NCBI GenBank assembly: GCA_963770895.1
Contig: CAVYRF010000001.1
Location: 704,481-768,480, forward strand
Source of the DNA: an uncultured Acidobacteriota bacterium
Lineage (GTDB): Bacteria; Acidobacteriota; Thermoanaerobaculia; Multivoradales; UBA5704
Reading direction: 5' to 3'
Length of the DNA stretch: 64,000 nucleotides
Shown here: in pieces, positions 1 through 64,000 of the stretch
Layout of the letters: each line of letters begins with the position of its first letter
Position numbering within the stretch: the first letter of the stretch is position 1
Program-made: the position numbers and the translations under genes
The notes under the pieces: model-generated
Seen by the model: the letters and a program-made list of their open reading frames with translations, nothing else
Databases searched by the model: none
What the model was told of the DNA's origin: nothing

Positions 1-1026
1 TTCCAGCCGGTCGGGCGAAACCGCGATCTCGTGGAAGCTGGGCAGCGCCTTGTCGCTGTCGGGGAAGCGGCCGGCGTGCGGACCGGTGATGATCGCCGTC
101 AGGTCGCTGTGCACGATCTCGTGGCCGTCGAGCATGGCCAGGATCGGCAGCCCGCTGTGTGCATGACCCTGGGGATACCGCTTGGTGTAGTCGATCTCGG
201 GGAGCTTCGCGGGATCGGGACGCGTGCAGACGCCGTTGTCCCACGTGCTGTCCTTGCTCGCCAGGCACAGGTCTTCGTGGTTCACCTGGCTGCGGTACCA
301 CTCGGCGCCGGCAGGCTCAACGATCAGCGCGCCGAACAGCCCCTGCTGCAGCTGACCGCCGTCGCCGTTGCCGCCGTCGGCCAGGCTGAACGTGTCGCCG
401 GTGCTGTACAGCAGGAATTCCCCTTCTTCCGGGGCATACAGCTGATACGTGATCGGCGGCAGGCCAGGCAGAACCAGGCTGCCGGTGCCCCCGGGCGGGG
501 TGCCCTGGCCGTTCAGGCCGACCCACGATCCGTCGTCGGCCGGCCGGTTGAACCAGTTGAGCCCCTGCACGTGCACGCCGGTGGCGCGGGTGGAGGGCTG
601 GCCGGCTTCGGGCGTCGGCGACACCAGGTTGCGGAACTCCACCTGCAGGCACTGCCCGCGGTTGACCCGCAGCACCATCGGCCGGGCGCGCTTGTACTTT
701 TTCAGCTGCACCTGGCCCGCCTGCCAGGTCGTCCAGTCCGCCGTGTTGGCGTTGGTCGACGTCTTGCTGGACGGTTCGACGTCGCCGGCCAGGGCATAGA
801 TCATTGCGTTGGGGAGGGATGCCCCCAGGCGGTTGGCGGTGATGGTCGCGTCGAGCGCCACCACCCGCGCCGTGACCGTCTCCGTGCACGGCGCGCCGCT
901 CTGCGCCATGGCGCCTGCCGGCACCATCCATGCGGCCAGCATCAAAAGGGCCGCGGGCGCCCACCGCGAAACACTGCAAGCAAAGGTGGGCCAAAGTGTA
1001 CGACGGAGCACTGCCGAGCTCTCCAT
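1..1026 (-). CDS. Secreted hypothetical protein, partial (N-terminal portion; gene continues beyond window start)
   Basis: Hand-translated minus-strand frame not in the ORF track (no stop within window). The start codon is the complement of 1024-1026. The N-terminus reads MESSAVLRRTLWPTFACSVSRWAPAALLMLAAWMVPAGAMAQS, which has a signal-peptide-like hydrophobic segment. Downstream composition is protein-like and diverse (e.g. GVHVQGLNWF, YPQGHAHSGLPILAMLDGHEIVH). No confident family assignment; a cupredoxin/multicopper-oxidase-like fold was considered, but the motifs are not canonical. Confidence 0.45.
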   Translation of the reverse strand, partial: MESSAVLRRTLWPTFACSVSRWAPAALLMLAAWMVPAGAMAQSGAPCTETVTARVVALDATITANRLGASLPNAMIYALAGDVEPSSKTSTNANTADWTTWQAGQVQLKKYKRARPMVLRVNRGQCLQVEFRNLVSPTPEAGQPSTRATGVHVQGLNWFNRPADDGSWVGLNGQGTPPGGTGSLVLPGLPPITYQLYAPEEGEFLLYSTGDTFSLADGGNGDGGQLQQGLFGALIVEPAGAEWYRSQVNHEDLCLASKDSTWDNGVCTRPDPAKLPEIDYTKRYPQGHAHSGLPILAMLDGHEIVHSDLTAIITGPHAGRFPDSDKALPSFHEIAVSPDRLE

Positions 1027-1267
1027 ATCTCCTCCCGTTGGCAAGTACTACCAGCCGCTGACCCCTACGCGATCGGCCCATCTTGGAGGTCAGGTCCCCC
1101 CAAAGGCCATGGATCAGAATCGCGGCATAATCACTGTGTTGGCGAGTACTTTAGCACGTGACGAGGCGCACCCGCAACGCCTCGATCACCCCCTCGCGCC
1201 CCCGCCCCGCGCGCCCCCGCGAGCGACGCGCGGGCGCCACAGTGCGCCGCCGCGCCGGAGAAGGCGG

Positions 1268-3724
1268 CTAGGTCAGCAGGCCGAGGCGCTTGATGGCGGC
1301 TTGCAGGGTGTCGATGGTGACGGGCTTGGTGAGGTGGATGGCGAAGCCGGCGGCGCGGCTGCGGCGGAGGTCTTCGTCGCGGCCGTAGCCGGAAAGGGCG
1401 ATGCCGCGCAGGGCGTAGCGGCCGGAGAGGCGGCGCATGAGGTCGTGGCCGTCGCCGTCGGGGAGACCCGGGTCGCTGATCACCAGGTCGATGCCGCCGC
1501 GGTCGGCCGCGCGCACGGCGTCCGCGATGGTGCCCGCGACGCTGACTTGCAGGCCCAGCAGCCGGAGGAGCTGATCGATGGCCTCGGCGGTGTCGGCGTG
1601 ATCTTCGACCAGCAGGATGTGGCCCTGCGGCGCGGCCGGCACGCTGACGGCGGGCGCCGCGCCGGACGTCGCCGTCGCCGGCATCGCCGTCGCCGGCGGC
1701 GCCGTGGCGGCCGCGACCGATGCGACCGATGCGTACGATGCCGACTGTGCGTCCGCGGCAGGCGCGCCGGCGTCCGCGTGCCCGGCGCCCGCCGCGGCGA
1801 AACCGGACGCGGCGTCGAGCAGCGGCAGCAGCACGGTGAAAGTGGCGCCGCCGTCCTGGCCGGGGCTGGCCGCGGTCAGGCTGCCGCCGTGGGCGGCGAC
1901 GATGGCGCGGCTGATGGCGAGCCCCAGGCCCAGGCCGCCGAAGCGCCGGGCGGTGCCGGACCGGCCCTGGTCGAAGGCGTCGAAGATGTGCGGCAGCGCC
2001 TGGGCCTCGATGCCGATGCCGGTGTCGGCGATCTCGATCGCCAGGTTGCGCGGCGGTGGCTGCTGCTGGTGCCGGTGCTCCGGCCGCTCGCGATCGGATG
2101 GGGCGGCGGCGCGGGGGGCGATATCGGAGCCGGGGGCGCCGGGAGCGCCGGCACCGGCGACGGCGGCGTCGGGGGCGGGCGCCGTGGCGACGAAGGTGCG
2201 GATGCGGATGGTGCCGCCGGCGGGAGTGAATTTGACCGCATTGCTCAACAGGTTCCAGAAGACCTGCGCCAGGCGTGCCGGGTCGCCCCAGACCAGGTGC
2301 TCTGCGGCGCCCAGGTCGCTGGTCAGGTTGCGCGCCGCAAGCTCCCGTTCGCCGCAGGTTTCGCAGGCCTGGCGGAGGACCGACCGCAGGTCGGTCGGCT
2401 GGCTGTGCAGCTCCAGCTTGCCGCGCGTGCTGCGGGTCAGGTCCAGCAGGTCGTCGATCAGCCGCGCCTCCAGGTCGATGTTGCGGCGGATGACGGCAAG
2501 GTCGGCCTGCAGCGGCGGCGGCAGCGCGGCGTCGGCCTCCAGCTTGGAGGCGATGGCCAGGACCGGAGTCAGCGGCGTGCGCAGCTCGTGGCTGAGGGTT
2601 GCCAGGAAGTGGTCCTTGGCGTGGTTGGCGGCTTCCAGGTCGCGGTACAGGCGCGCGTTGTCCAGGGCCACGGCGGTGCGCCGGGCCAGCTCGATGGCGA
2701 CCGTCAGGTCCTCGTGCTGGTGGCTGCGGAGGGAGTCGCCATAGACCAGGTGCCAGACCCCCAGGGTGCGGTCGCGTGCCACCAGCGGCAGGCTGACCAG
2801 CGAGCAGGGGGAGAGGGCGGCGACGATCGCCGTGCCGGGACCGGCCGCCAGCGCGGCGGGGATCGCCGCCGCCGATCCGTTGGCGAGCAGCACCGGCTCG
2901 CCCGTGCGCATGACGGCTGCCGCGACCGACCCGTCGTGCCACGCGGGCGGCGTGGACTGCAGCTCGGTGAGCTGGCGCTGGCGCTCGCTGTCGGGCGACT
3001 TGCTGACGACGCGCTGGCCGTTGGAGCCGCGGTCCTTCAACAGGTCGATGACGCACCAATCGGCGAGCCTGGGCACCGCCAGCCGGGCGCCGGTTTCCAG
3101 CGCTTCGCCGGGCCCCAGCCAGGCGGACAGCAGCTCGCCGGCGTCGGCGAGCAGGCGCAGGCCGTCTTCGGCGCGCTTGCGCTCGGTGACGTCTTCGACG
3201 AAAGCGACAAACCCCAGGACTTCGCTGCCATGGACGTGCGGCACGAAGCTGGCGCGCAGGCAGCGCTCACCCAGGTCATTGCCCAGGGGGGCCCAGCGCT
3301 CGCACGAAATCTGGCGCCCGGCGAGCGTCGCGTCGATCGCCTCCTTGAGCACGCCGAAGGCGCCCTCGCCCAGCACCTCCGCCATGGTCCGTCCCGAGAT
3401 CTGGTGCACCGGCATGCCGAACCAGGCCTCGTAACGGCGGCTGTTGAAGCGGTAGCACAGGTCGCGGTCGACGTAGGCGACCAGCGCGGGCAGCGAATCG
3501 GTCACCAGGTGGAGCTGGCGGATGAGGTCGGCGGTATCGAGCGTGTACACCTGCTCGCCGCCGGGCGCAAGCATCACGAACGCATCCACCTCGCCGCGGC
3601 GGATGGCGCTCACCGTCTCTTCGGGCTCGGCCAGGCGCGCCCGCAGCTCGGCAATTTCTACCAGCAGCTCCTGGCGGGATTTGGCGGCGTCGATGGCGTC
3701 GGTGGCGGCGTTGGCGTCGGTCAT
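1268..3724 (-). CDS. Hybrid sensor histidine kinase / response regulator (PAS-GAF-HisKA-HATPase-REC)
   Basis: 818-aa ORF. The H-box is ATLSHELRTPLTPVLAIAS. The HATPase region shows N/G-box motifs (LLSNAVKFT, GGLGLGLAISRAIV). The C-terminal receiver domain reads HILLVEDHADTAEAI...DLVISDPGLPDGDGHDLM...KPV. The N-terminal PAS/GAF-like region includes a DVTERKRAEDGL coil. It lies directly downstream of kaiB on the same strand. Confidence 0.9.
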   Translation of the reverse strand: MTDANAATDAIDAAKSRQELLVEIAELRARLAEPEETVSAIRRGEVDAFVMLAPGGEQVYTLDTADLIRQLHLVTDSLPALVAYVDRDLCYRFNSRRYEAWFGMPVHQISGRTMAEVLGEGAFGVLKEAIDATLAGRQISCERWAPLGNDLGERCLRASFVPHVHGSEVLGFVAFVEDVTERKRAEDGLRLLADAGELLSAWLGPGEALETGARLAVPRLADWCVIDLLKDRGSNGQRVVSKSPDSERQRQLTELQSTPPAWHDGSVAAAVMRTGEPVLLANGSAAAIPAALAAGPGTAIVAALSPCSLVSLPLVARDRTLGVWHLVYGDSLRSHQHEDLTVAIELARRTAVALDNARLYRDLEAANHAKDHFLATLSHELRTPLTPVLAIASKLEADAALPPPLQADLAVIRRNIDLEARLIDDLLDLTRSTRGKLELHSQPTDLRSVLRQACETCGERELAARNLTSDLGAAEHLVWGDPARLAQVFWNLLSNAVKFTPAGGTIRIRTFVATAPAPDAAVAGAGAPGAPGSDIAPRAAAPSDRERPEHRHQQQPPPRNLAIEIADTGIGIEAQALPHIFDAFDQGRSGTARRFGGLGLGLAISRAIVAAHGGSLTAASPGQDGGATFTVLLPLLDAASGFAAAGAGHADAGAPAADAQSASYASVASVAAATAPPATAMPATATSGAAPAVSVPAAPQGHILLVEDHADTAEAIDQLLRLLGLQVSVAGTIADAVRAADRGGIDLVISDPGLPDGDGHDLMRRLSGRYALRGIALSGYGRDEDLRRSRAAGFAIHLTKPVTIDTLQAAIKRLGLLT

Positions 3725-3766
3725 AGGTCCAGCGTTGGTATCTCGGGCGGGTCGCTGGACCGCGCA

Positions 3767-4108
3767 TCATCTCCGCGGCAGCACATCCAATCCCACCAGC
3801 ACCCGTTCCGTCTGTGACAGGTCGCCGATGATCTTGCGCATCGGCGCCGGCAGCTTCCTTACCAGGGTCGGGATCGCCAGGATCTGGTCCGCCCGCGCCA
3901 GGTGCGGGTTGGCCATGAGGTCGATCACCTCGACCCGATATCTCCCTGCAAGATGCTCGCCGCAGATCTTTTTGAGGTTGCTGAGCGCCGCCATTGAGCG
4001 CGGGGTCTGGCCGGCGACGTAGAGCCGCAGGTCCCAGGTTCCCTCCTCCTGCTCGGGCGGGAGCGATGGAGGCGATGGAGACGAGGTGGTCTGGTCGTGG
4101 TTGCTCAT
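3767..4108 (-). CDS. kaiB: Circadian clock protein KaiB
   Basis: 113-aa product from the internal Met of a longer artefactual ORF: MSNHDQ...[85 protein letters not shown]. This is the canonical thioredoxin-like KaiB signature (LYVAG.TP...IPTLV...RKIIGDLS). The start ATG (4108-4106) overlaps the kaiC stop TGA (4107-4105) as ATGA. Confidence 0.9.
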
Positions 4109-5892
4109 AGCCGTTCCTTCCGAGCCGGCGAGCGGCCGCCGGCCCCCTCTGTCTGGCGCTTTTGCGCCATGTCCTGCCGCAGGCGGGCGTCGTCTTCGCG
4201 GCGGCGTTGCTCGCCGGCGAGCAGCGCCTCCAGGCGCTCCTCCTCGACTTTGAATTCGTGGCGCAGCAGGGCGATGCGGTTTTCCACGTCCTCGCGCTTG
4301 AGCTCCACTTCGCGCCGCCGCCGCTGCACCTCCAGCTGCCAGTCCGCCATCTCTTTGTCCTGTCGCGCCTGCTCCGCGGTGCGCGCCGAGCCGACCAGGA
4401 TGCCGGCAGGACCTACAAAAACCTCCGACAGCCGGATGCCGTGGTCGGTCAGCAGCAGCTCGCGCGTCTGCCGCGAGTGACCCATGCCGCGCGACTTGAA
4501 CAGCGACAGGGTGCGGTTGCGCTCGCCGCCCGCTTCGACGTCGCTCAACACCAGCCAGCTGTCGATCAGCGACGAGACGCCGACCACGGATTCCTGTTCG
4601 TTGCGGTGTGGCGTCGTCAGGCTGGTGTACAGGGCGGTGACGCGGCGCTCCTTCAGGAAGTCCAGCAGCCGCACCAGCAGCGACCGCACGTCGTTGGCGG
4701 AGCTGGTGGACAGGAAGGTGCCGATCGAATCGATCACGACCATCTGGGCGTCGGTGTCGCGCACCGCGCGGTGGATCACCGCCAGATGGCTTTCCAGGCC
4801 GTGCAGCGTCGGCCGCGCCGCGTGGAAGCGCAGCAGCCCCTCGCGCAGTGGGGTTTCCATGTCGAGGCCGATCGATGCCATGTTGCGCACCACCTGGTCG
4901 TGCGACTCCTCGAAGGAGAAATAGAGGCACTTTTCGCCGCGCTTGCAGGCTGCGGCGACGAAGGACGACGCCAGGCTGCTCTTACCGCTGCCGGCAACGC
5001 CGGAGATCAGGACGCTGCTGCCGCGGTAGAAGCCGCCGCCCAGCATGGCGTCCAGGTCCGGCACGCCGCTCGAGATCCGCTCGCGCGACACCTTGTAGTC
5101 GAGGCCGGCGGCGGTGATCGGCAGCACCTCCAGGCCTTCGCTGTCGATCAGGAAGGGGTATTCGTTGGTGCCGTGGGCCGAGCCGCGGTACTTGACGATG
5201 CGCAGGCGGCGCGTCGCGATCTGGTCCACCACCCGATTGTCCAGCAGGATGACGCAGTCCGACACGTACTCTTCGATGCCGAAGCGGGTGAGCGCGCCGT
5301 CGCCGCGTTCGGCGGTGATGATCGCCGTCACGCCGCGGTCCTTGAGCCAGCGGAAGAGTCGCCGCAGCTCGGCGCGCAGGATGGCCTGGTTGGTGAGACC
5401 GCCGAAGAGCGCTTCCAAGGTGTCCAGGACAACCCGTCTGGCGCCGATCGCGTCGATGGCGAAACCCAACCGGATGAACAGCCCCTCCAGGTCGTAGTCG
5501 CCGCTCTCCTGGATCTCGCCGGGTTCGATGTGCACGGTGTCGACGGTCAGCAGGTGCTGCTTCGCCAGGGCGTCCAGGTCGAAGCCCAGCGAGCGGACGT
5601 TGGCGCTCAGCTCGTCGGCGTTCTCCTCGAAGGCCAGGAAGACGCCGGGTTCGCCGCACCGCGTCGCGCCGTGCACCAGGAAGTGCATCGCCAGGAGCGT
5701 CTTGCCGCACCCGGCGCTGCCGCACACCAGGCTGGGCCGGCCGGCCGGCAGGCCGCCGCCGGTGATCTCGTCGAGACCGGCGATGCCGGTGGCGGCCTTG
5801 GGCAGCGCGCCGGCGGCGGTCTGCACGCGGCTGTGGCTGACGGTGGTCGGCGGCGGTGCGGGCCGCTGGTCGCTGTCCGTCGTCTTGCTCAT
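4105..5892 (-). CDS. kaiC: Circadian clock protein KaiC (double RecA-like ATPase) with about 100-aa C-terminal coiled-coil-like extension
   Basis: 595-aa product starting at the internal Met MSKTTDSDQ; the upstream 212 aa of the ORF are Arg/Pro-rich junk. Two Walker A motifs (GSAGCGKT in [10 protein letters not shown] in CII). Catalytic EE pairs ([20 protein letters not shown]). A Ser/Ser phosphosite region aligns with S. elongatus S431/T432 ([10 protein letters not shown]). The C-terminal tail is rich in E/R/Q/L heptad-like sequence ([65 protein letters not shown]). Confidence 0.92.
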
Positions 5893-5909
5893 GGCGTTGG
5901 TCTGGCGCC

Positions 5910-7796
5910 TTACCCTGACGATAGCGACCCTCGCTGTATCCGGCCGCCGCCTGCCCGTGCCTGCCGCGGGTGGGAAGCGGTCGGAGTATACACCTCCGGC
6001 ATGGTGGCGCCGGGTGACGACAGCATCCCCCTGGCCGCCGCCAGGGCTGCCGCCAGGGGGATGCGGGCGGGGCGGTTGCGGGCGGCGTCGAAGAGGGCCT
6101 GGCTGAGCGGTCCCGCGGGCTGGGAGTGGACCAGCTTTTCGTGGTGGGCAAAGTAGAGGGTGGGCGTGGCGGCGGCTTCGGCCAGGTGGATCGGGGCGCT
6201 GTCGTTGGAGACCAGCAGGCGCGCGCCGGCGACCAGGGCCGCCAGGGCGCCGAAGGAATCCCGGCGGATGACGATGCGGCCGCGGTCGGCGGCGCCGGCC
6301 TGCCCGCGGCGCAGGTGTTGCTCCACCGCGGCGAGCACCGCGGCGTCGCCGGCGCCGCCTTCGATCAGCACGTGCAGGCCGTCGGCCGCCAGGCCCAGCG
6401 CCAGGGCGGCGAACTTGCGCGCCGGCCAGCGGGTCGACGAGCGCGCGCCGGGGGTGAGCACCGCGAAGGGGGCGTCGCCGATCCCGGCGGCGGCGAGCGC
6501 CGCGGCGGCTTCGTCGCGCCAGGCGGCGCACAGCGGCAGCTCGATGCGGCGGTCGACCGAGCCCGCCGGCGCGGCACCGGGCAGCGGATCGAGCGCGTGC
6601 AGCAGCAGGCGCGGGCTGGGCAGGGTGTTCCAGAAAAACCAGGCCTCGTGGGTGAACAGCGGCGACGCCTCGCGGCCGTCGTCCGCCGCGTCGAAGTATT
6701 CCAGGTTGACCCGCCAGGGAATGCCAAGCTGGGCCGCGGTTTCAGCCAGCCACCGTGCCGCCGGGCGCCGCACAAACGCGAACAGTGCGGCGTCGAAGCG
6801 GCGCGCCGCCAGCTGCTGCACCAAAAGCTGCCGGGGGGAGAGCCCGGCCGCGCCGTGCGGATTGACCAGAGGGTCCAGCGGGTCGAGCGGATCCAGCTGT
6901 GCCAGCGGGCTCGCCGCCTCCGGAGGATGCAACGGGTTCACCCGGTCCGGCGGGTTCGCTGGGGTCGGGCTCACGGGCTTCAGCGCGTTCGGAGTGTTCG
7001 GTGTCTTTGGCGATTCCCGTGGGTCCGGCGGCAGGATCAGCAGCTCACCCAGCCGCGGATTGGTTGCCAGCGCCGGCACCGCGCCCGGGGCGGCCAGCAC
7101 GGTGATCCGGACACCGGGCAGCCGGCTGTGCAGCGCGCGCAGCAGCGGCGTCAGCCACAGCGCGTCCCCCAGATGGGAGCGCGCCTGGAAGACCAGCACG
7201 CTGCGGACCGGGGCGGCGGGGCCGGGCGCCGCGGTCAGCCAGTGCGGCGAGTCCGCCGCCAGCGCGGCGGCGAACGCGTCGCCCGCCGCCCGCGCCGCCG
7301 CCCCGTCGGGCAGCCGCCATTGGAAGGCGCGCGGCACCGGCGCCAGCCACCAGCCGGGCCGCCCGGCAATGCGCTCTGCGATGGCGGCGTCGTCGCCCAG
7401 CAGCACGCCGGCGGCGCCCGGCCGGGCGAGGCCGCCGGGGCTCCAGGGCGGTGCCCCTCCGTCGGGCGCCGCGGCGCCGCCGGGGATCCGCGCGACCGCC
7501 GCCGCCGGGAGCAGCGCAAAGGGGGCGTCGGTGGCCAGGGCCGAGCGCAGCCAGACCCGCGTGCGCACCGCGGGCCGCGCCGCCCCCAGCCCCTCGAGCA
7601 GGCCGTACAGGCCGGCGAATTCCAGCCGGTGATGCACCGGCTGCCCGCACACCAGCTCCAGGTCGAAGCCCGCGGCGACCCCCTCCTGTGCCGCGACGGC
7701 GTCCAGGGCGCGCAGCAGGCCGGCGACGGTCGCGGGCAGCACCGGCAGGGGCAAGGTTCCCGCCGGGCGGCGAAGCTGTGGCTGGGGATCGGTCAT
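5910..7796 (-). CDS. Glycosyltransferase family 9 (heptosyltransferase-like) with about 190-aa N-terminal extra domain
   Basis: Internal Met MTDPQPQL at residue 509 of a 1136-aa ORF whose N-terminal 500 aa are junk. The GT9 N-terminal signature is VLVFQARSHLGDALWLTPLLRALHSRLPGVRITVLAAPGAVPAL. The C-terminal signature is LVSNDSAPIHLAEAAATPTLYF. A Pro-rich linker insertion (PTPANPPDRVNPLHPPEA...LDPLDPLDPL) separates them. The stop lies 18 bp upstream of the kaiC start. Confidence 0.7.
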   Translation of the reverse strand: MTDPQPQLRRPAGTLPLPVLPATVAGLLRALDAVAAQEGVAAGFDLELVCGQPVHHRLEFAGLYGLLEGLGAARPAVRTRVWLRSALATDAPFALLPAAAVARIPGGAAAPDGGAPPWSPGGLARPGAAGVLLGDDAAIAERIAGRPGWWLAPVPRAFQWRLPDGAAARAAGDAFAAALAADSPHWLTAAPGPAAPVRSVLVFQARSHLGDALWLTPLLRALHSRLPGVRITVLAAPGAVPALATNPRLGELLILPPDPRESPKTPNTPNALKPVSPTPANPPDRVNPLHPPEAASPLAQLDPLDPLDPLVNPHGAAGLSPRQLLVQQLAARRFDAALFAFVRRPAARWLAETAAQLGIPWRVNLEYFDAADDGREASPLFTHEAWFFWNTLPSPRLLLHALDPLPGAAPAGSVDRRIELPLCAAWRDEAAAALAAAGIGDAPFAVLTPGARSSTRWPARKFAALALGLAADGLHVLIEGGAGDAAVLAAVEQHLRRGQAGAADRGRIVIRRDSFGALAALVAGARLLVSNDSAPIHLAEAAATPTLYFAHHEKLVHSQPAGPLSQALFDAARNRPARIPLAAALAAARGMLSSPGATMPEVYTPTASHPRQARAGGGRIQRGSLSSG

Positions 7797-7897
7797 CAAC
7801 CGGGTTGGAGCAGTCGATCGCGCGCGCCGGCGCCGGCGCGGCTGCCGGCACCCCGGTGCAGTATTATAGTGCCACCTTACAGCCGCCAAACGAATCG

Positions 7898-8572
7898 ATG
7901 GGTCACGGGGCAAACGACGAAACCTGGCTGCGCGAGCGGCTGCGCCAGGTCTACTGGCTGGGGGGCTCGGCCTGCTCGGGCAAGACCGCCGTGGCGCGCC
8001 GCCTTGCCGCGGCGCACGGGCTGGCGGTGTACCACACCGACGACTCCTTCGAGCGCCATCGCCGGCAGGCCGATCCGCGCCGCTACCCGGCGTTCTGCCG
8101 CGTCGGCGACCTGGCCGTCGAAGCGCTGCTGGCGGCGCCGGCTGATGAGCAGGCCAGCGAAATGCTGGCCTTCCACCGCGAGCACCTGGAGCTGGTGATC
8201 GCCGACCTGGCGGCGGCGCCGCCGGACCAGCCTCTGCTGGTCGAAGGAACGTGCCTGCTGCCGGCGCGCGTCGCGCAGCTGGCGGCGGGGCCCGCGCGGA
8301 CCCTGTGGCTGCTGGCGACGCCGCGGTTCCGGCGCCGCAGCTACCGCCGGCGCGGCCCCTGGGTGGAACGCATGCTCGCCGCGTGCGATCAGCCGGCGGC
8401 GGCCTTCGAGCGCTGGATGGCGCGCGACGACGCGCTGGCCGACTGGCGCCGGCAGCAGCTTGCCGCCCTCGGTCTGGCATGGCGCGACGTCGACGGCAGG
8501 CGCCCGCCGGCAGAAGAGGCCGCCGCCGTGGCAGCCCATTTCCAGCTCGCCGTGCCGGCGGGCGTGGGCTGA
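7898..8572 (+). CDS. P-loop NTPase / small-molecule kinase-like protein
   Basis: 224-aa product from an internal Met (MGHGANDETW). Walker A is YWLGGSACSGKTAVARRLA. Topology is AAA_33/shikimate-adenylate-kinase-like. The upstream part of the ORF is Arg/Pro junk. Confidence 0.6.
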   Translation: MGHGANDETWLRERLRQVYWLGGSACSGKTAVARRLAAAHGLAVYHTDDSFERHRRQADPRRYPAFCRVGDLAVEALLAAPADEQASEMLAFHREHLELVIADLAAAPPDQPLLVEGTCLLPARVAQLAAGPARTLWLLATPRFRRRSYRRRGPWVERMLAACDQPAAAFERWMARDDALADWRRQQLAALGLAWRDVDGRRPPAEEAAAVAAHFQLAVPAGVG

Positions 8573-8669
8573 TGAGCGCGCGGCGCGCAGTGGGCGATAC
8601 GCCAGGCCGGCGCGGGCAGTGGGCGATGACGGGCCGGATGCCGCGCCAACCGGGAAGGAGGCAGTGCCG

Positions 8670-9482
8670 ATGGAAGACACCGTAGCGGCGGCGGGCGCCA
8701 CCGACGCCGAGCGCTATTTCTTCGAGGCCAACGGCTACCTGGTGATCCACGACGCCCTGGGGCCGCGCGACCTGGCGCGGGTGTGCGCCGCGGGCGAAGC
8801 CGCCGCCGCGCGCTGGCGGGCCGATCCGGCGCTGCCGGGGCCGCGCCGCGCCGACCTGGAAAGCATCCTGGCGATCGTCGAATACGACCCGGTGTTCCTG
8901 GAGGTGCTGGAAAACCCGCGCGTCCTGCCGGTGGTGCGCGACCTGCTGGGCCCGGATCTCATGCTGGTCGACAACGACTACTTTCTCACCCCGCCCGGCG
9001 CCACGATCCGCCGCGGCTGGCACTACGACGAATCCTTCCCCGGCGTGTATCACCCGCGCTCGCGGCTGCTGGTCAAGGTGTTCTACGTGCTGCAGGACAT
9101 CCCGCCCGGCGGCGGCGCCACGCTGGTGCTGCCCGGCTCGCACTGCTTTGCCGCCGACCTGCGCCTGCCCAACTCCGAGGTGCCCGAAGACCTGCCGGGA
9201 AGCGTGCCGCTCCACCTGCCGGCGGGGGCCGCCTATCTGATGTCCGGGCGCACCTATCACTCGGCCGGCACCAACCGCTCGGCGCTCTACCGCAAGCTGC
9301 TGATCTATACCTATGGGCACAAATGGATGCGCGTCTGGGACAGCTACGAACCCTCGGCGGCGCTGGCGGCGCGCGCCGAGCGGCCGATCACCCGCCAGCT
9401 GCTGGGGCTGACCGATCCCTATGGCGCCAACGCGCCCCTGGCGGCAAGCGACGGCCAGGCGGCCGCCCAGGTGGAAGCGTGA
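8670..9482 (+). CDS. Phytanoyl-CoA dioxygenase (PhyH) family Fe(II)/2-oxoglutarate oxygenase, paralog 1
   Basis: An SD (GGAAGGAGG) lies 8 nt upstream of the ATG. The N-terminus is MEDTV...ERYFFEANGYLVIHDAL. The HxD...H facial triad candidates are WHYDESF and GRTYHSAGTN. The sequence has the typical PhyH jelly-roll pattern. Confidence 0.8.
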   Translation: MEDTVAAAGATDAERYFFEANGYLVIHDALGPRDLARVCAAGEAAAARWRADPALPGPRRADLESILAIVEYDPVFLEVLENPRVLPVVRDLLGPDLMLVDNDYFLTPPGATIRRGWHYDESFPGVYHPRSRLLVKVFYVLQDIPPGGGATLVLPGSHCFAADLRLPNSEVPEDLPGSVPLHLPAGAAYLMSGRTYHSAGTNRSALYRKLLIYTYGHKWMRVWDSYEPSAALAARAERPITRQLLGLTDPYGANAPLAASDGQAAAQVEA

Positions 9483-10261
9483 GCGCGGCCACCCTGTGCG
9501 ACGACGAGCGCCTCTTCTTCGAGGCCAACGGCTACCTCATGCTGGAAGGCGCCCTGACCGCCGCCGAAGTCGCCCGCCTGCGCCAGGTCACCGACGAAGC
9601 CGAGCAGCGTTTTCACCGCAACCCCGATCTGCCGGGCTCGCGCCTGCCGGAATTCCTTGAGCTCGAAGCCATCATGGAGTATCACCAGCAGCTCTTCGAT
9701 CTCGTCGAGCACCCCCACGTCTTCCCGCGCGTGCGCCAGGTGCTGGGCCCCGACATCGCCGTGATCGATCACGCCTACTACGTCACCCCGCCGGGCGGCG
9801 TCGTCACCGGCAGCGCCTGGCACACCGACCTGGGCAAGCGCATTCACGGCGTCTACAACCCGCGCTCGATCCTGATGGTGCGGGTGATGTACACCCTGGA
9901 CGACGTCGGTCCGAACGACGGCGCCACCCTGGTGCTGCCGGGCTCGCACCGCTTCACCCCCGACGTCGCGGTGCCGCGCGTCGAAGTGCCCGAGCAGATG
10001 CCCGGCAGCGTGCGCCTGACATGCCCGGCCGGCAGCGCCTACCTGTTCAACGGCAACATCCTGCACTGCCCCGGCAACAACCGCGGCACCCGCAACCGCC
10101 GCATGCTGCTCTACAACTACGGCCACCGCTGGATGCGCATGTGGAAAGGCCACGACCCGTCGCCATGGCTGGCCCAGCGCGCCACCACCCCCATGCGCCG
10201 CCAGCTCCTCGGCCTCGGCCGCCACTACTACGGCGCCGACGCCCCCTGCGAACCCGCCTGA
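9479..10261 (+). CDS. Phytanoyl-CoA dioxygenase (PhyH) family oxygenase, paralog 2 (GTG start)
   Basis: GTG start overlaps the previous stop (GTGA). VSAATLCDDERLFFEANGYLMLEGAL aligns to the paralog 1 N-terminus. Shared motifs include WHTDLG and HCPGNNRGTRNRRMLLYNYGHRWMRMW. 260 aa. Confidence 0.75.
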   Translation: MSAATLCDDERLFFEANGYLMLEGALTAAEVARLRQVTDEAEQRFHRNPDLPGSRLPEFLELEAIMEYHQQLFDLVEHPHVFPRVRQVLGPDIAVIDHAYYVTPPGGVVTGSAWHTDLGKRIHGVYNPRSILMVRVMYTLDDVGPNDGATLVLPGSHRFTPDVAVPRVEVPEQMPGSVRLTCPAGSAYLFNGNILHCPGNNRGTRNRRMLLYNYGHRWMRMWKGHDPSPWLAQRATTPMRRQLLGLGRHYYGADAPCEPA

Positions 10262-11409
10262 GCGCCGGTCTCCTCGATCGTTGCCGGACGCTTGCCCGCC
10301 CGGTGGTGCAGCAAGCCGGGAAGATCTCCCAGGGGGGAGGGCGGCGTCAGGCGATGGTAGGAGAGGGCCTGGACGCTGTTGCCCAGCCAGCGCGGCCAGG
10401 CGCGGGCCAGGGCGAAGCCGACTTCGGCGGGCCAGGTGGCGAAGCGCCGGCGGTAGAGCACCTGGTCGCGGTCGACGTCCACCACGCGCAGCTCGTTGCG
10501 GTCGGCCAGCGCGAAGGCGTAGATGCCGCCGGCGATCTGCTGCACGTCGTGCAGCCAGCGGGAGCCGACGGCGAAGCGGTGGGCGATGCGGCCGCCGTCG
10601 TCCAGGACGATCAGGGCGCCGGCGGTGCTGTCGGCAAAGTAGAGGCGGCCGGCGTCGTCGAAGCGGGCACCGTGGCAGCCGACGAAGCCGCGGGTGACCT
10701 CCTCGTAGCGCTCGCGCTGCAGGTCGTAGACCCCGATCGCCCCCTGGATCAGGGTCGATACCGCGATCCAGCGCCCGCTCGCGTCGGGAAAGGCGGCGTT
10801 CACGTGCGCCGCCTGCAGCCGGTCCGGGACGTAGTGGCGGCGCAGGTCCAGCTCCGGGGTCAGCGGATAGGCGCGCGGGTAGACCGTCGCCGGCAGCGGC
10901 AGCCGGCGGACGACCGCGGCGGCGGCGTCGTCGACGACCAGCAGGGCGTCCGCCGCCGAGCACGACAGCACGGCGCCGCCGCCGGGCAGCGGCGCCACGG
11001 TGTGCAGGCCCGCCAGGTGCGGGTCTTCGCAGCGGCCGGCGAGCTCCGGGCGGGCCGCCGCCAGGCGCGTCACCAGGGCGGCGGACCGCCGCAGGCGCCA
11101 GCTCTCCAGGTGGTGCTCGCAGCCCACCAGCAGGTGGTGCGCGTCGACGAAAGCGGCGTGCTGGATGCGGACGCGGCTGCGCAGGGCGCCCAGCGGCAGC
11201 ACCCGGACGCGGCCGCCGTCCTCGACCACGCGATACAGGCTGAGGCCGCCGCTGTACAGGTGCGTCGCCGGCGGCAGGCTGGCCGCGGGCGGCGGGCGGC
11301 GCAGGCGGTCCGCATCGCCGAAGCGGCGCTCCAGGAACTGCGGCGAGCAGCGCTCCAGGTTGGTGCGCCGGCTCGAATGGGTCAGGCAGAGCAGCCCCAG
11401 GATGCGCAT
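10228..11409 (-). CDS. Hypothetical protein, beta-propeller-like (SMP-30/NHL-like repeats)
   Basis: 393-aa ORF with normal amino-acid composition and repeated strand-turn motifs (GRLYFADSTAGALIVLDDGGRIAHRF, GGIYAFALADRNELRVVDVD). No catalytic motif recognised. It overlaps the PhyH-2 3' end convergently by about 33 bp. Confidence 0.5.
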   Translation of the reverse strand: MRILGLLCLTHSSRRTNLERCSPQFLERRFGDADRLRRPPPAASLPPATHLYSGGLSLYRVVEDGGRVRVLPLGALRSRVRIQHAAFVDAHHLLVGCEHHLESWRLRRSAALVTRLAAARPELAGRCEDPHLAGLHTVAPLPGGGAVLSCSAADALLVVDDAAAAVVRRLPLPATVYPRAYPLTPELDLRRHYVPDRLQAAHVNAAFPDASGRWIAVSTLIQGAIGVYDLQRERYEEVTRGFVGCHGARFDDAGRLYFADSTAGALIVLDDGGRIAHRFAVGSRWLHDVQQIAGGIYAFALADRNELRVVDVDRDQVLYRRRFATWPAEVGFALARAWPRWLGNSVQALSYHRLTPPSPLGDLPGLLHHRAGKRPATIEETGAQAGSQGASAP

Positions 11410-11442
11410 GTGCCGCCGCCGCCGGTGTCTCGCCGCCGCCGT

Positions 11443-13359
11443 TCAGAGCCCGCGGCCGAGCAGGGCGTGGATGCGGTCCAGGTACAGGCCGGCGACCGCC
11501 TCCTGCGAGCACAGCCGCGCCACCTTGCGGCGCAGCGGCGCGCCGACGCCGGGGCCCAGGCGGGCCAGCGCCTGGCGCAGCGATGCGACGTCCGGTTCGC
11601 CGTCGCGGCTGTCGACGAACAGGATCTCGTCGGCGAACACCTGCGGCAGGGCGCCGACGCGGGTGGCGATCACCGGCACCCCCAGCATGCCGGCCTCCAC
11701 GACCACCATCGGAAACCCTTCGCTGGCCGACAGCACGACGACCGCGTCGACGCTGCGCAGCAGCGTGCCGATCGCCATGCCCGGCGGCAGCAGGTGCAAG
11801 CGCTGGGTGGTGCCGTGCGCGGCGGCCAGGGCCGCCAGGCCGGCGCGGGTCTGCTCGGCGGTGTCGATGCCCTGCACGACCAGGTTGCAGTCGAGCTCCG
11901 CCAGGCGCTCGACCAGCCAGGCGGCGCGCTTGAACAGCAGCAGCCTGCCCAGGAAGCCCAGGATCGGGGGATGCCGCGATCGTGCCGTCCGCGCCGCGCC
12001 GCCGGCGAACAGGCGCTGGCCGCTGCCGCGCAGGCGATCGCGTGAGCACGGGTTGGGGATGACCACGGCGTCGTCGATGCGGTCGCGCATCACCGGCGAC
12101 ACGCAGGCGCAGTCGTCGATCACGTGCCGCCAGCGCCGGTGGACGTCGACCTCCTGCTCCTTTTCCGTGTGCACCACGCGCAGCGAGCGCGGCCTGCGGG
12201 TCATCGACGCCAGCGCCCGCGGCACGGCGGGATTGAGCCCGTACCACAGCGCCACGTCCTGGTCCTCCAGGGCCGCCACCAGGTCCTGGCCGGTGGCGGC
12301 CACCGTCGCCGTGCCGAAGCGCGCCACCAGCTCCGGCGCCAGGTCGAAGAGCGGCTGCGGCCGCGCGTCGGCGTTGGGATCGTTGGGATCGCGGCGGGCC
12401 GGCAGCGGCGCGCCGCCCGGCACCTGGTCCAGGACGCAGACGGACACGGCGGCCCGGCGGCGCAAGGCCTCGGCCACCGCGATCATCGCGGTTTCGCCGC
12501 CGCCCAGCTCGCGGTGGGGGAAGACCACGCAGACGCGCGGCCGCGCGTGCCGCCCCCGCCGTCCCTGCCGCAGCGGTGCGAGCGGCGGCCGCTTGGCGCC
12601 GATCCCCGCCTTGCGATGGGCGATGAAGCTCCCCCAGGGGTGGGGACCGCCGGGGTCGAGGTGCACGACGTGGGTGGCGGCCAGGGCGTCGGCGATGCGC
12701 GGCGGATTGAACGGGAAGTGCCATTCGCCGCGAATCCAGCCGACGCGGTGCAGGCGGCCGGCCGCCGCCAGGCGCGCCAGGATCTCGCCCTCCGCGCCCT
12801 CGCAGTCCAGTTTCAACAGGTCGATCTCGGGGTTGCCGTGGCGGTCGAGCAGCTCGATCACGTCCAGCGCATCCACCACCACGGTGGCGGCGGCGCCTTC
12901 GCCGTGCGCCAGCGCCGCGCCCACCTCCTCGACGCGGCTGGCCGCGGCGTTGCCGTCCGCGTTGGCGCCGCCCTGGCGCAGCCGGGTGGTGCGCGCCCCC
13001 GGCCGGCCGAGCACCGCGCCGGCAAACACGCTCACCCCGTCCAGGCCGCCGACGTTGTGCGCCAGCAGGGCGGCGCTTTCGGGGTCCGGCTCGGCGGCGA
13101 TCACCCGCGCCTCGGGCCACAGGCGTTTGACCTTCAGGGTGAAGGCGCCGACGTGGGCGCCGACGTCGAGCACCGTGCGCGGGCGGTCGCCCGCCGCGCA
13201 AAGCGGCGCCAGCTGGTATTCGTCGCCTTCCAGGATGGAGCGCACCACTTCCTCGTCGCAGCGCCGCCCCGGCGGCTGGGCGCGCACCCAGAGCGTGAAG
13301 CCGGCCACTTCGATCGGCGCGGCATCCAGCAACAGGCGGGTGGCGACGACGAGCTGCAA
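11443..13359 (-). CDS. FkbM-family methyltransferase fused to GT1/GT4-type glycosyltransferase
   Basis: 638 aa. The N-terminal FkbM-like SAM methyltransferase region reads VLDVGAHVGAFTLKVKRLWPEARVIAAEPDPES. The C-terminal GT-B fold region reads AVVVLSASEGFPMVVVEAGMLGVPVIATRVGALPQVF. Confidence 0.75.
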   Translation of the reverse strand: MQLVVATRLLLDAAPIEVAGFTLWVRAQPPGRRCDEEVVRSILEGDEYQLAPLCAAGDRPRTVLDVGAHVGAFTLKVKRLWPEARVIAAEPDPESAALLAHNVGGLDGVSVFAGAVLGRPGARTTRLRQGGANADGNAAASRVEEVGAALAHGEGAAATVVVDALDVIELLDRHGNPEIDLLKLDCEGAEGEILARLAAAGRLHRVGWIRGEWHFPFNPPRIADALAATHVVHLDPGGPHPWGSFIAHRKAGIGAKRPPLAPLRQGRRGRHARPRVCVVFPHRELGGGETAMIAVAEALRRRAAVSVCVLDQVPGGAPLPARRDPNDPNADARPQPLFDLAPELVARFGTATVAATGQDLVAALEDQDVALWYGLNPAVPRALASMTRRPRSLRVVHTEKEQEVDVHRRWRHVIDDCACVSPVMRDRIDDAVVIPNPCSRDRLRGSGQRLFAGGAARTARSRHPPILGFLGRLLLFKRAAWLVERLAELDCNLVVQGIDTAEQTRAGLAALAAAHGTTQRLHLLPPGMAIGTLLRSVDAVVVLSASEGFPMVVVEAGMLGVPVIATRVGALPQVFADEILFVDSRDGEPDVASLRQALARLGPGVGAPLRRKVARLCSQEAVAGLYLDRIHALLGRGL

Positions 13360-13431
13360 GCGGCTCCTCCTTGGTCAGGCCCCGGATCGCGTGGGAGGCT
13401 CGGCCGGCATGGTATATTCTCCGCGCTCTTT

Positions 13432-14088
13432 ATGGAAAGCCTCATCAGGGTGCTCCCATCGGCTCCCCTCGCCATCCACCGCCGGAACGCTCGTGCCGGA
13501 GCTCTGGCGATGCTCCTGCTGGCCGCCTCCTGGGCCGGGGCTCCCGCTGGCGCCGCTGGGGCCGCGGCGGTTCCGGTCGTCGCCTCGGGCGACCTGCGCA
13601 TCCCGGACGTGACGCTGCTCGACCAGGACGGCCGGCCGGTGCGGTTCTGGAGCGACCTGGCGCGGGACAAGGTGGTCGCGGTCAGCTTCGTGTTCACCAC
13701 CTGCACCACCATCTGCCTGCCCATCGGCGCCAACTTCGGGCGCCTGCGCAGCCAGTTGGGCCGCCGCGCCGGCGCCGACGTCCAGCTCATCTCGATCAGC
13801 ATCGATCCCGAAGAGGACACGCCCGCCCGCCTCAAGTCCTGGGCCGCCAGGTTCGGCGGCGGACCGGGCTGGACGCTGCTCACCGGCCCGTCGCGGGACG
13901 TCGATCGTCTGCTGCGCGCGCTGCAAGCGTATACTCCCGATTTCCGCAACCACTCGTCGCTGATCTTGGTTGGAAACGCGGCGACGGGAACCTGGCGGCG
14001 GATCTCTGGCCTGGCGCCGGCGGACCAGATCGCCGCGCAGCTCACCAGCCTGGCGGCGCCGCAACGGCCGGTGCCGCCGGCCCCCTGA
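13432..14088 (+). CDS. SCO1/SenC family copper chaperone / thiol-disulfide oxidoreductase
   Basis: 218 aa from an internal Met MESLIRV. It has a signal/TM N-terminus. The thioredoxin-fold CxxxC motif is VSFVFTTCTTICLP. DPEEDTP and GWTLLTG are typical SCO1 motifs. Confidence 0.8.
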   Translation: MESLIRVLPSAPLAIHRRNARAGALAMLLLAASWAGAPAGAAGAAAVPVVASGDLRIPDVTLLDQDGRPVRFWSDLARDKVVAVSFVFTTCTTICLPIGANFGRLRSQLGRRAGADVQLISISIDPEEDTPARLKSWAARFGGGPGWTLLTGPSRDVDRLLRALQAYTPDFRNHSSLILVGNAATGTWRRISGLAPADQIAAQLTSLAAPQRPVPPAP

Positions 14089-14162
14089 CGTTTTCGGTCT
14101 GGCGCCGGTCTTAGGCTGCCAGCCATCGATTTGAGTGTTCGGAGGTTGAGAAGGAGCTGCAG

Positions 14163-14855
14163 ATGAAGTGTCTCATCCGACCCACGCTGGCGGCGCTCTC
14201 CCGGCGCGCCGGCATCGCCTCGGTGCTGGCCGCGATCGCCGCGACCGCGATGGCCGTGATCGTGCTGACCGTCACCGCCGCACCGCTCGGCGCCGCGGTG
14301 GCCTGGACCGACCACCTGACGACGGCCCCTCCCGAACCGCCGCTCGCCCCGCCCGCCGGCCCCGTCTCGCCGGCCCGCAAGTACTTCTCGGACGTGGAGC
14401 TGGTGGACCAGAACGGCCACACCCAGCACCTGTACAGCGACCTGCTGCAAGGTAAAACGGTCGTCGTCGAAGCCTTCTTCACCACCTGCACCGGCGCCTG
14501 TCCGGTGATGGGGCAGAAGCTGGCCGCCCTGCAGGAATGGCTGGGAGACCGCCTCGGCAAGGACGTCTACCTGCTCTCCTTCTCCGTCGATCCGCAGACC
14601 GACACCCCGGCGCGCCTCAAGCAATACGCCCAGCAGCTGGGCGCCCGGCCAGGCTGGTACTTCCTCACCGGCAAGAAGGAAAACGTCGACTGGGCGCTCT
14701 ACAAGCTCGGCGACTACGTCGAGCAGAAGCAGGATCACTCCAACCTGCTGATCTTCGGCAACGAGCCGACCGGTCTGTGGAAAAAAGTCTTCGGTCTGGC
14801 CCAGTCCGAAGACCTGATCCACTCCCTGGATGCGGTGCTGCACGACCGCGGTTAG
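14163..14855 (+). CDS. SCO1/SenC family protein, paralog 2
   Basis: An SD (GAAGGAG) lies 6 nt upstream. It has an N-terminal TM anchor. The CxxxC motif is EAFFTTCTGACPV. DPQTDTP and GWYFLTG are typical SCO1 motifs. 230 aa. Confidence 0.85.
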   Translation: MKCLIRPTLAALSRRAGIASVLAAIAATAMAVIVLTVTAAPLGAAVAWTDHLTTAPPEPPLAPPAGPVSPARKYFSDVELVDQNGHTQHLYSDLLQGKTVVVEAFFTTCTGACPVMGQKLAALQEWLGDRLGKDVYLLSFSVDPQTDTPARLKQYAQQLGARPGWYFLTGKKENVDWALYKLGDYVEQKQDHSNLLIFGNEPTGLWKKVFGLAQSEDLIHSLDAVLHDRG

Positions 14856-16980
14856 CCGCCGCCACCGCCGCTGCTCACTGCCAGGCGGACTGCAAGCAGT
14901 TGCCTGGCTGTGGCTCCTGGCCGCGGCGCCCTGTCTGGCCCAGGGCGCCGGCGCCCCGCCTGCCGCCCAGGCGGCGATGGTCGCCGCCGGCAAGCAGATC
15001 TACCGCACCGGCCATGACGCCGCCGGCCCCGAGATCATGGCCGTGCTCGGCGGCCAGCAGGGCGCCGAGGTGACCGCCGCGGCGCTCCCCTGCGCCGGCT
15101 GTCACGGCCGCGACGGCAAGGGGCGCCCGGAAGGCGGCGTCACCCCGTCCGATCTGACCTGGGACGCGCTCAGCCGCCCCTACCAGCTCGCCGAGCCCGG
15201 CAGCCGCCGCCACCCGCCTTACGACGAGCGCACCCTCAAGCGGGCCATCACCCTGGGCATCGACGCCGGCGGCCAGGCGCTCCAGGCCGCCATGCCGCGC
15301 TACCGCCTCACCCAGGAGCAGGCCGACCACCTGATCGCCTACATCAAGACCCTGGGGCGCGAGGCCGACCCCGGCGTTACCCCCGACCGCCTGCGCCTCG
15401 GCATCCTGCTGCCGCCCGAGCCCGAAGCCGCCGCCGTGCGCCGCGCCCTGGACGCCGCCGCCGCCCGTCTCAACGCCACCGGCGGCCTCTATGCCCGCCG
15501 TCTCGACCTGCGGTACCTGCCGCCATTGCCGCAGTCTGCCGCCATGCCGGGGCCGGAATCGACCGCTTTGGCGGCGTCGGGGATGGTTGCTTTGTCCAGG
15601 CCGGAGCTGGTTGTAGTGCGGGTGTCGGCGCCGGACGCCTTGTATCGGCCGGAGGGGGCTGCAATGCGGACACCAGCGCCGGCGGCGTTGGATGCGGCTG
15701 ACGCGGAGTCACCGCAGCGGGCTTCCTCGCCAGGGCCGGAGGCTGCAATGCGGGCACTGGGGCCGGCTACTTTGGCGGCGCCGGAGCCGGCTGACGCGGA
15801 GCCTCCGGAGAGGGTTTCCTCGCAAGGTTCCGGGGCGGCCGACCCTCTCGCCTCCGGCTCGGTTGTGCCGCCGGCTTCGCCGGCGCAGTCGGCCGCCTGG
15901 CGCGCCGCGGTCGAGCGGTTCCTGGACGCCGAGCAGCCCTTTGCCCTGGTGGCGTCGGCCGCCGCCGGCGAGGAGGCGGCGCTGGCATCCCTGGCCGCCG
16001 ACCGCGAGCTGCCCGTGGTGGGCGCCCTGACCGGGGCGCCGCCGCCGGCTTCGTCGCTCGATCGCTATGTTTTCTATCTCCAGCCGGGACTTGCCGAGCA
16101 GGCGCGAGCCCTGGTCGAGGCGGTATCCGCCGGCCTGGGCGGCGTGCCGCGCCACGCCGGCCTGCTGATCGCCGCGGCGCAGCCCGAAGCCGTGGCCGCC
16201 GCCGCCCGCGACCAGTTCGACCGCACGCGCGTTCAACCCTGGGCGGCGACCTGTGCGCCGGGAGACCGCCAACTGGCCGCGCGCATCGTCGAAGCGAATC
16301 AGGCCGGCGTCGACGCCCTGGTCTTTATCGGCGGCGCCCAGGACGCGCACGACCTGCTCGCCGGCGCCGACGCCCTGGGCTGGCATCCGCGCGTCTTCCT
16401 GCTGGCGGCCCTCGCCGCCGGCGCCGTCCTGGACGCGCCCGCTGCCTTCGCCGGCCGCCTCTACCTGGCCGCCCCCGGCCTGCCGTCGGATCTCACCGCA
16501 AAAGGCGCCGCGGCGCTGCTCGCCGCCGGCCTCGCACCCCCTTCGGGAGCGCCCGCGGCAGCCGCACCGCCCGACAACCAGGCCCCCGGCACCGCAGCCA
16601 ACAGCGGCCCGGCGGCCCAGAGCCCTACGGCTACCGCTCCGGCGCCCACCGCCCCGGCAACCCGCGGCCCGGCGTCCGGAGCCTCGGCCGGCGCCCCGGC
16701 GACACAGGCCAAGGAGCTGCCGCGCGCTACGCTCTACGAGCGTCAGGCGCTGGCGGCCTTTGCGACCTTCACCGAGGCGCTGACCCACTGCGGCCGCGAC
16801 CTCAGCCGCGACCGCCTGATCGACGCGCTGGAGGGGATGCACGACTTTGACACCGGCCTGACGCCGCTGCTCACCTTCGGCCCCGAGCGGCACCTGGGGG
16901 CGTTGGGCGCCTACGTCGTCGTCTTCGATCCCGCCCGCGGCGGCCTGGCTCCGGCCGGCGGTTGGGTGGCGCCACGTTGA
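14830..16980 (+). CDS. Cytochrome c domain fused to periplasmic binding protein (type I PBP-like) domain, secreted
   Basis: Signal-like N-terminus (RRHRR...AVAWLWLLAAAPCLAQG). Haem-binding CXXCH motif (LPCAGCHGRDG). A long Pro/Ala-rich linker follows. The C-terminal region resembles a Leu/Ile/Val-binding-protein-type domain (QAGVDALVFIGGAQDAHDLL). The start codon is ambiguous because the ORF overlaps the sco2 3' end by 26 nt. Confidence 0.65.
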   Translation: MRCCTTAVSRRHRRCSLPGGLQAVAWLWLLAAAPCLAQGAGAPPAAQAAMVAAGKQIYRTGHDAAGPEIMAVLGGQQGAEVTAAALPCAGCHGRDGKGRPEGGVTPSDLTWDALSRPYQLAEPGSRRHPPYDERTLKRAITLGIDAGGQALQAAMPRYRLTQEQADHLIAYIKTLGREADPGVTPDRLRLGILLPPEPEAAAVRRALDAAAARLNATGGLYARRLDLRYLPPLPQSAAMPGPESTALAASGMVALSRPELVVVRVSAPDALYRPEGAAMRTPAPAALDAADAESPQRASSPGPEAAMRALGPATLAAPEPADAEPPERVSSQGSGAADPLASGSVVPPASPAQSAAWRAAVERFLDAEQPFALVASAAAGEEAALASLAADRELPVVGALTGAPPPASSLDRYVFYLQPGLAEQARALVEAVSAGLGGVPRHAGLLIAAAQPEAVAAAARDQFDRTRVQPWAATCAPGDRQLAARIVEANQAGVDALVFIGGAQDAHDLLAGADALGWHPRVFLLAALAAGAVLDAPAAFAGRLYLAAPGLPSDLTAKGAAALLAAGLAPPSGAPAAAAPPDNQAPGTAANSGPAAQSPTATAPAPTAPATRGPASGASAGAPATQAKELPRATLYERQALAAFATFTEALTHCGRDLSRDRLIDALEGMHDFDTGLTPLLTFGPERHLGALGAYVVVFDPARGGLAPAGGWVAPR

Positions 16981-17810
16981 TGGGCGCCGCCCCCGCCAGC
17001 GCCGGCGGGCAGGTCGGCGCTGCCTACGACTCGATCGCCGCGGCATACGATGGCTTGGTCAGCGAAGACGCCTGGATGCGCGAGCGGCTCTGGGCGCACC
17101 ACCTGCGGGTGTTTCCCGCCGGCGCGCGAGTGCTGGACGTGGCCTGTGGCACCGGCCTCGACACCCTGCACCTTGCCGCGCGGGGTCGCCGCCTGACCGG
17201 TGTGGACGCCTCGCCGGGGATGCTGGAAGCGCTGCGCGACAAGGCCGCGGCGCTCGGGCTTGCCGGTCAGGTCGCGGTGCGGGCGGGCGACGCCGGTCAG
17301 CTGGACGATTGGGAACCCGCCAGCTTCGACGGCATCCTGTCGTCTTTCGCGGGCCTCAACACCACCGACCTGTCCGCCTTCGCCGCCGCCGCCGGCCGCC
17401 TGGTACGTCCGCGCGGCCGGGTGGTGATCCACCTGCTCGCGCCGGCCGGCATCTGGGAGCGCCTGCGCCTCGCCGCCGCCGGGAGCCCCGGCGCCGCGCT
17501 GCGCCTCGGCCGCCGCCGCCAGCTCACGGTCACCATCGCCGGAAGCGCCGTGACGCACCACCTGCTGCCCGCCGGAGACCTCTATCGCCGCCACTTCCAC
17601 GCCGCCTTCCACCTGCGCCGCTGGTACGGCCTGGGCTGGCTCTGGCCGCGCCAGTTCGGCGCCCGGCTAGGCCCCCGCACCGCCCGGGTGCTGGGCGGGC
17701 TGGACGCCGCCCTGGGCCGCTATGAACCCTGGCGCCGCTGCGCCCGCTTCCTCGTTCTCGACCTGGAGCGCCGCGACGACCAGGCCGGCCCCATCGAACG
17801 GCACGGTTGA
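16980..17810 (+). CDS. Class I SAM-dependent methyltransferase
   Basis: The ATG overlaps the previous stop (TGATG). Motif I is VLDVACGTGLDTLHLAARG. The post-I acidic motif is LTGVDASPGMLE. Confidence 0.7.
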   Translation: MGAAPASAGGQVGAAYDSIAAAYDGLVSEDAWMRERLWAHHLRVFPAGARVLDVACGTGLDTLHLAARGRRLTGVDASPGMLEALRDKAAALGLAGQVAVRAGDAGQLDDWEPASFDGILSSFAGLNTTDLSAFAAAAGRLVRPRGRVVIHLLAPAGIWERLRLAAAGSPGAALRLGRRRQLTVTIAGSAVTHHLLPAGDLYRRHFHAAFHLRRWYGLGWLWPRQFGARLGPRTARVLGGLDAALGRYEPWRRCARFLVLDLERRDDQAGPIERHG

Positions 17811-17916
17811 GCCGGCCGGGCAGCCGCACCCCAATTCCCGCGGCGCCCCCGAAACCTCCCTGGTGGCGGCCCCGTAGGGTTCGGCACGGGCGGAGATGTA
17901 CTCGCGGAGAGGGCGC

Positions 17917-18837
17917 ATGCGCAAGCTGTTGGCGGTGCTGTTGGAGCTGGCGATCGGACTGATCGTCGTGGCGGTGTTGTTCGTCGACGTGCGGGTCCTG
18001 CTGCAAAGCCCAACGTTGATCTATCTGTTCCTGCCGGTCGTCTGCGTGATCACTCTTGGCGTGGGCGCCTGGCGCGGCCGCACCAGCCCGCTCGCTGGTT
18101 GGCAGGTGGTGGCGCTGATCAACCTGCCGACGCTGGTGATCGTTGCTGCGACCGCGGGACGCGCCTGGCTGCAACTGCTCGCGTTGCCGGTTCTAGGGGC
18201 GGCGTGTACCGGTCTGGGATTGGCCGTGGCGCGCGGCCCGGCGGCCCGGCGACCGTGGCGGGCCGTGGTGCCGCTTTTGGCCATCGTGCTGGTTGCCTTG
18301 GGAGCCCTGGGCCCGCGGTTCGCCCGATCGCTGGTGTTCAGCGACGAGCAGCGCCAGCCCGCCGTCGCGTTCCGCTTCACCGACCTGGGCACCGGCGCGG
18401 TCGTCGGTGCGGAGCAGCTGCGCGGCCGCGTCGTGGTGATCGACTTCTGGGCCACCTGGTGCGTGCCCTGCCAGCACGAGCTGCCCGAGCTGGACCGTAT
18501 TGCGCAGCGCTTTGCGGGCGACCGCCGGGTGGCGTTCTACGCCGTGGACGTCCCGATGACCGACACGCCGAACGACCAGGGCGACACTCCCGAGCGGGCG
18601 CGGGCACTGTTCGGCCGCCGCGGGTTTCGCCTGCCGCTCGGTTTCGACGCCGGCGGCAGCGCGGCCGTCGCGCTGCACGCCCACGGCCTGCCGACGCTCA
18701 TCATCCTGGATCGTACAGGCCAGATGCGGCTGCGCCGCGTGGGCTACACCGGTGCCGAGGACCTCGGCGCAATCCTGGACGCCACCCTCGGGAAGCTCCT
18801 GGCCGAAGGCGCCGCGACCCCGCCGAGCCCCTCCTGA
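17917..18837 (+). CDS. Membrane-anchored TlpA/ResA-like thiol-disulfide oxidoreductase (thioredoxin family)
   Basis: Multiple N-terminal TM helices, then a thioredoxin domain with VVIDFWATWCVPCQHELPEL (WCxxC). An alternative start lies at 17896. Confidence 0.8.
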   Translation: MRKLLAVLLELAIGLIVVAVLFVDVRVLLQSPTLIYLFLPVVCVITLGVGAWRGRTSPLAGWQVVALINLPTLVIVAATAGRAWLQLLALPVLGAACTGLGLAVARGPAARRPWRAVVPLLAIVLVALGALGPRFARSLVFSDEQRQPAVAFRFTDLGTGAVVGAEQLRGRVVVIDFWATWCVPCQHELPELDRIAQRFAGDRRVAFYAVDVPMTDTPNDQGDTPERARALFGRRGFRLPLGFDAGGSAAVALHAHGLPTLIILDRTGQMRLRRVGYTGAEDLGAILDATLGKLLAEGAATPPSPS

Positions 18838-18955
18838 AGAGCGGCCCCACCGCCTTGCCGCGCCGGAGCCAGGGAGGCGCGCCAAGTTGAACGATGTTGG
18901 CTTTTTGATATGTTGTAATTGCGGTCAATGTACCAACGGCCCAAGGAGGGCTCCG

Positions 18956-19084
18956 ATGAAGAAAACGCTGATCAAGATTCGTCGTGAGACGCTGATCCCA
19001 CTCGAGGATCAATCCACTTGGCGCATCGCGGTGGTGGGCGCGACGGGCAAGTGCCCTTCCATCAACATCGGGTGCAATCAGTAA
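18956..19084 (+). CDS. Small 42-aa peptide with C-terminal two-Cys loop (MKKTLIKIRRETLIPLEDQSTWRIAVVGATGKCPSINIGCNQ), candidate secreted/modified peptide
   Basis: A strong SD (AAGGAGGG) lies 6 nt upstream of the ATG. The gene sits in a local AT-rich islet (about 18880-19200) in an otherwise 70% GC window. It is followed by a stem-loop at about 19100-19132. Codon usage is atypical for this genome (aaa, att, caa, cct, aat). No family recognised. Confidence 0.35.
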   Translation: MKKTLIKIRRETLIPLEDQSTWRIAVVGATGKCPSINIGCNQ

Positions 19085-19097
19085 AGCCCGAATCGGT

Positions 19098-19134
19098 ATC
19101 GTCTGCGGGCGGGTTACAACCTGCCCGCAGATCC
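19098..19134. terminator. Hairpin (9-bp perfect GC-rich stem, tctgcgggc...gcccgcaga) between convergent genes; candidate bidirectional intrinsic terminator without clear U-tract
   Basis: gtctgcgggcgggttacaacctgcccgcagatcc lies between the 3' ends of the small ORF (+) and the PEP-mutase-like gene (−). Confidence 0.35.
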
Positions 19135-19221
19135 GGCCATTTCACCAATTCGCCCAGGAGCGCCGCCTTCGCGGCTGGTGCCGTTGTTCATCGCTGGGCT
19201 CGCCGAGCACTTGCAAATGAC

Positions 19222-20052
19222 TCATGACGCGAAGATCGCGCTGATCTCGCGCGGGCTGGCGGCCTCCTCGGCATAGGTGAAGGTGCCGTGCTCGCGCATC
19301 TCGCGCGCGGCGCGCAGGAAGGCGCCCAGCGCGGCGCGCGCCAGCGAGCTGCCGATGCTGATCCGCCGCACCCCCATCTCCGCCAGGGCGGCCTGGCTCA
19401 GCTGCACGCCGCGCAGCCCCATCACCACGTTGACCGGCCGGTCCACCGAGCTGATCACCGCCGCGATGTCTTCCCTGGTCGCCAGGCCCGGCGCATACAG
19501 CACGTCGGCGCCCGCCTCCTGGTAGGCCTGCAAGCGGGCAATCGTGTCCTTGATGTCCGGACGGCCGTGCAGGTAATTTTCGGCACGGCCGGTCAGCATG
19601 AAGGGGACGGGGAGCGCCCGCGCCGCCTCCGCCGCGGCGCGCACCCGATCCGCCGCCAGCTCGCGCTCATAGATCGGACTGTCGGCGCGCCCCGTCGCGT
19701 CCTCGATCGAACCGCCGACCACGCCCGCGGCCGCCGCCAGCCGGATCGTCTCGGCAGCCGCCTGGGGGCTGTCGCCGAAGCCGTTTTCCAGGTCGGCGCT
19801 CACCGGCAGATCGGTCGCGTACGCGATCTGCGCCAGGTGTTCCATGATCATTTCGCGGTCGACCGCGTTATCCAGCTTGCCGACCGAAAACGCGAAGCCC
19901 ATGCTGGTCGTAGCCAGCGCTTCGAAGCCAAGGTGGGCCAGCAGCCGCGCGCTGCCGATGTCCCAAGGATTGGGAATGATGAACGCCCCGGCGCGCTCAT
20001 GCAGCGCCCGAAACGCCTGTCCTTTTTCAACTTGCGAAGTCATCGTCGTCAC
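19222..20052 (-). CDS. Isocitrate lyase/PEP mutase superfamily enzyme (carboxyvinyl-carboxyphosphonate phosphorylmutase / 2-methylisocitrate lyase-like)
   Basis: 276 aa. The family pattern is PNPWDIGSARLLAHLGFEALATTS...DLENGFG...GGSIED. Confidence 0.8.
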   Translation of the reverse strand: MTTMTSQVEKGQAFRALHERAGAFIIPNPWDIGSARLLAHLGFEALATTSMGFAFSVGKLDNAVDREMIMEHLAQIAYATDLPVSADLENGFGDSPQAAAETIRLAAAAGVVGGSIEDATGRADSPIYERELAADRVRAAAEAARALPVPFMLTGRAENYLHGRPDIKDTIARLQAYQEAGADVLYAPGLATREDIAAVISSVDRPVNVVMGLRGVQLSQAALAEMGVRRISIGSSLARAALGAFLRAAREMREHGTFTYAEEAASPREISAIFAS

Positions 20053-20637
20053 CCGATCTCAAGCGCCTTGCCAGTGAACCGCCAGCAGCGGAGCTCCCGC
20101 CAGCGCCAGCGCCAGCCCAGGCCGCCGCCGTGAGCCCTCAGTATATTGCGCCGGCACCCTCGGCAGTGTGCCGCCGGGTCGGCCGGAAGGTAGCGCGCAA
20201 TGGCGGTGGGCCGGTGCCTGGGCGGCGATGCGCCGGCGAGGTGGACCGGCGGGTCGGTCGGTTGGTCGATCGGGCGGCCGAGTGGACCGGTGGACTGTGT
20301 GGTGATCGGTCGGCGGGGCGGACCGGTGGGGCCGGTGGGTCAGTTGGCGATCGGTCGGCGGCTTGGATCGGGGGTCGATGGGTCAGGCGTGCAATCAGGG
20401 CGAAAAAGGTAGCGGGTCGAGGGGGAGGTCGGGTGGTGGACCGGTGCACCGGCGACGATGGTTCGGCGGAGGGGACCGGGCGGGTAAGTCGGTTGGCGAA
20501 GCGATGGAATGATGGGGCTGCGGCGGACCGTTGGGTCGGCCGGCGAAGGGTCGGCGGGGCAATGGAGCGTTGGGCAGGTGGGGTGGTGGGCAGGGGGTGT
20601 GGGATGTGAGTCTGGCCGATGGGATAAAATTGCCGCC

Positions 20638-21915
20638 ATGCAGCTTGCATTTCTCACGCTCTTTTTGGGCCTGGTCACAGGCTCGCTGCCGCTGTCGCTC
20701 ACCGCCGGCCCCGACGTCGCCAAGGTCGAGATCGTGCTGGACGGCGCTCCGGTTCAACGCCTGGCCGCGCCGCCCTGGAGCGGCAGGATCGACTTTGGCG
20801 CCGCGTTGCTGCCGCACCACCTGGAGGCGCGCGGCCTGGATGCCCAGGGGCGCGAGGTGGCGCACGCCGAGCAGTGGATCAACGTCCCGCGCGACCCCGC
20901 GGAAGCGCAGATCGTGGTCGAAAAAGCCCAGCCGGGCCAGCCTCGCACCATCCGTCTGGCCTGGCAGAGCATCACCAGCGACGCGCCCACCAAGGTGGCG
21001 CTCACCTTTGACGGCGCGCCGCTCGCCTTCGACAGCCAGTACCGCGCCGTCCTCCCCGCCCTCCACGGCACCGACACGCACGTCGTCGCGGCCGAGCTGC
21101 AATTTGCCGGCGGCGCCACGGCGCGCCACGCCGTCGCTCTCGGCGGCGAATATGACGACGCCGTCGCCAGCGACCTGACCGCGGTCCCCGTCTGGATCGC
21201 GCCGCGCGCCGAGCTGCCGCCGCTCGCCAGCCTGCAGGGGTGGTTTGCCGAAGAGGGCCGCCCGCTCCAGGTGCAGGCTGCCGACGCTGCCGCGCCCTGG
21301 CTCCTCACCGTGCGCGACGCCGCGGCCATGAAACTGCTCCGCCTCAGTTGGATGGCCCGCGACCGCTTCCGCTTCAAGCTGCCGCCGGGCAGCCGCATGC
21401 GCTTCATCTGGCCCCAGGCCAAGCGCCATGAAGCCTCGGGCCTGCCTTCCGAGATCTTCGACAGCAGCACCTACGCCATGGACGTGGCGCGCGACAGCAT
21501 CCCCTGGCTGCTCACCCGCGTCCAGCAGCCCGGCGCGGACCATCCCCGCCTGGCCGACGCCGCCGCCGCCTCAGGCCTGGCGCTGGCCGCCGCCGCCGGC
21601 CCCCGCGCCCTGATCGTCGTCCTGGATCCCGACACCAAGGACTACAGCCACCTCGACAGCGCCACCGTCCGCCGCTACCTGGAAGCCATCCACATCCCCC
21701 TGTTCGTGTGGGCAGTCGGCCCCCCCTCCGCCGACCTGACCGCCACCTGGGGCCACGTCACCAACATCTCCGTCGAATCCGGCATGGAATCCGCCTTCGC
21801 CGCCCTGCGCCAGGTCCTGGACCGCCAGCGCATCGTCTGGCTCGCCGGCCACCACCTTCCCCAACGCATCGCCCTGACCCCAGCCGCCGCCGGCCTCCAG
21901 CTCACCCCGCCCTGA
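20638..21915 (+). CDS. Secreted hypothetical protein
   Basis: Internal Met MQLAFLTLFLGLVTGSLPLSL (signal/TM), followed by 400 aa of normal composition. No recognised domain. Confidence 0.6.
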   Translation: MQLAFLTLFLGLVTGSLPLSLTAGPDVAKVEIVLDGAPVQRLAAPPWSGRIDFGAALLPHHLEARGLDAQGREVAHAEQWINVPRDPAEAQIVVEKAQPGQPRTIRLAWQSITSDAPTKVALTFDGAPLAFDSQYRAVLPALHGTDTHVVAAELQFAGGATARHAVALGGEYDDAVASDLTAVPVWIAPRAELPPLASLQGWFAEEGRPLQVQAADAAAPWLLTVRDAAAMKLLRLSWMARDRFRFKLPPGSRMRFIWPQAKRHEASGLPSEIFDSSTYAMDVARDSIPWLLTRVQQPGADHPRLADAAAASGLALAAAAGPRALIVVLDPDTKDYSHLDSATVRRYLEAIHIPLFVWAVGPPSADLTATWGHVTNISVESGMESAFAALRQVLDRQRIVWLAGHHLPQRIALTPAAAGLQLTPP

Positions 21916-22103
21916 CGGCCCCCCGCCGGCGGCGTTCACCGGATCAGCAAGGTTTTTGCGCCCGGCGACCGCCCGCAGCGGGCGCATCGCGCGGCATGCG
22001 CCGGCGATTTAGCTTCTTCGCCGCGATTCATCGATCTGCATACTGCGATTCGATAGCGCCCCGCGGCCGCCCCGGTGGTCCGCCGGTCGGCACCTACTAG
22101 GGT

Positions 22104-25100
22104 GTGTCTGACAGCGAGCACCCTTTCGCCGCGCGCGGAGCTGGCGCGGCTCCGCAGGACCTCGCGCCGGCCGGCGATCTGGACGGCGGGGACGGCCGTG
22201 ACGCGATGCTGCGGGCGGCCGGGCCGGAAGAGCGGGCCGCCCTGGCGCTGGCCTGGCTGCGGCGCCAGGCGGCGGCCACCCTCGACCGGGACGCCGCGCA
22301 GCTCCCCGCGGACCGTTCGCTGGTGGCCCTGGGATTGGACTCGCTGGCGGCGGCCGAGCTCTCGGGCGCCGTCGAAAACATCCTGAAAGTGCCGCTCGGT
22401 GTAGCCGACCTCCTGGCCGGCGCCAGCCTCGCGGAGCTGGCCGGCGACATCGCCCGCAATCTCGATGAGGCTGCGGCGGCGTCGCACGCCGGCCAAGCCG
22501 GCGGTACGGTCCACGCCGGGGACGACGGCCGCCAGGTGGTCGTGCCGGAGCCCCACCGCGCCGGCGCGCCGCCCCCCGCCGCGCCGTCGCCCCGCACCGC
22601 CCTGTCGTGGGGCCAGCGCGCCCTGTGGCTGGTGGACCGCATGGCGCCGGGCAACCCGGCCTACATCCTGGCCGGCGCCGCGCACGTCGGGGTTGGCGCC
22701 GCGCGCGGCGGCGACCTCGACGTGGCGCGGTTGTGTCAGGCCATTACCGCCCTGGTCGCTCGCCATGCGGCCTTGCGCATGCGGTGCGAGCAGGGGAGCG
22801 ATGGAGAGGTGGTGCAGGTGGTGGGCGACCAGCCGCTGTTCGGCTGGCTTGAGGTGGATGCCGGCGTCCTGAGCGAGCAAGGGTTGCACGAGCTGGTGGC
22901 AGAGGAGGCTTGGCGGCCGTTCGACCTCGCCCGCGGGCCGCTGCTGCGAGTGGCTCTGTTCCGCGGTGGCGGCCGGGCGCCGCTGCTGGTGCTCGCGGTG
23001 CATCACATCGTCGCCGACTTCTGGTCGCTCGGCGTGATGATCGACCAGCTGGGTGCGCTCTACCAGGGGCGCCTCCTGGCGCCGCTCGCGGCGACGCATG
23101 GCGAGCACGCGCGGCGCCAGGCGGAGCGGTTGGCGGGACCCGAGGGGGAGGCCCTGGCGGCCTGGTGGCGCGCCGCGCTGCCGCCGGGGGCGCCGGCGCT
23201 CGAGCTGCCGACCGACCGGCCGCGGCCGCCGGTGCAGGGATTCCGCGGTGGCGCGCGGACGCGCTGGTGGGAGCGGGAGCTGGTAGGGGAGCTCGACCGG
23301 CTGGGCCGGCGGGCCGGGGCCACGCCGTTCATGACCCTGCTGGCCGCCTACATGACGCTGCTGCACCGCTACACCGGCCAGCCGGAGCTGCGGGTGGGGA
23401 CGCCAGCGTCCGGCCGTGGCGCGCCGGACCTCTCGGGCCTGGTGGGCTACTTCGTCAATCCGCTGGTGGTGCGCGGCGAGCTGGCCGGCAACCCCGGCTT
23501 CGAGCAGCTGCTGAGCCGGGTGCGGCAGGCCGTGCTCGCGGTGTTTGCCCACCAGGACTTCCCGTTTGCGCTGCTCGCCGAGCTGCTGGGCGGCGCCCGC
23601 GATCCCAGCCGGCCGCCGGTGTTCCAGGCGATGTTCGTGTTCTACAGCGAGCGGCGCGCCGGCGAGCGCGGGATGAGCGGTTTCGCGCTGGGCGAGGCGG
23701 GCGCGCGGCTCGATCTTGGCGGCCTCACGCTCGAATCGGTGCGGCTGCCGCGGCGCGGCGCGCAGGTCGATCTGACGTTGCTGGCGGCCGATCGCGACGA
23801 TCGCGACCAGCGCGCCGAGCGCGAGGGTGCGCGGGCGGTCTCGTTGCAGTTCGACAGCGTGCTCTTCGACGGCGCCACGGCGGAGCGGATGCTGGGTCAC
23901 CTGTGCGCGCTGGCCGCCGCCGCGGTCGCCGATCCGGGGTGCGGCATCCGCGACCTGCCGCTGCTCACCGCCGGCGAGCGCCAGCAGGTGGCGGAGTGGA
24001 ACGCCACCGCCGTCGCCTGGCCTGGCGACCTGCGCCTGCACCAGCTTTTCGAAGAGCAGGCGCGCCGCACCCCGGACGCGGTGGCCGTGGTGGTCGACGC
24101 CGCTACCGACGCCGACGCCGACGCCGACGCTGATACCGGCGCCGACACCGCCGGCGCCGGGTCCCGTCGCGGCCCCGCACCGCCGGCGGCCGGCCGCGCG
24201 GTGGCTTCCGCCGCGTGCTGGACCTACCGCGGCCTCGACCGGCGCGCCGACCGGCTGGCGCGAAGGCTGCGGCAGGCCGGCGTCGGGCCGGAATCCGTGG
24301 TGGCGATCCTGGCCGAGCGCTCGGCCGCCATGGTCGCCGGCCTGCTCGCCATCCTCAAGGCGGGCGGCGCCTACCTGCCGCTCGATCCCGACCACCCCGC
24401 CGAGCGCCTGCGCCAGATGCTGCACGACTCAGGCGCCGGCGTGCTCCTGGCACAGCGCCGGCTGCTGCCGCGGCTGGGCGAGCCGGACGCGCCGCCTGTC
24501 GTCGCGGCCGCGGTGCTGGTGCTCGACGATCCCGACCGGGACGATTCCGCCCAGGACGAGCAGGACGATCCCGCCACCGGCGGTGCCGCGTTCGGCGCTG
24601 CCGCTCTTGCGCTGGCGCCCGACGGCCGGCCGGAGCGTGCGCCGCCGCCGCTGGAGCGCGCCGTCCACCCGGATAGCCTGGCGTACGTGATCTATACCTC
24701 GGGCTCGACCGGCCGGCCCAAAGGCACCATGAACACGCACCGGGGCATCGTCAACCGGCTGCTCTGGATGCAGCAGCAGTACCGATTGGCGGCCGACGAC
24801 CGGGTGTTGCAGAAGACGCCGCTGTCCTTCGACGTGTCGGTCTGGGAGCTGTTCTGGCCGCTCGCGACGGGGGCGTGCCTGGTGATGGCCCGTCCGGGCG
24901 GGCACCGCGACAGCGGCTACCTGCTGGCGGCGCTGGCGGCGCACCAGATCACCACCGTGCATTTCGTGCCGGCGATGCTGAGCGATCTTCTCGCGGCCCT
25001 GCCGCCGCGGGGCGATGCAAGCTCGGGCGCCGGCCCGTGGGACGCCGCGCCGGCAGGGCTGCGCCGGGTCGTGGCAAGCGGCGAGGCGCTGCCCTACGGT

Positions 25101-28100
25101 CTCCAGCAGCGCTATTACGCGGCGCTCGCGGCGCCGCTGCACAACCTCTACGGCCCTACCGAAGCCGCGGTCGACGTCACCCATTGGGCGACCGACCCGG
25201 ACGCCGATCGGCGGCTGGTGCCGATCGGGCGGCCGGTGGCCAACACCTGGATCCGGCTGGTCGACCGCCAGGGCGGGCTGGTGCCGATCGGTGTACCGGG
25301 CGAGCTGTGCATCGGCGGCGTGCAGCTGGCGCGCGGCTACCTGGGCCGCCCGGCGCTGACCGCCGAAAGGTTCGTGCCCGATCCGCTGGGCGACGCGGCA
25401 GGAGCGCGCCTCTACCGCACCGGCGACCTGGCGCGCTACCTGCCGGACGGTGCCATCGACTACCTGGGCCGCCTGGACCACCAGGTGAAGATCCGCGGCG
25501 TGCGCATCGAGCTCGGCGAGATCGAAGCTGCCCTGCTGCGCCATCCGGCCGTGCGCGAAGCGGTCGTCACCGTGGCCGCCGTGGCGGACCACGCCTCGCC
25601 GGCCGGCGCCGACCCGCGGCTGGCGGCCTACCTGGTGACGCGCGGGGCGGCCGCGCCGCCGCGGGCGGGAGAGCCGGCGGCTGGGGAGCCGGCCGCGCCG
25701 CCTGCTGCGCCGGCCGCCGCGCCGCCGTCCGACCTGGCCGACGACCTCCGCCGCCTGCTGCGTCAGAGCCTGCCGGAGGCGATGATCCCGGCGGCCTTCG
25801 TGGTGCTGCCCGCGCTGCCGCTGTCGGCCAACGGCAAGGTGGACCGCCGGGCGCTGCCGGCGCCGCGGTGGGGCGCCGCCGCGGTCGCGGGCACGCCGCC
25901 GCGCACTGCCGACCAGGAGATCCTGGCCGGCCTGTTCGCGGAGCTGCTGGGGCTCACGGTCGCTGGCGACCGCAGCGGCGACAGCAGCGGCAACGGCGGC
26001 AGCAGAGCTAGCGGCGACAGCAGCGACGACGGCGAAAGCAGCGGCAACGGCGGAAGCAGCGGCAACGGCGGAAGCAGAGGCAGCGTCGACAGCGGAGGCA
26101 GCGGCGCCGCGGCCGGCGGGTGGGTGGCTGGAACACAGGGGGGCGAAGCCGCGGACGCGCGCGGCGTCGCGGCGGCGAGCGGTGGGGAGCAAGGCGGCGG
26201 CCTTGGCATCGACCAGAGTTTTTTCGATCTCGGCGGCCATTCGCTGCTGGCGACCCGCCTGCTGGCGCGGGTGCGCCAGGTGTTCGCGGTGGAGCTGCCG
26301 CTGCGGCAGGTGTTCGAGGCGCCGACGGTGGCCAGGCTCGCCGCGGCGATCGCGGCGGCGCGGCGGGGCGACCTGGCGGCGGCGCCGCCGCTCGTGCCGC
26401 TGCCGCCCGCGGCTCGCCAGGGGCCGCTGGCGCTCAGCTTCGCGCAGGAGCGCATGTGGTTTCTCGACCAGCTGGAGGGCGGCGGTGCCACCTACAACAT
26501 GCCCGGCGTGCTGCGCCTCGCGGGCCCGCTGCAGGTGGCGGCGCTGCGCGCCGGGCTGGCGGAGGTGTGCCGCCGCCACGAGGTGCTGCGCACGACGTTC
26601 ACCGTGCGCGATGGCGCCGCGGGGCCGGTCGCCCGCGTCGCCCGGCCGGCCGCCGCTCCGGGGCCGCCGCTGCCGCTGGTGGATCTGTCCGGGCTGGCGG
26701 CCGGCTGCCGACAGGCGGTCGCCTCGCGGCTCGCCGCCCTGGAGGCGCGGCGCCCGTTCGACCTCGTCGCGGGCCCCGTGCTGCGCGCCGTGCTGCTGCG
26801 CCTGAGCGGCGGGCCGCCCGCGGCGGCGCAGGCGCTCCACCTGCTGCTGCTCACGCTGCACCACATCGCCGCCGATGCCGAGTCGGTCGAGGTGCTGGCG
26901 CGCGAGCTGGCCGCCCTCTATACCGCGGGTGCGACCGGCAGGCCGCCAGACGCGGCGGCGCTGCCGCCGCTCCCCGTCCAGTATGCCGACTTCGCCGCCT
27001 GGCAGCGGGCGGCGCTCAGCGGCGACCGGCGCGCGGCCGAGGTGGCTTTCTGGCGCGAGCAGCTTGCCGGCGCGCGCGGCGCACCGCCGGTGCTCGAGCT
27101 GCCCTGCGATCGGCCGCGCGGCACGGTGAGCGGCCGGCGCGGGGCGCGGCGCCCCGTGGTGCTGCCCGCCGCGCTGGCCGGCAGGCTCGCGGCGGTGGCG
27201 CGGGACCACCGCGCCACCCTGTTCATCGCCTTGCTGGCGGCCTTCGACACCCTGCTGGGCCGTTACGGCGGCCAGGACGACGTCGCGGTGGGCGTGCCGG
27301 TCGCCAATCGCGACCGCGCCCAGATCCAGCCGCTGATCGGGCTGTTCGTCAACACGCTGGTGCTGCGCCTCGACCTGTCGGGCGACCCCACCTTTGGCGA
27401 GCTCCTGGGGCGCGCGCGGCAGACGGCGCTGGCCGCCTACGGCCACCAGGAGATGCCGTTCGAGCAGCTGGTCGCCCACCTGCAGCCGCGGCGCGCAGCG
27501 GGCGAAAGCCCGTTCTTCCAGGTGGTCCTGGCGCTCCAGCCCGGCCTGGCGGCGCCGGCGATGGCGGGCCTGGCGGTCGAGCTCGCCCCCGGCGACACCG
27601 GCACCGCCAAGTTCGACCTGTCTTTGGCGCTCGACGTCGCGCCCGACGGCAGCCTTGCCGGCACCTGGACCTGGCGCGCCGGCCTGTTCGACCCGGCGAC
27701 GATCGAGCGGCTTTCGGTGCAGCTGCGGCAGCTGCTCGCGGCGGTCGCCGCGGGCGAACCGGGACCGGCGGGCCGCCTCTCCGAGCTGCCGCTGCTCGGC
27801 CCGGCCGAGCGCCACCAGCTGCAGCGGGAATGGAACGACGTCTGGCAGCCGGGCGGCGGCGACCTGCTGCATGCGGCGTTCGAGCGGCGGGCGGCGCAGG
27901 TGCCCGACGCGGTGGCGGCGGTGGAGGCCGGCCACGACGGCCTGATGGGGCGCAGCCTCACCTACGGCGAGCTGGCGGCGCGCGCCGGCCGGCTGGCGTG
28001 CCGGCTGGCGGCGCTGGGAGTCGCGCCGGAGCGGATCGTCGGCGTCTCGCTCCCGCCGTCGCTCGACCTGCTGGTGGCGCTGCTCGGCATCCTCAAGGCG

Positions 28101-31100
28101 GGCGGCGCCTACCTGGCGCTCGATCCGGCGCAGCCGCGGGAGCGCCGGGCGCAGATCCTGGCCGAGTCGTCGGCACTCCTGGTCGTCGCCGCGAGTCCTG
28201 CGGCGCCCACCGCTCCGGTTACCGCCGCCACCGCCGCCGCCTCCTCCTCCGTCATCGCGGCCACCACCGCCGCCGCCGCCGCGCGCCCGTCCGCGGTCGA
28301 GGGCCTGATGCTGCTCGGCCCGGACGGGCGCGCGGCGGCGCTGGGCGCCGCGGCCGGCGCCACCCCCCGGCGCACCCCGTTCCCCCCGGCCCCGGATCCG
28401 GACCCCGACAACGCCGCCTACGTCCTCTACACCTCCGGCTCCGGCGGCGCGCCCAAGGGCGTCGTGGTCAGCCATCGCGCCGTCGTCAACCGTCTGCGCT
28501 ACCAGGTTGCCGCCGACCTCGCGCCCGACTCGCGGGTGCTGCAACGGGCGCGCCTCGCCTTCGACGTCTCGGTGCTGGAGCTGTTCGCGCCGCTCTGGGC
28601 GGGCGCCGCGGTGGTGCTGATCGATGCCGCCCGCCAGCAGGACGCCGGCTACCTGGCCCGCGTCGTGGCCGCGCAGCAGGTCACCAACTTCAACGCGCCG
28701 CCGGCGTTGCTCCCGGCCCTGCTGGCCGAAGACGAGCTCCGCCGCTGCCGCGCGCTGCGCCGCGTGGTGCTGGGCGGCGAGCGGGTGCCGGTCGACCTCG
28801 CTCACCGATTCGCGACGATGATGGCGGCTGGGCCTGGGGCGGCGCCGTTGCTGCTGTCGCGCTACGGTCCGACCGAGGCCACCATCTCGGTGACCGAATG
28901 GCACTGCCGCCCCGCGCCGGCCGCGCCTGCCGGTTCGGCCGGACCGCTCGGCTGGCCGATCGCCGGCGCTCGCCTCCACCTGCTGGACCGCCATGGCCGC
29001 GAGGTGCCGCCCTCGGCTCCGGGCGAGCTCTGCATCGGCGGCATCTGCCTGGCGCGCGCCTATCTCGCCCGGCCCGACCTGACCGCCGCGGCGTTCATCC
29101 CGGACCCCTTCGCGGCGCCGGGCGAAGAGGCGGGCAGCCGCCTCTACCGCACCGGCGACCTGGCGCGCCGGCGCGCCGGCGGCGAGCTGGAATTCCTCGG
29201 CCGCATCGACCGCCAGGTCAAGATCCGCGGCTTCCGCGTCGAGCTGGGCGACGTCGAGGCGGCGCTCGCCCGCCACCCCGGTGTGCGCGAAACGGCGGTG
29301 GTGGACCGCGACGAGCCGGCGACCGGCGGCAGGCGCCTGGTGGCCTACGTGGTGCCCCGCCAGGCGGATGCCGGCGGGCTCGAGCCGCAGGCGCTACGGT
29401 CTTTCGTCGCGGAGCACCTGCCGCCCTACATGCTGCCCGCCGCCTGGGTCCTGCTGGACTGCCTGCCGCTCACCGCCAACGGCAAGCTGGACCGGCGGGC
29501 GCTGCCCGAGCCGGCCGACCTGTCGCCGGCGGCGGACGCGGCGGAGCCGGCTGCGCTGGACGGGGCGAGCGGCCGCCGCGGCGCCGCCCCCCGCACCCCG
29601 GCCGAAGAGCTGCTGGCGGGGATCTGGTGCCAGCTCCTGGGCGTCCGGCAGGTATCCATCGGGGACGACTTTTTTCACCTGGGCGGCCATTCGCTGCTCG
29701 CCACCCAGCTGGTGTCCCGGCTGAGCGCGACGCTGGCGGTCGACCTTCCCCTGGCCAAGGTTTTCGAGCACCCCACCCTGGCGGCGATGGCGTCGGCGAT
29801 CGAGCAGGCGCGCGGCCTGGGCGGCGCGGAGCCCACCGTCGCCGGGCTCGCCGGCCGTCTGACGCCGGCGCACGAAGCCGGCGGCGGCGCCGGCCGGGGC
29901 GACGGCGCGCGGCCGGTGCCGCTACCGCTCCTGCCGCGGCAGGCGGGCGGCGCCGCGGCGCAGCTGCCGCTGTCGTTTGCCCAGCAGCGGCTCTGGTTCC
30001 TGGACCGCCTGGCGCCCGGCTCGCCGGCCTACAACATGCCGCTGGCGGTGCGGCTCTCCGGCGACCTGGACATCCCCGCCCTGGCTGCCGGCGTCGCCGC
30101 CCTGGTGGCGCGGCACGAGACCCTGCGCACCACCTTCCACGAGACCGCGGGCGAGCCCTGGCAGCGGATCGCGCCGCCGCTCGCCGCCGGTGCCAGCTCC
30201 GGCGCCGGCGCCGGCGCGGCCGCCACAAGCGCGCTGCCGGTCGTCGACCTGCGGGCGCTGGTGGACGCCGGTGAACCGGACGGCGAGCCGGGCGGTGGGC
30301 CGGGGCTGGATGCCGGCTGGCCAGGTCAGCCGGATGGTTTCGCGCCGCTGCCGCTGCCGCGGCGCGCGCTCGCCGCGGCGCTCGACCTGGCCGCGGCCGC
30401 GGCGCGGCGGCCCTTCGACCTGGCGCGCGGCCCGCTCTTCCGGCCCCTCCTGCTGCGGTTGACCGGGCGCGAGCACCTCTGGCTGGGGACCATGCACCAC
30501 ATCGTCTCCGACGGCTGGTCGCTGGGCGTCCTGGTGCGCGAGCTGACCGCCGTCTACGCCGCGCTGGCGGCCGGCCGGGAGCCCCGTCTGCCGGCCCTGC
30601 CGGTGCAGTACGCCGACTACGCCGCCTGGCAGCGCCAGCGCCTGTCCGGCGACCTCTTGGCGGCGCAGATCGCCCACTGGCGCGAGCGCCTGGCGGGCCT
30701 GCCGGCGCGGCTCGACCTGCCGGTGGACCGGCCGCGCCCGGCCGTCGAAACCGTCGCCGGCGCCCAGCGGCGCTGGCGCCTGGCCGGCGACGTGGCCGGC
30801 CGGCTGCGCCAGCTGGCGGCAGCGTCGGGGGCGACCCCGTTCATGGTCCTGGTCGCCGCCTTCCAGGCGCTCCTGGGGCGCTGGTCCGGTCAACAGGACC
30901 TGGCGGTTGGCACGCCGATCGCCGGCCGCAACCGCATCGAGATCGAAGGCCTGATCGGCTTCTTCGTCAACACCCTGGTGCTGCGCGCCGATCTCTCCAG
31001 CGGGCCGCGGCGCCTGGCGTTCGACCAGCTGCTGGCCCGCACCCGCGAGGCGACCCTGGCCGCGTACGCCCATCAGGAGCTGCCGTTCGAACGGCTGGTC

Positions 31101-34100
31101 GAAGAGCTGGCCCTGCCCCGCGACCTCGCCTCGACGCCGCTGTTTCAAGTCATGTTCGCGCTGCAGAACGCGCCCGCGGGGGGCCTCGAGCTGCCGGGCC
31201 TCCGCCTGGCGCCCGTCGCGGTCGGCTCGCGCACCGCCAAGTTCGACCTCACCCTGTCGCTGTCCGAATCCGCCGCGTTCGCTGCTGCGCTCGCACCGGC
31301 GCCGGACCAGGCGGCAACCTTTGCCGGCTGGCTCGAATACAAGACCGACCTGTTCGACGGCGCCACCGCCGAGCGCCTGCTGGACCACTTCGCCGCCCTG
31401 CTCGAGCGCGTCACCGCCGACCCCTCGGCGCCGCTCGCGGACCTCGACCTGCTGGGCGCCGCCCAGCGCCACCAGCTGCTCGTGGAATGGGGGCACGGCC
31501 CGGCGCTCGATACCGCCGGCGCGGCCGTCACCCTCGACCAGTATTTCGAAGCCTCCGTCGACCGCGCCCCCGACGCGGTGGCGCTGGTCTGCGAGCACGC
31601 CAGCCTCACCTACGGTCAGCTCGACCGGCGGGCCAACCGCCTCGCCCATCACCTGCGCCGCCTGGGAGTCGGGCCGGAGACCCCCGTCGCCCTCTGCCTC
31701 GAACGCTCGCTCGACATGGTGGTCGCCATCCTCGCCATCGTCAAGGCAGGAGGCGCCTACGTGCCGCTAGACCCCAGCTATCCGCAAGAGCGCCTGCGTT
31801 TCATCGCCGCCGACGCCCTGGCCGCCGCCAGGCGTCCGGTCCTGGTCACCCGCAGCGGCCTCGCCGGCCGCTTCGTCCGTCTACTGGGTGGGGGCGGTGG
31901 GGAAGGGGAGGGGGTCGGGACCGCCAGCACGCCCTTCCAGCTGGTCCTGGTCGACGCCCACCAGCGGCGCATCGCCCGCGCCCGCGCCAGCGCCCGCCGC
32001 CCGCGCGCCGGCGTGCCGTCCGCCGGTCTGGCCTATGTCATCTATACCTCCGGCTCGACCGGCCGCCCCAAGGGGACGATGAACACCCACCGCGGCATCC
32101 TCAACCGCGTGCTATGGATGCAGGGCGCCCACCCCCTGACCCCCGGCGACCGGGTGATGCAGAAGACCCCCATGTCCTTCGACGTCTCGGTGGGCGAGCT
32201 CTTCTGGCCCCTGCTGGCCGGAGGCTGCCTGGTCCTGGCCCGCCCCGAGGGGCACAAGGACGCCGCCTACCTGGTGCGCCTGGTCTGCGAGCAGGCCATC
32301 TCCATCCTGCACTTCGTGCCGGCCCTGCTCGACCTCTTCCTCGACCAGCCGCAGGTGGCGCAATGCCGCAGCATGCGCCAGCTGGTGGTGGGCGGCGAAG
32401 TGCTCTCGGCCGAGCTGCGAGACCGCTTTCGGGCTCGCCTCCCGCACTGCGAGCTGCACAACCACTACGGCCCCACGGAAGCCGCCATCGACGTTTCGGC
32501 GTGGACCTGCCGGCACGCCGGCGAGCAGGCGCCGGTGCCCATCGGCCGGCCGGTCGCCAACACCTGGCTCTACGTCCTCGACCGCGACCTGCGCCCGCTG
32601 CCGGCGGGGGTGCCCGGCGAGCTGCTCATCGGCGGCGTCCAGCTCGCCCGCGGCTACCTCGGGCGCCCCGACCTGACCGCCGAGCGCTTTGTCCCCGACG
32701 CCTGGAGCGCCGGCGGGCGCCTCTACCGCACCGGCGACCTTGCCCGCCACCGGTCGGACGGCGCCCTGGAATACCTCGGCCGCCTGGACCACCAGGTGAA
32801 GCTGCGCGGCTTCCGCATCGAGCTCGGCGAGATCGAGACGGTGCTCGCCGGACACCCGGCCGTGCGCCAGGCAGCGGTGCTCCTGGTGGATGCGCCGCCG
32901 GCAGGCGCTCAGCTGGTGGCCTGCGTGGTGGCACAACCGGGCGCCGGCACCGGCGCCGAGGCTGCCGCGATCTGGCCGGAGCTGCGCGCCTTCCTCGCCG
33001 CGCGGCTGCCCGACCACATGGTGCCGGCGGCGGTGGTCTGGAGCGCGGCGCTGCCCACCACGCCCAACGGCAAGATCGACCGCCGCGTCCTCACACAGCA
33101 GGCCGCCGACGCCGCGGCGGCGGTACGCGGCACCGCCCTGCCTGCCGCCGCCCCGCCCCGCGATGCCGTCGAAGCCGCCCTGACCGCGATCTGGTCCGAG
33201 ATCCTGGGCCGCGGCACGCTCGACCGCGACGACAACTTCTTCGACCTGGGCGGCCACTCGCTGCTCGCCGTCCGCCTGATGGCCAGGATTCGCCAGCGCT
33301 TCGGCCGCGAGCTGCCCCTGCAGACCCTGTTCCGCGCTGCCACCGTGGGGCAACAGGCGGCGTTGCTGCGAGCCGGCGCGGCGACCGCCGGCCGCTCCAT
33401 CCTGGTCGAGCTGACCCCCATGGCCAGCACCGCCGCCAACGCCGGCACCTCCACCAGCGCCGGCACGCCCACCAACGCCGGCACCTCCGCCGACGCCGGC
33501 ACCTCCGTCAAGGCTGGCAGCCCCGCCGCATCGGAGCCCGCAGCCCGCCCGTTCTTCTGCGTCCACCCCGCCGGCGGCAACGTCCTCTGCTACGCCGAGC
33601 TGGCGCGGTCGCTGGGAGCGGACCAACCCTTCTACGGCCTGCAACTGCCCGACCTGCGAGACCTGCCGCCCGACGCCACGGTCGAGGCGCTCGCCTCCCG
33701 CTACGTGACCGCCCTTCAAGCCGTGGCCCCCAACGGTCCCTATGCCCTGGGCGGCTGGTCGCTCGGCGGAGCCATCGCCTACGAGATGGCCCATCAGCTG
33801 CGCCTGGCCGGCGAACAGGTCGACCTGCTGGCCCTGATCGACCCCTCGCCGCTTTCCGTCACCCACCCGCAGTCGCCGGAACCGGAAGATCCTGAAACCT
33901 CGGCCGCAAGTCCGGCGACGACTGCCAGTGCCGGGATGCCGGCTGCGGAACCGGAAGATGGGAACCACGGCGCCGACGCGCAGCTCGCCGCCGCCTTTGC
34001 CTACGACCTGGCCGCCCTGAGCGGCCACGACGCTGCGCAGCTGGCCGCGGCGCACGCGTCGCTGCACCTCGATCCAACCCGCCCGCTGCCCGACCTGCTG

Positions 34101-34448
34101 GCGGCCGGCCGCGCCGCCGGCCTGCTGCCAGCCGACCTGGCAACCGACGACGTGGAGCGGCTCTTTGACCTCTTCCGTACGACCTGGCAAGCCTTCCGCC
34201 GCTATCGCCCCGAGCCCTACCCAGGCCGCCTAACCCTCCTGCGTGCCGCCCACCGCCGATCGTCCGCCAACGGCCATCCGCCGACAGAGCCCGCCGCCGC
34301 CTGGGCCGCGCTAGCCCGCCAAGGCGCCGACATCGAAACCCTGGCCGGCGACCACTACTCGATCGTCCGCCCACCCGCCGTCGATCGCCTGGCCCAAGCC
34401 CTCCGCCGCCGTCTGACCGCAACCAGCCGCGGCTCCGGCCCCAAGTGA
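22104..34448 (+). CDS. Non-ribosomal peptide synthetase, 3 modules: N-terminal carrier domain, then C-A-T, C-A-T, C-A-T-TE
   Basis: 4114-aa ORF. The N-terminal carrier motif is LGLDSLAAAEL. Three condensation domains carry His motifs (HHIVADFWSLG, LHHIAADAESV, MHHIVSDGWSLG). Three adenylation domains carry the A3 core motifs YVIYTSGSTGRPKG, YVLYTSGSGGAPKG and YVIYTSGSTGRPKG, plus the A8/A10 motifs (YRTGDLAR, GR.D.QVKIRG, NGK.DR). Three thiolation domains carry FFDLGGHSLLA, FFHLGGHSLLA and FFDLGGHSLLA. The C-terminal thioesterase motif is GGWSLGGAIAYE. Confidence 0.95.
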   Translation: MSDSEHPFAARGAGAAPQDLAPAGDLDGGDGRDAMLRAAGPEERAALALAWLRRQAAATLDRDAAQLPADRSLVALGLDSLAAAELSGAVENILKVPLGVADLLAGASLAELAGDIARNLDEAAAASHAGQAGGTVHAGDDGRQVVVPEPHRAGAPPPAAPSPRTALSWGQRALWLVDRMAPGNPAYILAGAAHVGVGAARGGDLDVARLCQAITALVARHAALRMRCEQGSDGEVVQVVGDQPLFGWLEVDAGVLSEQGLHELVAEEAWRPFDLARGPLLRVALFRGGGRAPLLVLAVHHIVADFWSLGVMIDQLGALYQGRLLAPLAATHGEHARRQAERLAGPEGEALAAWWRAALPPGAPALELPTDRPRPPVQGFRGGARTRWWERELVGELDRLGRRAGATPFMTLLAAYMTLLHRYTGQPELRVGTPASGRGAPDLSGLVGYFVNPLVVRGELAGNPGFEQLLSRVRQAVLAVFAHQDFPFALLAELLGGARDPSRPPVFQAMFVFYSERRAGERGMSGFALGEAGARLDLGGLTLESVRLPRRGAQVDLTLLAADRDDRDQRAEREGARAVSLQFDSVLFDGATAERMLGHLCALAAAAVADPGCGIRDLPLLTAGERQQVAEWNATAVAWPGDLRLHQLFEEQARRTPDAVAVVVDAATDADADADADTGADTAGAGSRRGPAPPAAGRAVASAACWTYRGLDRRADRLARRLRQAGVGPESVVAILAERSAAMVAGLLAILKAGGAYLPLDPDHPAERLRQMLHDSGAGVLLAQRRLLPRLGEPDAPPVVAAAVLVLDDPDRDDSAQDEQDDPATGGAAFGAAALALAPDGRPERAPPPLERAVHPDSLAYVIYTSGSTGRPKGTMNTHRGIVNRLLWMQQQYRLAADDRVLQKTPLSFDVSVWELFWPLATGACLVMARPGGHRDSGYLLAALAAHQITTVHFVPAMLSDLLAALPPRGDASSGAGPWDAAPAGLRRVVASGEALPYGLQQRYYAALAAPLHNLYGPTEAAVDVTHWATDPDADRRLVPIGRPVANTWIRLVDRQGGLVPIGVPGELCIGGVQLARGYLGRPALTAERFVPDPLGDAAGARLYRTGDLARYLPDGAIDYLGRLDHQVKIRGVRIELGEIEAALLRHPAVREAVVTVAAVADHASPAGADPRLAAYLVTRGAAAPPRAGEPAAGEPAAPPAAPAAAPPSDLADDLRRLLRQSLPEAMIPAAFVVLPALPLSANGKVDRRALPAPRWGAAAVAGTPPRTADQEILAGLFAELLGLTVAGDRSGDSSGNGGSRASGDSSDDGESSGNGGSSGNGGSRGSVDSGGSGAAAGGWVAGTQGGEAADARGVAAASGGEQGGGLGIDQSFFDLGGHSLLATRLLARVRQVFAVELPLRQVFEAPTVARLAAAIAAARRGDLAAAPPLVPLPPAARQGPLALSFAQERMWFLDQLEGGGATYNMPGVLRLAGPLQVAALRAGLAEVCRRHEVLRTTFTVRDGAAGPVARVARPAAAPGPPLPLVDLSGLAAGCRQAVASRLAALEARRPFDLVAGPVLRAVLLRLSGGPPAAAQALHLLLLTLHHIAADAESVEVLARELAALYTAGATGRPPDAAALPPLPVQYADFAAWQRAALSGDRRAAEVAFWREQLAGARGAPPVLELPCDRPRGTVSGRRGARRPVVLPAALAGRLAAVARDHRATLFIALLAAFDTLLGRYGGQDDVAVGVPVANRDRAQIQPLIGLFVNTLVLRLDLSGDPTFGELLGRARQTALAAYGHQEMPFEQLVAHLQPRRAAGESPFFQVVLALQPGLAAPAMAGLAVELAPGDTGTAKFDLSLALDVAPDGSLAGTWTWRAGLFDPATIERLSVQLRQLLAAVAAGEPGPAGRLSELPLLGPAERHQLQREWNDVWQPGGGDLLHAAFERRAAQVPDAVAAVEAGHDGLMGRSLTYGELAARAGRLACRLAALGVAPERIVGVSLPPSLDLLVALLGILKAGGAYLALDPAQPRERRAQILAESSALLVVAASPAAPTAPVTAATAAASSSVIAATTAAAAARPSAVEGLMLLGPDGRAAALGAAAGATPRRTPFPPAPDPDPDNAAYVLYTSGSGGAPKGVVVSHRAVVNRLRYQVAADLAPDSRVLQRARLAFDVSVLELFAPLWAGAAVVLIDAARQQDAGYLARVVAAQQVTNFNAPPALLPALLAEDELRRCRALRRVVLGGERVPVDLAHRFATMMAAGPGAAPLLLSRYGPTEATISVTEWHCRPAPAAPAGSAGPLGWPIAGARLHLLDRHGREVPPSAPGELCIGGICLARAYLARPDLTAAAFIPDPFAAPGEEAGSRLYRTGDLARRRAGGELEFLGRIDRQVKIRGFRVELGDVEAALARHPGVRETAVVDRDEPATGGRRLVAYVVPRQADAGGLEPQALRSFVAEHLPPYMLPAAWVLLDCLPLTANGKLDRRALPEPADLSPAADAAEPAALDGASGRRGAAPRTPAEELLAGIWCQLLGVRQVSIGDDFFHLGGHSLLATQLVSRLSATLAVDLPLAKVFEHPTLAAMASAIEQARGLGGAEPTVAGLAGRLTPAHEAGGGAGRGDGARPVPLPLLPRQAGGAAAQLPLSFAQQRLWFLDRLAPGSPAYNMPLAVRLSGDLDIPALAAGVAALVARHETLRTTFHETAGEPWQRIAPPLAAGASSGAGAGAAATSALPVVDLRALVDAGEPDGEPGGGPGLDAGWPGQPDGFAPLPLPRRALAAALDLAAAAARRPFDLARGPLFRPLLLRLTGREHLWLGTMHHIVSDGWSLGVLVRELTAVYAALAAGREPRLPALPVQYADYAAWQRQRLSGDLLAAQIAHWRERLAGLPARLDLPVDRPRPAVETVAGAQRRWRLAGDVAGRLRQLAAASGATPFMVLVAAFQALLGRWSGQQDLAVGTPIAGRNRIEIEGLIGFFVNTLVLRADLSSGPRRLAFDQLLARTREATLAAYAHQELPFERLVEELALPRDLASTPLFQVMFALQNAPAGGLELPGLRLAPVAVGSRTAKFDLTLSLSESAAFAAALAPAPDQAATFAGWLEYKTDLFDGATAERLLDHFAALLERVTADPSAPLADLDLLGAAQRHQLLVEWGHGPALDTAGAAVTLDQYFEASVDRAPDAVALVCEHASLTYGQLDRRANRLAHHLRRLGVGPETPVALCLERSLDMVVAILAIVKAGGAYVPLDPSYPQERLRFIAADALAAARRPVLVTRSGLAGRFVRLLGGGGGEGEGVGTASTPFQLVLVDAHQRRIARARASARRPRAGVPSAGLAYVIYTSGSTGRPKGTMNTHRGILNRVLWMQGAHPLTPGDRVMQKTPMSFDVSVGELFWPLLAGGCLVLARPEGHKDAAYLVRLVCEQAISILHFVPALLDLFLDQPQVAQCRSMRQLVVGGEVLSAELRDRFRARLPHCELHNHYGPTEAAIDVSAWTCRHAGEQAPVPIGRPVANTWLYVLDRDLRPLPAGVPGELLIGGVQLARGYLGRPDLTAERFVPDAWSAGGRLYRTGDLARHRSDGALEYLGRLDHQVKLRGFRIELGEIETVLAGHPAVRQAAVLLVDAPPAGAQLVACVVAQPGAGTGAEAAAIWPELRAFLAARLPDHMVPAAVVWSAALPTTPNGKIDRRVLTQQAADAAAAVRGTALPAAAPPRDAVEAALTAIWSEILGRGTLDRDDNFFDLGGHSLLAVRLMARIRQRFGRELPLQTLFRAATVGQQAALLRAGAATAGRSILVELTPMASTAANAGTSTSAGTPTNAGTSADAGTSVKAGSPAASEPAARPFFCVHPAGGNVLCYAELARSLGADQPFYGLQLPDLRDLPPDATVEALASRYVTALQAVAPNGPYALGGWSLGGAIAYEMAHQLRLAGEQVDLLALIDPSPLSVTHPQSPEPEDPETSAASPATTASAGMPAAEPEDGNHGADAQLAAAFAYDLAALSGHDAAQLAAAHASLHLDPTRPLPDLLAAGRAAGLLPADLATDDVERLFDLFRTTWQAFRRYRPEPYPGRLTLLRAAHRRSSANGHPPTEPAAAWAALARQGADIETLAGDHYSIVRPPAVDRLAQALRRRLTATSRGSGPK
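25970..26105 (+). repeat. In-frame degenerate tandem repeats (about 18-21 bp, agcggcaacggcggaagc-like) encoding a Gly/Ser/Asp-rich linker between A1 and T1 of the NRPS
   Basis: The encoded linker is GDSSGNGGSRASGDSSDDGESSGNGGSSGNGGSRGSVDSGGSG. Repeated agcggcaacggcgg(a/c)agc units are visible. Confidence 0.7.
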
Positions 34449-34474
34449 GCGCCAAGCCCAGCGGGCGCGCATAT

Positions 34475-34717
34475 TCAATCGCTCAGCGACCTCTTCTCAC
34501 CCAGCAGATCCTCGATCTCCGCGAGCAGGTCATCAGCCTTTCCAGCGTATGCCCGCGCGAGACCCGCGTCAGTCTCCCGGCGACGCTTTGCTGAAAAATA
34601 GGTTTTGACAGCTGAGCTGATAAAGGCCGAACGACCCTTTTGTTGGGTTTCTGGATCGTCGTCGATCCGTCGCAGCAGCTCTTGATCCAGCCAGATCCTT
34701 ATGGGGCGAGTTGTCAT
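34475..34717 (-). CDS. Ribbon-helix-helix (CopG/antitoxin-like) small DNA-binding protein
   Basis: 80 aa: MTTRPIRIWLDQELLRRIDDDPETQQKGRSAFISSAVKTYF.... The conserved RHH beta-strand (IRIWLDQELLRRID) sits at the N-terminus. An AT-rich promoter-like region lies immediately upstream. No cognate toxin gene is visible. An alternative start lies 13 codons upstream. Confidence 0.5.
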   Translation of the reverse strand: MTTRPIRIWLDQELLRRIDDDPETQQKGRSAFISSAVKTYFSAKRRRETDAGLARAYAGKADDLLAEIEDLLGEKRSLSD

Positions 34718-34779
34718 GTTGTGATTATGCAATACAAGTTTGTGTTGTCGGGTCATCAAGTCGCGCGCGGCGCGCGGCG

Positions 34780-35196
34780 TCAGCCGGCGCGGAGCAGCAG
34801 GACGGGGACGTTGACGCTGTGCTGGACGCGGTTGGCGGTGACGCCCAGGAAGAGGTCGGCCAGGAAGCGGTGGCCGTGGGTGCTCATGGCGACCAGGTCG
34901 CAGCCGCGTTCGCGGACCCAGCGGACGATTTCGGTGGCGGGGTCGCCGTAGGCCAGCTCGGCCTGGGCGGGGATGCCCAGGGCCTCGAATTCGACGCGGA
35001 CGGCTTCCAGGTAGGCGGTGTCGTCGCGGATCTCGGGGCTCACGGCGTCGGGGCCGAAGGTGCGGGCGGCCCAGCCGGTGGCGACGTGCAACAGGACGAT
35101 GCGGGCCTGGGTGAGCTGGGCCAGGGGCTTGACGTGCTCGATGATGGCGCGATCGCTCCTGGTGGTGTCGAGGGTGACGAGAATGCACTGATACAT
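34780..35196 (-). CDS. Universal stress protein (UspA family)
   Basis: 138 aa from an internal Met MYQCILVTLD. The ATP-binding motif is DLVAMSTHGHRFLADLFLGVTANRVQHSVNVPVLLL. An SD (GGAGG) lies 5 nt upstream. Confidence 0.75.
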   Translation of the reverse strand: MYQCILVTLDTTRSDRAIIEHVKPLAQLTQARIVLLHVATGWAARTFGPDAVSPEIRDDTAYLEAVRVEFEALGIPAQAELAYGDPATEIVRWVRERGCDLVAMSTHGHRFLADLFLGVTANRVQHSVNVPVLLLRAG

Positions 35197-35216
35197 CGCC
35201 CCTCCTGCGCAGCCGT

Positions 35217-35382
35217 TAGTGGCCTGTCCTGGAGAATTCGAAAGCGGATGGCGCCGGCAATCGGCGGCGGGGGCCAGGCGCGCCGACGCAGGCATAGTCG
35301 GAACTATGTCGAGGAGGCGCAACGCCGCACCCGCCGTCGAGGGCAAGCCAGGCGCTTTCGAATTCTCCAGGACAGGCCACTA
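35217..35382. repeat. Perfect 30-bp inverted repeat pair (35217-35246 and 35353-35382) separated by 106 bp
   Basis: Arm 1 (tagtggcctgtcctggagaattcgaaagcg) is the exact reverse complement of arm 2. Each arm contains an internal GAATTC/TTCGAA palindrome. It lies between usp (its upstream region) and the mntH 3' end. Confidence 0.8.
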
Positions 35383-35402
35383 GTGTGCCGCCGCCATGGG
35401 AA

Positions 35403-36812
35403 TCAACCGGTGGGGCCGCCGGCGACGACCTGCCAGGCGGTCCTGAGGGCGTCGGGCAGGCCGTACAGGTCCATGGCGGTGATCAGCAGGGCGCTGGCCC
35501 AGCCGGCGCCGGTCAGCAGCCAACCGGTGCGCCAGGCGCCCATGCGCTGGCGCGAGGCGGTGAACCAGAGCAGCGGGAACATGGCGAAGGGCAGCTGCAG
35601 GGCCAGCACGACCTGGCTCAGGGTGAGCAGGTCGGTGACGCTGCGGTCGCCGTGCCAGGCGATGACTGCGACGGCGGGGACGATCGCGGCGCAGCGGGTG
35701 ATCAGGCGCCGCAGCCAGGGCGACAGGCGCCAGTGCATGAAGCCTTCCATCACCACCTGGCCCGCCAGGGTGCCGGTGATGGTGCTGCTCTGGCCGCTGG
35801 CAAGCAGGGCGATGGCAAAGAGCGCGCTGGCGGCGAAGGTGCCCAAGAGCGGCGCCAGGGTGAGGAAGGCGATGCGGATCCAATCGCTGTCGGGGCGGAA
35901 GGCGACGACCTGGCCGCCGGCCAGGGTGACGCTGGCCTTGCCGAAAAAGACGGTGGCCGCCAGGACCAGGATGGCGGCGTTGACCAGGAACGCGACGCCC
36001 AGCGCCGCGGTCGAATCCAGGGTGTTGAAGCGAATCGCCTGCCGCATGGAGGCCTTGTCGCGCTGCAGCCGCCGGCTCTGCACCAGCGCCGAATGCAGGT
36101 AGAGATTGTGCGGCATGACGGTGGCGCCGATGATGCCGATGGCGACGTAGAGCATACCGCGCTGGCGCAGGCCGGGCGCCGCCAGGGCGCGTCCCATCTC
36201 CAGGAACTGGGGCCGCGTCGCGGGGAGCACGAAGATCTCGGTGAAATAGCAGATGCCGATGGTCGCCACCAGGACCAGGACCACCGCTTCGATGGTGCGC
36301 ATGCCGAAGCGTTGCAGGCCGAGCAGCAGCAGGACGTCCAGGCCGGTGATCACCACGGCCCACAGCAGCGGCAGGTGAAACAGCAGGTTGATCGCCACGG
36401 CGCTGCCCAGCACCTCGGCCAGGTCGCAGGCGGCGATCGCCACTTCGCAGAACAGCCAGTTGGGCCAGCGGGTCCAGGGGGGGAGCCAGTCGCGGCTGCA
36501 CTGCGCCAGGTCCTTGCCGGTGACGACGCCCAGGCGGGCGGCGATGACCTGCAGGAAGATCGCCATGACGCTGGCCAGGGCGACGACCCACAGCAGGCCG
36601 TACTTGAACTGCGCGCCGCCCTGCAGGTCGGTGCCCCAATTGCCGGGATCCATGTAGCCGACGCTGACCAGCAGCGCCGGTCCCGCGAACGCCCGCCAGT
36701 GCCGCCAGAAGCCCTGGTCGGCGCGCGGCACCGCGACGCTCGAATGGACCTCCTGCAACGATTGCGTGGCGGAGGGCGCCGAGGCGGGGCTCATGTCGGA
36801 TGTTTTGAGCAC
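35403..36812 (-). CDS. mntH: NRAMP-family divalent metal (Mn2+/Fe2+) transporter
   Basis: 469 aa, multi-TM. The NRAMP signatures are GPALLVSVGYMDPGNWGTDLQGGAQFKY and MPHNLYLHSALVQSR. Confidence 0.85.
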   Translation of the reverse strand: MLKTSDMSPASAPSATQSLQEVHSSVAVPRADQGFWRHWRAFAGPALLVSVGYMDPGNWGTDLQGGAQFKYGLLWVVALASVMAIFLQVIAARLGVVTGKDLAQCSRDWLPPWTRWPNWLFCEVAIAACDLAEVLGSAVAINLLFHLPLLWAVVITGLDVLLLLGLQRFGMRTIEAVVLVLVATIGICYFTEIFVLPATRPQFLEMGRALAAPGLRQRGMLYVAIGIIGATVMPHNLYLHSALVQSRRLQRDKASMRQAIRFNTLDSTAALGVAFLVNAAILVLAATVFFGKASVTLAGGQVVAFRPDSDWIRIAFLTLAPLLGTFAASALFAIALLASGQSSTITGTLAGQVVMEGFMHWRLSPWLRRLITRCAAIVPAVAVIAWHGDRSVTDLLTLSQVVLALQLPFAMFPLLWFTASRQRMGAWRTGWLLTGAGWASALLITAMDLYGLPDALRTAWQVVAGGPTG

Positions 36813-37036
36813 TCAAAGTATTGAATCACAGGTACCCGAATTGTGTCAAAGCCCAGGTAGCAGGATGGTGACAGCTGCGCTTTCGGCGCTCGCCGCGCTC
36901 GCGCCGCGCCCGCCATCGTCTAGGATACGGGGCCTGGGCTTGTCGGGCAGCAAGGCCCGCCATCATGCGCTCCGCCCGGCGCGGCTTGCGCGCCGTCGCG
37001 GCAGCCTCAGATCGACCCGATCAAGGAGAGAAAATC

Positions 37037-37417
37037 ATGGGAAACCCGTTCTGCCACGTTGAGCTGACCACGACCGACATGGACAAGGCCAAGAGCTTCT
37101 ACACCGGCCTGTTCGATTGGAATCTCCAGGACGTGCCGATGGGTCCTGGCGGCAGCTACACCTTGATCGGCGTGGGCAAGGACAAGGCCGGCTGCGGTGG
37201 CGGCATGATGTCGATGCCGGGCGCCCCGACGGCGTGGATGGCCTACGTGCTGGTGGACGACGTCAAGGCGTCCACCGAAAAGGCCCGCTCGCTCGGTGCC
37301 ACCATCGTCAAGGATGTGATGGAGGTGCCGGGCGCCGGCTGGATGAGCATCATCACCGATCCGGGTGGTGCCACGCTCGGTCTCTGGGAAGCGAACCCGA
37401 ACGCCCAGCAGTCCTGA
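37037..37417 (+). CDS. VOC/glyoxalase-family (PhnB-like) protein
   Basis: An SD (AAGGAGAG) lies 6 nt upstream of ATG MGNPF. Motifs: HVELTTTDMDKAKSFYTGLFDW...GAGWMSIITDPGGATLGLWE. 126 aa. Confidence 0.75.
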   Translation: MGNPFCHVELTTTDMDKAKSFYTGLFDWNLQDVPMGPGGSYTLIGVGKDKAGCGGGMMSMPGAPTAWMAYVLVDDVKASTEKARSLGATIVKDVMEVPGAGWMSIITDPGGATLGLWEANPNAQQS

Positions 37418-37605
37418 TCGCCCAACCTGCCGCCGGCGTGGCTAGTGAGCCGCCTGTACCCGGCGGCCGCGGACAAGCCAGAGCTGGTCGAGGGCAGGCC
37501 CGGCGCCAGCGGTTTTGCTGGTACAGGTCCCTGGTGCCCCGGTCGTCGGGGCACCGGGCGCCCGGTGGGCGGGGTCGGCCGCGGGGCGGGGCCGGCGGCG
37601 CGGTT

Positions 37606-38271
37606 TCAACCGGCGCTGCTGGCGTGGATGCGGCGGGCGGCGGCGGTGCCGACGACGACGGCCGGGTGGCCGGCGGCGCGCAGGGTCACGGCGTCGGCCA
37701 CCGGGTCCAGGCGCTCGACCACCACCTTGCGGCCCGGCACCAGGCCGTGCTCTTCGGCAAAGCGCAGAAACTGGCCGTCTTCGGATTCGACGCGCGCCAC
37801 CTGCACTTCGCACCCCGGCTCGTAGTCGGCCAGGGTGCGGACGCGCAGCTGGACGACTTCCCCCGCGGCGTCGGGGATCGGGTCGCCGTGCGGGTCGGCG
37901 GTGGGGAAGTCCAGCACTTCGTCGATCCGCCGCAGGACCTTTTCGGAAACCGCGTGCTCGAGCACTTCGGCTTCTTCGTGCACTTCGCTCCAGTCGAGGC
38001 CCAGCACCCGCACCAGGAACAGCTCCAGCAGGCGGTGGCGGCGCAGCACGTGCAGGGCGAGCTTTTCGCCGCTGCGCGTCAGCCGCACGCCGGTGCGCGG
38101 TTCGTAATAGACCAGGCGCGCTTCGTCGAGCGCCTTGACCATGCTGGTCACGGTGCCCGGCACGACTCCCATGAGGGTCGCCAGGCGGCCCAGCGGCACC
38201 AGGCGCTCGGGACAGCGCTGCTGTTCCATGTACAGGCGCTTGACGTAGTCCTCGACCGTGCTGGTGGGCAT
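37606..38271 (-). CDS. DtxR/MntR-family metal-dependent transcriptional regulator with C-terminal FeoA/SH3-like domain
   Basis: 221 aa. The HTH region reads VEDYVKRLYMEQQRCPERLVPLGRLATLMGVVPGTVTSMVKALDEARLV. The metal-binding/dimerisation region reads HVLRRHRLLELFLV. It is adjacent and divergent to the methyltransferase operon and near mntH. Confidence 0.85.
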   Translation of the reverse strand: MPTSTVEDYVKRLYMEQQRCPERLVPLGRLATLMGVVPGTVTSMVKALDEARLVYYEPRTGVRLTRSGEKLALHVLRRHRLLELFLVRVLGLDWSEVHEEAEVLEHAVSEKVLRRIDEVLDFPTADPHGDPIPDAAGEVVQLRVRTLADYEPGCEVQVARVESEDGQFLRFAEEHGLVPGRKVVVERLDPVADAVTLRAAGHPAVVVGTAAARRIHASSAG

Positions 38272-38468
38272 TGCGGGGGGAGTCTACCAGGTAGGGTGGG
38301 AGTCGATTGCGTGCTTTCGAACGGTGCGGCAGGCGGGGACATGGTATCATTTGCGCACATTCGACGGCCAGGTATTTGTCGCCGCCGAGCCGCTGTAGTA
38401 CCTTAGTACCCAATGGCGAAAATGCTGGTGCCTCGGTGGGTCGTGCGACGGGTCAAGGTCACCGCGCA

Positions 38469-39227
38469 ATGAAGACCGTGTCCCGCCTGCTGTCCGTCGC
38501 CGCCTACGGCCTGGTGCGACCGTGGATGCGGCGCCGGGTGGGCCGGACGGTGCTCGAATCGATCGATGGCGTGCCGCTGGTGGTGTTGCCCCAGGTGCTC
38601 AACCCGCGCGTCTTCCGCACCGGCGCCTGGCTGGCGCAGGCGGTGCCGCCGGCTGCCGCGCCGGCGGCCACCCGCCGCGCTCTCGACATGGGCACCGGCT
38701 CGGGCATCGGCGCCATCTTCGCCGCCCGCCGCGGCTATCGCGTGACGGCGCTCGACATCAATCCCCACGCCGTCCGGTGCGCTCGCGTGAACGCCCTGCT
38801 CAACGGCCTGGACCAGCAGATCGACGTGCGGCAGAGCGACCTGTTCGACGCCGTCGCCGGCGAACGCTTCGACCTGGTGCTGTTCAATCCGCCATTTTTC
38901 CCCGGCACGCCGCGCGATCCGCTGGACGCGGCCTGGCGCAGCCACGACGTCATCGAGCGCTTCACCGCCGGCCTGCCCGCGGCGCTGGCGCCGGGAGGGT
39001 CGGCCCTGCTGCTGCTGTCCAGCGCCGGCGGCTCCGACAGCAAGCTCCTGGCCCACGTCCCCGCCCAGCTGCGCGTCGCGCCGGTCTTCCGCCGCGGCTT
39101 TGCCGGCGAAACGATCACGCTCTTTGCCGCCACCTGGGTCCCCGCCGCCAGCGCCAGCGCGGCCCAGGCCGGCGCCGCCCGGCCGCTGGCGGCGCCCGCG
39201 CTGTCCTCCGTGGAGGTGATGCGATGA
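38469..39227 (+). CDS. Class I SAM-dependent methyltransferase (HemK/PrmC-like small-domain family, NPPF motif)
   Basis: 252 aa from an internal Met MKTVS. Motif I is ALDMGTGSGIGAIFAARRG. The motif IV region is DLVLFNPPFFPG. It is the first gene of a five-gene translationally coupled + strand operon. Confidence 0.7.
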   Translation: MKTVSRLLSVAAYGLVRPWMRRRVGRTVLESIDGVPLVVLPQVLNPRVFRTGAWLAQAVPPAAAPAATRRALDMGTGSGIGAIFAARRGYRVTALDINPHAVRCARVNALLNGLDQQIDVRQSDLFDAVAGERFDLVLFNPPFFPGTPRDPLDAAWRSHDVIERFTAGLPAALAPGGSALLLLSSAGGSDSKLLAHVPAQLRVAPVFRRGFAGETITLFAATWVPAASASAAQAGAARPLAAPALSSVEVMR

Positions 39228-40816
39228 GCGCCAGCGTTGCCTCGGCAGGCGTGTCGGGCGCGGCGGCGGGCCGCCAGCGGGTGCTGCTGGTCAATCCGCG
39301 CATGTGCTCGCGCCGCTCGATGCGCCTGCCGCTGTCGCTGCTGTCGCTGGGTTCGGTCCTGGAAGGGCGCTACGACTACCAGCTGATCGACGGCAATGTC
39401 GATCCCGACGCCATCGGCACCGCGCTCGCCGCGCTGGCGCAAGGCGACCATGCAATGGTGGGGGTGAGCGTCATGCCGGGGCCGCAGGTGGGGCCGGCGA
39501 TCGCGCTGTCCACCGCGGTGCGCGCGCACTTCCCGCAGGTGCCGATCGCCTGGGGCGGGTACTTCCCGACCCTCTACCCGGATTCGGCGATCAACGCTTC
39601 GTACGTCGACTACGTGGTGCGCGGCCAGGGCGAAGAAACCCTGCTGGAGCTGCTGGCGCGGCTGCCCGACGCCGGGCCGCCGGCGCCGCCATCCGACTCG
39701 GCTGCCGACGCCGGCGCCCTGGCCGGCCTGGCGGGCCTGACCTTCAAGCACGACGCCGAAGTGCGGCACAACGCCGACCGCCACTTCAAGCCGCCGGACG
39801 ACCTGCCGCCGCTGCCCTACCAGCGCCTGGCCGACGTCACGCCCTACCTGCGCCCGACGTTCATGGGGGCGCGCACCGGCGTGCACCAGGCGGCCCTGGG
39901 CTGCCGCTATCGCTGCAGCTTCTGCGGCGTCGTCACGATGTTCAACGGCGTCACCCGCCTGCAGGGAGCGTCGCGCCTGGCGCAGGCGGTGACGACGCTG
40001 CGCGACAAGTACGGCGCCGACTCGATGCAGTACTACGACAACAATTTCTTCGACCGCGAAGAGAGCAGCGTGCCGCTGCTCGAAGAGCTCGCCCGCCTGC
40101 AATCGCCCTGGTGGTGCTATGCGCGCGCCGACACCATGGCGGGCTTTTCGACCCGCACCTGGGAGCTCATCCGCCAGAGCCGCATGCGCATGGCCTACAT
40201 CGGCGCCGAAGCGGGGAGCGACGCGGCGCTGCGCCAGATGAAAAAGGGGTCGCGCGTCGAAGACACGTTGGAGGTCGCGCGCCTGTGCCGCGCCTACGGC
40301 GTGGTGCCCGAGCTGTCGTTCGTGCTCGGCGGCCCCGACGATCCCGAAGGCGAGGTCGAGCACACCCTGAGCTTCATCAAGCGCATCAAGCAGATCCACC
40401 CCACCTGCGAAGTCGTGCTGTACTTCTACAGCCCGACGCCGCGGCGGGAAGCCGCGTCAGAGGCGACGCGGGCCAGCGGCCTGCGCCTGCCGGTGATGGA
40501 CAACTACGGCCCGGACGGCCCGCCGCTGCCGACGACGCCGCTCGAATGGACCGAGCGCAAGTGGATCGACTACGTGTGCCACCAGGACGCGCCCTGGCTG
40601 TCGCCGCGCCTGCGCCGCCGCGTGCGCGACTTCGCGACCGTGCTCGGCTGCCGTTTCCCGACCGTGCAGGACGCCAAGACCCCGGACTGGGGCAAGGCGA
40701 TCCTGCGCAACCTGTCCCGCTGGCGCTACAGCAGCGGCCTCTACGGCAGCCCCTGGGAGCTGGAGCTGGCCCGGCGCCTGGTGCCCTTGCGCCAGCCGCA
40801 GCGCGAAAGCCTGTGA
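39224..40816 (+). CDS. Cobalamin-binding (class B) radical SAM enzyme
   Basis: The ATG overlaps the previous stop (ATGA). The N-terminal B12-domain-like Rossmann region reads RVLLVNP...VGVSVMPGPQVG...IAWGGYFPTLYPD. The rSAM cluster is CRYRCSFCG. 530 aa. Confidence 0.85.
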   Translation: MSASVASAGVSGAAAGRQRVLLVNPRMCSRRSMRLPLSLLSLGSVLEGRYDYQLIDGNVDPDAIGTALAALAQGDHAMVGVSVMPGPQVGPAIALSTAVRAHFPQVPIAWGGYFPTLYPDSAINASYVDYVVRGQGEETLLELLARLPDAGPPAPPSDSAADAGALAGLAGLTFKHDAEVRHNADRHFKPPDDLPPLPYQRLADVTPYLRPTFMGARTGVHQAALGCRYRCSFCGVVTMFNGVTRLQGASRLAQAVTTLRDKYGADSMQYYDNNFFDREESSVPLLEELARLQSPWWCYARADTMAGFSTRTWELIRQSRMRMAYIGAEAGSDAALRQMKKGSRVEDTLEVARLCRAYGVVPELSFVLGGPDDPEGEVEHTLSFIKRIKQIHPTCEVVLYFYSPTPRREAASEATRASGLRLPVMDNYGPDGPPLPTTPLEWTERKWIDYVCHQDAPWLSPRLRRRVRDFATVLGCRFPTVQDAKTPDWGKAILRNLSRWRYSSGLYGSPWELELARRLVPLRQPQRESL

Positions 40817-42537
40817 CGGACACCCAGCCCGACAGGCTGCCGGCAGCGAAGCTGCCGCTGCGGCACGGCGCCTATGCGTGGCAGACGCGCTGGCGCCCCG
40901 GCGAGCTCGCCACCGCCCGCTTCATGCCCATGGGCCTCCACCTGGAGCTGGTCACCAACAGCCCGCCCCTCCTGGCTGCCGCCCGCCAGTGCTTCGGCGG
41001 CTACGGCGAGCCGGCGCCAGACCGCCCCGTCGATCTCACCCTGAGGCTCTACCAGCACTCCGTCGACGCGCCGGCGCCAGGCGCTGGCGTCGCTACGACC
41101 GCCGCTACGTCCGGCCACCTCGCCACGGCAACGGCCGCCGCCGCCAACCCGGCCGGCACCGCCGGCCTCCCCGACCTGGCCAACACCGCCAACCCCGCCG
41201 ACCAGGGGTTCAACGGGGGCAGCGTCGCGGCGATCCACCCAGTGAGGGCGGCTGCCCTCCCGGAGGCCGGGCCGCCCGGCGCCGCCACGTCCGGCAGCTG
41301 TGTCGCCGCAACCGCCGCCGGCGCCACCCCCGGCTCCGTCGCTGCAACCGCCATCCACGCCTCGACGACCGGCAACGCCGCTGCTGCAACCGCCATCGGC
41401 GCCGCCATGTCTGGCAGCTCTAGCGCAGCAACCGCTGCCGACGCTACGACCGGCAACTCCGCTGCTGCAGCCGCCATCGGCGCCGCCATGTCTGGCAGCT
41501 CTAGCGCAGCAACCGCTGCCGACGCTACGACCGGCAACTCCGCTGCTGCAGCCGCCATCGGCGCCGCCATGTCTGGCAGCTCCGTCGCCGCAACCGCTGC
41601 CGACGCTACGACCGGCAGCTCCAGTGCCGCAACCGCTGCCGACGCTACGACCGGCAGCTCTAGTGCAGCAACCGCTGGCGACGCCACGACCGGCAGCTCC
41701 GTCGCCGCCACCTCACCTGTCGCCGCGATGGCTGGTGCCGCCGCCGGCGGCCGGGACGTGCATTTCTTTGACGGCGGCGCCGCCGGCGCGCCGCTGTCCG
41801 CGCCGATCCTGCGCTGCGAGGGTCCGTATCTCTACCAGGCCAGCGGGTCTGACACGGTGATGGTGGCCGACCGCGGCGCCGGGGTCACCTTCGGCTACCT
41901 GGCCGCAGCGACCGTGGCCGATGCAGCGCACCTCACCTGGCACTACCTGTGGCCGGCGGTTTCCTATCACCTGGAATGCCGCGGTTTTGCCGGAGTGCAC
42001 GCCGCCGCCATCGCGCGGCGAGGCCGCGGGCTGCTGCTGCGCGGCCGCAGCGGCCAGGGCAAGACGACGCTCACCTATGCGGCCACCCGTCGCGGCTGGC
42101 AGGCCGTCAGCGAAGACATCGTATGGGTGGACGCCCGCGGCGCCACCTGGTGGGGCTCGCCCTGGACCTTCCACCTGCTGCCGGACGCCCGCCAGCTCTT
42201 TTCCGAGTTGAGCGGGCGCGGCGTCGCCCTGCAGCCCAACGGCGAAGTCAAAGTGGTGGTCGACATGGAATCCCTCTGGCCCGGCAGCACCCTGCCCAAG
42301 GCCGCGGCCGGCCCGGTGGTCATCCTGGAGCGCCGCCATGGCGGCACCAGCAGCCTGGTCACCCTCGACCCGGCCACAGCGCACCACGAATGGCTGGACG
42401 GCTGCGCCCGCCACGAGCGCCAGGCCCCCGGCTACGACCAGACGGTGGCGGACCTGCTCAGCAGAGGTTGCCACCGCCTCCACCTGGGAGACGACCTGGA
42501 CGGCGCCCTGGACCTGTTGGAGCCGCTCCTGCCATGA
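40813..42537 (+). CDS. HPr-kinase-related Ser/Thr kinase-like P-loop protein with internal Ala/Thr/Ser/Gly-rich tandem-repeat insert
   Basis: The GTG start overlaps the previous stop (GTGA); an alternative start is Met +38. The N-terminal domain reads YAWQTRWRPGELATARFMPMGLHLELV. The 230-aa low-complexity insert is encoded by perfect 81-bp tandem repeats. The C-terminal HprK-like domain carries GAGVTFGYL...HAAAIARRGRGLLLRGRSGQGKTTLTYAA (GxSGxGKT/S P-loop). Confidence 0.7.
   Translation: MTDTQPDRLPAAKLPLRHGAYAWQTRWRPGELATARFMPMGLHLELVTNSPPLLAAARQCFGGYGEPAPDRPVDLTLRLYQHSVDAPAPGAGVATTAATSGHLATATAAAANPAGTAGLPDLANTANPADQGFNGGSVAAIHPVRAAALPEAGPPGAATSGSCVAATAAGATPGSVAATAIHASTTGNAAAATAIGAAMSGSSSAATAADATTGNSAAAAAIGAAMSGSSSAATAADATTGNSAAAAAIGAAMSGSSVAATAADATTGSSSAATAADATTGSSSAATAGDATTGSSVAATSPVAAMAGAAAGGRDVHFFDGGAAGAPLSAPILRCEGPYLYQASGSDTVMVADRGAGVTFGYLAAATVADAAHLTWHYLWPAVSYHLECRGFAGVHAAAIARRGRGLLLRGRSGQGKTTLTYAATRRGWQAVSEDIVWVDARGATWWGSPWTFHLLPDARQLFSELSGRGVALQPNGEVKVVVDMESLWPGSTLPKAAAGPVVILERRHGGTSSLVTLDPATAHHEWLDGCARHERQAPGYDQTVADLLSRGCHRLHLGDDLDGALDLLEPLLP
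41371..41691 (+). repeat. Coding tandem repeats: 3 near-identical 81-bp units plus 2 x 39-bp sub-units (encoding (A)AMSGSSSAATAADATTGNSAAAAAIG repeats)
   Basis: The unit ggcaac(g/t)ccgctgctgca(a/g)ccgccatcggcgccgccatgtctggcagctctagcgcagcaaccgctgccgacgctacgacc is repeated at 41371, 41452 and 41533. Copies 2 and 3 are identical over their first 49 nt and diverge over the rest of the unit. Confidence 0.85.
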
Positions 42538-43721
42538 CGCTCGAAGCAATCGCGGACCAGGAGGCTACACCGCCTGCCGCCGCCGCCGCTGCCGGCGGGT
42601 CGCCTTCCGCCGCCGTCGCCGGTGGCGAGCCGCCACCCGGCGCTGCAGGAGACGCCGGGCGTCTGGCGTGGATGTGCGAGCGGCTGGCCGTTTGGGTGGT
42701 CGCCCCGCCGCCGCAGCCGCCGCCGGCGTGGCCGGCCGCGGCGTGGGAGGACTTTCGTGCCGCCACGCAGGTCCACGGCGTCGGCCCGCTGCTGGGGCGG
42801 CGCCTGGGCGACCGCCAGCCATGGTCGCAGGCGGCAGCCTGGCTTGGCGCCGAGCATGCCGCCAACCGCTTGCGCGTCGAGCGTCTGCACCAGGACTTGC
42901 GCGCGATCCTGGCGCGCTTTGCCGCCGCGGACGTGCCGCTCATGCCGCTCAAGGGCGCGGTGCTGGGGCCGCTCTATTATTCCGACCCCGCGGAGCGGCC
43001 AATGGCCGACCTGGACCTGCTGGTGCGCGCCGAAACGCTGGCGCAGAGCGCCCAGCTGCTGGTCGACATCGGCTATGAGGTGGTCTTTGAAGGCCGCAAA
43101 CACGTCAAGCTGGCGCCGCGCGGCGGCCGTCGCCGCCCGGTCAGCGACGCCGGCGGCGCCAGCGACGGCGACGTTGGCGCCGACGCCGGTGGTAGCCCCG
43201 GCCCCGGCCCCGGCGACCACGAGGCGGCCGGCGAGCACCCCGACAACCCGCGCTGGGTCGAGCTGCATCCGGCCTGCGGCGAATGGCTGGGGGACGAGCG
43301 CATCGATCTGACCGGCCCGATCTGGGCCGGCGCCCGCCGGCAGCCGCTGCTGGGCGAGCCGGCCTGGCTGCCCGACCCGGCGACCCATTGGCTCTACCTG
43401 TTGGTGCATGCCACCCACCACATCCTGATCAATCGCTTCCGTCTCATCCAGCTGCTCGACCTGCTGCTGCTTTGCCCGACGGACCTGTTGGGCGCCGCCC
43501 TCCAGGTCGAGCCGCCCGCCGCCGCGGCCGCCATGGCGCGCGCCCTGTACCCGCCTCTCGCGCTCCTCCAACGGTACTTCCCGGCGGGCGCCACCGCCGC
43601 CGCGACGGCCCTGCGCCAGGACTTGCGCGCGCGGCTGGCGCCCGGCTACGCGGCCTGGGCCGACGGCCTGGACCTGTTCCAGGCTTGCTATCTCGACGCC
43701 GCGCCGTGGAGGGCGCCATGA
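42534..43721 (+). CDS. Nucleotidyltransferase-family protein (pfam14907/NTP_transf_5-like)
   Basis: The ATG overlaps the previous stop (ATGA). 395 aa. The motif PLMPLKGAVLGPLYYSDPAERPMADLDLLV fits the G[SG]...D.D nucleotidyltransferase fold. The C-terminal region reads HWLYLLVHATHHILINRFRLIQLLDLLLL. Confidence 0.7.
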   Translation: MTLEAIADQEATPPAAAAAAGGSPSAAVAGGEPPPGAAGDAGRLAWMCERLAVWVVAPPPQPPPAWPAAAWEDFRAATQVHGVGPLLGRRLGDRQPWSQAAAWLGAEHAANRLRVERLHQDLRAILARFAAADVPLMPLKGAVLGPLYYSDPAERPMADLDLLVRAETLAQSAQLLVDIGYEVVFEGRKHVKLAPRGGRRRPVSDAGGASDGDVGADAGGSPGPGPGDHEAAGEHPDNPRWVELHPACGEWLGDERIDLTGPIWAGARRQPLLGEPAWLPDPATHWLYLLVHATHHILINRFRLIQLLDLLLLCPTDLLGAALQVEPPAAAAAMARALYPPLALLQRYFPAGATAAATALRQDLRARLAPGYAAWADGLDLFQACYLDAAPWRAP

Positions 43722-45148
43722 GCGAGCCTGGCGCCGTCAGCGAGCCGGGCACCGTCGGCGAGCAGGGTGCCGTCAGCGAGCCGGGCGCCGCCAGCGAGCC
43801 GGGCACCGTCAGCGAGCAGGGCGCCGTCAGCGGGCCGGGCGCGGTCAGAGCGCGGGGCGCCGTCAGTGGGCCGCGCGGCATGAGCGGTCAAGGCGCCATG
43901 AGCGAGCGCCCGGTGGTGGTGGTGGTGGGCGACGCCGTGGCGCCCACCGGCTTCGCGCGCGTGCTGCACAGCATTCTGGGGCGGCTCGCCGACCGTTACG
44001 AGTTCCATCACCTGGGGGTCAACTACGGCGGCCAGCCGCACGAGCACGCCTGGCAGATCTATCCCGCGGACGGCGGCGGCGACCTGCACGGCGTGCGGCG
44101 CGTGCGCGACCTGGTGGAAAAGGTGCGGCCCCGCCTCGTCTTCCTGCTCAACGACCCCTGGCTGATGGGCGGCTACCTCGACGCCTTGGGCGATTGCCGC
44201 GCCGGCATCAAGGTGATCGCCTACGCGCCGGTCGACGCCGGCCCGCTGGAGGCGGAGCTGGTGGCGCCGCTCACCGGCCTGGATCACCTGGTGCTCTATA
44301 CCCGCTACGGCCTGCAGGAAATGGAGGCGTCGGCGGCGCAGCTGCGCCGCCTGCGCCCCGACGCGGCCGCCTTCCCGGCGCTGTCGGTCGTGCCGCACGG
44401 CGTCGATTCGGACCTCTTCCGCCCGCTCGCCGGCCCGCCCACGGCGGCGGCGCCCGGCGACTTTGCCGCCTCCCGCGCCGCGGCGCGCCGCCAGCTGTTC
44501 GTCGACCCGGCGCTGCACGACGCCTGGATCGTCTTGAACGCCAACCGCAACCAGCCGCGCAAGCGCATCGACGCGACGATCAAGGGCTTCGCGCTCTTTG
44601 CGCGCGACAAGCCGCCCAACGTCCGCCTCTACCTGCACATGGGGATGGTCGATTGCGGCTGGAACGTGGTCGCCCTGGCGCGCCGTCACGGCATCGAAGA
44701 CCGGCTCATCCTGACCGCCGAGGAGCACTTCCTGCCGGCGGTCGCCGACGATCTGCTCAACCAGATCTACAACGCCTGCGACGTGGGCATCAACACCTCC
44801 CTGGGCGAGGGCTGGGGCCTGGTCAACCTGGAGCACGCCGCCACCGGCGCCGCCCAGGTGGTGCCCCGCCACAGCGCCTGCGCCGAGATCTGGGACGGCG
44901 CCGCCGAGCTCGTCGAGCCCGTCGCCAGCCTCACCATGGAAGGCCTGCTGACCGAAGGCCGCCTGGTCGGCCCCGAAGGGGTCGCCCGCGCCCTCGATCG
45001 CCTGTACACCGATCCCTCCCACCTGCGCCGGCTGTCCGCCGCCGCCTACCAGGTCGCCACCCGCCCCGAATACCGCTGGGACGACGTCGCCCGCCGCTGG
45101 GACGATCTCTTCCAGCAGATGCTGGCGGCCACCCCCACTGCCGTCTGA
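43718..45148 (+). CDS. GT4-family (GT-B) glycosyltransferase with N-terminal S-E-P-G hexapeptide repeats
   Basis: The ATG overlaps the previous stop (ATGA). The N-terminus MSEPGAVSEPGTVGEQGAVSEPGAASEPGTVSEQGAVSGPGAV is encoded by 18-bp repeats. An alternative start lies at MSERPVVVV. The GT-B donor-binding region is INTSLGEGWGLVNLEHAATGAAQVV (E-x7-E). Confidence 0.75.
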   Translation: MSEPGAVSEPGTVGEQGAVSEPGAASEPGTVSEQGAVSGPGAVRARGAVSGPRGMSGQGAMSERPVVVVVGDAVAPTGFARVLHSILGRLADRYEFHHLGVNYGGQPHEHAWQIYPADGGGDLHGVRRVRDLVEKVRPRLVFLLNDPWLMGGYLDALGDCRAGIKVIAYAPVDAGPLEAELVAPLTGLDHLVLYTRYGLQEMEASAAQLRRLRPDAAAFPALSVVPHGVDSDLFRPLAGPPTAAAPGDFAASRAAARRQLFVDPALHDAWIVLNANRNQPRKRIDATIKGFALFARDKPPNVRLYLHMGMVDCGWNVVALARRHGIEDRLILTAEEHFLPAVADDLLNQIYNACDVGINTSLGEGWGLVNLEHAATGAAQVVPRHSACAEIWDGAAELVEPVASLTMEGLLTEGRLVGPEGVARALDRLYTDPSHLRRLSAAAYQVATRPEYRWDDVARRWDDLFQQMLAATPTAV

Positions 45149-45283
45149 GAAAATCGCCGTTGATCTGACCCGCTACCACCGCCCCAGACCACTAGACGTG
45201 CGATCGGGGGGCGTGGTATCTTCTAAAACAAGCAGACCAATGTCGTCCTTCGATCCTGTTTGGATGGGGGAGAGGAGGTAAGC

Positions 45284-45589
45284 GTGGCGATTACGGTTGT
45301 CAATCAGTCGGTCGGTGCTCTGTCCTATACCGTGTTCGGCGGCTCGACTTCGGGTTCGGGCACGGGCGGGTCGGGCAGCAAGGGTTCGGGAACCACGGGC
45401 TCCGGTACCCACGGCTCGGGCGGCGGCTCGGGTGTCGTGGCTTCGGGCGTCGTCGGTCCGGGTGGCACCGCGTCCGGGATCCAGGTGGGTGCAGGCTCCT
45501 ATACCGTGGTCTTCGGGTGGAAAACCTTCCCCAGCTACACGGTTTCGGCCTCGGGTGTGGTCAAGGTGACGACGACCGTCCAGCCGTAG
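45284..45589 (+). CDS. Small 101-aa Gly/Ser/Thr-rich protein, candidate modification substrate
   Basis: Ideal SD (AGGAGG) 5 nt upstream of GTG. The product is VAITVVNQSVGALSYTVFGGSTSGSGTGGSGSKGSGTTGSGTHGSGGGSGVVASGVVGPGGTASGIQVGAGSYTVVFGWKTFPSYTVSASGVVKVTTTVQP. Beta-strand-like ends flank a GS(T)-rich core. A lower-GC leader lies upstream. The gene is located between two convergent enzyme operons. Confidence 0.5.
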   Translation: MAITVVNQSVGALSYTVFGGSTSGSGTGGSGSKGSGTTGSGTHGSGGGSGVVASGVVGPGGTASGIQVGAGSYTVVFGWKTFPSYTVSASGVVKVTTTVQP

Positions 45590-45621
45590 CGCGTTCCGAA
45601 CGGTTGCCAGCGCGGCGCGGC

Positions 45622-46656
45622 GTGTCCAGACCTTCGCTGTTCGTCGTCTCGCTGCCGCGCTCTCTTTCGACGCTGCTCTACCACGCGATCCGCCAATCGC
45701 TGGCGTTGCGTGAGCCGCAGTGGACGACGGACGGGGAGATCCTCAACGTCCGTCGCTTTGCCTTTCTGGCGGAGGAGGGCGCGGTCGAGGGGGTGCGCTA
45801 CGTCCAGCGCGATCACGACGGGCCGCGCTTCGCGAAGCTCCTGGCCTTCCTCGACCAGGTGACCCAGGCTCAAGGCTTTGCCTACAAAGACGTCATCCAG
45901 CCCTTCGTCGTCGGCGAATGGCTGGCGCGCCAGAGCGCTCCGCCGGTGGGCGTGAACCGGCCCGCTGCAGCGGCCTCCTCCTCAGCCGCTGCCGAAGGCG
46001 CCACCGCCGCTGCGGCCGCCGCCGAGCGGCGCCGCTCGGCGTCATCGCCGAACAGCCCCGCACGCCCCACACCAGCGGCGCCAGCCCCCGCGGCCGTCTC
46101 TGCCTCCAGCGCTGCGGCACCCGCCCCGCGCGTCCTGGTCATCGACCGGCCGGTGCCTGACGTGGCCGCCTCGTTGCTCGATCGCGGCTGGCTGTATCCA
46201 GCGCTGGCCGCCGACGGCGCGGCGGCGCTTCCAGAGGCCGCGCGCGCGGTGGTCGCCGGTGCCCACACCGCCGACCTGTCGGCATTCCTCCCGCCCGACC
46301 AGGTGGAACGGGCGCTGGTGTCCGGCTTGCTGCGCGCCCGCCGGACCCTGGCCCGCCTGGCGGACCCGCCCCCGGCATGCGCCAGCCGGTGGGTGGTCTA
46401 CGACCAGCTGATCCACGACGAAGCGCCCTTGCATCAGGCCTTGCAGGCGCTCTACGGCGAAGACGTCCCGCCGCCCGCCTATCTGGACGACGAGTTCTGT
46501 CGCCAGCGCGATCAGGTGCTGCGCCGCCGCGCCAGCCCGCTCTACCAGCGCCTGCAGGCGCTCAGCGACGAGCTGGCGACCACGATGCTGGCCGCGCCGC
46601 CGGCCGCCGCCATCGGCGCCGGCGTCGCCGCGGCGCCACGGCGCCGCACGCAGTAG
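45622..46656 (+). CDS. Hypothetical protein with weak sulfotransferase-like N-terminal motif
   Basis: Candidate GTG start (VSRPSLFVVSLPRSLSTLLYHAIRQ). SLPRSLSTLL resembles the sulfotransferase 5'-PSB motif (G.P[KR]SGTT) but is degenerate (G to S, G to L). A long Ala/Pro-rich linker follows, and the C-terminal region has normal composition. The listed ORF start (45517) overlaps the preceding small gene and is unlikely to be real. Confidence 0.45.
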   Translation: MSRPSLFVVSLPRSLSTLLYHAIRQSLALREPQWTTDGEILNVRRFAFLAEEGAVEGVRYVQRDHDGPRFAKLLAFLDQVTQAQGFAYKDVIQPFVVGEWLARQSAPPVGVNRPAAAASSSAAAEGATAAAAAAERRRSASSPNSPARPTPAAPAPAAVSASSAAAPAPRVLVIDRPVPDVAASLLDRGWLYPALAADGAAALPEAARAVVAGAHTADLSAFLPPDQVERALVSGLLRARRTLARLADPPPACASRWVVYDQLIHDEAPLHQALQALYGEDVPPPAYLDDEFCRQRDQVLRRRASPLYQRLQALSDELATTMLAAPPAAAIGAGVAAAPRRRTQ

Positions 46657-46659
46657 CCA

Positions 46660-46885
46660 CCTGCAACACGCTCCGCTCACCGCTCGCCTTCACGGCTCGC
46701 GGTTCGCCACCTGCCTCTTGCGGTTCGCCGCTCGCCCTTCACGGCCCGCGGTTCGCCACCCGCCTCTTGCGGTTCGCCGCTCGCCTTCACGGCTCGCGGT
46801 TCGCCACCCGCCGGTTGCGGTTCGCCGTTGCCGCGGCTCGCGGTTCGCCACCCGCCGGCGGCCTTCGACTGGCGGCCTGAGAGGG
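46660..46885. repeat. Intergenic tandem repeat array (about 48-bp units containing ggctcgcggttcgccacc and cttgcggttcgccgctcgcc) between convergent operons
   Basis: caccgctcgccttcacggctcgcggttcgccacctgcctcttgcggttcgccgctcgcccttcacggcccgcggttcgccacccgcctcttgcggttcgccgctcgccttcacggctcgcggttcgccacccgccggttgcggttcgccg.... About four copies are visible. It is followed by a GC-rich palindromic segment. Confidence 0.75.
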
Positions 46886-46895
46886 CGCCGGCGGA

Positions 46896-48320
46896 TCAGG
46901 ACAGGCGTTGTGCCGGGCGCAGGAAGTTGGCGACCTGCTTTTCGATCGGGGCGGCGTAAAAGTCGCGGTCGCAGCGCCAGCGGGCCAGCGCGCGCAGCGG
47001 CCGGCTCCAGGGTCGGCCGGAATCCCAGGCCAGCTGCTGGAAGAATTTGAAGCGCTCGATCAGCCGGTACTTTTCGGGCGACACCCACGGACCGATCGAG
47101 CCCACGAAGTCAAATTCGCTCCATTCGTCCAGCGTGCAGGGGAGGGTGAAGCCGGCGGCCACCGCGTTCTGGGTGATCGAGGTGCCGGGATAGGGTTTGA
47201 AATAGAAAATCGGCGTCTGGAAGTCGGGGCTCATGGCGCGCAGCCGCTTGACCACCTGCAGGGTGGCGCGCACGTTGTCCTCGGTCTCTTCCGGGAAGCC
47301 GACGATGAAGGGGAAGTTGACCGCCACGCCGAACTTGCGACAGCGCTCGGCGACAAAAAAGACCTGCTCCAGCTTGATGTCTTTTTTGATGCGATCCATC
47401 ATTTCCTGCGAGCCCGATTCGACGCCGACCAGCAGGCGGCGCAGCCCCGAGCGCTTGCACTTGGCGAAGACCTCTTCGCTCATGCGCTGGCCCTGGTCGG
47501 CGCGCATGGTGGCGGCCCAGGTGATGGGGAGCTTGCGGCGGATGAGCTCTTCGGCGACCGCTTCGACGCGCTGGGCGTAGGTGAAAAAGGTTTCGTCCTG
47601 GAAGTTCACGTCGTCGTAGCGCGAGCGGTGCCACAGCGCTTCGAGCTCTTCGCCCATGCGCTCGGGCGACAGGCCGGTCCACTTGCGCTGGTAGACGAAC
47701 GGATCGGCGCAAAAGGCGCAGCGGAAAGCGCACCCCTGCGACGAGATGTAATCCAGCTGGCGCTTGCCCTTGAGGCGATAGTACGGTTCGATGTCGATCA
47801 GGCCGTAGTTGTGGACCGCCAGGGTGTTGACGTCGGCCAGCGGGCGGGCCGTGTTCACCTGCGCGGCGCCGTCCTCGCGGTAGGTGCAACCCTGGCAGCC
47901 GGTCAGTGGCCGCCCTTCAGCCAGGCGCTCGACGATCTCGGCAAAGGTGATTTCCCCCTGGCCTTGCACGGTCACGTCGACGCTCGGTTCCGCCAGGCAT
48001 TCGCGGCCGAACATCGACGGGTGCCAGCCGCCCCAGACGACCGGCAGGTCGGCGCGGCTGGCCTTGGCGGCGCGGCTGGCCGCAACCGCGTCGGCGATCG
48101 GCGCCCCGGTGAGCACCGTGACGCCCAGGCAGAGCGCGCCTTCCAGCTCCGCCACCAGGGCGCGGTGTGCCGCTTCGGGGTTTTTGGCCAACCGGGCGTC
48201 CACGACCACCACCTGGTAGCGCTCGGGATCGAGGTGCGATCCGATGGTGAGCAGCGCCAGCGGCATGGTGTAAAAGACCGCGGTCGGGTTGTACAGCACG
48301 ATTTTGTGGCGGCGACTCAT
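46896..48320 (-). CDS. Cobalamin-binding (class B) radical SAM enzyme
   Basis: 474 aa from an internal Met MSRRHKIVLYNP. The B12-like N-domain reads LPVVWGGWHPSMF. The rSAM cluster is CAFRCAFC. The ATG overlaps the upstream stop (ATGA). Confidence 0.85.
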   Translation of the reverse strand: MSRRHKIVLYNPTAVFYTMPLALLTIGSHLDPERYQVVVVDARLAKNPEAAHRALVAELEGALCLGVTVLTGAPIADAVAASRAAKASRADLPVVWGGWHPSMFGRECLAEPSVDVTVQGQGEITFAEIVERLAEGRPLTGCQGCTYREDGAAQVNTARPLADVNTLAVHNYGLIDIEPYYRLKGKRQLDYISSQGCAFRCAFCADPFVYQRKWTGLSPERMGEELEALWHRSRYDDVNFQDETFFTYAQRVEAVAEELIRRKLPITWAATMRADQGQRMSEEVFAKCKRSGLRRLLVGVESGSQEMMDRIKKDIKLEQVFFVAERCRKFGVAVNFPFIVGFPEETEDNVRATLQVVKRLRAMSPDFQTPIFYFKPYPGTSITQNAVAAGFTLPCTLDEWSEFDFVGSIGPWVSPEKYRLIERFKFFQQLAWDSGRPWSRPLRALARWRCDRDFYAAPIEKQVANFLRPAQRLS

Positions 48321-49399
48321 AAGGGCTCCGGGGTCAATGCCAGCGTGCAGACGCATTTGCGACAGATCGCATCGCGGTCGGTGTCCAGGCCGCGGCGCCA
48401 GGCGAGCGCCTGCGGCGAATTGACGATCGCGTCCAGGCTTGCCGCCTGCCGCAGGTTGCCGAGCGGCGGCTGGAAGAAGCACGGCCGCACCGTGCCGTCG
48501 GCTTCGATCACCGTCGACACCCACGGCGCGTTGCAGCGATGCGGCGGAAAATCGCCGTGGCCGCACAGTGCGGCGTAGTAGTCGTAGAGCCGCGCCCGCA
48601 GCTTCGCCGCGCCCTCGACGATGAAGCCGGATGCGAAGTCGGCCGCGTGCTCGCGTTCCAGGGCGTCCAGCTCGCCGGCCAGCCGCGGCAGCTCCTCTTC
48701 GAGCAGCGCCACCTGGCCGGCGCGCGCCGCTTCCCAGGGCTGCGGCCGGTTGAAGGCGTCGCTGCTGACGTCGGCGGCCAGCAGGCTCAACCAGTTCAGG
48801 CCGATCGCGCGGGCCGCCGTGACGGTGCCGCGCAGGTGGGCGAAGTTGGCCCGCTGGACGGTGCAGCGCCCGCCGATCGTCAGCTGAGGCGCGGCTTGGC
48901 GCACCGCCGCCACCCCGTCGGCCAGCTTGGCGAAAGCGCGCGGCAGGTTGCGGATGTGATCGTGCACGGGCTGCGGCCCGTCCAGGCTGACGATCACTTC
49001 GGAGCAGTAGGCGGCGACCTGGGTCGCGTCGCGCCGCAGCAGCAGACCGGTGGACAGCAGGGTGATCGCGATGCCGGCGCGCCGCAGGTGCTCGCACATC
49101 TCCCACAGGTTGCGGTGCAGCAGCGCTTCGCCGCCCGACAGCGCGACCTGGCGCACCCCCATGCGCTGCCATTCGGCAACCCACTGTGCCACCTCGGCCG
49201 CGCCCAGCTCCTGCTTGCCCGGATCGCGCCAGATGTCGCACATCAGGCAGCGGCAGTTGCAGCGGCTGTGCGGGAACAGGATGACGATCGGCAGCCGCTC
49301 GACCGGTTGGGGCCGCGGCAACCCGTCGGCCGCCCCGCCGCTCCACGCGTTGGCCGGCAGCTCGGCGGCCGGCAGCACCGGAAGCACGGTCGAGCTCAC
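48317..49399 (-). CDS. Radical SAM enzyme with C-terminal SPASM/twitch-type auxiliary Fe-S domain
   Basis: GTG start overlapping the upstream stop (GTGA); 360 aa. The N-proximal rSAM cluster reads ILFPHSRCNCRCLMCDIW. The C-terminal Cys-rich region (GDFPPHRCNAPWVSTVIEADGTVRPCFF...CRKCVC) is typical of SPASM domains. Confidence 0.8.
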   Translation of the reverse strand: MSSTVLPVLPAAELPANAWSGGAADGLPRPQPVERLPIVILFPHSRCNCRCLMCDIWRDPGKQELGAAEVAQWVAEWQRMGVRQVALSGGEALLHRNLWEMCEHLRRAGIAITLLSTGLLLRRDATQVAAYCSEVIVSLDGPQPVHDHIRNLPRAFAKLADGVAAVRQAAPQLTIGGRCTVQRANFAHLRGTVTAARAIGLNWLSLLAADVSSDAFNRPQPWEAARAGQVALLEEELPRLAGELDALEREHAADFASGFIVEGAAKLRARLYDYYAALCGHGDFPPHRCNAPWVSTVIEADGTVRPCFFQPPLGNLRQAASLDAIVNSPQALAWRRGLDTDRDAICRKCVCTLALTPEPL

Positions 49400-50385
49400 C
49401 GCCGCTCCAACTCCAGCAGGTAATGGTCGGCCAGCCAGGGCAGCGGCGGCCAGGTTTCGGCACGCCGCTCCCAGCGCCCGAGCAGACGCAGCAGGCGCGG
49501 GTGGCGCGCCGCCCAGCCTTCGGCGTAGGTGGGCGGCAGCAGCGCGCCGACCGCCGCGCGCCGGCGCAGGCGGAAGGCGGGACCGAACAGGCGCCGCAGC
49601 GCGCCGACCGACGGATAGCGGATGGTCAGGCCGCGCCAGCGCGTGCCGCCCGGCCGCAGCCGGCGAAAGGCGCGCCCCGGCTGCGCGTGGCCCAGGTACC
49701 AGGCCCACTCCCACGGCACCAGCGGGCCCATCACGCAAACGACCGCCATGGCGCCCGGCCGCAGGTTTGCCGCCAGCCAGCCCGCCAGCTGCCGCAGGTC
49801 GGCTGGCGCCACGCAGTTGAGGCCGCCGAAGTTGGACAGCACCCCGTCGAACGGCCGCGGCGCCGCCGGTGTGGCGCCGGCAGCAGGTGCGGCAGCGGGT
49901 ACAGGCGCGGTGGCGAGTACAGACGCGACCGCGGGCATAGGCGCAGCGGCGGGTACAGACGCGGGCGCGGGTGCCGGGTCCGCCGGCGGTGATTGCTGGG
50001 GGTGCCAGGGTTGCCGGGGCTGCCGGGTCAGCTGTTCGATGGTCTGGTGGCGCAGATCGACCCGATCGCCCAGGCCGGCGCTCGCGATCTTGTCGCCGGC
50101 GCGTTCCAGCATGCCGGCGGCGGCGTCGATGGCGGTGACGCGCACGCCGCGGCGAGCCAGGTACAGGGCGTCTTCGCCGGTGCCGCAGTTGAGCTCCAGC
50201 ACGTGGCTGCCGGGGGCGAAGCAGGCGTCCAGCCGCCGCCAGACCGCCTGGCGCATCTGCGTGCCGATGGCGCTGCCGGTGAAGCTGGCGTCGTAGGACG
50301 CGGCCATGCGGTCGAACGCGGTGGCACCCGTGGCGTCGCCATCGCGGCGCGCCGGCAGCACGGGGAGGACGGCCGGTTCGGTCAT
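49396..50385 (-). CDS. Class I SAM-dependent methyltransferase
   Basis: Motif I is VLELNCGTGEDALYLARRGVRVTAIDAAAGML. A low-complexity Pro/Ala insert is present. The ATG at 50385 lies 1 codon after the upstream stop. An alternative GTG at 50391 overlaps that stop (GTGA). Confidence 0.75.
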   Translation of the reverse strand: MTEPAVLPVLPARRDGDATGATAFDRMAASYDASFTGSAIGTQMRQAVWRRLDACFAPGSHVLELNCGTGEDALYLARRGVRVTAIDAAAGMLERAGDKIASAGLGDRVDLRHQTIEQLTRQPRQPWHPQQSPPADPAPAPASVPAAAPMPAVASVLATAPVPAAAPAAGATPAAPRPFDGVLSNFGGLNCVAPADLRQLAGWLAANLRPGAMAVVCVMGPLVPWEWAWYLGHAQPGRAFRRLRPGGTRWRGLTIRYPSVGALRRLFGPAFRLRRRAAVGALLPPTYAEGWAARHPRLLRLLGRWERRAETWPPLPWLADHYLLELERR

Positions 50386-50387
50386 CG

Positions 50388-51785
50388 TCACGGCGCCGCC
50401 GGCGACTCCTCGGGCCAGGAGAGCAGCGCCTGGTGCGCCGCTTCCGCCATCTGCAGCTTTTCGGCGGCGTCCGCCGGGTTGTCGGACTGCAGGCGGGCGG
50501 CGGCGACGCTGTTGCGCAGCCACCGGTCGGCCTGTTCGTAGTAGGCGCGCGAGCGCTGGCCGCGCAGCCGGTAGTCGCGGTCGGTGGCGGTATCCCAGCT
50601 CTTGTCGAGCTGCACGCGGTCGGCCACCTGGCGGAAGTAGGCGGTGTTCTTGATCGGGTAGGCGACGGTGGTGAAGAAGATGTTGGGGTTGGCCTTTTTG
50701 ACGTGCTCGACGGTGGCTTCGATGTCGGCCAGCGTTTCGCCCTGGTAGCCCCACATCAGGAACATGCCGACTTCGATGCCGTGGCGCTGGGCGGCGTGGG
50801 TCGCCCACTGCACCTGCTCGGCGGTGACGCCCCGATCCATGGCGTCCAGGATGCGCTGGCTGCCGCTTTCAGAGCCGATCCAGATGCGGTAGCAGCCCAT
50901 TTCGGCGAGCGTCGCGATCACTTCGTCCTTGAGCAGCCGATCGGCGCGCGAAATGGTTTCGAAAGGGCGCACCAAGCCGCGCTTCTTGAGCAGGCCGGCG
51001 AACTCGAAGAGCCAGCGGTGGTGGATGGTGAACACGTCGTCGGCGTACCACAGCTGTTCGGGCTGGTAGGCTTCGACGATGTGCGCCACTTCGTCGGCGC
51101 AGTCGAGCGCGCTGCGCCGGCGATGGGTGTAGCCGAACACGGCGTGCGAGCACCATTTGCAGCGATACGGGCAGCCGCGCGCGGTGATCAGGTTGACGCT
51201 GCCCATGCCGTGGTGGGTGTGCCAAACGTCGACGTAGCGGGCGATGTCGATCTGCTCGCGATCGGGCCAGGGGAGGCTGTCCAGGTCGGCGATCTGTTCG
51301 CGGTCCGGATTGGTGACGACCTCCCCTTCTTCGTCGCGGAAGACCGTGCCGTGCAGGCCGTGCAGACGGTGCGGACCGCGCAGGGCGAGCGCCGGCAGCA
51401 GTTCCGCGAGCGTCGCTTCGCCTTCGCCCACCACCACGACGTCGGCGCCGTGGGCCAGGTATTCGGCCGGGTAGTTGGCCGATTCGGGGCCGCCGAGCAC
51501 CACCGTCCAGCCGTGCTGCCGCGCGGCGGCGATGATGGCGAGGATCGACGCGCGGGTCATCAGGTTGGTGTAGATCCCCACCACGCCGCCGGGAGTGGCG
51601 GCAAGGCGCTGGCGCAGCGCGGCGCGCTCGGCGAACGTGGAATCGAAGATCTCGACGCTGAAACCGGCGCGACGCAGATACGAAGAGATGTAGAGCAGCC
51701 CCAGCGTCGGGTAGGGCTTCATGATCTGCAGCTCTTTGGGATCTTCGTGCAGGAAGTAGCCGTGGGTCAGCAGGATGTCGGCCAT
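50388..51785 (-). CDS. Cobalamin-binding (class B) radical SAM enzyme, tandem paralog
   Basis: 465 aa. The N-terminus is MADILLTHGYFLHEDPKELQIMKPYPTLGLLYISSYLRRAGFSVEIFD. The rSAM cluster is CPYRCKWCSH. Confidence 0.85.
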   Translation of the reverse strand: MADILLTHGYFLHEDPKELQIMKPYPTLGLLYISSYLRRAGFSVEIFDSTFAERAALRQRLAATPGGVVGIYTNLMTRASILAIIAAARQHGWTVVLGGPESANYPAEYLAHGADVVVVGEGEATLAELLPALALRGPHRLHGLHGTVFRDEEGEVVTNPDREQIADLDSLPWPDREQIDIARYVDVWHTHHGMGSVNLITARGCPYRCKWCSHAVFGYTHRRRSALDCADEVAHIVEAYQPEQLWYADDVFTIHHRWLFEFAGLLKKRGLVRPFETISRADRLLKDEVIATLAEMGCYRIWIGSESGSQRILDAMDRGVTAEQVQWATHAAQRHGIEVGMFLMWGYQGETLADIEATVEHVKKANPNIFFTTVAYPIKNTAYFRQVADRVQLDKSWDTATDRDYRLRGQRSRAYYEQADRWLRNSVAAARLQSDNPADAAEKLQMAEAAHQALLSWPEESPAAP

Positions 51786-51786
51786 A

Positions 51787-53367
51787 TCAGTTCCAGCTCT
51801 TGCTCAGGTCGGGCATCGCCGGCGTCGTGTAATCTTTTCGAATCGCCGTCGGCCGTTCGCTGCGGCTGCACGCTTCAAGCCGCCCCAGCTCCAGCCAGGC
51901 GCTGCACAGCTGATCCAGCTCCTGCCGGATCTCCGCATCGGACGCGCCGTCTACAGCCGCAGGCGCGCCGGCGGCGGCGTTTGCAGGCAGGGCGGGCGGG
52001 GCAGGGGCAGCGCCCCGGGACCTGTCGCGCAGGCGCTGGCGGACCAGCAGATCGCGGTGCAGCAGGCGATGCAGGTGGCGATAGAAAGGCGTCTGATAGG
52101 TGCCCTGAAACATCATCGCCAGGTCGTTGCTGTCCTGCCAATGATCCTGCCCGTTGAGCTGGGCCTTGACCATCTCATGGAAGCGCGTGCCGGGCAGCGG
52201 GTAGCTGACGCTGATGCCGATCTCGTCGGGCAGCGTGTCGCGCACCAGCTGCACCGTCTGCTCGATGTCTTCAAAGGTTTCACCGGCGTAGCCGAACTGC
52301 AGGAAATAGCAGGCGCGGATGCCGGCGTCGCGCAGACGCTCGCGCACCACCGGGATCTGGCGCGCGTCGGTGCCCTTGTCCATGGCGTCCAGGATCTTCT
52401 GGCTGCCGCTTTCGACCCCCAGCCAGACCTCGTGGCAGCCGGCCTTGGCCAGGCCGGCCACGGCTTTTTCCGTCATGAGGTCGATGCGCGACTGGATCTT
52501 GAACGGGATCGAGCCGTCGAGCGCCGTCACCCGGTCGGCAAATTCGGCGACCCAGCGCGGCTGCAGGCCGAAGATGTCGTCGGCAAACCAGATCAGGTCG
52601 GGCTTCAGGCTGCGCTTCAGCAGCGCCATCTCTTCGGCCACGCTGGCCGGCGAGCGCATGGCGTAGCGCTGCCCCCAGATCGGTTTTGCGCACCAGTTGC
52701 AGTGGAAGGGGCAGCCGCGGGTGCTCACCATGTTGAGGCTGAAGTAGCCGTGGGCGCCGCGCCAGGCATTGCGGTAGCGTTCCACGTCGAGCAGGTCCCA
52801 GGCCGGCAGCGGAAAGACGTCGGGGTGGCGCTCGACGGCGCGCGAGCAGGTGCGCTGCACCCCGTCCGGCGCCGCCGGATCGGGGATCGCGAGGCCGGCC
52901 ACTTCGTTCACGCACCGGCCGTTGGCGCGGCCGGCAAGGATGTCGACCAGCTCGCCCAGGGTGTGATCGGCTTCGCCGGCCAGCACGTATTGCACGCCCT
53001 CGCGGAAGTACACCTCGGGATGATCGGACGCGTCGGAGCCGGCGGCGATCACCGTGGCGCCGGCGGCGCGCGCGTGCCGGCTCATGTTGCAGCCGGCGCG
53101 GCGGCTGTGCGCCAGACACATCTTATTGAGAAAGTTGAATTGATCTTCGTAAAGGGCGACGATAGCCGGTTGCGTTTCGGCCAGGAGCCGTTCGAACTCC
53201 TCTTCGCCATCGGCCAGCATGGCGTCGAACAGCGCCACCGAATAGCCGCGCCGCCGCAGTTCGCTGGCCGCGTACAGCGTGCCGAGCGGCGCGTAGGGCG
53301 ACATCTTTTCGATCTGCTTCGGATCATTCTTCAGAAAGAACGAATGGGCGAGGAGGATGTCGGTCAT
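51787..53367 (-). CDS. Cobalamin-binding (class B) radical SAM enzyme, tandem paralog
   Basis: 526 aa. The N-terminus MTDILLAHSFFLKNDPKQIEKMSPYAPLGTLYAASELRRRGYSVALFD is paralogous to the neighbouring gene. The rSAM cluster is CPFHCNWC. It is the first gene of the minus-strand operon. Confidence 0.85.
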   Translation of the reverse strand: MTDILLAHSFFLKNDPKQIEKMSPYAPLGTLYAASELRRRGYSVALFDAMLADGEEEFERLLAETQPAIVALYEDQFNFLNKMCLAHSRRAGCNMSRHARAAGATVIAAGSDASDHPEVYFREGVQYVLAGEADHTLGELVDILAGRANGRCVNEVAGLAIPDPAAPDGVQRTCSRAVERHPDVFPLPAWDLLDVERYRNAWRGAHGYFSLNMVSTRGCPFHCNWCAKPIWGQRYAMRSPASVAEEMALLKRSLKPDLIWFADDIFGLQPRWVAEFADRVTALDGSIPFKIQSRIDLMTEKAVAGLAKAGCHEVWLGVESGSQKILDAMDKGTDARQIPVVRERLRDAGIRACYFLQFGYAGETFEDIEQTVQLVRDTLPDEIGISVSYPLPGTRFHEMVKAQLNGQDHWQDSNDLAMMFQGTYQTPFYRHLHRLLHRDLLVRQRLRDRSRGAAPAPPALPANAAAGAPAAVDGASDAEIRQELDQLCSAWLELGRLEACSRSERPTAIRKDYTTPAMPDLSKSWN

Positions 53368-53469
53368 TCGATCCCCTACTCAAGGCCGCTGGCGATGGCG
53401 AGCGGCGGCAATGCTCAACTTTCGATCGTTGGCGGCGCGCCCGAGCCGACGAACTGATCTCCTAAGACC

Positions 53470-53520
53470 TCGTGAGAATACTTCTATCCTGCACGGTCGT
53501 CAACGCCAAAGTCAATGTCG
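53470..53520 (-). promoter_or_regulatory. Candidate sigma-70-type promoter for the minus-strand rSAM operon (TTGACG, 16-nt spacer, TATTCT, read on the minus strand)
   Basis: A locally AT-richer patch sits in the 286-bp intergenic region. The −35 element is the complement of 53498-53503 and the −10 element is the complement of 53476-53481. A 34-35-bp two-copy direct repeat (gggccgcgcgccgccag(a/g)cggccagcccg) lies at 53540-53608 just upstream. Confidence 0.3.
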
Positions 53521-53653
53521 GCACCGCGCGCGCCAGATCGGGGCCGCGCGCCGCCAGACGGCCAGCCCGATCCGGGCCGCGCGCCGCCAGGCGGCCAGCC
53601 CGCATGCCGCCTGGCGAGAGGTGCCGGAGAGACAGCGGGGAACCGGCCTTCCT

Positions 53654-54916
53654 TCAGGGTGAAGGCGGCGTGCCGGCGGCGGCGCTCAGCGGCAGAAAGC
53701 GCGGCTCCGACACGACGCCCTTGTCGACGTTGCGCAGCACCAGCCCGGAGCCGCCGGCGGTGGCGGCACAGCCGGACAGCAAGACCCAGCTGTCCGCGGC
53801 CGGCACCAGCACCTGCGTCACCGGCAGGCGCTCGCCGTTTTTCGACACCACGTCGGCAGGCGCCTGGGCGACCTGCGCCCACGCGCCGTGCGGGTTCAGG
53901 CGTGTCAACACCACCTGTTCGGCGGCCGGCGAGCGGCGGTCGTACCACACCATCTGCAGGGCCCCGCGGCGATCGGCAAGCGGCAGGTCGATGCCGTACT
54001 CGGTGCCCTGCCGCCACATGCCGGTGGTGTCGCCGCCGCCCCACGGCGTCCAGGCGGAGCGCCGCCAGCTCTTGCCCAGGTCGGACGACAGGTAAGCCAC
54101 GCCGTCGGCCGAGATGTACGCGGCGTCGTTGCCGCCCAGGGCCAGGATCTGGCCGCGCCGGTCTGCTGTCACGCCCGGCAGCCCCTTGACCCAGGTTTCG
54201 GGCGGCGCGCCGGCGCTGAACAGGCCGGTGCCCGAGACCACGCCGTCCGCCTGCTGCGGCGCCGGCGTCACCTGCGGCTGGCCGACCGCCGTCACCTCCA
54301 GGCCGCCGTGCGATTTCCACTCGCGCCCTTCCAGGCGGTAGGCCCACGCCTGGTAGAGGCCCGGCTTGGTGCCCGCGGCATGCGCCATCAGCCACGGGGC
54401 GCCGCCCTCGTCATAGGTGCCGGCCAGGGTGGCCCCCGCCGGCAGGGTCACCGCTTCGCCGAGCGGCTGCCAGCCGCCGTGGTCCCAGCGCACCGGCTGC
54501 ACGCATTGCGCGCCGCAGGGCTCGACCGCGACCACCGGCCCCGGCCCGATCGAGCCGCCGTAGCGGCCGGAGGGGCGCTCGGGAAACGCTCGCGCTTCGT
54601 GCCCGCTGCCGTCCAGCTGCACCGTCCAGCCGCCGCTGCCGCCGCTGTCGCCGTTGTCGTCGGTCAGCGAGAACAGCATCAGGCCCGAGCGGGTGTCCAT
54701 GCCGATCAGCGTCAACGCCGACGCGGCGTCGCACGCCGGTCCGCCGCCCGCGGCATTGCCGGCGCGCCCTTGCACACGCTCGGGGGGCGGCGCCGCTGCC
54801 AGGCGGGGCGCGCCGGCCAGCAGCGCGGTCATCGCGACGATCAGCAGCGCCGCCGGGGCAGTGGTGAAGAGCGCCGCGGTAGCGGCGGGGCGTGAGATCG
54901 CGGCGCTTCGTTTCAT
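53654..54916 (-). CDS. Secreted BNR/Asp-box repeat protein (sialidase/glycosyl-hydrolase-like beta-propeller)
   Basis: 420 aa from an internal Met MKRSAAISRPAATAALFTTAPAALLIVAMTALLAGAPRLAAA (signal peptide). An Asp-box is present (YLSSDLGKSW). The ATG overlaps the upstream stop (ATGA). Confidence 0.7.
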   Translation of the reverse strand: MKRSAAISRPAATAALFTTAPAALLIVAMTALLAGAPRLAAAPPPERVQGRAGNAAGGGPACDAASALTLIGMDTRSGLMLFSLTDDNGDSGGSGGWTVQLDGSGHEARAFPERPSGRYGGSIGPGPVVAVEPCGAQCVQPVRWDHGGWQPLGEAVTLPAGATLAGTYDEGGAPWLMAHAAGTKPGLYQAWAYRLEGREWKSHGGLEVTAVGQPQVTPAPQQADGVVSGTGLFSAGAPPETWVKGLPGVTADRRGQILALGGNDAAYISADGVAYLSSDLGKSWRRSAWTPWGGGDTTGMWRQGTEYGIDLPLADRRGALQMVWYDRRSPAAEQVVLTRLNPHGAWAQVAQAPADVVSKNGERLPVTQVLVPAADSWVLLSGCAATAGGSGLVLRNVDKGVVSEPRFLPLSAAAGTPPSP

Positions 54917-55953
54917 CTTGAGGTCTCCCGGCCGCCTGGGCCGCCTGAATGATTGGGCTGCTGAGCCATCCCCACCCGCACCGGCCGCGCCGGCACGCCC
55001 GCCACCGTGACGCCGGCGGCCACGTCGTCCACCACCACGGCGCCGGCGGCGACCGTCGCATCGTCGCCGACGTGGACGCCGCCCAACACCAGCGCGCCGG
55101 CGCCGATGGTGACCCGGTCGCCGACCCGCGGGTAGTCCAGCTCGTCGAAACGGGCTTCCCCCAGCGTGACGCCGTGCAGCAGCGTGCAATCCTGTCCGAT
55201 CACCGTGTAGCCGCCGATCACCAGGCCGACGCCATGGGCGATGATGCAGCCGCCGCCGATCTGGGCGCGCGGCAGGATGTCGACGCCGCAGGCGCCGATC
55301 GCCCAGCGGCGGCAGGCCGCGGGCAGCGCCGGCACCCGCCACCGCAGCAGTGTATGCGCCATCCGGTAGGCCAGCAGCGCCTGAAACCCGGAATCGAACA
55401 CCAGGGCATCCAGCAAGGCCACCAGGAAGCTACGCCCCTTGACTTGGCGCAGCCGATGAAAATCTCGTGCCAGCGGCTGCCAGAACCGGGCCGCCGCCAG
55501 CCGGGGCGGTGGTGTCGTCGTGCCTCGCCGCACTCCCGTTGGGCGGTTGTCGGCCGCGGCTGGATCGCTCCCCGTCGGTGCGGGCTCGACCGCCGCGGGT
55601 GCGGGTTCGACCGCCGTGGGTGTGGGCTCGACCGCCGTGGGTGCGGGTTCGACCGCCGCGGGTGCGGGCTCGACCGCCGCGGGTGTGGGCTCGACCGCCG
55701 GGGGTGCGGGTTCGACCGCCGTGGGTGCGGGTTCGACCGCCGCGGGTGTGGGCTCGACCGCCGGGGGTGGGGAAGGCCGCGGTGCGGCGCCGGACGGCGT
55801 CGTGTCGAGCGCCTCCGGCCGGCGCGCCGGTTCGGCGCCGGCAGGCGCCGCCCCTGGACCGGATCGCCCGGCTTCCGTGGGTGCCTCAGGTGGGTTGTCC
55901 CGCGCTGACGGCTGACCGGCCGGCCCGGTGGCGTTTGGGTCGGCGGCGCTCAT
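54913..55953 (-). CDS. Hexapeptide-repeat acyltransferase (serine O-acetyltransferase/CysE-like) with N-terminal proline-rich heptad repeats
   Basis: The internal Met MSAADPNATG is preceded by a GGAG SD. Nine or more copies of (A/T)AVEP(A/T)P are encoded by 21-bp tandem repeats. The C-terminal left-handed beta-helix region reads LAYRMAHTLLRW...GACGVDILPRAQIGGGCIIAHGVGLVIGGYTVIGQDCTLLHGVTLG. Confidence 0.7.
   Translation of the reverse strand: MSAADPNATGPAGQPSARDNPPEAPTEAGRSGPGAAPAGAEPARRPEALDTTPSGAAPRPSPPPAVEPTPAAVEPAPTAVEPAPPAVEPTPAAVEPAPAAVEPAPTAVEPTPTAVEPAPAAVEPAPTGSDPAAADNRPTGVRRGTTTPPPRLAAARFWQPLARDFHRLRQVKGRSFLVALLDALVFDSGFQALLAYRMAHTLLRWRVPALPAACRRWAIGACGVDILPRAQIGGGCIIAHGVGLVIGGYTVIGQDCTLLHGVTLGEARFDELDYPRVGDRVTIGAGALVLGGVHVGDDATVAAGAVVVDDVAAGVTVAGVPARPVRVGMAQQPNHSGGPGGRETSR
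55575..55780. repeat. Coding 21-bp tandem repeats (ggtgcgggttcgaccgccgcg-like, about 9 copies) encoding PAAVEPA/T heptads
   Basis: Visible on the + strand as ggtgcgggctcgaccgccgcgggtgcgggttcgaccgccgtgggtgtgggctcgaccgccgtg.... Confidence 0.8.
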
Positions 55954-56831
55954 CGGGGATCTCCGGCGGCTGGCCGATGGCGGCCGGGGGCGGGCCGCGC
56001 GCGGCGGCGCAGGGCGCGCAGCAGGCCCAGGCGGGGCAGGCGGCTCCACCAGGGGTAGGCGCCGCTCGCCTTGAGCAGCAGCTCGAAGCGGCTGTCGCCG
56101 GGGTTGACGGCGAAGCGGGGTACTGCAAATGGATCGCCGGCGCGGCTGGATGCGCCGGCGTGGGCAGTGGCGGCGGTGGCGGCGGTGGCGACAATACCGT
56201 GGATGGCGGCGGCGGCCAGGTAGCCGGCGGCGGCCACGGCGGCGCGGGTGCGGGAGTTGTAGGCGCCGTAGGGGTAGCAGAAGGTGGCGACCGGTTGGCC
56301 GACCGCCGCCGCCAGGTCCTCGCGCGAACCGGCGATCTCGGCGGCCAGGCCGGCTTCGTCGCAGGTGGTCAGGTCGCGATGGTGCCGGCTGTGCGAGCCG
56401 ATCTCGATGCCGGCCGCGGCCAGCCGGCGCAGCGCCGCCGCGTCCAGCAGCTCTTCGCGGCGCTCGGCCGGTCCCCGCGGCGGCCGGTCCCAGGCGTTGG
56501 TGCCGCCCAGCTCGCCGCTGACCGCGAACAACGTTGCAGTCATGCCGCGTGCGGCCAGCGCCGGCGCCGCGTGGTCGCGGAAGCAGCGGCAGCCGTCGTC
56601 GAAGGTGAGCACCACCGGCCGCCGCGGCAGCGGCCGCCCGTCGCGCTGCCGCGCCATGGCGTCCGCCAGCGTCAGCGTCGTGCAGCCGCGCGCGGCCAGG
56701 GCGTCCAGCGCCGCGTCGAACTGCCCCTGCGCCAGGTAGCTGTCGGGGTGCATCGGCGGCGGTTCCAGCTCGCCCGCCGGCACCGCCTCGACATGGTGAA
56801 ACATCAGCACCGGCAGCACCCGACGGATCAT
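55950..56831 (-). CDS. Polysaccharide deacetylase (NodB/CE4 family)
   Basis: 293 aa from an internal Met MIRRVLPVLMFHHV. The NodB motifs are VVLTFDDGCRCF and LFAVSGELGG. The ATG overlaps the upstream stop (ATGA). Confidence 0.75.
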   Translation of the reverse strand: MIRRVLPVLMFHHVEAVPAGELEPPPMHPDSYLAQGQFDAALDALAARGCTTLTLADAMARQRDGRPLPRRPVVLTFDDGCRCFRDHAAPALAARGMTATLFAVSGELGGTNAWDRPPRGPAERREELLDAAALRRLAAAGIEIGSHSRHHRDLTTCDEAGLAAEIAGSREDLAAAVGQPVATFCYPYGAYNSRTRAAVAAAGYLAAAAIHGIVATAATAATAHAGASSRAGDPFAVPRFAVNPGDSRFELLLKASGAYPWWSRLPRLGLLRALRRRARPAPGRHRPAAGDPR

Positions 56832-58363
56832 GACGTGGGCCGCCGCGCCGGAGACGCCGCCGGCTGCGCCGGCTCCGGCATCGCTGGCGCGACAGCGGCC
56901 GTGGCGGCCTTGGTGGTCGTGGCGCGATCCAGGAGGGTCCCGCCCGGCTCGTCGCCGGCGCGGTCCGGCGGTGTTCCGGCGGCGCCTGCGCCGGCGGCCG
57001 GCGACGGCGGCGTCACGGCAGGCAGCGGCGACGGCGGCGTCACGGTCGGCGGCGGCTGCGGCGTCACGGTCGGCGGCGGCTGCGGCGTCACGGTCGGCGG
57101 CGGCGGCGGCGTGGCAAGCCCCGGCGCCTGGGGCCGCGAAGCCAGGGAGGTCAGCAACTGGGCGTAGGCTTGCACCATGGCTTCGATCGGAAAGGATGCG
57201 GCCCGCTGCCTGGGTAGCTCGCCCCAGTCGCGCGCCAGCGCGCTGCCCAGGGCCTGCGCATAGGCGTCGGGATCGGCGACGTCGCAGAACACCCCGGCGG
57301 CGCCGATCACTTCGTGCCGCACCGCGTCGTCCGGCGCGACCACCGGCAGGCCGCAGGCCAGCGCTTCCAGGTAGACCAGGCCGAACGACTCCGTGCGCGA
57401 CGGTAGCGTAAAGCAATCGGCAGCCCCATACCAGGCGGGCATCTCGCCGCGCGGCACCACCCGCCGCAGGTAGCGGCCGGCGCCCAGGCGCTCACCCGCC
57501 AGCCGATCGAGCGCCGCGGCCTCGGGTCCGTCGCCCAGCACCACCAAGCTGCCACCGCCGGCACTACCGCCGCCGGCCTTACCGCCCCCGCCGCTCCCGC
57601 CGCCGCTACTACCGCCGCCGGCCAATCGCGCCACCGCCTCGACCGCCAGGTGCATCCGCTTGTGTGCATCGACCGCCCCCACCGCCAGCACGCGCGGATG
57701 CGGCAGCGCATCCAGCTCCGCTGGGGGAGCCCCGGCCGGCGCCGGCGGCGCCGCCGCGGCGTCGTGCGCCGGGCCATCCATCGGCGGCCGGTGGGCCGGA
57801 GGGCGGAAGAGCGCCAGGTCCACGCCGTGCGGGATCACCACGACGTGGGCGCCGGGGGCGCGCTGGCGCAGCATCGCGGCGGCGGCGGCGGTGAAGGTGA
57901 CGACGCGATCGGGGCGCTGGCGCGCAAAGGCGCCTTCCCACTTGGGGTCCAGGCCGTGCGCGATGTCCACGAACGGCACGCCGCGCACGCGCCGCAGCAG
58001 GCGGCACAGCCAGGCGCCCACCAGGCCGCCCTCCATCACCACGACGTCGAAGCCGCCGCGCCACAGGTGGGGCAGGGCCGCCAGGGCGGCGCTGTACCAT
58101 TCCAGGCTCAGCGGATCCAGAAACAGGGTGTCCAGCGCCTTCTTCCCCAGGCGCGTGGCGCGGTAGGCGGCCACCACCCAGCGCTGGTCGCGCGGCAGGG
58201 CGCGGATGCGGCTGTGCGGCACCGTCGCCGGCGCCGGGCCGCGGCTGAACAGCCGCACCTCCCAGCCGGGCAGCGCCGCCAGCCGCTCGCACAGCTCGAC
58301 CACGAACGCCTCGGCGCCGCGCCGCTCGATCCCGACGCCGGGCATGACAAAGCCAACCCGCAT
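56828..58363 (-). CDS. GT4-family glycosyltransferase with C-terminal Pro/Thr-rich repeat tail
   Basis: 511 aa. The motif is LPSRTESFGLVYLEALACGLPVVAPDD (E-x7-E). An internal GGS-rich loop is present. The C-terminal tail reads PTVTPQPPPTVTPQPPPTVTPPSP (about 24-bp repeats at 57033-57110). Confidence 0.8.
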   Translation of the reverse strand: MRVGFVMPGVGIERRGAEAFVVELCERLAALPGWEVRLFSRGPAPATVPHSRIRALPRDQRWVVAAYRATRLGKKALDTLFLDPLSLEWYSAALAALPHLWRGGFDVVVMEGGLVGAWLCRLLRRVRGVPFVDIAHGLDPKWEGAFARQRPDRVVTFTAAAAAMLRQRAPGAHVVVIPHGVDLALFRPPAHRPPMDGPAHDAAAAPPAPAGAPPAELDALPHPRVLAVGAVDAHKRMHLAVEAVARLAGGGSSGGGSGGGGKAGGGSAGGGSLVVLGDGPEAAALDRLAGERLGAGRYLRRVVPRGEMPAWYGAADCFTLPSRTESFGLVYLEALACGLPVVAPDDAVRHEVIGAAGVFCDVADPDAYAQALGSALARDWGELPRQRAASFPIEAMVQAYAQLLTSLASRPQAPGLATPPPPPTVTPQPPPTVTPQPPPTVTPPSPLPAVTPPSPAAGAGAAGTPPDRAGDEPGGTLLDRATTTKAATAAVAPAMPEPAQPAASPARRPTS

Positions 58364-58536
58364 CAGGTCTCCGGCCCCTCTCCCGCCCCCGCTCCAGCTC
58401 CCGGCCCCGCCCCCGGCGGCGCCCAGCGGCCCTGGGACCGGCGGTTCGCAAAGCTGCGGCGGCGGTGCGGCCAGCGCCGCCGCGCCAGGGAGCGCACCAA
58501 GCCGGGGGAAGGACGGGATGTCTCCATCACGTCACC

Positions 58537-60144
58537 TCAACGGTCCGTCAGCGGCAGCGCCGCGTCGCCGGGCAGCGCCGCCTGCTCGCCCGCCAGGGCG
58601 GCCGCCCACGCCGCCGGCGGCGGCTCGGGAGCGGCGGCGAAGAAGCCGCGGAAGGGCCTGCCGAAACGCAGCAGGTAGAGGCCGCAGGCCGCGACTGCGG
58701 CGGGCACCGAGGCCGCCAGGCGCCCCCAGCTGGCGGCGGGCTGCCACCAGGCGACCAGGGCGAACAGCGGCAGCGGCGCCAGGTAGACGTAGGCCAGGTC
58801 GAGCGCCAGGCGGCCGAACTCGGCGCCGCCGCAGATGCGGTAGATGCGCCAGCCCATCAGCAGGCCGCCCAGCAGCAGGTAGTTCGCCCAGGCCATGCCG
58901 ATGGTGCCGAGGTGGGTGGTGAGCAGGACCCCGAAGGCGGCCAGCGACACCATGTTCAGCGCCACGACGGCGAACCAGTCGCGATCGTGGCCCTCGGTTT
59001 TGAGCAGCTCGCCGCCGAGCGGCGAAAAGGGATCGGCGAGCGGCGCAAAGCAGAGCACCTGCACCAGCGGCACCGCCTTGACCCACTGCGGGCCGATCAG
59101 GATGCGCACCAGGACGATCTGGGCGTTGAACGACAGGAAGTAGGCGCCCAGGGTCTGCAGGCCCAGGAGAGTCACCGTCCCCATCCGGTAGGCGCCCAGG
59201 TAGCGCGCGCGGTCGCCGCGCCGGCGGTAGTCGATGAGCGCCGGATAGAGCACCCGCGCCACCGCCGGCAGCACCAGTTCCTGCAGGCGGAAGCCCCATT
59301 CGCGCGCCTTGCTGTATTGCGCCGCCCAAAAGGCGCCGGCTGCCACTCCCAGGCCGGAGCCGACGATGAGGTTGCTGACCTGCGGCACCGGCAGCGCCGC
59401 CAGGGCGATCAGAAACAGAAACGAGCTGCCGGCGATCATGCGCGGCAGCAGGCGCAGGTCGGCCGCCGTCAGGGCGAGCGGTACCCGCCCCCAGGCGCGG
59501 CGCCACAGCAACACGGCGAACAGCGCGGCGCCGGCGAGCTGACCGGCGACCAGGCTCCAGACGCCTGCCCCGGCCGCGGCCATGGCGATCGAAACCGCCG
59601 CCACCGCCGCGCCGCGCGCGATCTCGGGCGCCACCAGCCGGCCGACTGCCAGCTCGCATTCGAAGTAGACGCGCGGCACGACCGCCAGCCCGTCGAGCAG
59701 CACCCACCAGGCATAGACGCCGAGCACCGCCGGCAGCTCCCGGCTGAGCCCGGCGCTCCACGGCGCCGCCAGCGCCAGACCGGCGGAGAGCACGACGCCC
59801 GCCCCCACCTCCCAGGCCAGGACCGCGCCGTACGGCCGGCGCGGGTGCCGCACCAGCTCGTAGGGGAGCCCCAGGTCGCGCACGATGCCGACGATCACCG
59901 TGAACGCCAGCGCCAGCGCGTAGACGCCGAAGGCGTCGGGCAGGATGATGCGGGCCAGGGCCAGGTCGCTGGCGGCACGGATCAGCACCCGCGCCAGCTG
60001 GCTGCCGTAGGCCGCCAGGGTGGACTGCAGGAATCGCCGCTCGCTGTCCCGCATGTGGCGGCTCATTGTGTCACCACCGGCCGCGCGCTTGGCACCCAGC
60101 GCCGCCGCCCGGCGCCGCCAGCGGTGGCGATCCGCCGTCGCCAC
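58537..60144 (-). CDS. Polysaccharide biosynthesis protein / Wzx-like flippase (MOP superfamily)
   Basis: 535 aa with about 12-14 hydrophobic helices and typical Wzx-like composition. The likely true start is the internal MSRHMRDSERRFLQ, about 26 codons in. Confidence 0.7.
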   Translation of the reverse strand: MATADRHRWRRRAAALGAKRAAGGDTMSRHMRDSERRFLQSTLAAYGSQLARVLIRAASDLALARIILPDAFGVYALALAFTVIVGIVRDLGLPYELVRHPRRPYGAVLAWEVGAGVVLSAGLALAAPWSAGLSRELPAVLGVYAWWVLLDGLAVVPRVYFECELAVGRLVAPEIARGAAVAAVSIAMAAAGAGVWSLVAGQLAGAALFAVLLWRRAWGRVPLALTAADLRLLPRMIAGSSFLFLIALAALPVPQVSNLIVGSGLGVAAGAFWAAQYSKAREWGFRLQELVLPAVARVLYPALIDYRRRGDRARYLGAYRMGTVTLLGLQTLGAYFLSFNAQIVLVRILIGPQWVKAVPLVQVLCFAPLADPFSPLGGELLKTEGHDRDWFAVVALNMVSLAAFGVLLTTHLGTIGMAWANYLLLGGLLMGWRIYRICGGAEFGRLALDLAYVYLAPLPLFALVAWWQPAASWGRLAASVPAAVAACGLYLLRFGRPFRGFFAAAPEPPPAAWAAALAGEQAALPGDAALPLTDR

Positions 60145-60172
60145 CCTCGCCGCCGGCGCGCGGCGCGCTGGT

Positions 60173-61063
60173 TCACGGCTCCGGCCAGCTGGCCAGGATG
60201 GCGCGGTACCAGGCCAGCCGGAAGGCGGCGACCGCCGGCAGCGACCGCCAGCAGGGGAGCAGCATCGGGTGGCGAAGAAAGATCGACGCGGCGCCGATCC
60301 ACGCCTTGAGCGGCGCCGCCAGGCGCAGGCGGCGGCGGGTCGCCCAGGTGGCGCCGGTGGCGAAGGCGCCGGGGTGGCGGGCCAGGAACTCCCGGAAGTG
60401 CCGGCCGTACCAGGCGGCGTGCCCTTCGAGATCGCGGCGGCTGGCGCGCACGGCGGCGTGCTCGACGACGGCGCCGGGCACGAAGGCGGTGGCCAGGCCG
60501 GCGGCGCGGGCGCGCAGCACCCAATCGTGGTCTTCGCTGGTCGGCAGCGCTTCGTCGAACGGCCCGACGCGCTCCCAGGCGTCGCGGCGGACCGCCAGGT
60601 TGAGGCTGCCCAGCGGGCGCCGCGTGTCGGCCTCCGCCGGGCGGTCGGGCAGCAGCGGGTGAAACGAGGCGATGTTGTCGGCCAGCGCCCAGCGCGCGGC
60701 GCCGCGGCGGGCGTCGCGTCCGCGGGCGAAGGTGACGGCGCCGCCGGCGATCGGCGCGCCGGCCAGCGCCGCCGCCAGCTCGCTCACCCAGCCGGCGGCG
60801 GGGCGGCAGTCCGCGTCGGTGAACAGCAGCAGGTCGCCGCGCGCCGCCACGACGCCGCGGTTGCGCGCCGCCGCCGGGTTGAGCCGCTCCGGCGTTTCGA
60901 CGAAGCGCACCGCCCCGTCGCGCGGCACCGCCCCCGGCGCGTCGCGCCCCACCACCACCACCTCCACCCCCTGGCCCGGCGCCCCCTGCGCGGCGAGCGC
61001 CGCGAGGGTCGCGCCGACCAGCGGCGAATCCAGGTTGGGCACCACGACGCTGATCAGGGGCAT
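60173..61063 (-). CDS. GT2-family glycosyltransferase
   Basis: The N-terminus is MPLISVVVPNLDSP...LLFTDADC (DxD). 296 aa. Confidence 0.8.
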   Translation of the reverse strand: MPLISVVVPNLDSPLVGATLAALAAQGAPGQGVEVVVVGRDAPGAVPRDGAVRFVETPERLNPAAARNRGVVAARGDLLLFTDADCRPAAGWVSELAAALAGAPIAGGAVTFARGRDARRGAARWALADNIASFHPLLPDRPAEADTRRPLGSLNLAVRRDAWERVGPFDEALPTSEDHDWVLRARAAGLATAFVPGAVVEHAAVRASRRDLEGHAAWYGRHFREFLARHPGAFATGATWATRRRLRLAAPLKAWIGAASIFLRHPMLLPCWRSLPAVAAFRLAWYRAILASWPEP

Positions 61064-61190
61064 GTCCGGTTCGAGTCGATAGCGCCTGGCGGGTGGGGCG
61101 CGATCCGCGAGCGATGGGTCCAGGGCCGGCCGCCTGCGCTGACCGGTGCCGGACCAGGCGGCCGCCGCGGTGGACCGCGGCGGCGGCGCG

Positions 61191-62294
<1,104 letters not shown>

Positions 62295-62545
62295 CGGCTC
62301 CCTTTCTGAAGCACGCTCGCCGGCGCGCCCCGGCTGCTGCTGGCCGCGCCGCGGCTGAATGGTAAAGGACCTGGACCTGGACGCGGAGCCCGCACCGACG
62401 AGAACCCGGCAGCCCGCCGGGCTGGGTCGGGAGGGATCGATGCCGGGCACTGCAGACCGCCACCTGATGCCCCTCCCTGGAAGGGCGAACTGCGGCGAAG
62501 TGTAGCCCAGCCGGTCAGGCGCGGCAACGCCGGGGGACTATGCGC

Positions 62546-63646
62546 TCAGGACGTGGGAGCGGCCACGGCCGGGGGAGCGGCGCCGGCGCCGCCGCCCAGC
62601 TCGGCCAGCAGCATCGCGGCCAGGATGAGGGCGCCGCCGAAGGTCAGCGCGGGCGTCCACGACTCGCGGCCGACGGCGACCGAAAAGACGGCGGCGACGA
62701 CCGGCTCGGCGGCCAGCAGCAGCACCGTGTCGGTCGCGGGCAGGTGGCGCTGGGCGTACAGCTGGCACAGGTAGGCCAGCACCGTGCCGGCGAGCGCCGT
62801 CAAGCCGATGGCGAACAGGGCGAAGGGCGTCGCCTCGCCGGCGCGCGGCGGCGCCAGCAGCAGCGACGGCGCGGCGAGCAGCGCGACCACCGCGAACTGC
62901 GCCACCGCCAGGGCGGTCAGCGACATGGCGCCGCGGCGCAGCACGCGCTCGATGCCGACGATGTGCAGCGAAAACGCCAGGGTGCCGGCCAGGGTCAGGG
63001 CGTCGCCGCGCCCGAAGGTCCAGTCGCCGTGCAGCCCCGCCGGCCGGTACAGCAGGTAGAGGCCGGCGGCGGCGCACAGCACCCCGGCGGCCGGTCCGGC
63101 CCGCCGGCGCGGCGCGGCGCCGACAGCGGCCGCCAGGCCGGCGCCGCGTCCCATCCGCAGGGAGAGCCAGGCGAGCGGCGGCACCAGGACGACGGCAAGG
63201 CCGGTCAAAAAAGCCGAACGCGACGGAGTGGTCCACAGCAGGCCGCTCGTCTGCAGCGCGAAGCCGGCGAACAGCAGCAAACCCAGGATGGCGCCCTGGG
63301 TCAGCAGCTCCTTGGCCGGACCAGCGCCGCCCGCCCTGGGGCCGGGTTCCAGGGCGCCGCCGGCACGGCGGGCGAGCGCCACCGGCAGCAGCAGCAGGGT
63401 CGCCAGGCTGAAGCGGTACGCCAGGAAGTGAAAGATCTGCACGTCGGCCAGGGCGCGCTGCACGACGGTGAACGAGGTGCCCCAGATCACCGTCGCGCCG
63501 AACAGGGCCAACCGCGCCAGCAGCCGCGCGTGCGCCGCCGGCGCCGCCGTGCGCGCCCCGCCCGTGGCGCCGGCCGCGGGCGCCGCGCCGCCCAGGTCCC
63601 CCGCCCCCGCTCCTGCCTCCGCCCCCTCCCCCTCCCCCTCTGACAT
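62546..63646 (-). CDS. DMT-superfamily (EamA-like) transporter
   Basis: About 10 TM helices with two EamA-like halves. It has a low-complexity Gly/Ala-rich N-terminus. The true start may be internal. Confidence 0.7.
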   Translation of the reverse strand: MSEGEGEGAEAGAGAGDLGGAAPAAGATGGARTAAPAAHARLLARLALFGATVIWGTSFTVVQRALADVQIFHFLAYRFSLATLLLLPVALARRAGGALEPGPRAGGAGPAKELLTQGAILGLLLFAGFALQTSGLLWTTPSRSAFLTGLAVVLVPPLAWLSLRMGRGAGLAAAVGAAPRRRAGPAAGVLCAAAGLYLLYRPAGLHGDWTFGRGDALTLAGTLAFSLHIVGIERVLRRGAMSLTALAVAQFAVVALLAAPSLLLAPPRAGEATPFALFAIGLTALAGTVLAYLCQLYAQRHLPATDTVLLLAAEPVVAAVFSVAVGRESWTPALTFGGALILAAMLLAELGGGAGAAPPAVAAPTS

Positions 63647-63655
63647 CGCGACGGC

Positions 63656-64000
63656 TCAGAGCTTGCCCAGGGCGGCCAGGACCTCGGCGTCGTGGCCGTC
63701 CACGTTGACGCGCTTCCAGACCTTGCTCACCCGGCCCTGGCGATCGATGAGGAAGGTCGAGCGCTGGATGCCCATCGACTTCTTGCCGTACATGTTCTTT
63801 TCGCGCCAGGCGCCGTAGGCGTCCGCGACGTGATGGTCGGGGTCCGCCAGCAGCGGGAAGTTGAGGCTGAACTTGTCGCGGAACTTGCCGTGGCTCGCGG
63901 TGTCGTCCGGCGAGACGCCCAACACGACGGCGCCGTGCGCCGCCAGGTCCGATTTGCGGTCGCGGAAGGCGCACGCCTCGCGGGTGCACCCCGGCGTGTC
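63656..64000 (-). CDS. bcp: Peroxiredoxin Bcp (AhpC/TSA family), partial (N-terminus beyond window end)
   Basis: The C-terminal portion reads VLGVSPDDTASHGKFRDKFSLNFPLLADPDHHVADAYGAW.... Hand-translation of the window end gives DTPGCTREACAFRD, the Bcp peroxidatic Cys motif. Confidence 0.8.
   Translation of the reverse strand, partial: DTPGCTREACAFRDRKSDLAAHGAVVLGVSPDDTASHGKFRDKFSLNFPLLADPDHHVADAYGAWREKNMYGKKSMGIQRSTFLIDRQGRVSKVWKRVNVDGHDAEVLAALGKL

Follow-up and report, generated by a model that had tools for sequence, protein, structure and literature searches.

Within the 64,000-nucleotide stretch of DNA analyzed here (the window), five consecutive genes on the plus strand, A to E, occupy positions 38469-45148. 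Each junction is a 4-nt overlap of start and stop codons; reading the sequence at the four positions named in the initial annotation gives ATGA at 39224, GTGA at 40813, ATGA at 42534 and ATGA at 43718. The last base of the stop codon of E is at 45148, and a GC3 frame plot changes frame at each of these junctions, as needed for five consecutive plus-strand genes. Two further plus-strand genes, F and G, follow.

A, 38469..39227, plus strand: class I SAM methyltransferase, HemK2/MTQ2-like, with DMGTGSG and NPPF motifs (amide/amine N-methyltransferase type); accessory gene
B, 39224..40816, plus strand: B12-binding radical SAM enzyme (B12-rSAM), C227xxxCxxC; core gene
C, 40813..42537, plus strand: HprK/ScmC-like P-loop protein, GRSGQGKTT followed by SEDIVW; core gene
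D, 42534..43721, plus strand: PF14907 nucleotidyltransferase, invariant K140-G141 and D159-x-D161; core gene
E, 43718..45148, plus strand: GT-B glycosyltransferase, Glycos_transf_1/GT4, EX7E motif at 364-372; core gene
F, 45284..45589, plus strand: mini-protein of 101 amino acids, GTG start, GGAGAGGAGG Shine-Dalgarno; core gene, always between E and G
G, 45622..46656, plus strand: sulfotransferase fold, PSB-loop-like motif PRSLST; core gene

Overlaps of 4 nt are frequent in this genome: the convergent operon described below has them at three of its four junctions, and the two PhyH genes share one, so the A-E overlaps are by themselves unremarkable. Orthologous, independently annotated loci repeat them at 4/4 junctions (L001, L002 and L034) or 3/4 (L030). 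The initial annotation had predicted that A-E form a co-expressed unit and had called for a co-occurrence analysis; the set is indeed co-conserved in other genomes, and the prediction is supported. The unit as first delimited (38469-45148) was too narrow, because the conserved part runs on through 45284-46656 and further. Overall, the gene observation stood and was extended, and the interpretation was supported only in part.

A-E is a portion of a larger, undescribed gene cassette in uncultured bacteria. Across 15 contigs beyond the window, the invariant core consists of the B12-rSAM (B), the kinase-like protein (C), the PF14907 protein (D), the GT4 (E), F and G, and the order E-F-G or D-E-F-G is kept in 16/16 F-bearing contigs wherever sequence is available. 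The full cassette is present in L001, L002, L003/L005 (a Thermoanaerobaculia MAG) and L034; L030, L031, L039, L042 and L043 have the core only. Gene A was found in five of the eight loci extending far enough upstream and is missing from L030, L031 and L043. In relatives the chromosomal neighbourhood of the cassette is stably syntenic (Usp-Nramp-DtxR), and no mobile-element hallmarks were seen at the cassette loci. Inspection showed the catalytic motifs to be intact in all cassette enzymes. The lack of a lasso cyclase and protease, remarked on initially, extends to the RRE: no cyclase, B1/B2 protease, RRE or lasso-type precursor occurs in the window or at any cassette locus, and no exporter, transporter, protease or RRE/PqqD protein is conserved among the loci. 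Neither the curated families (Pfam, NCBIfam) nor the literature describes this gene combination, which the initial annotation had not recognized as a described system either.

Profile searches uphold the first domain calls for A-E (NPPF-type methyltransferase, B12-rSAM, HprK/ScmC-like protein, PF14907 and GT4). In Pfam and NCBIfam, A matches MTS/HemK2-like methyltransferases, with TIGR00537 at 86.2 bits, under its cutoff of 87, and B has B12-binding and Radical_SAM domains; B is 71-80% identical between loci. The N terminus of E carries 'GAVSEP' repeats encoded by an 18-nt tandem repeat. G has no match in Pfam or NCBIfam, its copy in the window contains a 63-residue insert rich in Ala/Pro, and in P0177 a G-type protein is fused to a canonical sulfotransferase.

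The matches of C to HprK-like families are weak (PF07475, E=1.6e-3; TIGR04355, E=1.6e-7; TIGR04352, E=4.7e-7; ScmC, E=2e-4) and fall under every curated cutoff by a wide margin, with 21-31 bits against 125-200 for TIGR04352, TIGR04355 and ScmC and 18.5 bits against 33.3 for PF07475. C aligns to the P-loop region of HPr kinase over the segment HG...G.GhLh.G.SG.GKS...RG..hhADD; matches to HprK structures in the PDB lack significance, with E values of 0.2 at best, and C orthologs carry precomputed weak matches to PF27840 (ScmC). In the window copy of C, tandem DNA repeats at 41283-41712 encode a lineage-specific insert of ~250 residues rich in Ala/Thr/Ser/Gly. D scores 107.9 bits against PF14907 (cutoff 31.2). 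These HMM results agree with the original view of a kinase that is not canonical HprK/P, C grouping with HprK-related/ScmC-type proteins, and of a pfam14907-type nucleotidyltransferase. Because the kinase is non-canonical, the nucleotidyltransferase belongs to PF14907 and the gene set is co-conserved, the contrary outcomes named in advance (a canonical HprK/P, a housekeeping nucleotidyltransferase, a set without co-conservation) were not those found. C shares 42% identity with the kinase of L032 (E=4e-49), and D shares 37% with its nucleotidyltransferase (E=6e-47); judged by sequence, C and D are clear homologs, as a pair, of the kinase/nucleotidyltransferase pair inside this true lasso cluster.

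A strong Shine-Dalgarno precedes F in 6/6 loci examined. The F family, with members of ~90 residues, is very rare (a set of 5.8 billion proteins yields 37 clusters, and one of 1.84 billion yields about 10 small-protein representatives), and F matches neither Pfam nor NHLP/Nif11 or other leader families. Conservation spans the full length, with 28 invariant columns in the alignment. Conserved, β-rich N- and C-terminal parts surround a variable Ser/Gly tandem-repeat segment of 33-68 residues, which is 62% Gly+Ser, contains 7-16 SG dipeptides and in divergent members consists of overt tandem repeats. AF2 models F with seven β-strands and a loop that is disordered over residues 23-48; of the five models, only one is confident. 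F is a candidate substrate of the cassette enzymes and probably their target; it may instead be a folded accessory protein.

An accessory convergent operon (46896-53367) holds three further B12-rSAMs, a SPASM rSAM and a methyltransferase. It is listed here with outlying genes.

H, 46896..48320, minus strand: B12-binding radical SAM; convergent accessory operon
I, 48317..49399, minus strand: radical SAM with SPASM/twitch C-terminal Cys cluster, weakly ScmE/NirJ/BlsE-like
J, 49396..50391, minus strand: class I methyltransferase (Methyltransf_25); top NCBIfam match, under its cutoff, is the corrinoid-protein-associated methyltransferase CpaM
K, 50388..51785, minus strand: B12-binding radical SAM, 80-84% identity between loci
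L, 51787..53367, minus strand: B12-binding radical SAM
M, 53654..54916, minus strand: 420 residues, N-terminal signal or anchor, no family match
N, 55950..56831, minus strand: polysaccharide deacetylase (PF01522), ortholog in L034
8670-9482 and 9479-10261, plus strand: two PhyH-type Fe/2OG dioxygenase genes, orthologs (56-64% identity) flanking the core cassette in L030
10228-11442, minus strand: uncharacterized 404-residue protein, orthologs adjoining the core cassette in L030 and L043
11443-13374, minus strand: FkbM-methyltransferase/GT1 fusion, orthologs adjoining the core cassette in L030 and L043
16851..17810, plus strand: UbiE/CpaM-like methyltransferase, orthologs (50-56% identity) directly upstream of B or A in L003, L030 and L043

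The convergent five-gene rSAM/methyltransferase operon belongs to the system in this lineage, and so, probably, do the genes now 25 kb upstream. The two PhyH-type genes (8670..10261) are probable displaced members, and M, which adjoins L in L005 and L034 as well, and N possibly belong to an extended system.

The cassette shares a trio of enzyme types with the tailoring pair of lasso peptides (PadeK/PsmK and PsmN; paeninodin and pseudomycoidin), which is often found with a sulfotransferase gene: an HprK-like P-loop kinase, a PF14907 nucleotidyltransferase with D-x-D and a sulfotransferase-fold protein. PsmK phosphorylates the lasso precursor, and attaching a hexose to the phosphate requires PsmN, in which D134/D136 are essential (PMC6993621; PMC8498205); sulfotransferase genes accompany such clusters (reviewed in PMC8498205). 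By analogy, Ser phosphorylation followed by hexose transfer to the phosphate would be expected. Unlike lasso clusters, which provide a cyclase, B1/B2 protease, RRE and lasso-type precursor, the cassette has a B12-rSAM and a GT4 as obligatory partners, and its putative substrate is a ~90-residue β-rich protein with internal Ser/Gly repeats instead of a peptide with a C-terminal Ser.

Our preferred reading, a tentative one drawn from homology and synteny, is that the cassette, with A-E as its first part, may serve the post-translational modification of F. The chemistry suggested at the outset, in which a protein or sugar would be methylated, phosphorylated and given a glycosyl or nucleotidyl group, is plausible. 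C would phosphorylate Ser residues in the repeat segment of F with ATP, as lasso HprK homologs do on a precursor Ser; D would then place a hexose (or nucleotidyl group) on the phosphate, as PsmN does for pseudomycoidin; and E would lengthen the glycan. B, the accessory methyltransferases and the extra B12-rSAMs (A, H-L and the FkbM/UbiE-type enzymes) would add methyl groups to carbons and heteroatoms of the sugar or peptide, and G, with its altered PAPS loop, would sulfate the product or merely bind it. The end product would be a mini-protein, multiply phospho-glycosylated and methylated.

Several observations count against modification of F. Lasso kinases act on a C-terminal Ser, and the C terminus of F has no conserved Ser; the scores of C, the lack of a conserved exporter or protease and the single confident AF2 model weigh in the same direction. 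So do the many glycan-type neighbours (GT1, FkbM, polysaccharide deacetylase, pyruvyl transferase, Wzx), and with these and the AprD4/BlsE relatives a non-protein glycan product fits equally well. The main rival, somewhat doubtful, is accordingly a glycoconjugate: the enzymes would assemble an oligosaccharide, polysaccharide or glycolipid and then methylate, phosphorylate and possibly sulfate it, and F, about as doubtfully, would be an accessory (lectin-like binder, chaperone or primer) and not the modified substrate. The window holds the GT4 (E), the FkbM-methyltransferase/GT1, the deacetylase, a Wzx-like flippase and GT2 genes; L002 has a PS_pyruv_trans gene, and L034 has Hexapep, deacetylase and GT4 genes. 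The sugar-modifying rSAM enzymes AprD4, which is among the nearest relatives of B with a solved structure, and BlsE, which is the nearest of I, point the same way, as do the structural proximity of HemK-like methyltransferases to the aminoglycoside N-methyltransferase GenN, the top structural match of G (trehalose sulfotransferase Stf0) and lone G-like proteins adjoining sugar-metabolism genes in Gaiellaceae MAGs. However, flippase, GT2 and deacetylase are not conserved in core-only loci, and peptide tailoring is the sole characterized role of HprK-like/PF14907 pairs, to which C and D are homologous through the lasso-embedded pair. F, moreover, is never missing, is tightly set between E and G, and has variable Ser/Gly repeats that resemble acceptor sites.

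It is unlikely that F is the precursor of a classical cleaved RiPP of the proteusin/polytheonamide type, released as a small bioactive peptide; equally unlikely is the corresponding chemistry, in which the B12-rSAMs would C-methylate its Gly/Ser/Val/Ile-rich centre, the SPASM rSAM epimerize or cross-link it and the HemK-like enzyme N-methylate it. Like proteusin clusters (polytheonamide, aeronamide), the window combines multiple B12-rSAM C-methyltransferase-like genes (four), a HemK/PrmC-like N-methyltransferase, the structure type of AerE-like Asn N-methyltransferases, and a further rSAM, of the SPASM type, with two methyltransferases in all, beside a small ribosomal product rich in Gly/Val/Ser/Thr with its own strong RBS; weak matches to the RiPP C-methyltransferase families rSAM_ocin_1 and ApyD were also found. 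F, however, has no separate leader and core: conservation is high at both ends, repeat number alone varies, no NHLP-type or other leader family matches, and AF2 suggests a folded β-sandwich. No PoyD-type epimerase match, dehydratase or conserved protease, RRE/PqqD protein or transporter was found with the cassette, whose core has a single B12-rSAM, the multi-rSAM block being accessory and lineage-specific; conversely, the core kinase, nucleotidyltransferase and glycosyltransferase are missing from proteusin clusters. An anti-phage defence or conflict system, with the nucleotidyltransferase, GT4-conflict-like glycosyltransferase and rSAM directed at nucleotides or phage components, is very improbable. 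Its matches are weak and generic (GT4-conflict, E=4e-3; AbiEii, E=3e-4; a pVip-like rSAM core; a mad2 methyltransferase domain), every PADLOC match is partial and at domain level with no system-specific model among them, and the synteny is stable and free of mobile-element hallmarks.

Further known systems resemble the cassette in part. The best NCBIfam families of C are HprK-related kinase A/B (TIGR04352, TIGR04355) and SynChlorMet ScmC (TIGR04249/PF27840), and I weakly matches the SynChlorMet rSAM-SPASM proteins ScmE (56 bits against a cutoff of 400) and ScmF. The HprK-related and SynChlorMet systems are predicted peptide-modification cassettes; the partners here are instead a B12-rSAM, GT4, F and G, and neither an Scm-type peptide nor a PqqD-like protein turned up with the cassette. 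HPr kinase/phosphorylase, a P-loop kinase that shares the fold family of C, has its target Ser on a small (~90-residue) folded protein, but the N-terminal domain of C differs, the whole-protein match is not significant, and F is all-β, without a family match and unrelated to HPr. In Leishmania proteophosphoglycans, a case of eukaryotic protein phosphoglycosylation, sugar-phosphate is attached to Ser in Ser-rich repeats; the enzymes are unrelated to those of the cassette, and the likeness would be one of function only.

The initial annotation read the five overlapping plus-strand genes A-E at 38469-45148 as one translationally coupled operon, and this reading holds for the gene boundaries. The junction sequences are ATGA at 39224, GTGA at 40813, ATGA at 42534 and ATGA at 43718, each a 4-nt overlap, and the final stop codon ends at 45148. 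With a G+C content of about 72% in the window, unfiltered ORF lists contain much noise. A GC3 frame plot of 38.5-45.1 kb shows five successive plus-strand coding frames, which switch exactly at the proposed junctions, and identical overlaps are present in independent gene calls of orthologous contigs. By themselves the overlaps are ordinary, since they are frequent in this genome: they occur at three of the four junctions of a convergent operon and in a PhyH pair at 9479. The extent of the unit had to be revised from five genes to a wider set. Two further genes, F and G, follow on the same strand and are kept in orthologous loci, and genes H-L form a second translationally coupled operon convergent to F and G. 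The genes are listed here.

A, 38469-39227, plus strand: class I methyltransferase, MTS/HemK2-like, with the motifs DMGTGSG and NPPF (residue 140)
B, 39224-40816, plus strand: B12-binding radical SAM (rSAM) protein, CxxxCxxC motif (C227RYRCSFC)
C, 40813-42537, plus strand: protein with weak HprK/ScmC-like matches, a P-loop and an acidic dyad
D, 42534-43721, plus strand: full-length PF14907 (NTP_transf_5) nucleotidyltransferase
E, 43718-45148, plus strand: GT4-type glycosyltransferase, EX7E motif E364-x7-E372
F, 45284-45589, plus strand: candidate substrate of 101 aa, GTG start, strong GGAGG-type ribosome-binding site
G, 45622-46656, plus strand: 344 aa, predicted sulfotransferase fold (AF2 model)
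H, 46896-48320, minus strand: B12-rSAM
I, 48317-49399, minus strand: rSAM-SPASM
J, 49396-50391, minus strand: methyltransferase
K, 50388-51785, minus strand: B12-rSAM
L, 51787-53367, minus strand: B12-rSAM

Beyond H-L lie a gene for a secreted or anchored protein of no family (M) and a polysaccharide deacetylase gene (N). A comparison of the whole window with Rfam revealed neither a riboswitch nor any other RNA, and a promoter and terminator scan of 38200-47000 gave a number of sites not above shuffle expectation.

The gene set is co-conserved in other genomes, where the neighborhoods of D homologs repeat the arrangement. Loci L001, L002, L034 and that of a Thermoanaerobaculia MAG (L003/L005) contain A-B-C-D-E-F-G together with the convergent H-L. 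Loci L030, L031, L039, L042 and L043, whose nucleotidyltransferases are 40-48% identical, contain B-C-D-E-F-G without H-L and without the MTS-type A. Because these more distant loci keep B-G, those six genes are the invariant core of the cassette, with A and H-L as accessory genes. When F was used to seed a metagenome scan, nine further contigs were obtained, each of which shows E-F-G or D-E-F-G to the limit of the sequence. The known carriers of the cassette are all uncultured, and the named ones are Thermoanaerobaculia MAGs.

None of the cassette proteins reaches a curated NCBIfam cutoff. Protein A is over the cutoff for PF05175 (59.3 bits) and scores 86.2 bits against TIGR00537 (HemK2/MTQ2; cutoff 87) and 65 bits against the PrmC model TIGR03534 (cutoff 199). 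Protein B scores above the cutoffs for both PF02310, the B12-binding domain (50.1 bits), and PF04055, the Radical_SAM core (45.5 bits), which places it among the class B radical SAM proteins, and H, K and L are predicted cobalamin-binding radical SAM proteins of the same class. The search for a named subfamily that the initial annotation had proposed did not place them: in a comparison with HpnJ, ladderane-type, rSAM_ocin_1 (RiPP C-methyltransferase), ApyD, PhpK and Mmp10-like models, the best scores of the four proteins lie between 81 and 126 bits, below cutoffs that run from 282 to 750. The assignment of D to PF14907 is secure, with a Pfam score of 107.9 bits against a gathering score of 31.2 and the D-x-D of a Pol-β-type metal-binding motif. 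Residues K140-G141 and D159/D161 are invariant among 28 homologs of D, its closest relative is only 57% identical, and its sequence has no significant match in the Protein Data Bank (PDB). For E, scores of 31.0 bits for PF00534 (cutoff 26.4) and 32.0 bits for PF13692 (cutoff 27) identify a GT4-type enzyme.

Protein C is not a canonical HprK/P. Its match to PF07475 (Hpr_kinase_C) is below threshold (18.5 bits versus 33.3, E=1.6e-3) and covers only 51 residues around the P-loop. Against the HprK-related kinase A and B models (TIGR04352 and TIGR04355) it scores 29.2 and 30.8 bits, with a cutoff of 200. Neither the score nor the ScmE/ScmF partners of a ScmC/SynChlorMet member were found for C: it scores 20.7 bits against ScmC (TIGR04249, cutoff 125), precomputed PF27840 matches on its orthologs are rated "weak" or "faint," and I, which scores 56 bits against ScmE (cutoff 400), is missing from the core-only loci. 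The sequence of C has no significant match in the PDB; with a profile of its orthologs, HPr kinases rank first at non-significant values (E=0.2-1). C has both a Walker A motif, GRSGQGKTT at 411-419, and an acidic dyad, SEDIVW at 434, and both are invariant in seven orthologs.

Proteins F and G are two new, unannotated protein families, and each is unmatched in Pfam (E up to 5), in NCBIfam and in phmmer/hmmsearch comparisons with the PDB. The F family is very rare, with 37 clusters of 82-101 aa among 5.8 billion proteins. A second collection of 1.84 billion contains about 10 small-protein representatives, and the other matches there are long Ig-like repeat proteins. With 28 invariant columns, F is conserved nearly throughout. 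The exception lies in its center, where 33-68 residues have a Gly+Ser content of 62% and contain 7-16 Ser-Gly dipeptides; among divergent members this stretch is plainly a tandem repeat, such as PSGSGVI in six copies. F shows neither a signal peptide, a recognizable leader nor a conserved C-terminal serine.

An AF2 model of a compact G ortholog (pLDDT 89.8) has a predicted sulfotransferase fold. In a Foldseek search, Stf0, the tyrosylprotein sulfotransferases TPST1/2 and Teg12/14 come out on top (probability 1.0, E~1e-4, TM 0.41-0.46). At the equivalent of the 5'-PSB loop, G has a conserved PRSLS[ST], with Leu for the Gly of PRSGT(S/T) (consensus P-[KR]-S-G-T-[TS]), and in the 3'-PB region it has RPVxDVAYAM where canonical enzymes have RDPxxxxxS. 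The activity of G is uncertain because PRSLS(S/T) stands in place of PRSGT(S/T), and an hhalign comparison with a canonical sulfotransferase gives E=0.013 and a probability of 3%. A canonical sulfotransferase fused to a G domain does occur (P0177). When a genome collection was scanned with G, most loci obtained had G but not the rest of the cassette, in unrelated surroundings, and came from Gaiellaceae and other MAGs. The G family is therefore wider than the cassette, for which a G gene by itself is no marker. Stand-alone G-like genes are common in Gaiellaceae/Solirubrobacteraceae MAGs (23 loci plus L033); the one in L033, at 8001-8735, adjoins genes for LPG_synthase_TM, a sugar epimerase, a GT2 and a SIS-domain protein.

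The initial annotation stated that HprK-like kinases are paired with PF14907 proteins in lasso-peptide clusters, and this is correct. In locus L032, a nucleotidyltransferase homolog (38% identity) and a ScmC-like kinase are both encoded within a true lasso cluster, which has PqqD, a transglutaminase-like protease and a cyclase of the Asn-synthase type. Its kinase and nucleotidyltransferase are homologous to C and D of the window (42% and 37% identity, E=4e-49 and 6e-47, respectively). The same region of L032 (7948-18930) also encodes a luciferase-like oxidoreductase, the PF14907 protein, two PMT_2 glycosyltransferases and tricorn-like proteases. In such clusters, a serine of the precursor is phosphorylated by HprK homologs, PsmN, which is PF14907-like, is needed via its D-x-D motif to put one or two hexoses on the phosphate, and sulfotransferase genes are often present (PMC8498205; PMC6993621). 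The cassette shares this trio of kinase, nucleotidyltransferase and sulfotransferase-like protein, the last because G matches sulfotransferases and is found fused to one in P0177, with the reservation on its activity. In contrast to the lasso clusters, the cassette joins the trio to a B12-rSAM, a GT4 and F.

A lasso cluster is defined by a macrolactam synthetase C (Asn-synthetase-like), a protease B2 (transglutaminase-like) and an RRE B1 (PqqD-like). The absence of this machinery, noted from the sequence at the outset, was verified in a tblastn search that used the L032 cyclase, protease and PqqD as queries; the best value in the window is E=0.4, and nothing is found in any cassette locus. The Pfam domains of lasso cyclase, protease and RRE are likewise missing from every scanned ORF of the window. 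A lasso cluster was therefore rejected, as cyclase, protease and RRE are missing from the window and from all cassette loci. The combination had not been recognized as a described system, and indeed it is absent from curated models, solved structures and the literature found; a search for the cassette combination yielded no paper. We regard the cassette as the HprK-like/PF14907 tailoring module placed in a new context, which is non-lasso and strictly conserved and offers a candidate substrate from a new family. To our knowledge, HprK-like kinases and PF14907 nucleotidyltransferases are otherwise known solely as optional lasso tailoring enzymes, and we know of no PF14907 reaction that has been reconstituted in vitro. 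The candidate substrate F can be made recombinantly, so that the chemistry of both families is directly testable.

From gene presence and order, intact motifs and homology, we infer that the cassette may be a post-translational modification pathway acting on F; of the readings this is the best supported, and we give it somewhat less than an even chance. In this pathway, C would phosphorylate serines of the F repeats, D would cap the phosphates with a sugar or nucleotide, and E would lengthen the glycan. B and the accessory methyltransferases and rSAMs would methylate, and G would sulfate or bind. RiPP-type tailoring modules may thus act on small folded proteins, and the B12-radical SAM protein would have a substrate new to its class, either a phospho-glycan or a peptide of Ser/Gly repeats. 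The main rival, somewhat doubtful yet plausible, is that the genes instead encode a glycan or glycolipid pathway with F as an accessory protein. In its favor, many neighboring genes are of glycan type, and among solved structures B and I come closest to the sugar-modifying rSAMs AprD4 and BlsE.

A specific form of the modification of F, rather doubtful in its full detail, would be a "proteophosphoglycan-like" system. A β-sandwich mini-protein of about 90 aa would have its tandem Ser-Gly repeats multiply phosphorylated by the HprK-like kinase, with PF14907 sugar caps, GT4 extension and C-methylation of the glycan or peptide by cobalamin-rSAMs. If true, uncultured Acidobacteriota-like bacteria would make methylated phosphoglycans of a new class, ribosomal and anchored to protein, and the HprK-like/PF14907 pair would have its first defined non-lasso substrate. 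The several B12-rSAMs and the HemK-like methyltransferase would also suit a cleaved, proteusin-like RiPP, but this is improbable, given that leader, protease and RRE are lacking and the rSAM block is accessory; F has no NHLP/Nif11-type leader in Pfam or NCBIfam (E up to 5), and the rSAMs give no match to an epimerase family such as that of PoyD. A defense system is unlikely, with PADLOC giving generic domain matches only.

Genes at 8.7-17.8 kb, 25 kb upstream, appear from their homologies to be part of the cassette system. They encode two PhyH dioxygenases, a 404-aa protein, an FkbM-methyltransferase/GT1 fusion and a UbiE/CpaM-like methyltransferase, and they are 50-64% identical to genes that adjoin the core in L030, L043 and L003. 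In this genome the system seems to be split by an NRPS/Usp/Nramp/DtxR segment. The NRPS at 22104-34448 has 4,114 aa with three adenylation, four condensation and four carrier domains and a terminal thioesterase. A link between it and the cassette was rejected, since an NRPS adjoins the cassette in no orthologous locus and the one here seems to divide the system in two. A PEP_mutase-family protein upstream of the NRPS (19222-20058, minus strand; PF13714, 256 bits) could be phosphonate-related or of isocitrate-lyase type. The Usp, Nramp (MntH-like) and DtxR-family repressor genes lie directly upstream of the cassette in the window (34780-38271), L001, L002 and L034. In the window the repressor gene is divergent to A across 185 nt, and a metal-dependent regulatory link of the trio to the cassette is possible.

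Directly after G, a TonB-dependent receptor is encoded in L031 (13363-15318, overlapping G), L042 (3266-5233) and L043 (11183-13111). The top NCBIfam match of these receptors is the vitamin B12 receptor BtuB (200-206 bits, cutoff 600), and judging from this similarity they probably supply cobalamin to B. J (49396-50391) and the UbiE-type methyltransferase at 16851-17810 have CpaM, a corrinoid protein-associated methyltransferase, as their top NCBIfam match (60-75 bits, cutoff 180). In L030, L043 and L003 the latter has orthologs placed directly upstream of B, a hint that UbiE-type methyltransferases are functionally paired with cobalamin enzymes.

A 54-aa Cys-rich ORF (MKKSVKKLVLHRESLRLL...SCETICGLICPQP) that resembles a RiPP precursor abuts the start of methyltransferase A in L002 (6513-6677) and L034 (3452-3616). 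It was rejected as a core precursor, being missing from the window, L001, L003, L030 and L031. C, E and G of the window contain low-complexity inserts that are lineage-specific and missing from every ortholog. In C, about 250 aa of Ala/Thr/Ser/Gly derive from 39/81-nt tandem repeats at 41283-41712; at the 5' end of E (43711-43904), an 18-nt repeat encodes nine GAVSEP repeats; and in G, residues ~110-172 (about 45950-46140) form a 63-aa Ala/Pro-rich insert. Between the convergent G and H, a 48-nt tandem repeat at 46680-46856 has 3.8 copies with 90% matches. Near the start of the window, a gene for a KaiC-like double-ATPase protein (4105-6741, minus strand) adjoins one for a receiver-containing hybrid histidine kinase of PAS/GAF type (1268-3766, minus strand).

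Follow-up and report, generated by a model that had tools for sequence, protein, structure and literature searches.

The island at positions 38469 to 53367 of the window (the whole 64,000-nucleotide stretch of DNA that was analyzed) is a composite of two separable modules that are now joined, and it matches no described system. The host is a soil bacterium, probably an acidobacterium. In module B, kinase-like, nucleotidyltransferase (NTase), GT4, and sulfotransferase-like genes are tightly linked to a small ORF encoding a 101-aa protein; module A consists of four B12-binding radical SAM proteins (B12-rSAMs), a SPASM enzyme, and two methyltransferases (G2, G3, and G8 to G12) and is independent of the small protein. 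We tentatively favor, at a little short of an even chance, the interpretation that module B is a dedicated cassette for phospho-, glyco-, and sulfo-modification of the small protein, joined to a separable radical SAM module. The first-pass annotation had treated the island as one undescribed modification system; because the island is composite, this was only partly right. The description is fair for the small ORF and G4 to G7, since no NCBIfam equivalog cut-off is reached and no class-defining enzyme is present, but it does not hold for the island as a single unit, from which module A is separable.

Because the whole window is about 72% G+C, genes were called by third-position GC and frame. 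The plus strand carries G2 (38469-39227; a HemK/MTS-type SAM methyltransferase with an NPPF motif, PF05175 E = 5e-16), G3 (39224-40816; B12-binding and Radical_SAM domains by Pfam, with CRYRCSFC), G4 (40813-42537; a weakly HprK/ScmC-like P-loop protein), G5 (42534-43721; NTP_transf_5 nucleotidyltransferase fold, PF14907 E = 8e-31), G6 (43718-45148; a GT4 with Glycos_transf_1 and Glyco_trans_1_4), the small ORF (45284-45589; GTG start behind GGAGAGGAGG), and G7 (45622-46656; a sulfotransferase-fold protein). On the minus strand are G8 (46896-48320; B12-rSAM), G9 (48317-49399; Radical_SAM plus SPASM), G10 (49396-50385; a class I SAM methyltransferase, Methyltransf_25), G11 (50388-51785; B12-rSAM), and G12 (51787-53367; B12-rSAM), with G8, G9, G11, and G12 assigned by Pfam. 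G4 to G7 and the small ORF belong to module B, and G3 is the only gene common to both modules. On a different assembly, an independent gene caller likewise predicted the 101-aa ORF and the 344-aa ORF. Start and stop codons share 4 bp (ATGA or GTGA) at G2/G3, G3/G4, G4/G5, G5/G6, G10/G9, and G9/G8, which bears out the internal coupling proposed for both operons; for G11 and G10, such an overlap requires that G10 start at the alternative GTG at 50391. The eleven enzymes, the 101-aa ORF, a 48-bp repeat, and a divergent DtxR/MntR gene all lie where the first-pass annotation had placed them. The two operons do converge, but not around the small ORF; this ORF and G7 are in the plus-strand operon, and the point of convergence is the gap at 46657-46895. 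The tandem repeat in this intergenic gap (46680-46856; 3.8 copies of 48 bp by TRF) occurs nowhere else in the window and is absent from related loci; it has no Rfam match, a fold z-score of -0.14, and no sign of function. None of the island proteins reaches the curated cut-off of an NCBIfam equivalog, and Pfam finds in the island neither a class-defining RiPP enzyme nor a peptidase, as first proposed, and also no RRE/PqqD protein.

The gene-neighborhood comparison suggested earlier found the small ORF with kinase-like, NTase, GT4, and sulfotransferase-like genes across loci. The same gene order (G3-G4-G5-G6-small ORF-G7) is found in 10 additional loci, where the small ORF can be as little as about 46% identical; by synteny, its place is always between G6 and G7, both in the window and in loci L001 to L006, L063, L092, and L094. 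In L021, neither the small ORF nor G7 lies within 10 kb of G3-G4-G5-G6; these enzymes can therefore exist without an adjacent small ORF, which counts against the favored reading. G4 scores 18.5 bits against Hpr_kinase_C (cut-off, 33.3) and E = 1.6e-7 against NCBIfam HprK_rel_B; its HprK_rel_A/B and ScmC matches are all below cut-off, and its homologues match ScmC (Pfam PF27840) weakly. Similarity of G4 to HprK is thus weak and below every curated cut-off, a point against a kinase role. The P-loop of G4 reads GRSGQGKTT, with SGxGK[ST]TL invariant in 9 homologues, and only in this genome does the protein carry an in-frame insertion of about 250 aa made of tandem repeats. G5 has a conserved KG...RPMxDLDLL motif and keeps the DxD of the NTase fold. 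In L092, a single 684-aa protein combines the homologues of G4 and G5; to judge from this fusion, the two are functionally linked. G6 is 53 to 70% identical across all cassette loci and has an N-terminal (GAVSEP)n low-complexity extension in this genome only; its stand-alone relatives likewise adjoin small beta-sandwich ORFs. G7 carries a low-complexity insert and two motifs, SLPRSLST (like a 5'-PSB loop) and RPVPDVAAS (like a 3'-PB motif), and its top structural matches include the protein-tyrosine sulfotransferases TPST1 and TPST2. No Pfam sulfotransferase model matches G7, its PAPS-binding motifs are only partly conserved, with the 3'-PB serine not kept across the family, and its distant relatives are found alone in unrelated contexts.

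Sequence comparison indicates that the small ORF is a real conserved protein family, with 37 homologue clusters of 82 to 101 aa that vary in length solely in a loop and are conserved at both ends; the family is rare, with only 19 matches among 1.84 billion representative proteins. AlphaFold predicts, at moderate confidence (pLDDT of 62 overall and 70 to 78 in the strands), a 7-strand beta-sandwich with an inserted disordered Ser-Gly repeat loop at about residues 22 to 48. N7-Q8-S9 forms the end of strand 1 in this fold, and N-x-[ST] stands at that position in 52 of 54 members, as nine different tripeptides; the motif could serve a structural role instead of marking a site of modification. The number of Ser-Gly repeats varies among relatives, with 8 to 23 SG dipeptides in cassette proteins versus 2 to 4 in repeat-less relatives. 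The L094 protein carries (PSGSGAW) x8, and that of L092 retains only MGITYVN, followed by (GSGT[NH]) x13, and is recognizable by position and N terminus only. On this pattern, the loop seems to be the functional element. No signal peptide is present in the small protein, and the window carries no exporter gene. No Pfam or NCBIfam model matches the small ORF, and therefore no nitrile-hydratase-like or Nif11 leader was detected; the idea of a leader-core precursor peptide was abandoned, as both ends are conserved and a 7-strand beta-sandwich is predicted. Repeat-less homologues (hhalign probability, 87.8%; E = 3e-6; reciprocal HMM matches) adjoin G6-like GT4 genes that stand alone in L091, L093, and L095, with a G7-like gene also present in L093 and L095; the small protein, the GT4, and the sulfotransferase-fold protein therefore form an older trio.

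Module A is found without the small ORF in dozens of loci, often beside GT4, GT2, and ABC-exporter genes. G3 homologues of 64 to 70% identity accompany G2 and G8 to G12 in many loci where no small ORF lies closer than 10 kb (e.g., L015, L018, L025, L031, and L061), and more distant G3 loci have GT4, GT2, and ABC-exporter neighbors. G3 has relatives at no fewer than 327 metagenomic loci (at least 327) and is 64 to 79% identical in cassette loci; G2, which is TIGR00537-like but below cut-off, lies directly upstream of G3 in at least 23 loci. The nearest solved relatives of G8, which co-occurs with G3 where the small ORF is absent, and of G9 are AprD4 (E = 1e-13) and BlsE (E = 1e-9), respectively; the NCBIfam matches of G11 and G12 are all below cut-off. 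Both modules share the same convergent arrangement in the window, L001, and L092, and L094 has a reduced version with G8 and G9 only. The first-pass annotation had named, as the outcome that would speak against it, the same gene set around a known pathway with the small ORF missing; module A does occur with the small ORF missing, which is part of that outcome, but there it sits in no known pathway.

The system reaches past the limits of 38469 and 53367 first drawn for it, out to 10228-17810 by Pfam and tblastn. This region encodes an unknown 393-aa protein (10228-11409, minus strand) and an FkbM-methyltransferase/GT4 fusion (11443-13359, minus strand), both identified by Pfam and tblastn, and, by Pfam, SCO1/SenC (14163-14855), a cytochrome c/Peripla_BP_6 fusion (14830-16980), and a UbiE-type methyltransferase (16962-17810), all three on the plus strand. 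Homologues of the last three immediately precede G2-G3 in L092 and L094, and do so in part in L016 and L021, and homologues of the first two flank the cassette in L002, L004, L005, and L063. In the window, the cluster is split by about 20 kb bearing an NRPS, with 14163-17810 as the detached upstream part. The divergent DtxR/MntR-family gene (37606-38271, minus strand; Pfam) had been noted as a metal-responsive regulator at the 5' boundary of the island; it adjoins Nramp (mntH) and Usp genes, is missing from the unsplit clusters L092 and L094, and belongs with the adjacent mntH, not with the island.

Given the identities of the genes, their synteny and fusion, the distribution of the families, and the predicted folds, we infer the identity of the substrate and all of the chemical steps as follows. 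The substrate of module B (G3 to G7) would be the 101-aa protein, a cytoplasmically made beta-sandwich displaying a flexible Ser-Gly repeat loop and the conserved N-x-S/T motif. G4 would phosphorylate serine hydroxyls of the loop, by analogy with PsmK of lasso-peptide tailoring, and G5 would then extend the phosphate with a hexose or a group derived from a nucleotide, by analogy with PsmN; G6 would glycosylate the small protein, and G7 would perhaps sulfate a sugar, Ser/Thr, or Tyr. The older core would be G6, G7, and the small protein, with the Ser-Gly repeats, G4, and G5 gained in the cassette lineage. Module A would be an independent set for C- and N-methylation and radical chemistry whose substrate does not require the small protein; that substrate is most likely a glycan or glycoconjugate, and in this lineage module A may also act on the glycan of the small protein.

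A rather unlikely alternative is that the whole island builds or tailors a glycan or glycolipid, such as a methylated, phosphorylated, or sulfated exopolysaccharide or a lipid-linked oligosaccharide, with the small protein as an accessory (chaperone, regulator, or structural partner) rather than a substrate. The rSAM operon of the window lies directly downstream of a polysaccharide locus on the same strand (EpsC-like acetyltransferase, GT4, Wzx-like flippase, and GT2), the rSAM/methyltransferase set without the small ORF often has a GT4 directly after G3, a GT2, and a fused ABC exporter, and the extended neighborhood holds the FkbM-methyltransferase/GT4 fusion. AprD4 and BlsE are sugar-modifying rSAMs, although as solved-structure matches they are weak (E = 1e-13 and 1e-9), and there is no priming glycosyltransferase, polymerase, or chain-length regulator inside 38469-53367. 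The fixed position of the small protein, its lineage-specific Ser-Gly expansion, and the GT4 and G7-like genes that accompany it even outside any rSAM context argue that it is directly related to the enzymes; moreover, HprK-like, NTP_transf_5, and sulfotransferase genes together are documented in PMC6993621 and PMC8498205 solely as a peptide-tailoring set.

We consider it improbable that the island is a classical RiPP cluster, in which the small ORF would encode a precursor that is C-methylated, cross-linked, or epimerized by the five rSAMs in proteusin-like fashion, receives N-methyl groups from G2 and G10, and is then glycosylated or phosphorylated before its release as a natural product. 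A SPASM enzyme and B12-rSAMs do converge on the small ORF, with both modules convergent in the window and in L001 and L092 (in L094, G8 and G9 only), and two RiPP C-methyltransferase families, rSAM_ocin_1 and ApyD, are matched weakly, as are ScmC/ScmE of SynChlorMet, but all of the RiPP-family scores fall far under cut-off. The rSAM orthologues (64 to 76% identity) occur in many loci without a small-ORF homologue or other G/S-rich ORF, the small-ORF family is far rarer than that of G3 (37 clusters versus at least 327 loci), the small protein has a predicted fold and no leader/core division in its conservation, and Pfam finds no protease, RRE/PqqD protein, or exporter in the window. It is very improbable that unrelated operons were juxtaposed by chance and that the small ORF has an unrelated function: the modules are separable, the version in the window was rearranged by the 20-kb insertion, and the tandem repeat and DtxR gene are incidental, but the G3-to-G7 order with the small ORF in 10 further loci, the renewed pairing with G8 to G12 in L001 and L092 (reduced in L094), and the G4-G5 fusion in one locus (L092) are hard to reconcile with coincidence.

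Several known systems share parts of this arrangement. In proteusin (polytheonamide-type) maturation, several B12-rSAM C-methyltransferases and a side-chain N-methyltransferase act on one precursor, and the island similarly clusters B12-rSAMs and SAM methyltransferases with a small ORF; a (D/N)PP(Y/F) motif, as in the NPPF of G2, is typical of amide- and amine-directed methyltransferases. Unlike in proteusin clusters, Pfam and NCBIfam detect no nitrile-hydratase-like or Nif11 leader in the small ORF, rSAM_ocin_1 scores are 55 to 72 bits against a cut-off of 282, and the rSAM set is mostly found without the small ORF. GtfA, a GT4 acting with GtfB, O-glycosylates serine-rich repeat adhesins in the cytoplasm of Gram-positive bacteria, and here too a GT4 gene lies beside that of a proposed Ser-rich low-complexity repeat substrate made without prior export; the proposed substrate of the island, however, is tiny and has neither a signal peptide nor an LPXTG motif, an accessory Sec system is missing, the partners include kinase-like, NTase, sulfotransferase-fold, and rSAM proteins, and the host is diderm (TonB-dependent receptor genes occur in related loci). 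RaxX of Xanthomonas, a small secreted peptide, is Tyr-sulfated by the adjacent sulfotransferase RaxST; the island also has a small gene product beside a sulfotransferase-fold enzyme with TPST1/TPST2 among its best structural matches, but it lacks a PCAT exporter, and G7 matches no sulfotransferase Pfam model and does not conserve the 3'-PB serine across its family. Ser-Gly repeats with a glycosyltransferase, a kinase, and a sulfotransferase follow the assembly logic of proteoglycans; likeness to eukaryotic Ser-Gly cores such as serglycin is one of analogy only, with no sign of xylosylation or glycosaminoglycan chains.

The SynChlorMet (Scm) cassette, defined by NCBIfam as ScmC with the rSAM/SPASM proteins ScmE and ScmF and a PqqD-like protein, also associates an HprK-related P-loop protein with rSAM/SPASM enzymes, and G4 homologues match ScmC and G9 matches ScmE and ScmF, all weakly. 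The scores are far from cut-off (20.7 bits versus 125 for G4 and 57 versus 400 for G9), and the island has no PqqD homologue; to our knowledge, going by its NCBIfam description, the Scm cassette includes no B12-rSAMs, NTase, GT4, or sulfotransferase-fold protein. In lasso-peptide clusters of Firmicutes, an HPr-kinase homologue (PadeK/PsmK), an NTase (PsmN), and a putative sulfotransferase co-occur as tailoring genes; the kinase puts a phosphate on a Ser hydroxyl, and addition of hexose to this phosphate requires the NTase (PMC6993621; PMC8498205). Lasso kinases act on a C-terminal Ser, which the small protein lacks, a point against its modification by such a cassette. The island differs in having no lasso cyclase, B1/B2 protease, RRE, or ABC exporter, in a G4 that is under all HprK-related cut-offs, in its added GT4 and B12-rSAMs, and in its proposed substrate, a folded protein of about 90 to 140 aa with internal Ser-Gly repeats rather than a peptide ending in Ser. 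What it shares with lasso-peptide tailoring, at the level of enzyme type, is this set of three, encoded next to a proposed substrate that is made by the ribosome.

Genes were called by third-position GC and frame, with starts picked from context, because at the ~72% G+C of the window a plain list of open reading frames (ORFs) was dominated by shadow frames. The plus operon comprises seven genes: G2 (38469-39227), a HemK/MTS-type methyltransferase with an NPPF motif; G3 (39224-40816), a B12-binding radical SAM (B12-rSAM) enzyme; G4 (40813-42537), a P-loop protein weakly similar to HprK; G5 (42534-43721), an NTP_transf_5 protein; G6 (43718-45148), a GT4 glycosyltransferase; a small ORF of 101 aa (45284-45589) with a GTG start behind GGAGAGGAGG; and, directly after it, G7 (45622-46656), a sulfotransferase-fold protein. 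Convergent on it are the five genes of the minus operon, G12 (53367-51787, B12-rSAM), G11 (51785-50388, B12-rSAM), G10 (50385-49396, methyltransferase), G9 (49399-48317, rSAM-SPASM), and G8 (48320-46896, B12-rSAM). Adjoining genes overlap by 4 bp at six island junctions, and an independent gene caller gave the same 101-aa and 344-aa ORFs on another assembly. The gene set and convergent layout described in the first-pass annotation were thus recovered, coordinates included, with every domain confirmed by Pfam, as was its intergenic repeat array, a 48-bp unit in 3.8 copies at 46680-46856.

Pfam scans covered every gene from 34780 to 56049. Every island protein scored far below every NCBIfam curated equivalog cut-off, including those of HpnJ, BchE, ApyD, rSAM_ocin_1, ScmC/E/F, and HprK_rel_A/B, and comparison of G3, G4, G5, G8, G9, and G11 with PDB sequences returned remote superfamily relatives only (AprD4, OxsB, TsrM, TokK, CysS, BlsE, and SkfB). 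G3, G8, G11, and G12 are above both Pfam cut-offs, for the N-terminal B12-binding domain and Radical_SAM; CxxxCxxC is present in 5/5 island rSAMs, reading CRYRCSFC, CAFRCAFC, CPYRCKWC, and CPFHCNWC in these four, respectively. G9 is a radical SAM/SPASM protein (Radical_SAM, 52.3 bits; C-terminal SPASM, 41.6 bits; both above cut-off). G4 reached 18.5 bits for Hpr_kinase_C against a cut-off of 33.3, 29.2 and 30.8 bits for HprK-related kinases A and B (TIGR04352 and TIGR04355) against cut-offs of 200 for both, and an E value of 0.24 with PDB HprK sequences; it carries the Walker-A P-loop GxSGxGK[ST], and SGxGK[ST]TL is invariant in 9/9 aligned homologues. G5 matches NTP_transf_5 (PF14907) at 107.9 bits (cut-off, 31.2) over profile positions 2-248 of 249, and its KG...RPMADLDLL, kept in eight homologues, fits the NTase-fold motif G[SG]...DxD; a literature search on PF14907 found one paper, which was unrelated. 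The GT4 assignment of G6 comes from Glycos_transf_1 and Glyco_trans_1_4 (31.0 and 32.0 bits; cut-offs, 26.4 and 27). G7 gave no Pfam match (Sulfotransfer_1, _2, and _3 included) and is predicted to have a sulfotransferase fold; its SLPRSLS[ST] and R-x7-[SAT] resemble the 5'-PSB and 3'-PB, with the PSB-loop Gly and PB Ser not conserved, and one homologue, P0081, carries PF13469 and PF00685.

The small ORF encodes a real, rare protein that is predicted to be folded. Its homologues form 37 clusters of 82-101 aa, and in their alignment both ends are strongly conserved, the length variation falling entirely in the G/S-rich stretch. Its profile found 19 matches among 1.84 billion representative proteins, about half of them large repetitive proteins matching the low-complexity part. 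AlphaFold placed seven beta-strands (pLDDT 70-78) around a disordered loop (residues 22-48), and no signal peptide was found in the small protein. The conserved ends and predicted fold rule out the leader-core anatomy of a RiPP precursor. An N-x-[ST] tripeptide stands at the end of strand 1 in 52/54 members (variants NQS, NKT, NET, NQT, NHS, NDT, NFT, NNT, NFS, and NGT); this alignment pattern is typical of a recognition sequon and could also be structural.

Around the small-ORF homologues, gene order is fixed: methyltransferase, G3, G4, G5, G6, small ORF, G7. This holds in related loci L001-L004 and in two Acidobacteriota MAG loci, L005 and L006, the latter cut inside G3; a Clostridia match from the genome scan (L007; 37% identity, low-complexity stretch only) was taken as spurious. 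A metagenome scan with a G3 alignment gave 80 loci of at least 327 relatives; all window proteins were run by tblastn on the G3 loci, and a G3 tree was built. In this tree of scanned loci, G4-G7 and the small ORF are restricted to one G3 clade. Other G3s, up to 70% identical, accompany G2 and G8, G9, G10, G11, and G12 and no small ORF; L025 and L061 consist of exactly G2-G3 and then G8-G9-G10-G11-G12, i.e., the window arrangement minus the genes in between. An HMM of the small ORF run against six-frame translations of all loci matched in cassette loci only. In the loci holding only the rSAM/methyltransferase genes, no further G/S-rich ORF turned up in a scan for them, and gene-level clustering gave no conserved alternative small ORF; a six-frame all-against-all comparison for such an ORF was swamped by shadow frames. 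As alternative substrates, large unidentified neighbors were not supported (L015u, membrane-protein-like; L025u and L061u, beta-propellers); they are not consistently present. In distant G3 clades, a GT4 gene directly follows G3 in 21 loci, and these clades also have GT2 genes and, in 14 loci, a fused ABC exporter. L021 has G3-G4-G5-G6, then a cytochrome c gene and a SCO1-like gene, and no small ORF or G7.

Since the rSAM/methyltransferase set (G2, G3, and G8-G12; module A) is found in many loci without the small ORF, it is an independent and much more widespread module, and it cannot depend on the small ORF. The whole island, 38469-53367, had been proposed as one candidate undescribed RiPP- or glycoprotein-like modification system; what stands of this is an undescribed cassette with the small ORF (G4, G5, G6, small ORF, and G7, with the upstream G3; module B), and what falls is the inclusion of the separable rSAM module. 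The suggested gene-neighborhood check gave a similarly divided answer: the order G3-G4-G5-G6-small ORF-G7 recurs, but other G3 loci are without G4-G7. We would best describe the region as a cassette for small-protein modification, not described before, to which a separable and widespread rSAM/methyltransferase module is joined.

A search with G6 led to two further loci, L092 and L094, whose G6 is 53-56% identical to that of the window. Both carry on the plus strand SCO1, SCO1, cytochrome c/PBP6, and UbiE-type methyltransferase genes, then G2-G6, the small ORF, and G7; convergent on these are G8, G9, G10, G11, and G12 in L092 and G8 and G9 only in L094, with a beta-propeller gene next after the rSAM genes in both. 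In L092, ScmC/HprK-like and NTP_transf_5 homologues form a single 684-aa G4-G5 fusion (7950-10004), which is strong evidence that G4 and G5 act together. In the window, SCO1, cytochrome c/PBP6, and UbiE-type methyltransferase homologues lie at 14163-17810, and homologues of other cassette neighbors, an FkbM-methyltransferase/GT4 fusion and an unidentified 393-aa protein, at 10228-13359; because these upstream-neighbor homologues sit at 10228-17810, the window cluster is split by ~20 kb. The inserted segment holds a thioredoxin-like gene, a three-module NRPS (22101-34448, plus strand; 4115 aa, with four condensation, three adenylation, and four PP-binding stretches and one thioesterase domain by Pfam), and, on the minus strand, Usp (34780-35346), an Nramp/MntH manganese transporter (35403-36812), and the DtxR/MntR-family regulator (37606-38271), which had been correctly annotated as a divergent neighbor of the island. 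A glyoxalase/VOC gene (37037-37417, plus strand) lies between the Nramp and DtxR/MntR genes. As an island regulator the DtxR/MntR protein is ruled out: its gene adjoins Nramp and Usp, as it does in L001, and is absent from the unsplit L092 and L094, so it belongs with mntH and not with the island.

The small proteins of these loci differ in their repeats. That of the window has about seven GSGx units; that of L094 is 141 aa long with (PSGSGAW) x8 in the loop; and that of L092 is MGITYVN followed by (GSGT[NH]) x13, without the C-terminal half of the sandwich. From these variants, the Ser-Gly repeat is the element kept and expanded. Stand-alone G6-like GT4 genes in loci from other Acidobacteria (L091, L093, and L095; a close relative of the L093 GT4 is labeled Pyrinomonadaceae) are flanked by one or two repeat-less ORFs of 82-94 aa, small beta-sandwich proteins in paralogous pairs (L091 11422-12010, L093 5501-6286, and L095 9674-9922) that share homology with the small ORF by hhalign (probability, 87.8%; E value, 3e-6) and by reciprocal HMM matches. 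L093 and L095 also hold a G7-like gene; the L091 contig ends ~1 kb past its GT4. Because the repeat-less ORFs adjoin G6-like and G7-like genes, an older trio of small beta-sandwich protein, GT4, and sulfotransferase-fold protein exists, and these neighborhoods suggest that it is a widespread three-gene unit, undescribed so far.

Several features in and around the island bear separate mention. The 48-bp repeat is a local feature, neither structured nor conserved; a role as functional RNA or binding array was ruled out, as it occurs at this spot only, has a fold z of -0.14, and has no Rfam match. In L001, the closest relative of the window, other genes take the position of this array, namely, a 2OG-Fe(II) oxygenase and a polysaccharide pyruvyl transferase (11599-13768), and between its G6 and its small ORF lies an additional ORF of 71 aa (9567-9782) that resembles a secreted, cysteine-rich peptide (MKRALLLLLALS...CPITCLQAQQQCTQTC...). 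Upstream of G12, the gap that separates it from the preceding minus-strand gene has a 33-bp tandem repeat in 2.2 copies (53524-53602). In-frame tandem-repeat, low-complexity inserts occur in G4 (41283-41712; ~250 aa, A/T/S/G-rich), the G6 N terminus (43711-43877; (GAVSEP)n), G7 (about 45950-46100), and G10 (49884-49972); they are specific to this genome and missing from homologues, so repeat expansion within enzymes is tolerated here. No cobalamin riboswitch or other regulatory RNA was found near the cluster or the TonB receptor genes (L002, L003, L004, and L063 scanned), and a consensus scan, uninformative for this phylum, detected neither a promoter nor a terminator downstream of the small ORF. 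Next after G7, L002 (10999-13518), L003 (8338-10845), and L004 (10996-13649) have genes for a TonB-dependent receptor and for a VTT/DedA-family membrane protein; in L063, an unannotated 637-aa gene takes their place. A divergent seven- or eight-gene block beside distant G9-G8-G2-G3 clusters (L083 1333-6548, L084 2-5126, and L075 1338-6534) was taken as putative ccm (cytochrome c maturation) genes because its 56-aa ORF resembles CcmD; this putative block and the SCO1 and cytochrome c/PBP6 genes that neighbor the cassette are a hint of a redox or copper link in the periplasm. Upstream of G2-G3, L018 (6899-9031) and L031 (6992-9043) encode hybrid histidine kinases that carry a MEDS sensor domain, and a window gene at 1268-3724 (minus strand), ~35 kb from G2, clusters with these kinases by BLAST. 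Directly upstream of the rSAM operon and on the same strand is a polysaccharide-type locus (53654-64000, minus strand), with an unidentified protein whose N terminus has a predicted hydrophobic segment (53654-54901), an EpsC/CysE-like acetyltransferase that begins with proline-rich (AVEPxP)n sequence (54913-56049), a GT4 (56828-58531), a Wzx-like flippase (58537-60783), a GT2 (60173-61063), a Glu/Leu-dehydrogenase-like gene, and an EamA transporter.

In the best-supported model, module B would modify the small protein; to the proposed mechanism, taken as a whole, we give a little less than an even chance. In the chemistry that we infer by analogy, alongside the observed synteny, G4-G5 fusion, and distributions and the predicted folds, G4 would phosphorylate loop serines of the small protein, like the HPr-kinase homologue of lasso clusters; G5 would elaborate the phosphate, on the analogy of PsmN; G6 would glycosylate the protein; and G7 would add sulfate. 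O-glycosylation of Ser-rich repeats by a GT4 is known from GtfA. Module A, the weak part of the model, would most likely act on a glycan or glycoconjugate, because elsewhere it is accompanied by GT4, GT2, and ABC-exporter genes, because an EPS locus adjoins it on the same strand in the window, and because its nearest solved relatives, though remote, modify sugars; in genomes with both modules, it may act on a glycan carried by the small protein. An extended form of this model, which we consider unlikely as a joint claim, is a mini-proteoglycan of Acidobacteria, built on a small cytoplasmic beta-sandwich protein, in which the Ser-Gly loop and/or N-x-S/T would be phosphorylated, phosphoglycosylated, glycosylated, and sulfated by the dedicated P-loop kinase, NTase, GT4, and sulfotransferase-fold enzymes, the B12-rSAMs would then C-methylate the attached glycan or the protein, and the core (small protein, GT4, and sulfotransferase-fold enzyme) would be ancient and widespread in the phylum. 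Such a system would add a new class to the protein modifications of bacteria.

A serious alternative, if a rather improbable one, is that the island is purely glycan- or glycolipid-directed, with the small protein as an accessory. That it is instead a classical RiPP cluster with the small ORF as precursor seems quite doubtful, given that the rSAM set is independent of the small ORF, that the small protein is predicted to be folded, and that no protease, RRE, or exporter was found in the window. We also considered that the rSAM set might serve lipid (brGDGT or hopanoid) biosynthesis, to which sub-threshold matches to HpnJ, HpnR, and a ladderane-type B12-rSAM are the sole pointers; the neighborhoods examined hold no lipid genes, and literature searches gave nothing linking these genes to it. 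Chance juxtaposition of the operons is highly improbable, since the same arrangement recurs.

If the small protein is the substrate, this modification system has no described counterpart in the libraries and papers searched; such tailoring (phosphorylation, phospho-glycosylation, and perhaps sulfation) has so far been documented only on lasso peptides, and the target here would be a folded protein with a fast-evolving repeat number. The proposal gives a testable role to the small beta-sandwich family, the G7 sulfotransferase-fold family, and the ScmC/HprK-like and NTP_transf_5 pair, and offers a genetic way into Acidobacteria, a phylum that is dominant in soil yet little studied. With at least 327 loci, often with GT4, GT2, and ABC-exporter genes, the rSAM module is a promising place to look for new radical chemistry on glycans. 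More generally, what reads as one island in a single genome may consist of modules fused together, which only comparative context can tell apart.

The absence of a class-defining RiPP enzyme, remarked on in the first-pass annotation, was upheld by Pfam, with no lasso, lanthipeptide, YcaO, peptidase, or RRE/PqqD domains in 34780-56049. In proteusin and RiPP C-methyltransferase clusters the precursor has an NHLP or Nif11-type leader, whereas the small ORF has no Pfam or NCBIfam match, and the island B12-rSAMs score 57.5, 61.2, 72.4, and 54.9 for rSAM_ocin_1 (TIGR03975) against a cut-off of 281.85. The SynChlorMet cassette includes a PqqD-family chaperone, a domain missing from 34780-56049, and its ScmC, ScmE, and ScmF models score 20.7, 57.4, and 44.1 here against cut-offs of 125, 400, and 400. 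Lasso clusters have a macrolactam synthetase C (Asn-synthetase-like), a transglutaminase-like leader peptidase B/B2, and an RRE protein B1, none of which Pfam detected in 34780-56049. The closest precedent for module B is a lasso tailoring set, the HPr-kinase homologue, PsmN, and putative sulfotransferase of Firmicutes lasso clusters. In those clusters, a Ser hydroxyl is phosphorylated by the HPr-kinase homologue, PsmN, an uncharacterized NTase, is needed for the addition of one or two hexoses to the phosphate, and the putative sulfotransferase co-occurs with them (PMC6993621, PMC8498205).

Follow-up and report, generated by a model that had tools for sequence, protein, structure and literature searches.

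The window (the whole stretch of DNA that was analyzed, 64,000 nt) carries a gene for a PEPCK/HprK-fold P-loop protein with a tandem-repeat array inside it (Table 1). The GTG start codon of this host gene overlaps the stop codon of the upstream B12-radical-SAM gene (GTGA), an arrangement that is syntenic in three orthologous loci (L001, L012 and L014). A GT4 gene lies downstream, near the NTP_transf_5 gene, and the pairing of the HprK-like gene with the NTP_transf_5 gene is conserved in L012 and L014. The host gene belongs to a conserved cluster rich in radical-SAM enzymes, made up of four B12-radical-SAM genes, one radical-SAM/SPASM gene and genes for a HemK-like methyltransferase, the HprK-like protein, the nucleotidyltransferase and the GT4 enzyme; this cluster is uncharacterized and arguably of more interest than the repeat. 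A precursor peptide resembling the Cys-rich small ORF of L012 was considered and dropped, as no homolog was found in the window; in L014, the ORFs listed ahead of the methyltransferase gene likewise showed no evident homolog. Matches to rRNA, tRNA and Rfam families were absent from the window.

Table 1. Coordinates of the features at the host locus (position 1 is the first nucleotide of the window).
Feature	Position	Strand	Basis
B12-binding radical-SAM gene, upstream, translationally coupled to the host gene	39224..40816	+	Profile matches
Host gene, 574-aa PEPCK/HprK-fold P-loop protein (ScmC-like)	40813..42537	+	ORF, family matches
N-terminal β-subdomain, first half, aa 30-82 (E33-37, E44-48, H51-64, E75-82)	40900..41058	+	AF2
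Expanded loop, aa 83-330, Ala/Ser/Thr/Gly-rich, predicted disordered	41059..41802	+	AF2 pLDDT, composition
Putative ancestral seed unit TSGHLATATAAAA	41107..41145	+	Common to insert-less ortholog L001
Small 27-bp repeat, 2.3 copies, older part of the insert	41141..41203	+	TRF
Sequence absent from the closest ortholog, aa 113-308, 196 aa	41149..41736	+	Protein and DNA alignments
Two old degenerate 39-bp units TSGSCVAATAAGA, TPGSVAATAIHAS	41287..41364	+	Manual dissection, unit identities
Three near-identical 81-bp higher-order units, youngest amplification	41365..41607	+	Sub-units 95-100% identical
Three more 39-bp units TTGSSSAATAADA, TTGSSSAATAGDA, TTGSSVAATSPVA	41608..41724	+	74-90% identity
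N-terminal subdomain, second half, aa 331-389, four β-strands and helices	41803..41979	+	Predicted structures
P-loop (HprK/PEPCK-like) catalytic domain, aa 390-574	41980..42534	+	Profile matches, motif alignment
NTP_transf_5 nucleotidyltransferase gene, downstream, overlaps host stop codon	42534..43721	+	E 8e-31

The catalytic domain retains all 16 of 16 invariant family columns, with Walker A GRSGQGKTT at 42043-42069 (aa 411-419). In an alignment with the HprK/P chains 1ko7 and 1jb1, H396, GRSGQGKTT and E434-D435 match the His, GDSGxGKS and ADD motifs. The folded domains evolve under purifying selection (ω = 0.20 against the ortholog in L001). No signal peptide was seen when the N-terminal sequence was read by eye, without a predictor. 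Judged from its sequence, the host protein is a PEPCK/HprK-fold P-loop enzyme with intact core motifs, probably cytoplasmic. The HprK-like identity given in an earlier reading of the sequence alone (hereafter the sequence-only reading) holds at the level of fold and motifs. The protein resembles HprK/P in the fold of the catalytic domain and in the His, P-loop and acidic motifs, but scored 18.5 bits against Pfam Hpr_kinase_C, below the cut-off of 33.3; the Hpr_kinase_N (MurE/F-like) domain has no Pfam match here, the N-terminal β-subdomain differs, and the context is a radical-SAM cluster rather than the carbon catabolite control of HprK/P.

ScmC (SynChlorMet cassette protein C, TIGR04249 / PF27840) and the HprK-related kinases A and B share a superfamily with the host protein, and all are associated with radical-SAM/SPASM genes. 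Matches of the host protein to these profiles were weak and centered on the P-loop region (20.7 bits for TIGR04249 against an NCBIfam cut-off of 125; 29.2 and 30.8 bits for the HprK-related kinase A and B profiles TIGR04352 and TIGR04355 against a cut-off of 200). Scores of 21-31 bits against cut-offs of 125-200 place the host protein in a family separate from ScmC and the HprK-related kinases. A precomputed PF27840 match is listed for the host protein (P0001) and marked weak for the orthologs P0002, P0014 and P0003. In the literature, a search for ScmC/SynChlorMet turned up nothing but unrelated acronyms. In lasso-peptide tailoring (paeninodin, pseudomycoidin), an HPr-kinase homolog is paired with a nucleotidyltransferase (PMC8498205), and here likewise the HprK-like gene adjoins an NTP_transf_5-type nucleotidyltransferase gene; unlike lasso-peptide clusters, the present one has radical-SAM genes, a HemK-like methyltransferase and a GT4 gene. 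A scan of the window ORFs and of the L012 and L014 gene tables, covering only part of the small ORFs, yielded no lasso cyclase (Asn-synthase-like), leader protease or PqqD-like RRE.

The repeats fall in a loop of about 248 aa (aa 83-330; A 37%, G 13%, S 12%, T 12%), so that the low-complexity stretch was about rightly sized in the sequence-only reading, at about 230 aa. That reading had placed it as a linker joining an N-domain to the kinase domain; in the AF2 model it lies instead within the N-terminal β-subdomain, between strands E75-82 and E332-336 (the β3-β4 loop). Model confidence was high on both flanks (pLDDT >90, including aa 30-82, whose elements recur in the ortholog model) and about 27-46 across aa 94-323, and the loop of about 250 residues is accordingly predicted to be intrinsically disordered. 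The structure model of the 331-aa ortholog P0014 (pLDDT 92.6, pTM 0.88) has a 12-residue loop at the matching position. Measured from anchor to anchor in 114 aligned family members, the loop is 251 residues long here, against a median of 12 and a next longest of 78, and has 11-13 residues (13 or fewer) in 88 of the 114. The 574-aa protein should be annotated as an enzyme with a core of about 330 aa and a disordered, strain-variable insert, not as a new domain architecture.

Tandem repeats were called with TRF and dissected manually. TRF reported an 81-bp period (4.2 copies, 41365-41701, 89% matches) whose score of 506 was the highest in the window, nested inside a 39-bp period (10.8 copies, 41283-41712). 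By manual dissection the 39-bp array extends over 41287-41724 and is older than the nested 81-bp units. Three 81-bp units start at 41365, 41446 and 41527, each composed of 42 + 39 nt. They agree pairwise at 79/81, 77/81 and 75/81 positions (93-98%), which bears out both the three near-identical in-frame units and the recent expansion put forward in the sequence-only reading, the youngest copies being very similar to one another. The longest exact direct repeat is 112 nt (41390 versus 41471, offset 81 nt). Two degenerate 39-bp units (41287 and 41326) precede the 81-bp block and three (41608, 41647 and 41686) follow it, one more than the two 39-bp sub-units previously counted; the peptide encoded by the repeat units, TTGNSAAAAAIGAA + MSGSSSAATAADA, matches the one given earlier. 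A 25-mer derived from the unit occurred 5 times in the window (0-2 mismatches) and 0 times in 100 dinucleotide-preserving shuffles. The candidate seed at 41107-41145 is 79% identical to the array unit at 41287, against a shuffled-unit maximum of 74%.

Unit lengths of 39, 42 and 81 nt are all multiples of 3, the reading frame is kept through the array, and one ORF joins both conserved protein halves across it. Two alternative forward frames were considered: one (≡0 mod 3; ORF 40878-41423) has TAG inside four units, and the other (ORF 41300-41860) is open but without a coding-like GC pattern. The annotated frame was kept because the conserved N and C halves require it. Folding of the array as single-stranded DNA gave z = -1.1 against shuffles, and DNA secondary structure was rejected as a driver.

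Mis-assembly of repetitive reads could in principle have made the array or distorted its copy number. The 112-nt exact repeat is of a kind that can confuse short-read assemblers, and a second independent assembly of the array was not found: one assembly carries it, and the exact copy number rests on that assembly. The copies are, however, non-identical and form a graded hierarchy from seed through degenerate to young units; the total length is in frame with both flanking domain halves intact, the source contig is 2.24 Mb long, and comparable in-frame arrays occur across the window and in orthologous loci of other assemblies. An artefact is on these grounds very unlikely.

Codon usage sets the array strikingly apart. 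GCA and GCT make up 54% of its Ala codons against 5% in reference genes, GCG 0% against 38%, and GC3 is 0.71 against about 0.9; 3 of the window's 14 CTAG sites fall in the array, the tetranucleotide being otherwise avoided. An unproven founder effect (one odd unit amplified) may account for both the atypical codons and the CTAG excess. The same features could mark foreign or mobile DNA that was inserted in the loop and later amplified, but a BLAST search with the insert gave low-complexity noise only, both in the window and in all fetched loci, terminal repeats and mobility genes were not seen, and the units resemble the local seed common to L001. Scanned metagenome contigs likewise gave no match: the unit 25-mer, used as a probe for further strains with the array, had 0 exact matches there, and a 30-mer of the shared flank also had 0. 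The flank probe thus missed even L001, which indicates that the collection was without relevant samples and that the negative tells little. Taken with the local seed, these results leave an origin in foreign DNA extremely improbable.

Orthologs are single genes encoding 296-407 aa. The close family members (n = 157) that carry an organism name are mostly from Thermoanaerobaculia and Anaerolineae MAGs, and a scan of genome contigs yielded only a 53% relative, in a Thermoanaerobaculia MAG. A look-up by exact protein sequence brought up no record. Among the best 150 in a set of 8089 superfamily representatives, only the window protein was a single-domain match of >400 aa with an internal-insert split, as read from lengths and match coordinates only. 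The nearest ortholog (P0002 in L001) has 95% nucleotide identity in the domains and lacks 198 aa of the stretch (the 196 aa of Table 1 and a further 2 aa at positions 93-94). Length variation between close relatives, anticipated in the sequence-only reading, is thus borne out, and the missing insert in L001 is the outcome that the reading had named a strain-specific expansion.

A long loop could instead be ancestral, kept here and lost in L001 and others by recombination between repeats. Tandem arrays can shrink as readily as they grow, both boundaries of the insert have GCCGCCGCCG motifs close by, and no obvious repeats are seen in the left 140 nt of that insert. Against such a loss, none of the 113 other aligned family members has a loop of more than 78 aa, and the sequences of those loops bear no relation to this one; the L001 junction is no clean repeat-to-repeat deletion product; and the divergence between the 81-bp copies (2-6 differences per 81 sites) is lower than that between the two strains at synonymous sites (dS 0.055-0.13). 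Ancestral retention is highly doubtful by these measures, and the comparison points to a gain in this lineage and not to a loss in its relatives; for the 140 nt that are older and non-repetitive, only parsimony suggests the direction of change.

The feature is therefore best read, with good confidence, as an in-frame minisatellite (intragenic VNTR) that grew in a permissive loop, is probably neutral and gives no indication of a loop function. A 39-nt unit resembling the ancestral loop sequence would have multiplied into an array, growth most likely being driven by replication slippage or unequal recombination in a structurally permissive surface loop, with slippage inferred as the mechanism. 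Two neighboring diverged units (42 + 39 nt) would then have become an 81-nt higher-order unit, which would have been amplified threefold very recently. The outcome would be a loop inflated from about 12 to about 250 disordered residues with the enzyme core untouched. Because the core is intact and remains under purifying selection, the insert appears to be tolerated and is most likely neutral or almost neutral. The part of the linker that can be aligned with L001 gave ω≈0.95 over 42 codons, and its evolution looks near-neutral. A β-β loop of a globular enzyme can thus be stretched from 12 to about 250 residues while the core remains under purifying selection.

The corresponding loop has, from the sequences compared, expanded independently in other lineages with unrelated units. 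L014 (P0003) has an unrelated 42-bp repeat (2.6 copies) at this position, and P0005 and P0007, which share about 99% identity beyond the gap, are one 9-aa unit apart in the loop. Such recurrence could be a sign that a long loop is selected for and not just tolerated. A Ser/Thr-rich regulatory loop would be a substrate for (auto)phosphorylation or glycosylation, a pseudo-substrate or a tether tuning the kinase-like domain, with its length selected; besides the repeated expansion across lineages, it draws on the 34% Ser+Thr of the array, its fusion to a domain with HprK/P-type His, P-loop and E-D motifs, the NTP_transf_5 and GT4 genes directly downstream, and the precedent of related HPr-kinase homologs that phosphorylate peptide Ser and of partner nucleotidyltransferases that add sugars to the phosphate (PMC8498205). 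The expanded loops of orthologs are, however, Gly/Ala/Asp/Glu/Pro-rich with few Ser/Thr, and therefore show no conserved acceptor character; most family members have only 12 loop residues, the nearest ortholog does with 198 residues fewer while its domains are under equal purifying selection, and the ω of the aligned linker is near-neutral. Secretory-type O-glycosylation is unlikely because no signal peptide was read in the N-terminal sequence. The regulatory reading is accordingly improbable, and the suggestion that the linker is a phosphorylation or glycosylation target finds no support. Similarly small is the chance that the β3-β4 loop is a selected, evolvable 'length dial', a tether or pseudo-substrate tuning the enzyme or the assembly of its partners, with the Ser/Thr version self-modified. 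Were it so, the loop would be no passive slippage sink: separate lineages would keep growing disordered repeats at this site because of what a long tether or pseudo-substrate does. The partners would be the radical-SAM, nucleotidyltransferase and glycosyltransferase enzymes of an uncharacterized peptide- or glycan-modifying pathway.

The closest known counterparts of the array are bacterial intragenic VNTRs (coding minisatellites). They have been catalogued in Legionella pneumophila (PMC2639597) and Mycobacterium tuberculosis (PMC12817950), and reviews cover them in bacteria (PMC3899988, PMC10120016). The array resembles them in its head-to-tail units, unit lengths divisible by three, near-identical young copies and low-complexity disordered peptide, and apparently also in differing among close relatives in presence or copy number. 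Classic functional VNTRs are mostly in surface or secreted proteins, whereas this one occupies a loop in an enzyme that is cytoplasmic and encoded in a biosynthetic cluster; unlike them, it has an 81-nt higher-order unit built from 39/42-nt sub-units and no sign of a phenotypic effect. The array is real and recent and is probably neutral, an ordinary kind of repeat polymorphism of low novelty. It might be used for strain typing and is likely to cause trouble in assembly.

In-frame repeats arise at an unusually high rate in this uncultured high-GC lineage, and the loop array is one extreme case of a general tendency to such repeats in this genome and its relatives. TRF found about 13 tandem arrays with a score of at least 80 in the window, 11 of them with periods divisible by 3. 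One of these, a 57-aa repeat, begins the glycosyltransferase gene that lies two genes downstream, and the orthologs of that gene are without it.

The array in the host gene, whose product (the window protein) is a P-loop protein of the PEPCK/HprK fold, is an in-frame minisatellite that arose recently and is specific to its lineage. On the predicted structures, it lengthens a loop of 12 residues in this enzyme to ~250 disordered residues. It is a further instance of a well-known type of variation described in earlier papers (PMC2639597, PMC3899988, PMC10120016, PMC12817950). Tandem Repeats Finder (TRF) returned an 81-bp period (4.2 copies, 41365-41701; 89% matches, score 506), the top-scoring array within the 64-kb window, enclosed by a 39-bp period (10.8 copies, 41283-41712). 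Manual dissection agreed with TRF on the presence and position of the 81-bp repeats described in the sequence-only reading; the three near-identical 81-bp units were recovered, followed by three 39-bp units where that reading had counted two. Each 81-bp unit consisted of a 42-nt sub-unit (TTGN[A/S]AAA[T/A]AIGAA) and a 39-nt sub-unit (MSGSS[S/V]AATAADA). Pairwise identities among the three were 79/81, 77/81 and 75/81, and the longest exact direct repeat was 112 nt. A 25-mer of the unit occurred five times in the window (≤2 mismatches) and was absent from 100 dinucleotide-preserving shuffles. Copy number was taken from one assembly. No unusual single-strand DNA structure was found in the array (z = -1.1).

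Coordinates of the host gene, its immediate neighbors and repeat units in the window
Feature	Position	Strand	Remark
Host gene, 574 codons	40813-42537	+	array in frame inside
B12-binding radical-SAM gene, upstream	39224-40816	+	stop overlapped by host-gene GTG start
NTP_transf_5 nucleotidyltransferase gene, downstream	42534-43721	+	start overlapped by host-gene stop
Two degenerate 39-nt units 5' of 81-bp units	41287, 41326	+	in-register dissection
Three 81-bp units	41365, 41446, 41527	+	in-register dissection
Three 39-nt units 3' of 81-bp units	41608, 41647, 41686	+	in-register dissection
18-bp array, 9.3 copies, SEPGAV-type hexapeptides	43711-43904		NTP_transf_5/GT4 junction; GT4 is two genes downstream of host gene
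21-bp array, 9.2 copies, 95% matches at period 63	55577-55769		in minus-strand ORF 54913-56049

Family models matched the P-loop region of the window protein only, far under curated cut-offs: 30.8 bits for HprK_rel_B and 29.2 bits for HprK_rel_A (cut-off 200), 20.7 bits for ScmC (cut-off 125) and 18.5 bits for Pfam Hpr_kinase_C (cut-off 33.3). By these thresholds the protein is outside HprK/P, HprK-related A/B and ScmC. Against solved HprK/P chains the ortholog profile gave a weak alignment that took in the catalytic His, Walker A (GRSGQGKTT, aa 411-419 of the window protein) and the acidic motif (E434-D435), so the earlier description of the kinase as HprK-like is right for fold and motifs and does not extend to family membership. 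All invariant family columns (16/16) were kept.

An initial search returned 18 proteins of 329-407 aa besides the window protein, itself encoded on a 2.24-Mb NCBI/ENA contig, and a profile search 157 family members, nearly all of 296-407 aa; among those with a named source, Thermoanaerobaculia and Anaerolineae/Chloroflexota MAGs predominated. Across 1.84 billion representatives, an exhaustive profile search yielded 8089 superfamily matches; judged from lengths and match coordinates only, the window protein was the sole single-domain match with a long internal insert among the best 150 of the 8089, and matches of 495-837 aa look like duplicated or fused proteins. Loop length was measured between conserved anchors L79 and P331 (window-protein numbering) in a 114-sequence alignment; the median was 12 residues (≤13 in 88/114), the window protein had 251 and the second longest 78. 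Ortholog P0002 (376 aa; JGI contig L001), 95% identical in nucleotides to the window gene in the domains, lacked aa 113-308 of the window protein plus two more residues (198 aa in total), in keeping with the strain-specific expansion that had been anticipated should orthologs be without the insert. The flanks of the two DNAs matched to ~41150 and resumed at ~41738.

The window protein was modelled by AlphaFold2 on the 114-sequence alignment. pLDDT was >90 at aa ~30-85 and ~330-574 and ~27-46 at aa 94-323. Predicted elements were E33-37, E44-48, H51-64 and E75-82 before the insert and E332-336, E339-344, E348-353, E358-364 and helices after it, with the P-loop domain last. The model of ortholog P0014 (331 aa; mean pLDDT 92.6, pTM 0.88) had the same elements, with E70-76 and E89-93 joined by a 12-residue connection. 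As the low-pLDDT insert falls between E75-82 and E332-336 and has this 12-residue counterpart, the repeat is, on the models, an inflated short β-β loop within the N-terminal subdomain. That the two halves of this subdomain form one sheet is suggested by the high pTM and by how short the connection is in most family members. The repeat is not a linker between N-domain and kinase domain, and the earlier interpretation is partly supported: the repeat, the strain-specific expansion and the HprK-like fold hold, and the interdomain linker does not.

A 39-nt sequence just upstream of the array (41107-41145; TSGHLATATAAAA), common to the window and the insert-less ortholog, matched the first array unit at 79% identity, against a ceiling of 74% in 2000 shuffled-unit pairs, and the remaining units at 67-74%. 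Old-array units shared 62-90% identity, and sub-units of the 81-nt repeat 95-100%. The third 81-nt copy has a cluster of four differences that match the variant TCCGTCGCC found in other units, which suggests recombination among units, not point mutation. Since the 81-nt copies differed at 2-6/81 sites and synonymous divergence between window and L001 was 0.055 (upstream gene) to 0.13 (host gene), the latest amplification would be no older, or hardly older, than the separation of the two strains. Tandem arrays of this sort typically grow by slippage or unequal recombination, and one of these probably drove growth here.

Composition of the array was atypical: GCA and GCT made up 54% of Ala codons (genome norm 5%) and GCG 0% (38%), TCT made up 27% of Ser codons (1%), and GC3 was 0.71 (0.89-0.94). 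CTAG was strongly avoided in the whole window (14 sites, ~154 expected from base composition), and 3 of the 14 were inside the 81/39-bp array. The simplest account is amplification of one atypical unit, too recent to equilibrate, which fits a young array. A foreign origin of the insert found no support; BLAST of the insert against the window and compared loci gave low-complexity noise, and the unit 25-mer was absent from the scanned metagenome contigs.

Against L001, ω was 0.20 in the folded parts of the window protein (334 codons), 0.95 in the alignable linker (42 codons) and 0.14 in the upstream radical-SAM gene; together with the retained invariant columns, these rates suggest a functional enzyme with an unconstrained loop. 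With 34% Ser+Thr and attachment to a Ser-kinase-like domain, the array could conceivably be a substrate for self-modification, but this is very improbable given that relatives' expanded loops are not Ser/Thr-rich, that most of the family is without a long loop, that the closest ortholog P0002 is under equal constraint without the insert, and that no signal peptide was seen by eye in the N-terminal sequence of the window protein. The ~250-residue loop is most probably without function.

The neighborhood of the host gene (cluster 38295-53379) was kept in synteny in L012 and L014, two ortholog-bearing loci from other contigs. One flank carried Usp, Nramp and a DtxR/MntR-type repressor. The forward operon ran HemK-like methyltransferase, B12-radical-SAM, host gene, NTP_transf_5 and glycosyltransferase GT4, then a 486-aa ORF; convergent genes on the opposite strand encoded a B12-radical-SAM, a radical-SAM/SPASM and two further B12-radical-SAM proteins. 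The cluster has the look of a pathway that modifies peptides or glycans. In lasso-peptide clusters, HPr-kinase homologs lie beside nucleotidyltransferases, the C-terminal Ser is phosphorylated and hexoses are added to the phosphate (PMC8498205); here, likewise, the HprK-like gene adjoins a nucleotidyltransferase gene. The ORFs scanned in the window and the gene tables of L012 and L014 included no lasso cyclase, protease or PqqD-like gene, so the likeness holds as analogy only. A small ORF directly upstream of the methyltransferase in L012 (7517-7681), with a leader-like N-terminus and Cys-rich C-terminus (MRKSVKKLVLHRESLRLL...SCETICGLICPQPQRTQDC), is a candidate precursor peptide; no homolog was found in the window by tblastn, and none was evident among ORFs listed for L014.

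Repeats also occurred in the corresponding loop of relatives. P0003, the ortholog in L014, carried an unrelated 42-bp repeat (L014 10301-10409; 2.6 copies, 95% matches) encoding GAAGAGEDGAAGGN; P0005 and P0007, ~99% identical outside the gap, differed by one 9-aa unit (PGPGAAAAG); other clade members had Gly/Ala/Asp/Glu-rich loops of 20-78 residues. Sequence comparison thus marks the loop as a site of recurrent expansion. The window held ~13 tandem arrays with a TRF score of at least 80, 11 with a period divisible by three; per 21 kb, the syntenic loci held 2 (L012) and ~5 (L014). The host-gene array would be one case of a genome-wide tendency to in-frame repeat growth. The 18-bp array would add 57 residues to the GT4 start and is absent from both orthologs (L012, L014). 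With GGCGCCATGAGCGAGC at both of its ends (43713, 43893), it duplicated the start-codon region, and GT4 either starts at ATG 43718, which overlaps the upstream stop, and has a 57-aa N-terminal extension, or starts at 43880/43899. In the N-terminal part of its ORF, the 21-bp array encodes heptads of the PAAVEPT type. A 48-bp repeat (46680-46856; 3.8 copies, 90% matches) was apparently intergenic between the convergent operons, with a TAG (46654-46656) on one side and the end of a minus-strand radical-SAM ORF, near 46896, on the other. A 4116-codon open reading frame (22101-34448; coding-like GC3 of 0.92) had in-frame tandem repeats of its own at 25972-26106 and 33423-33527.
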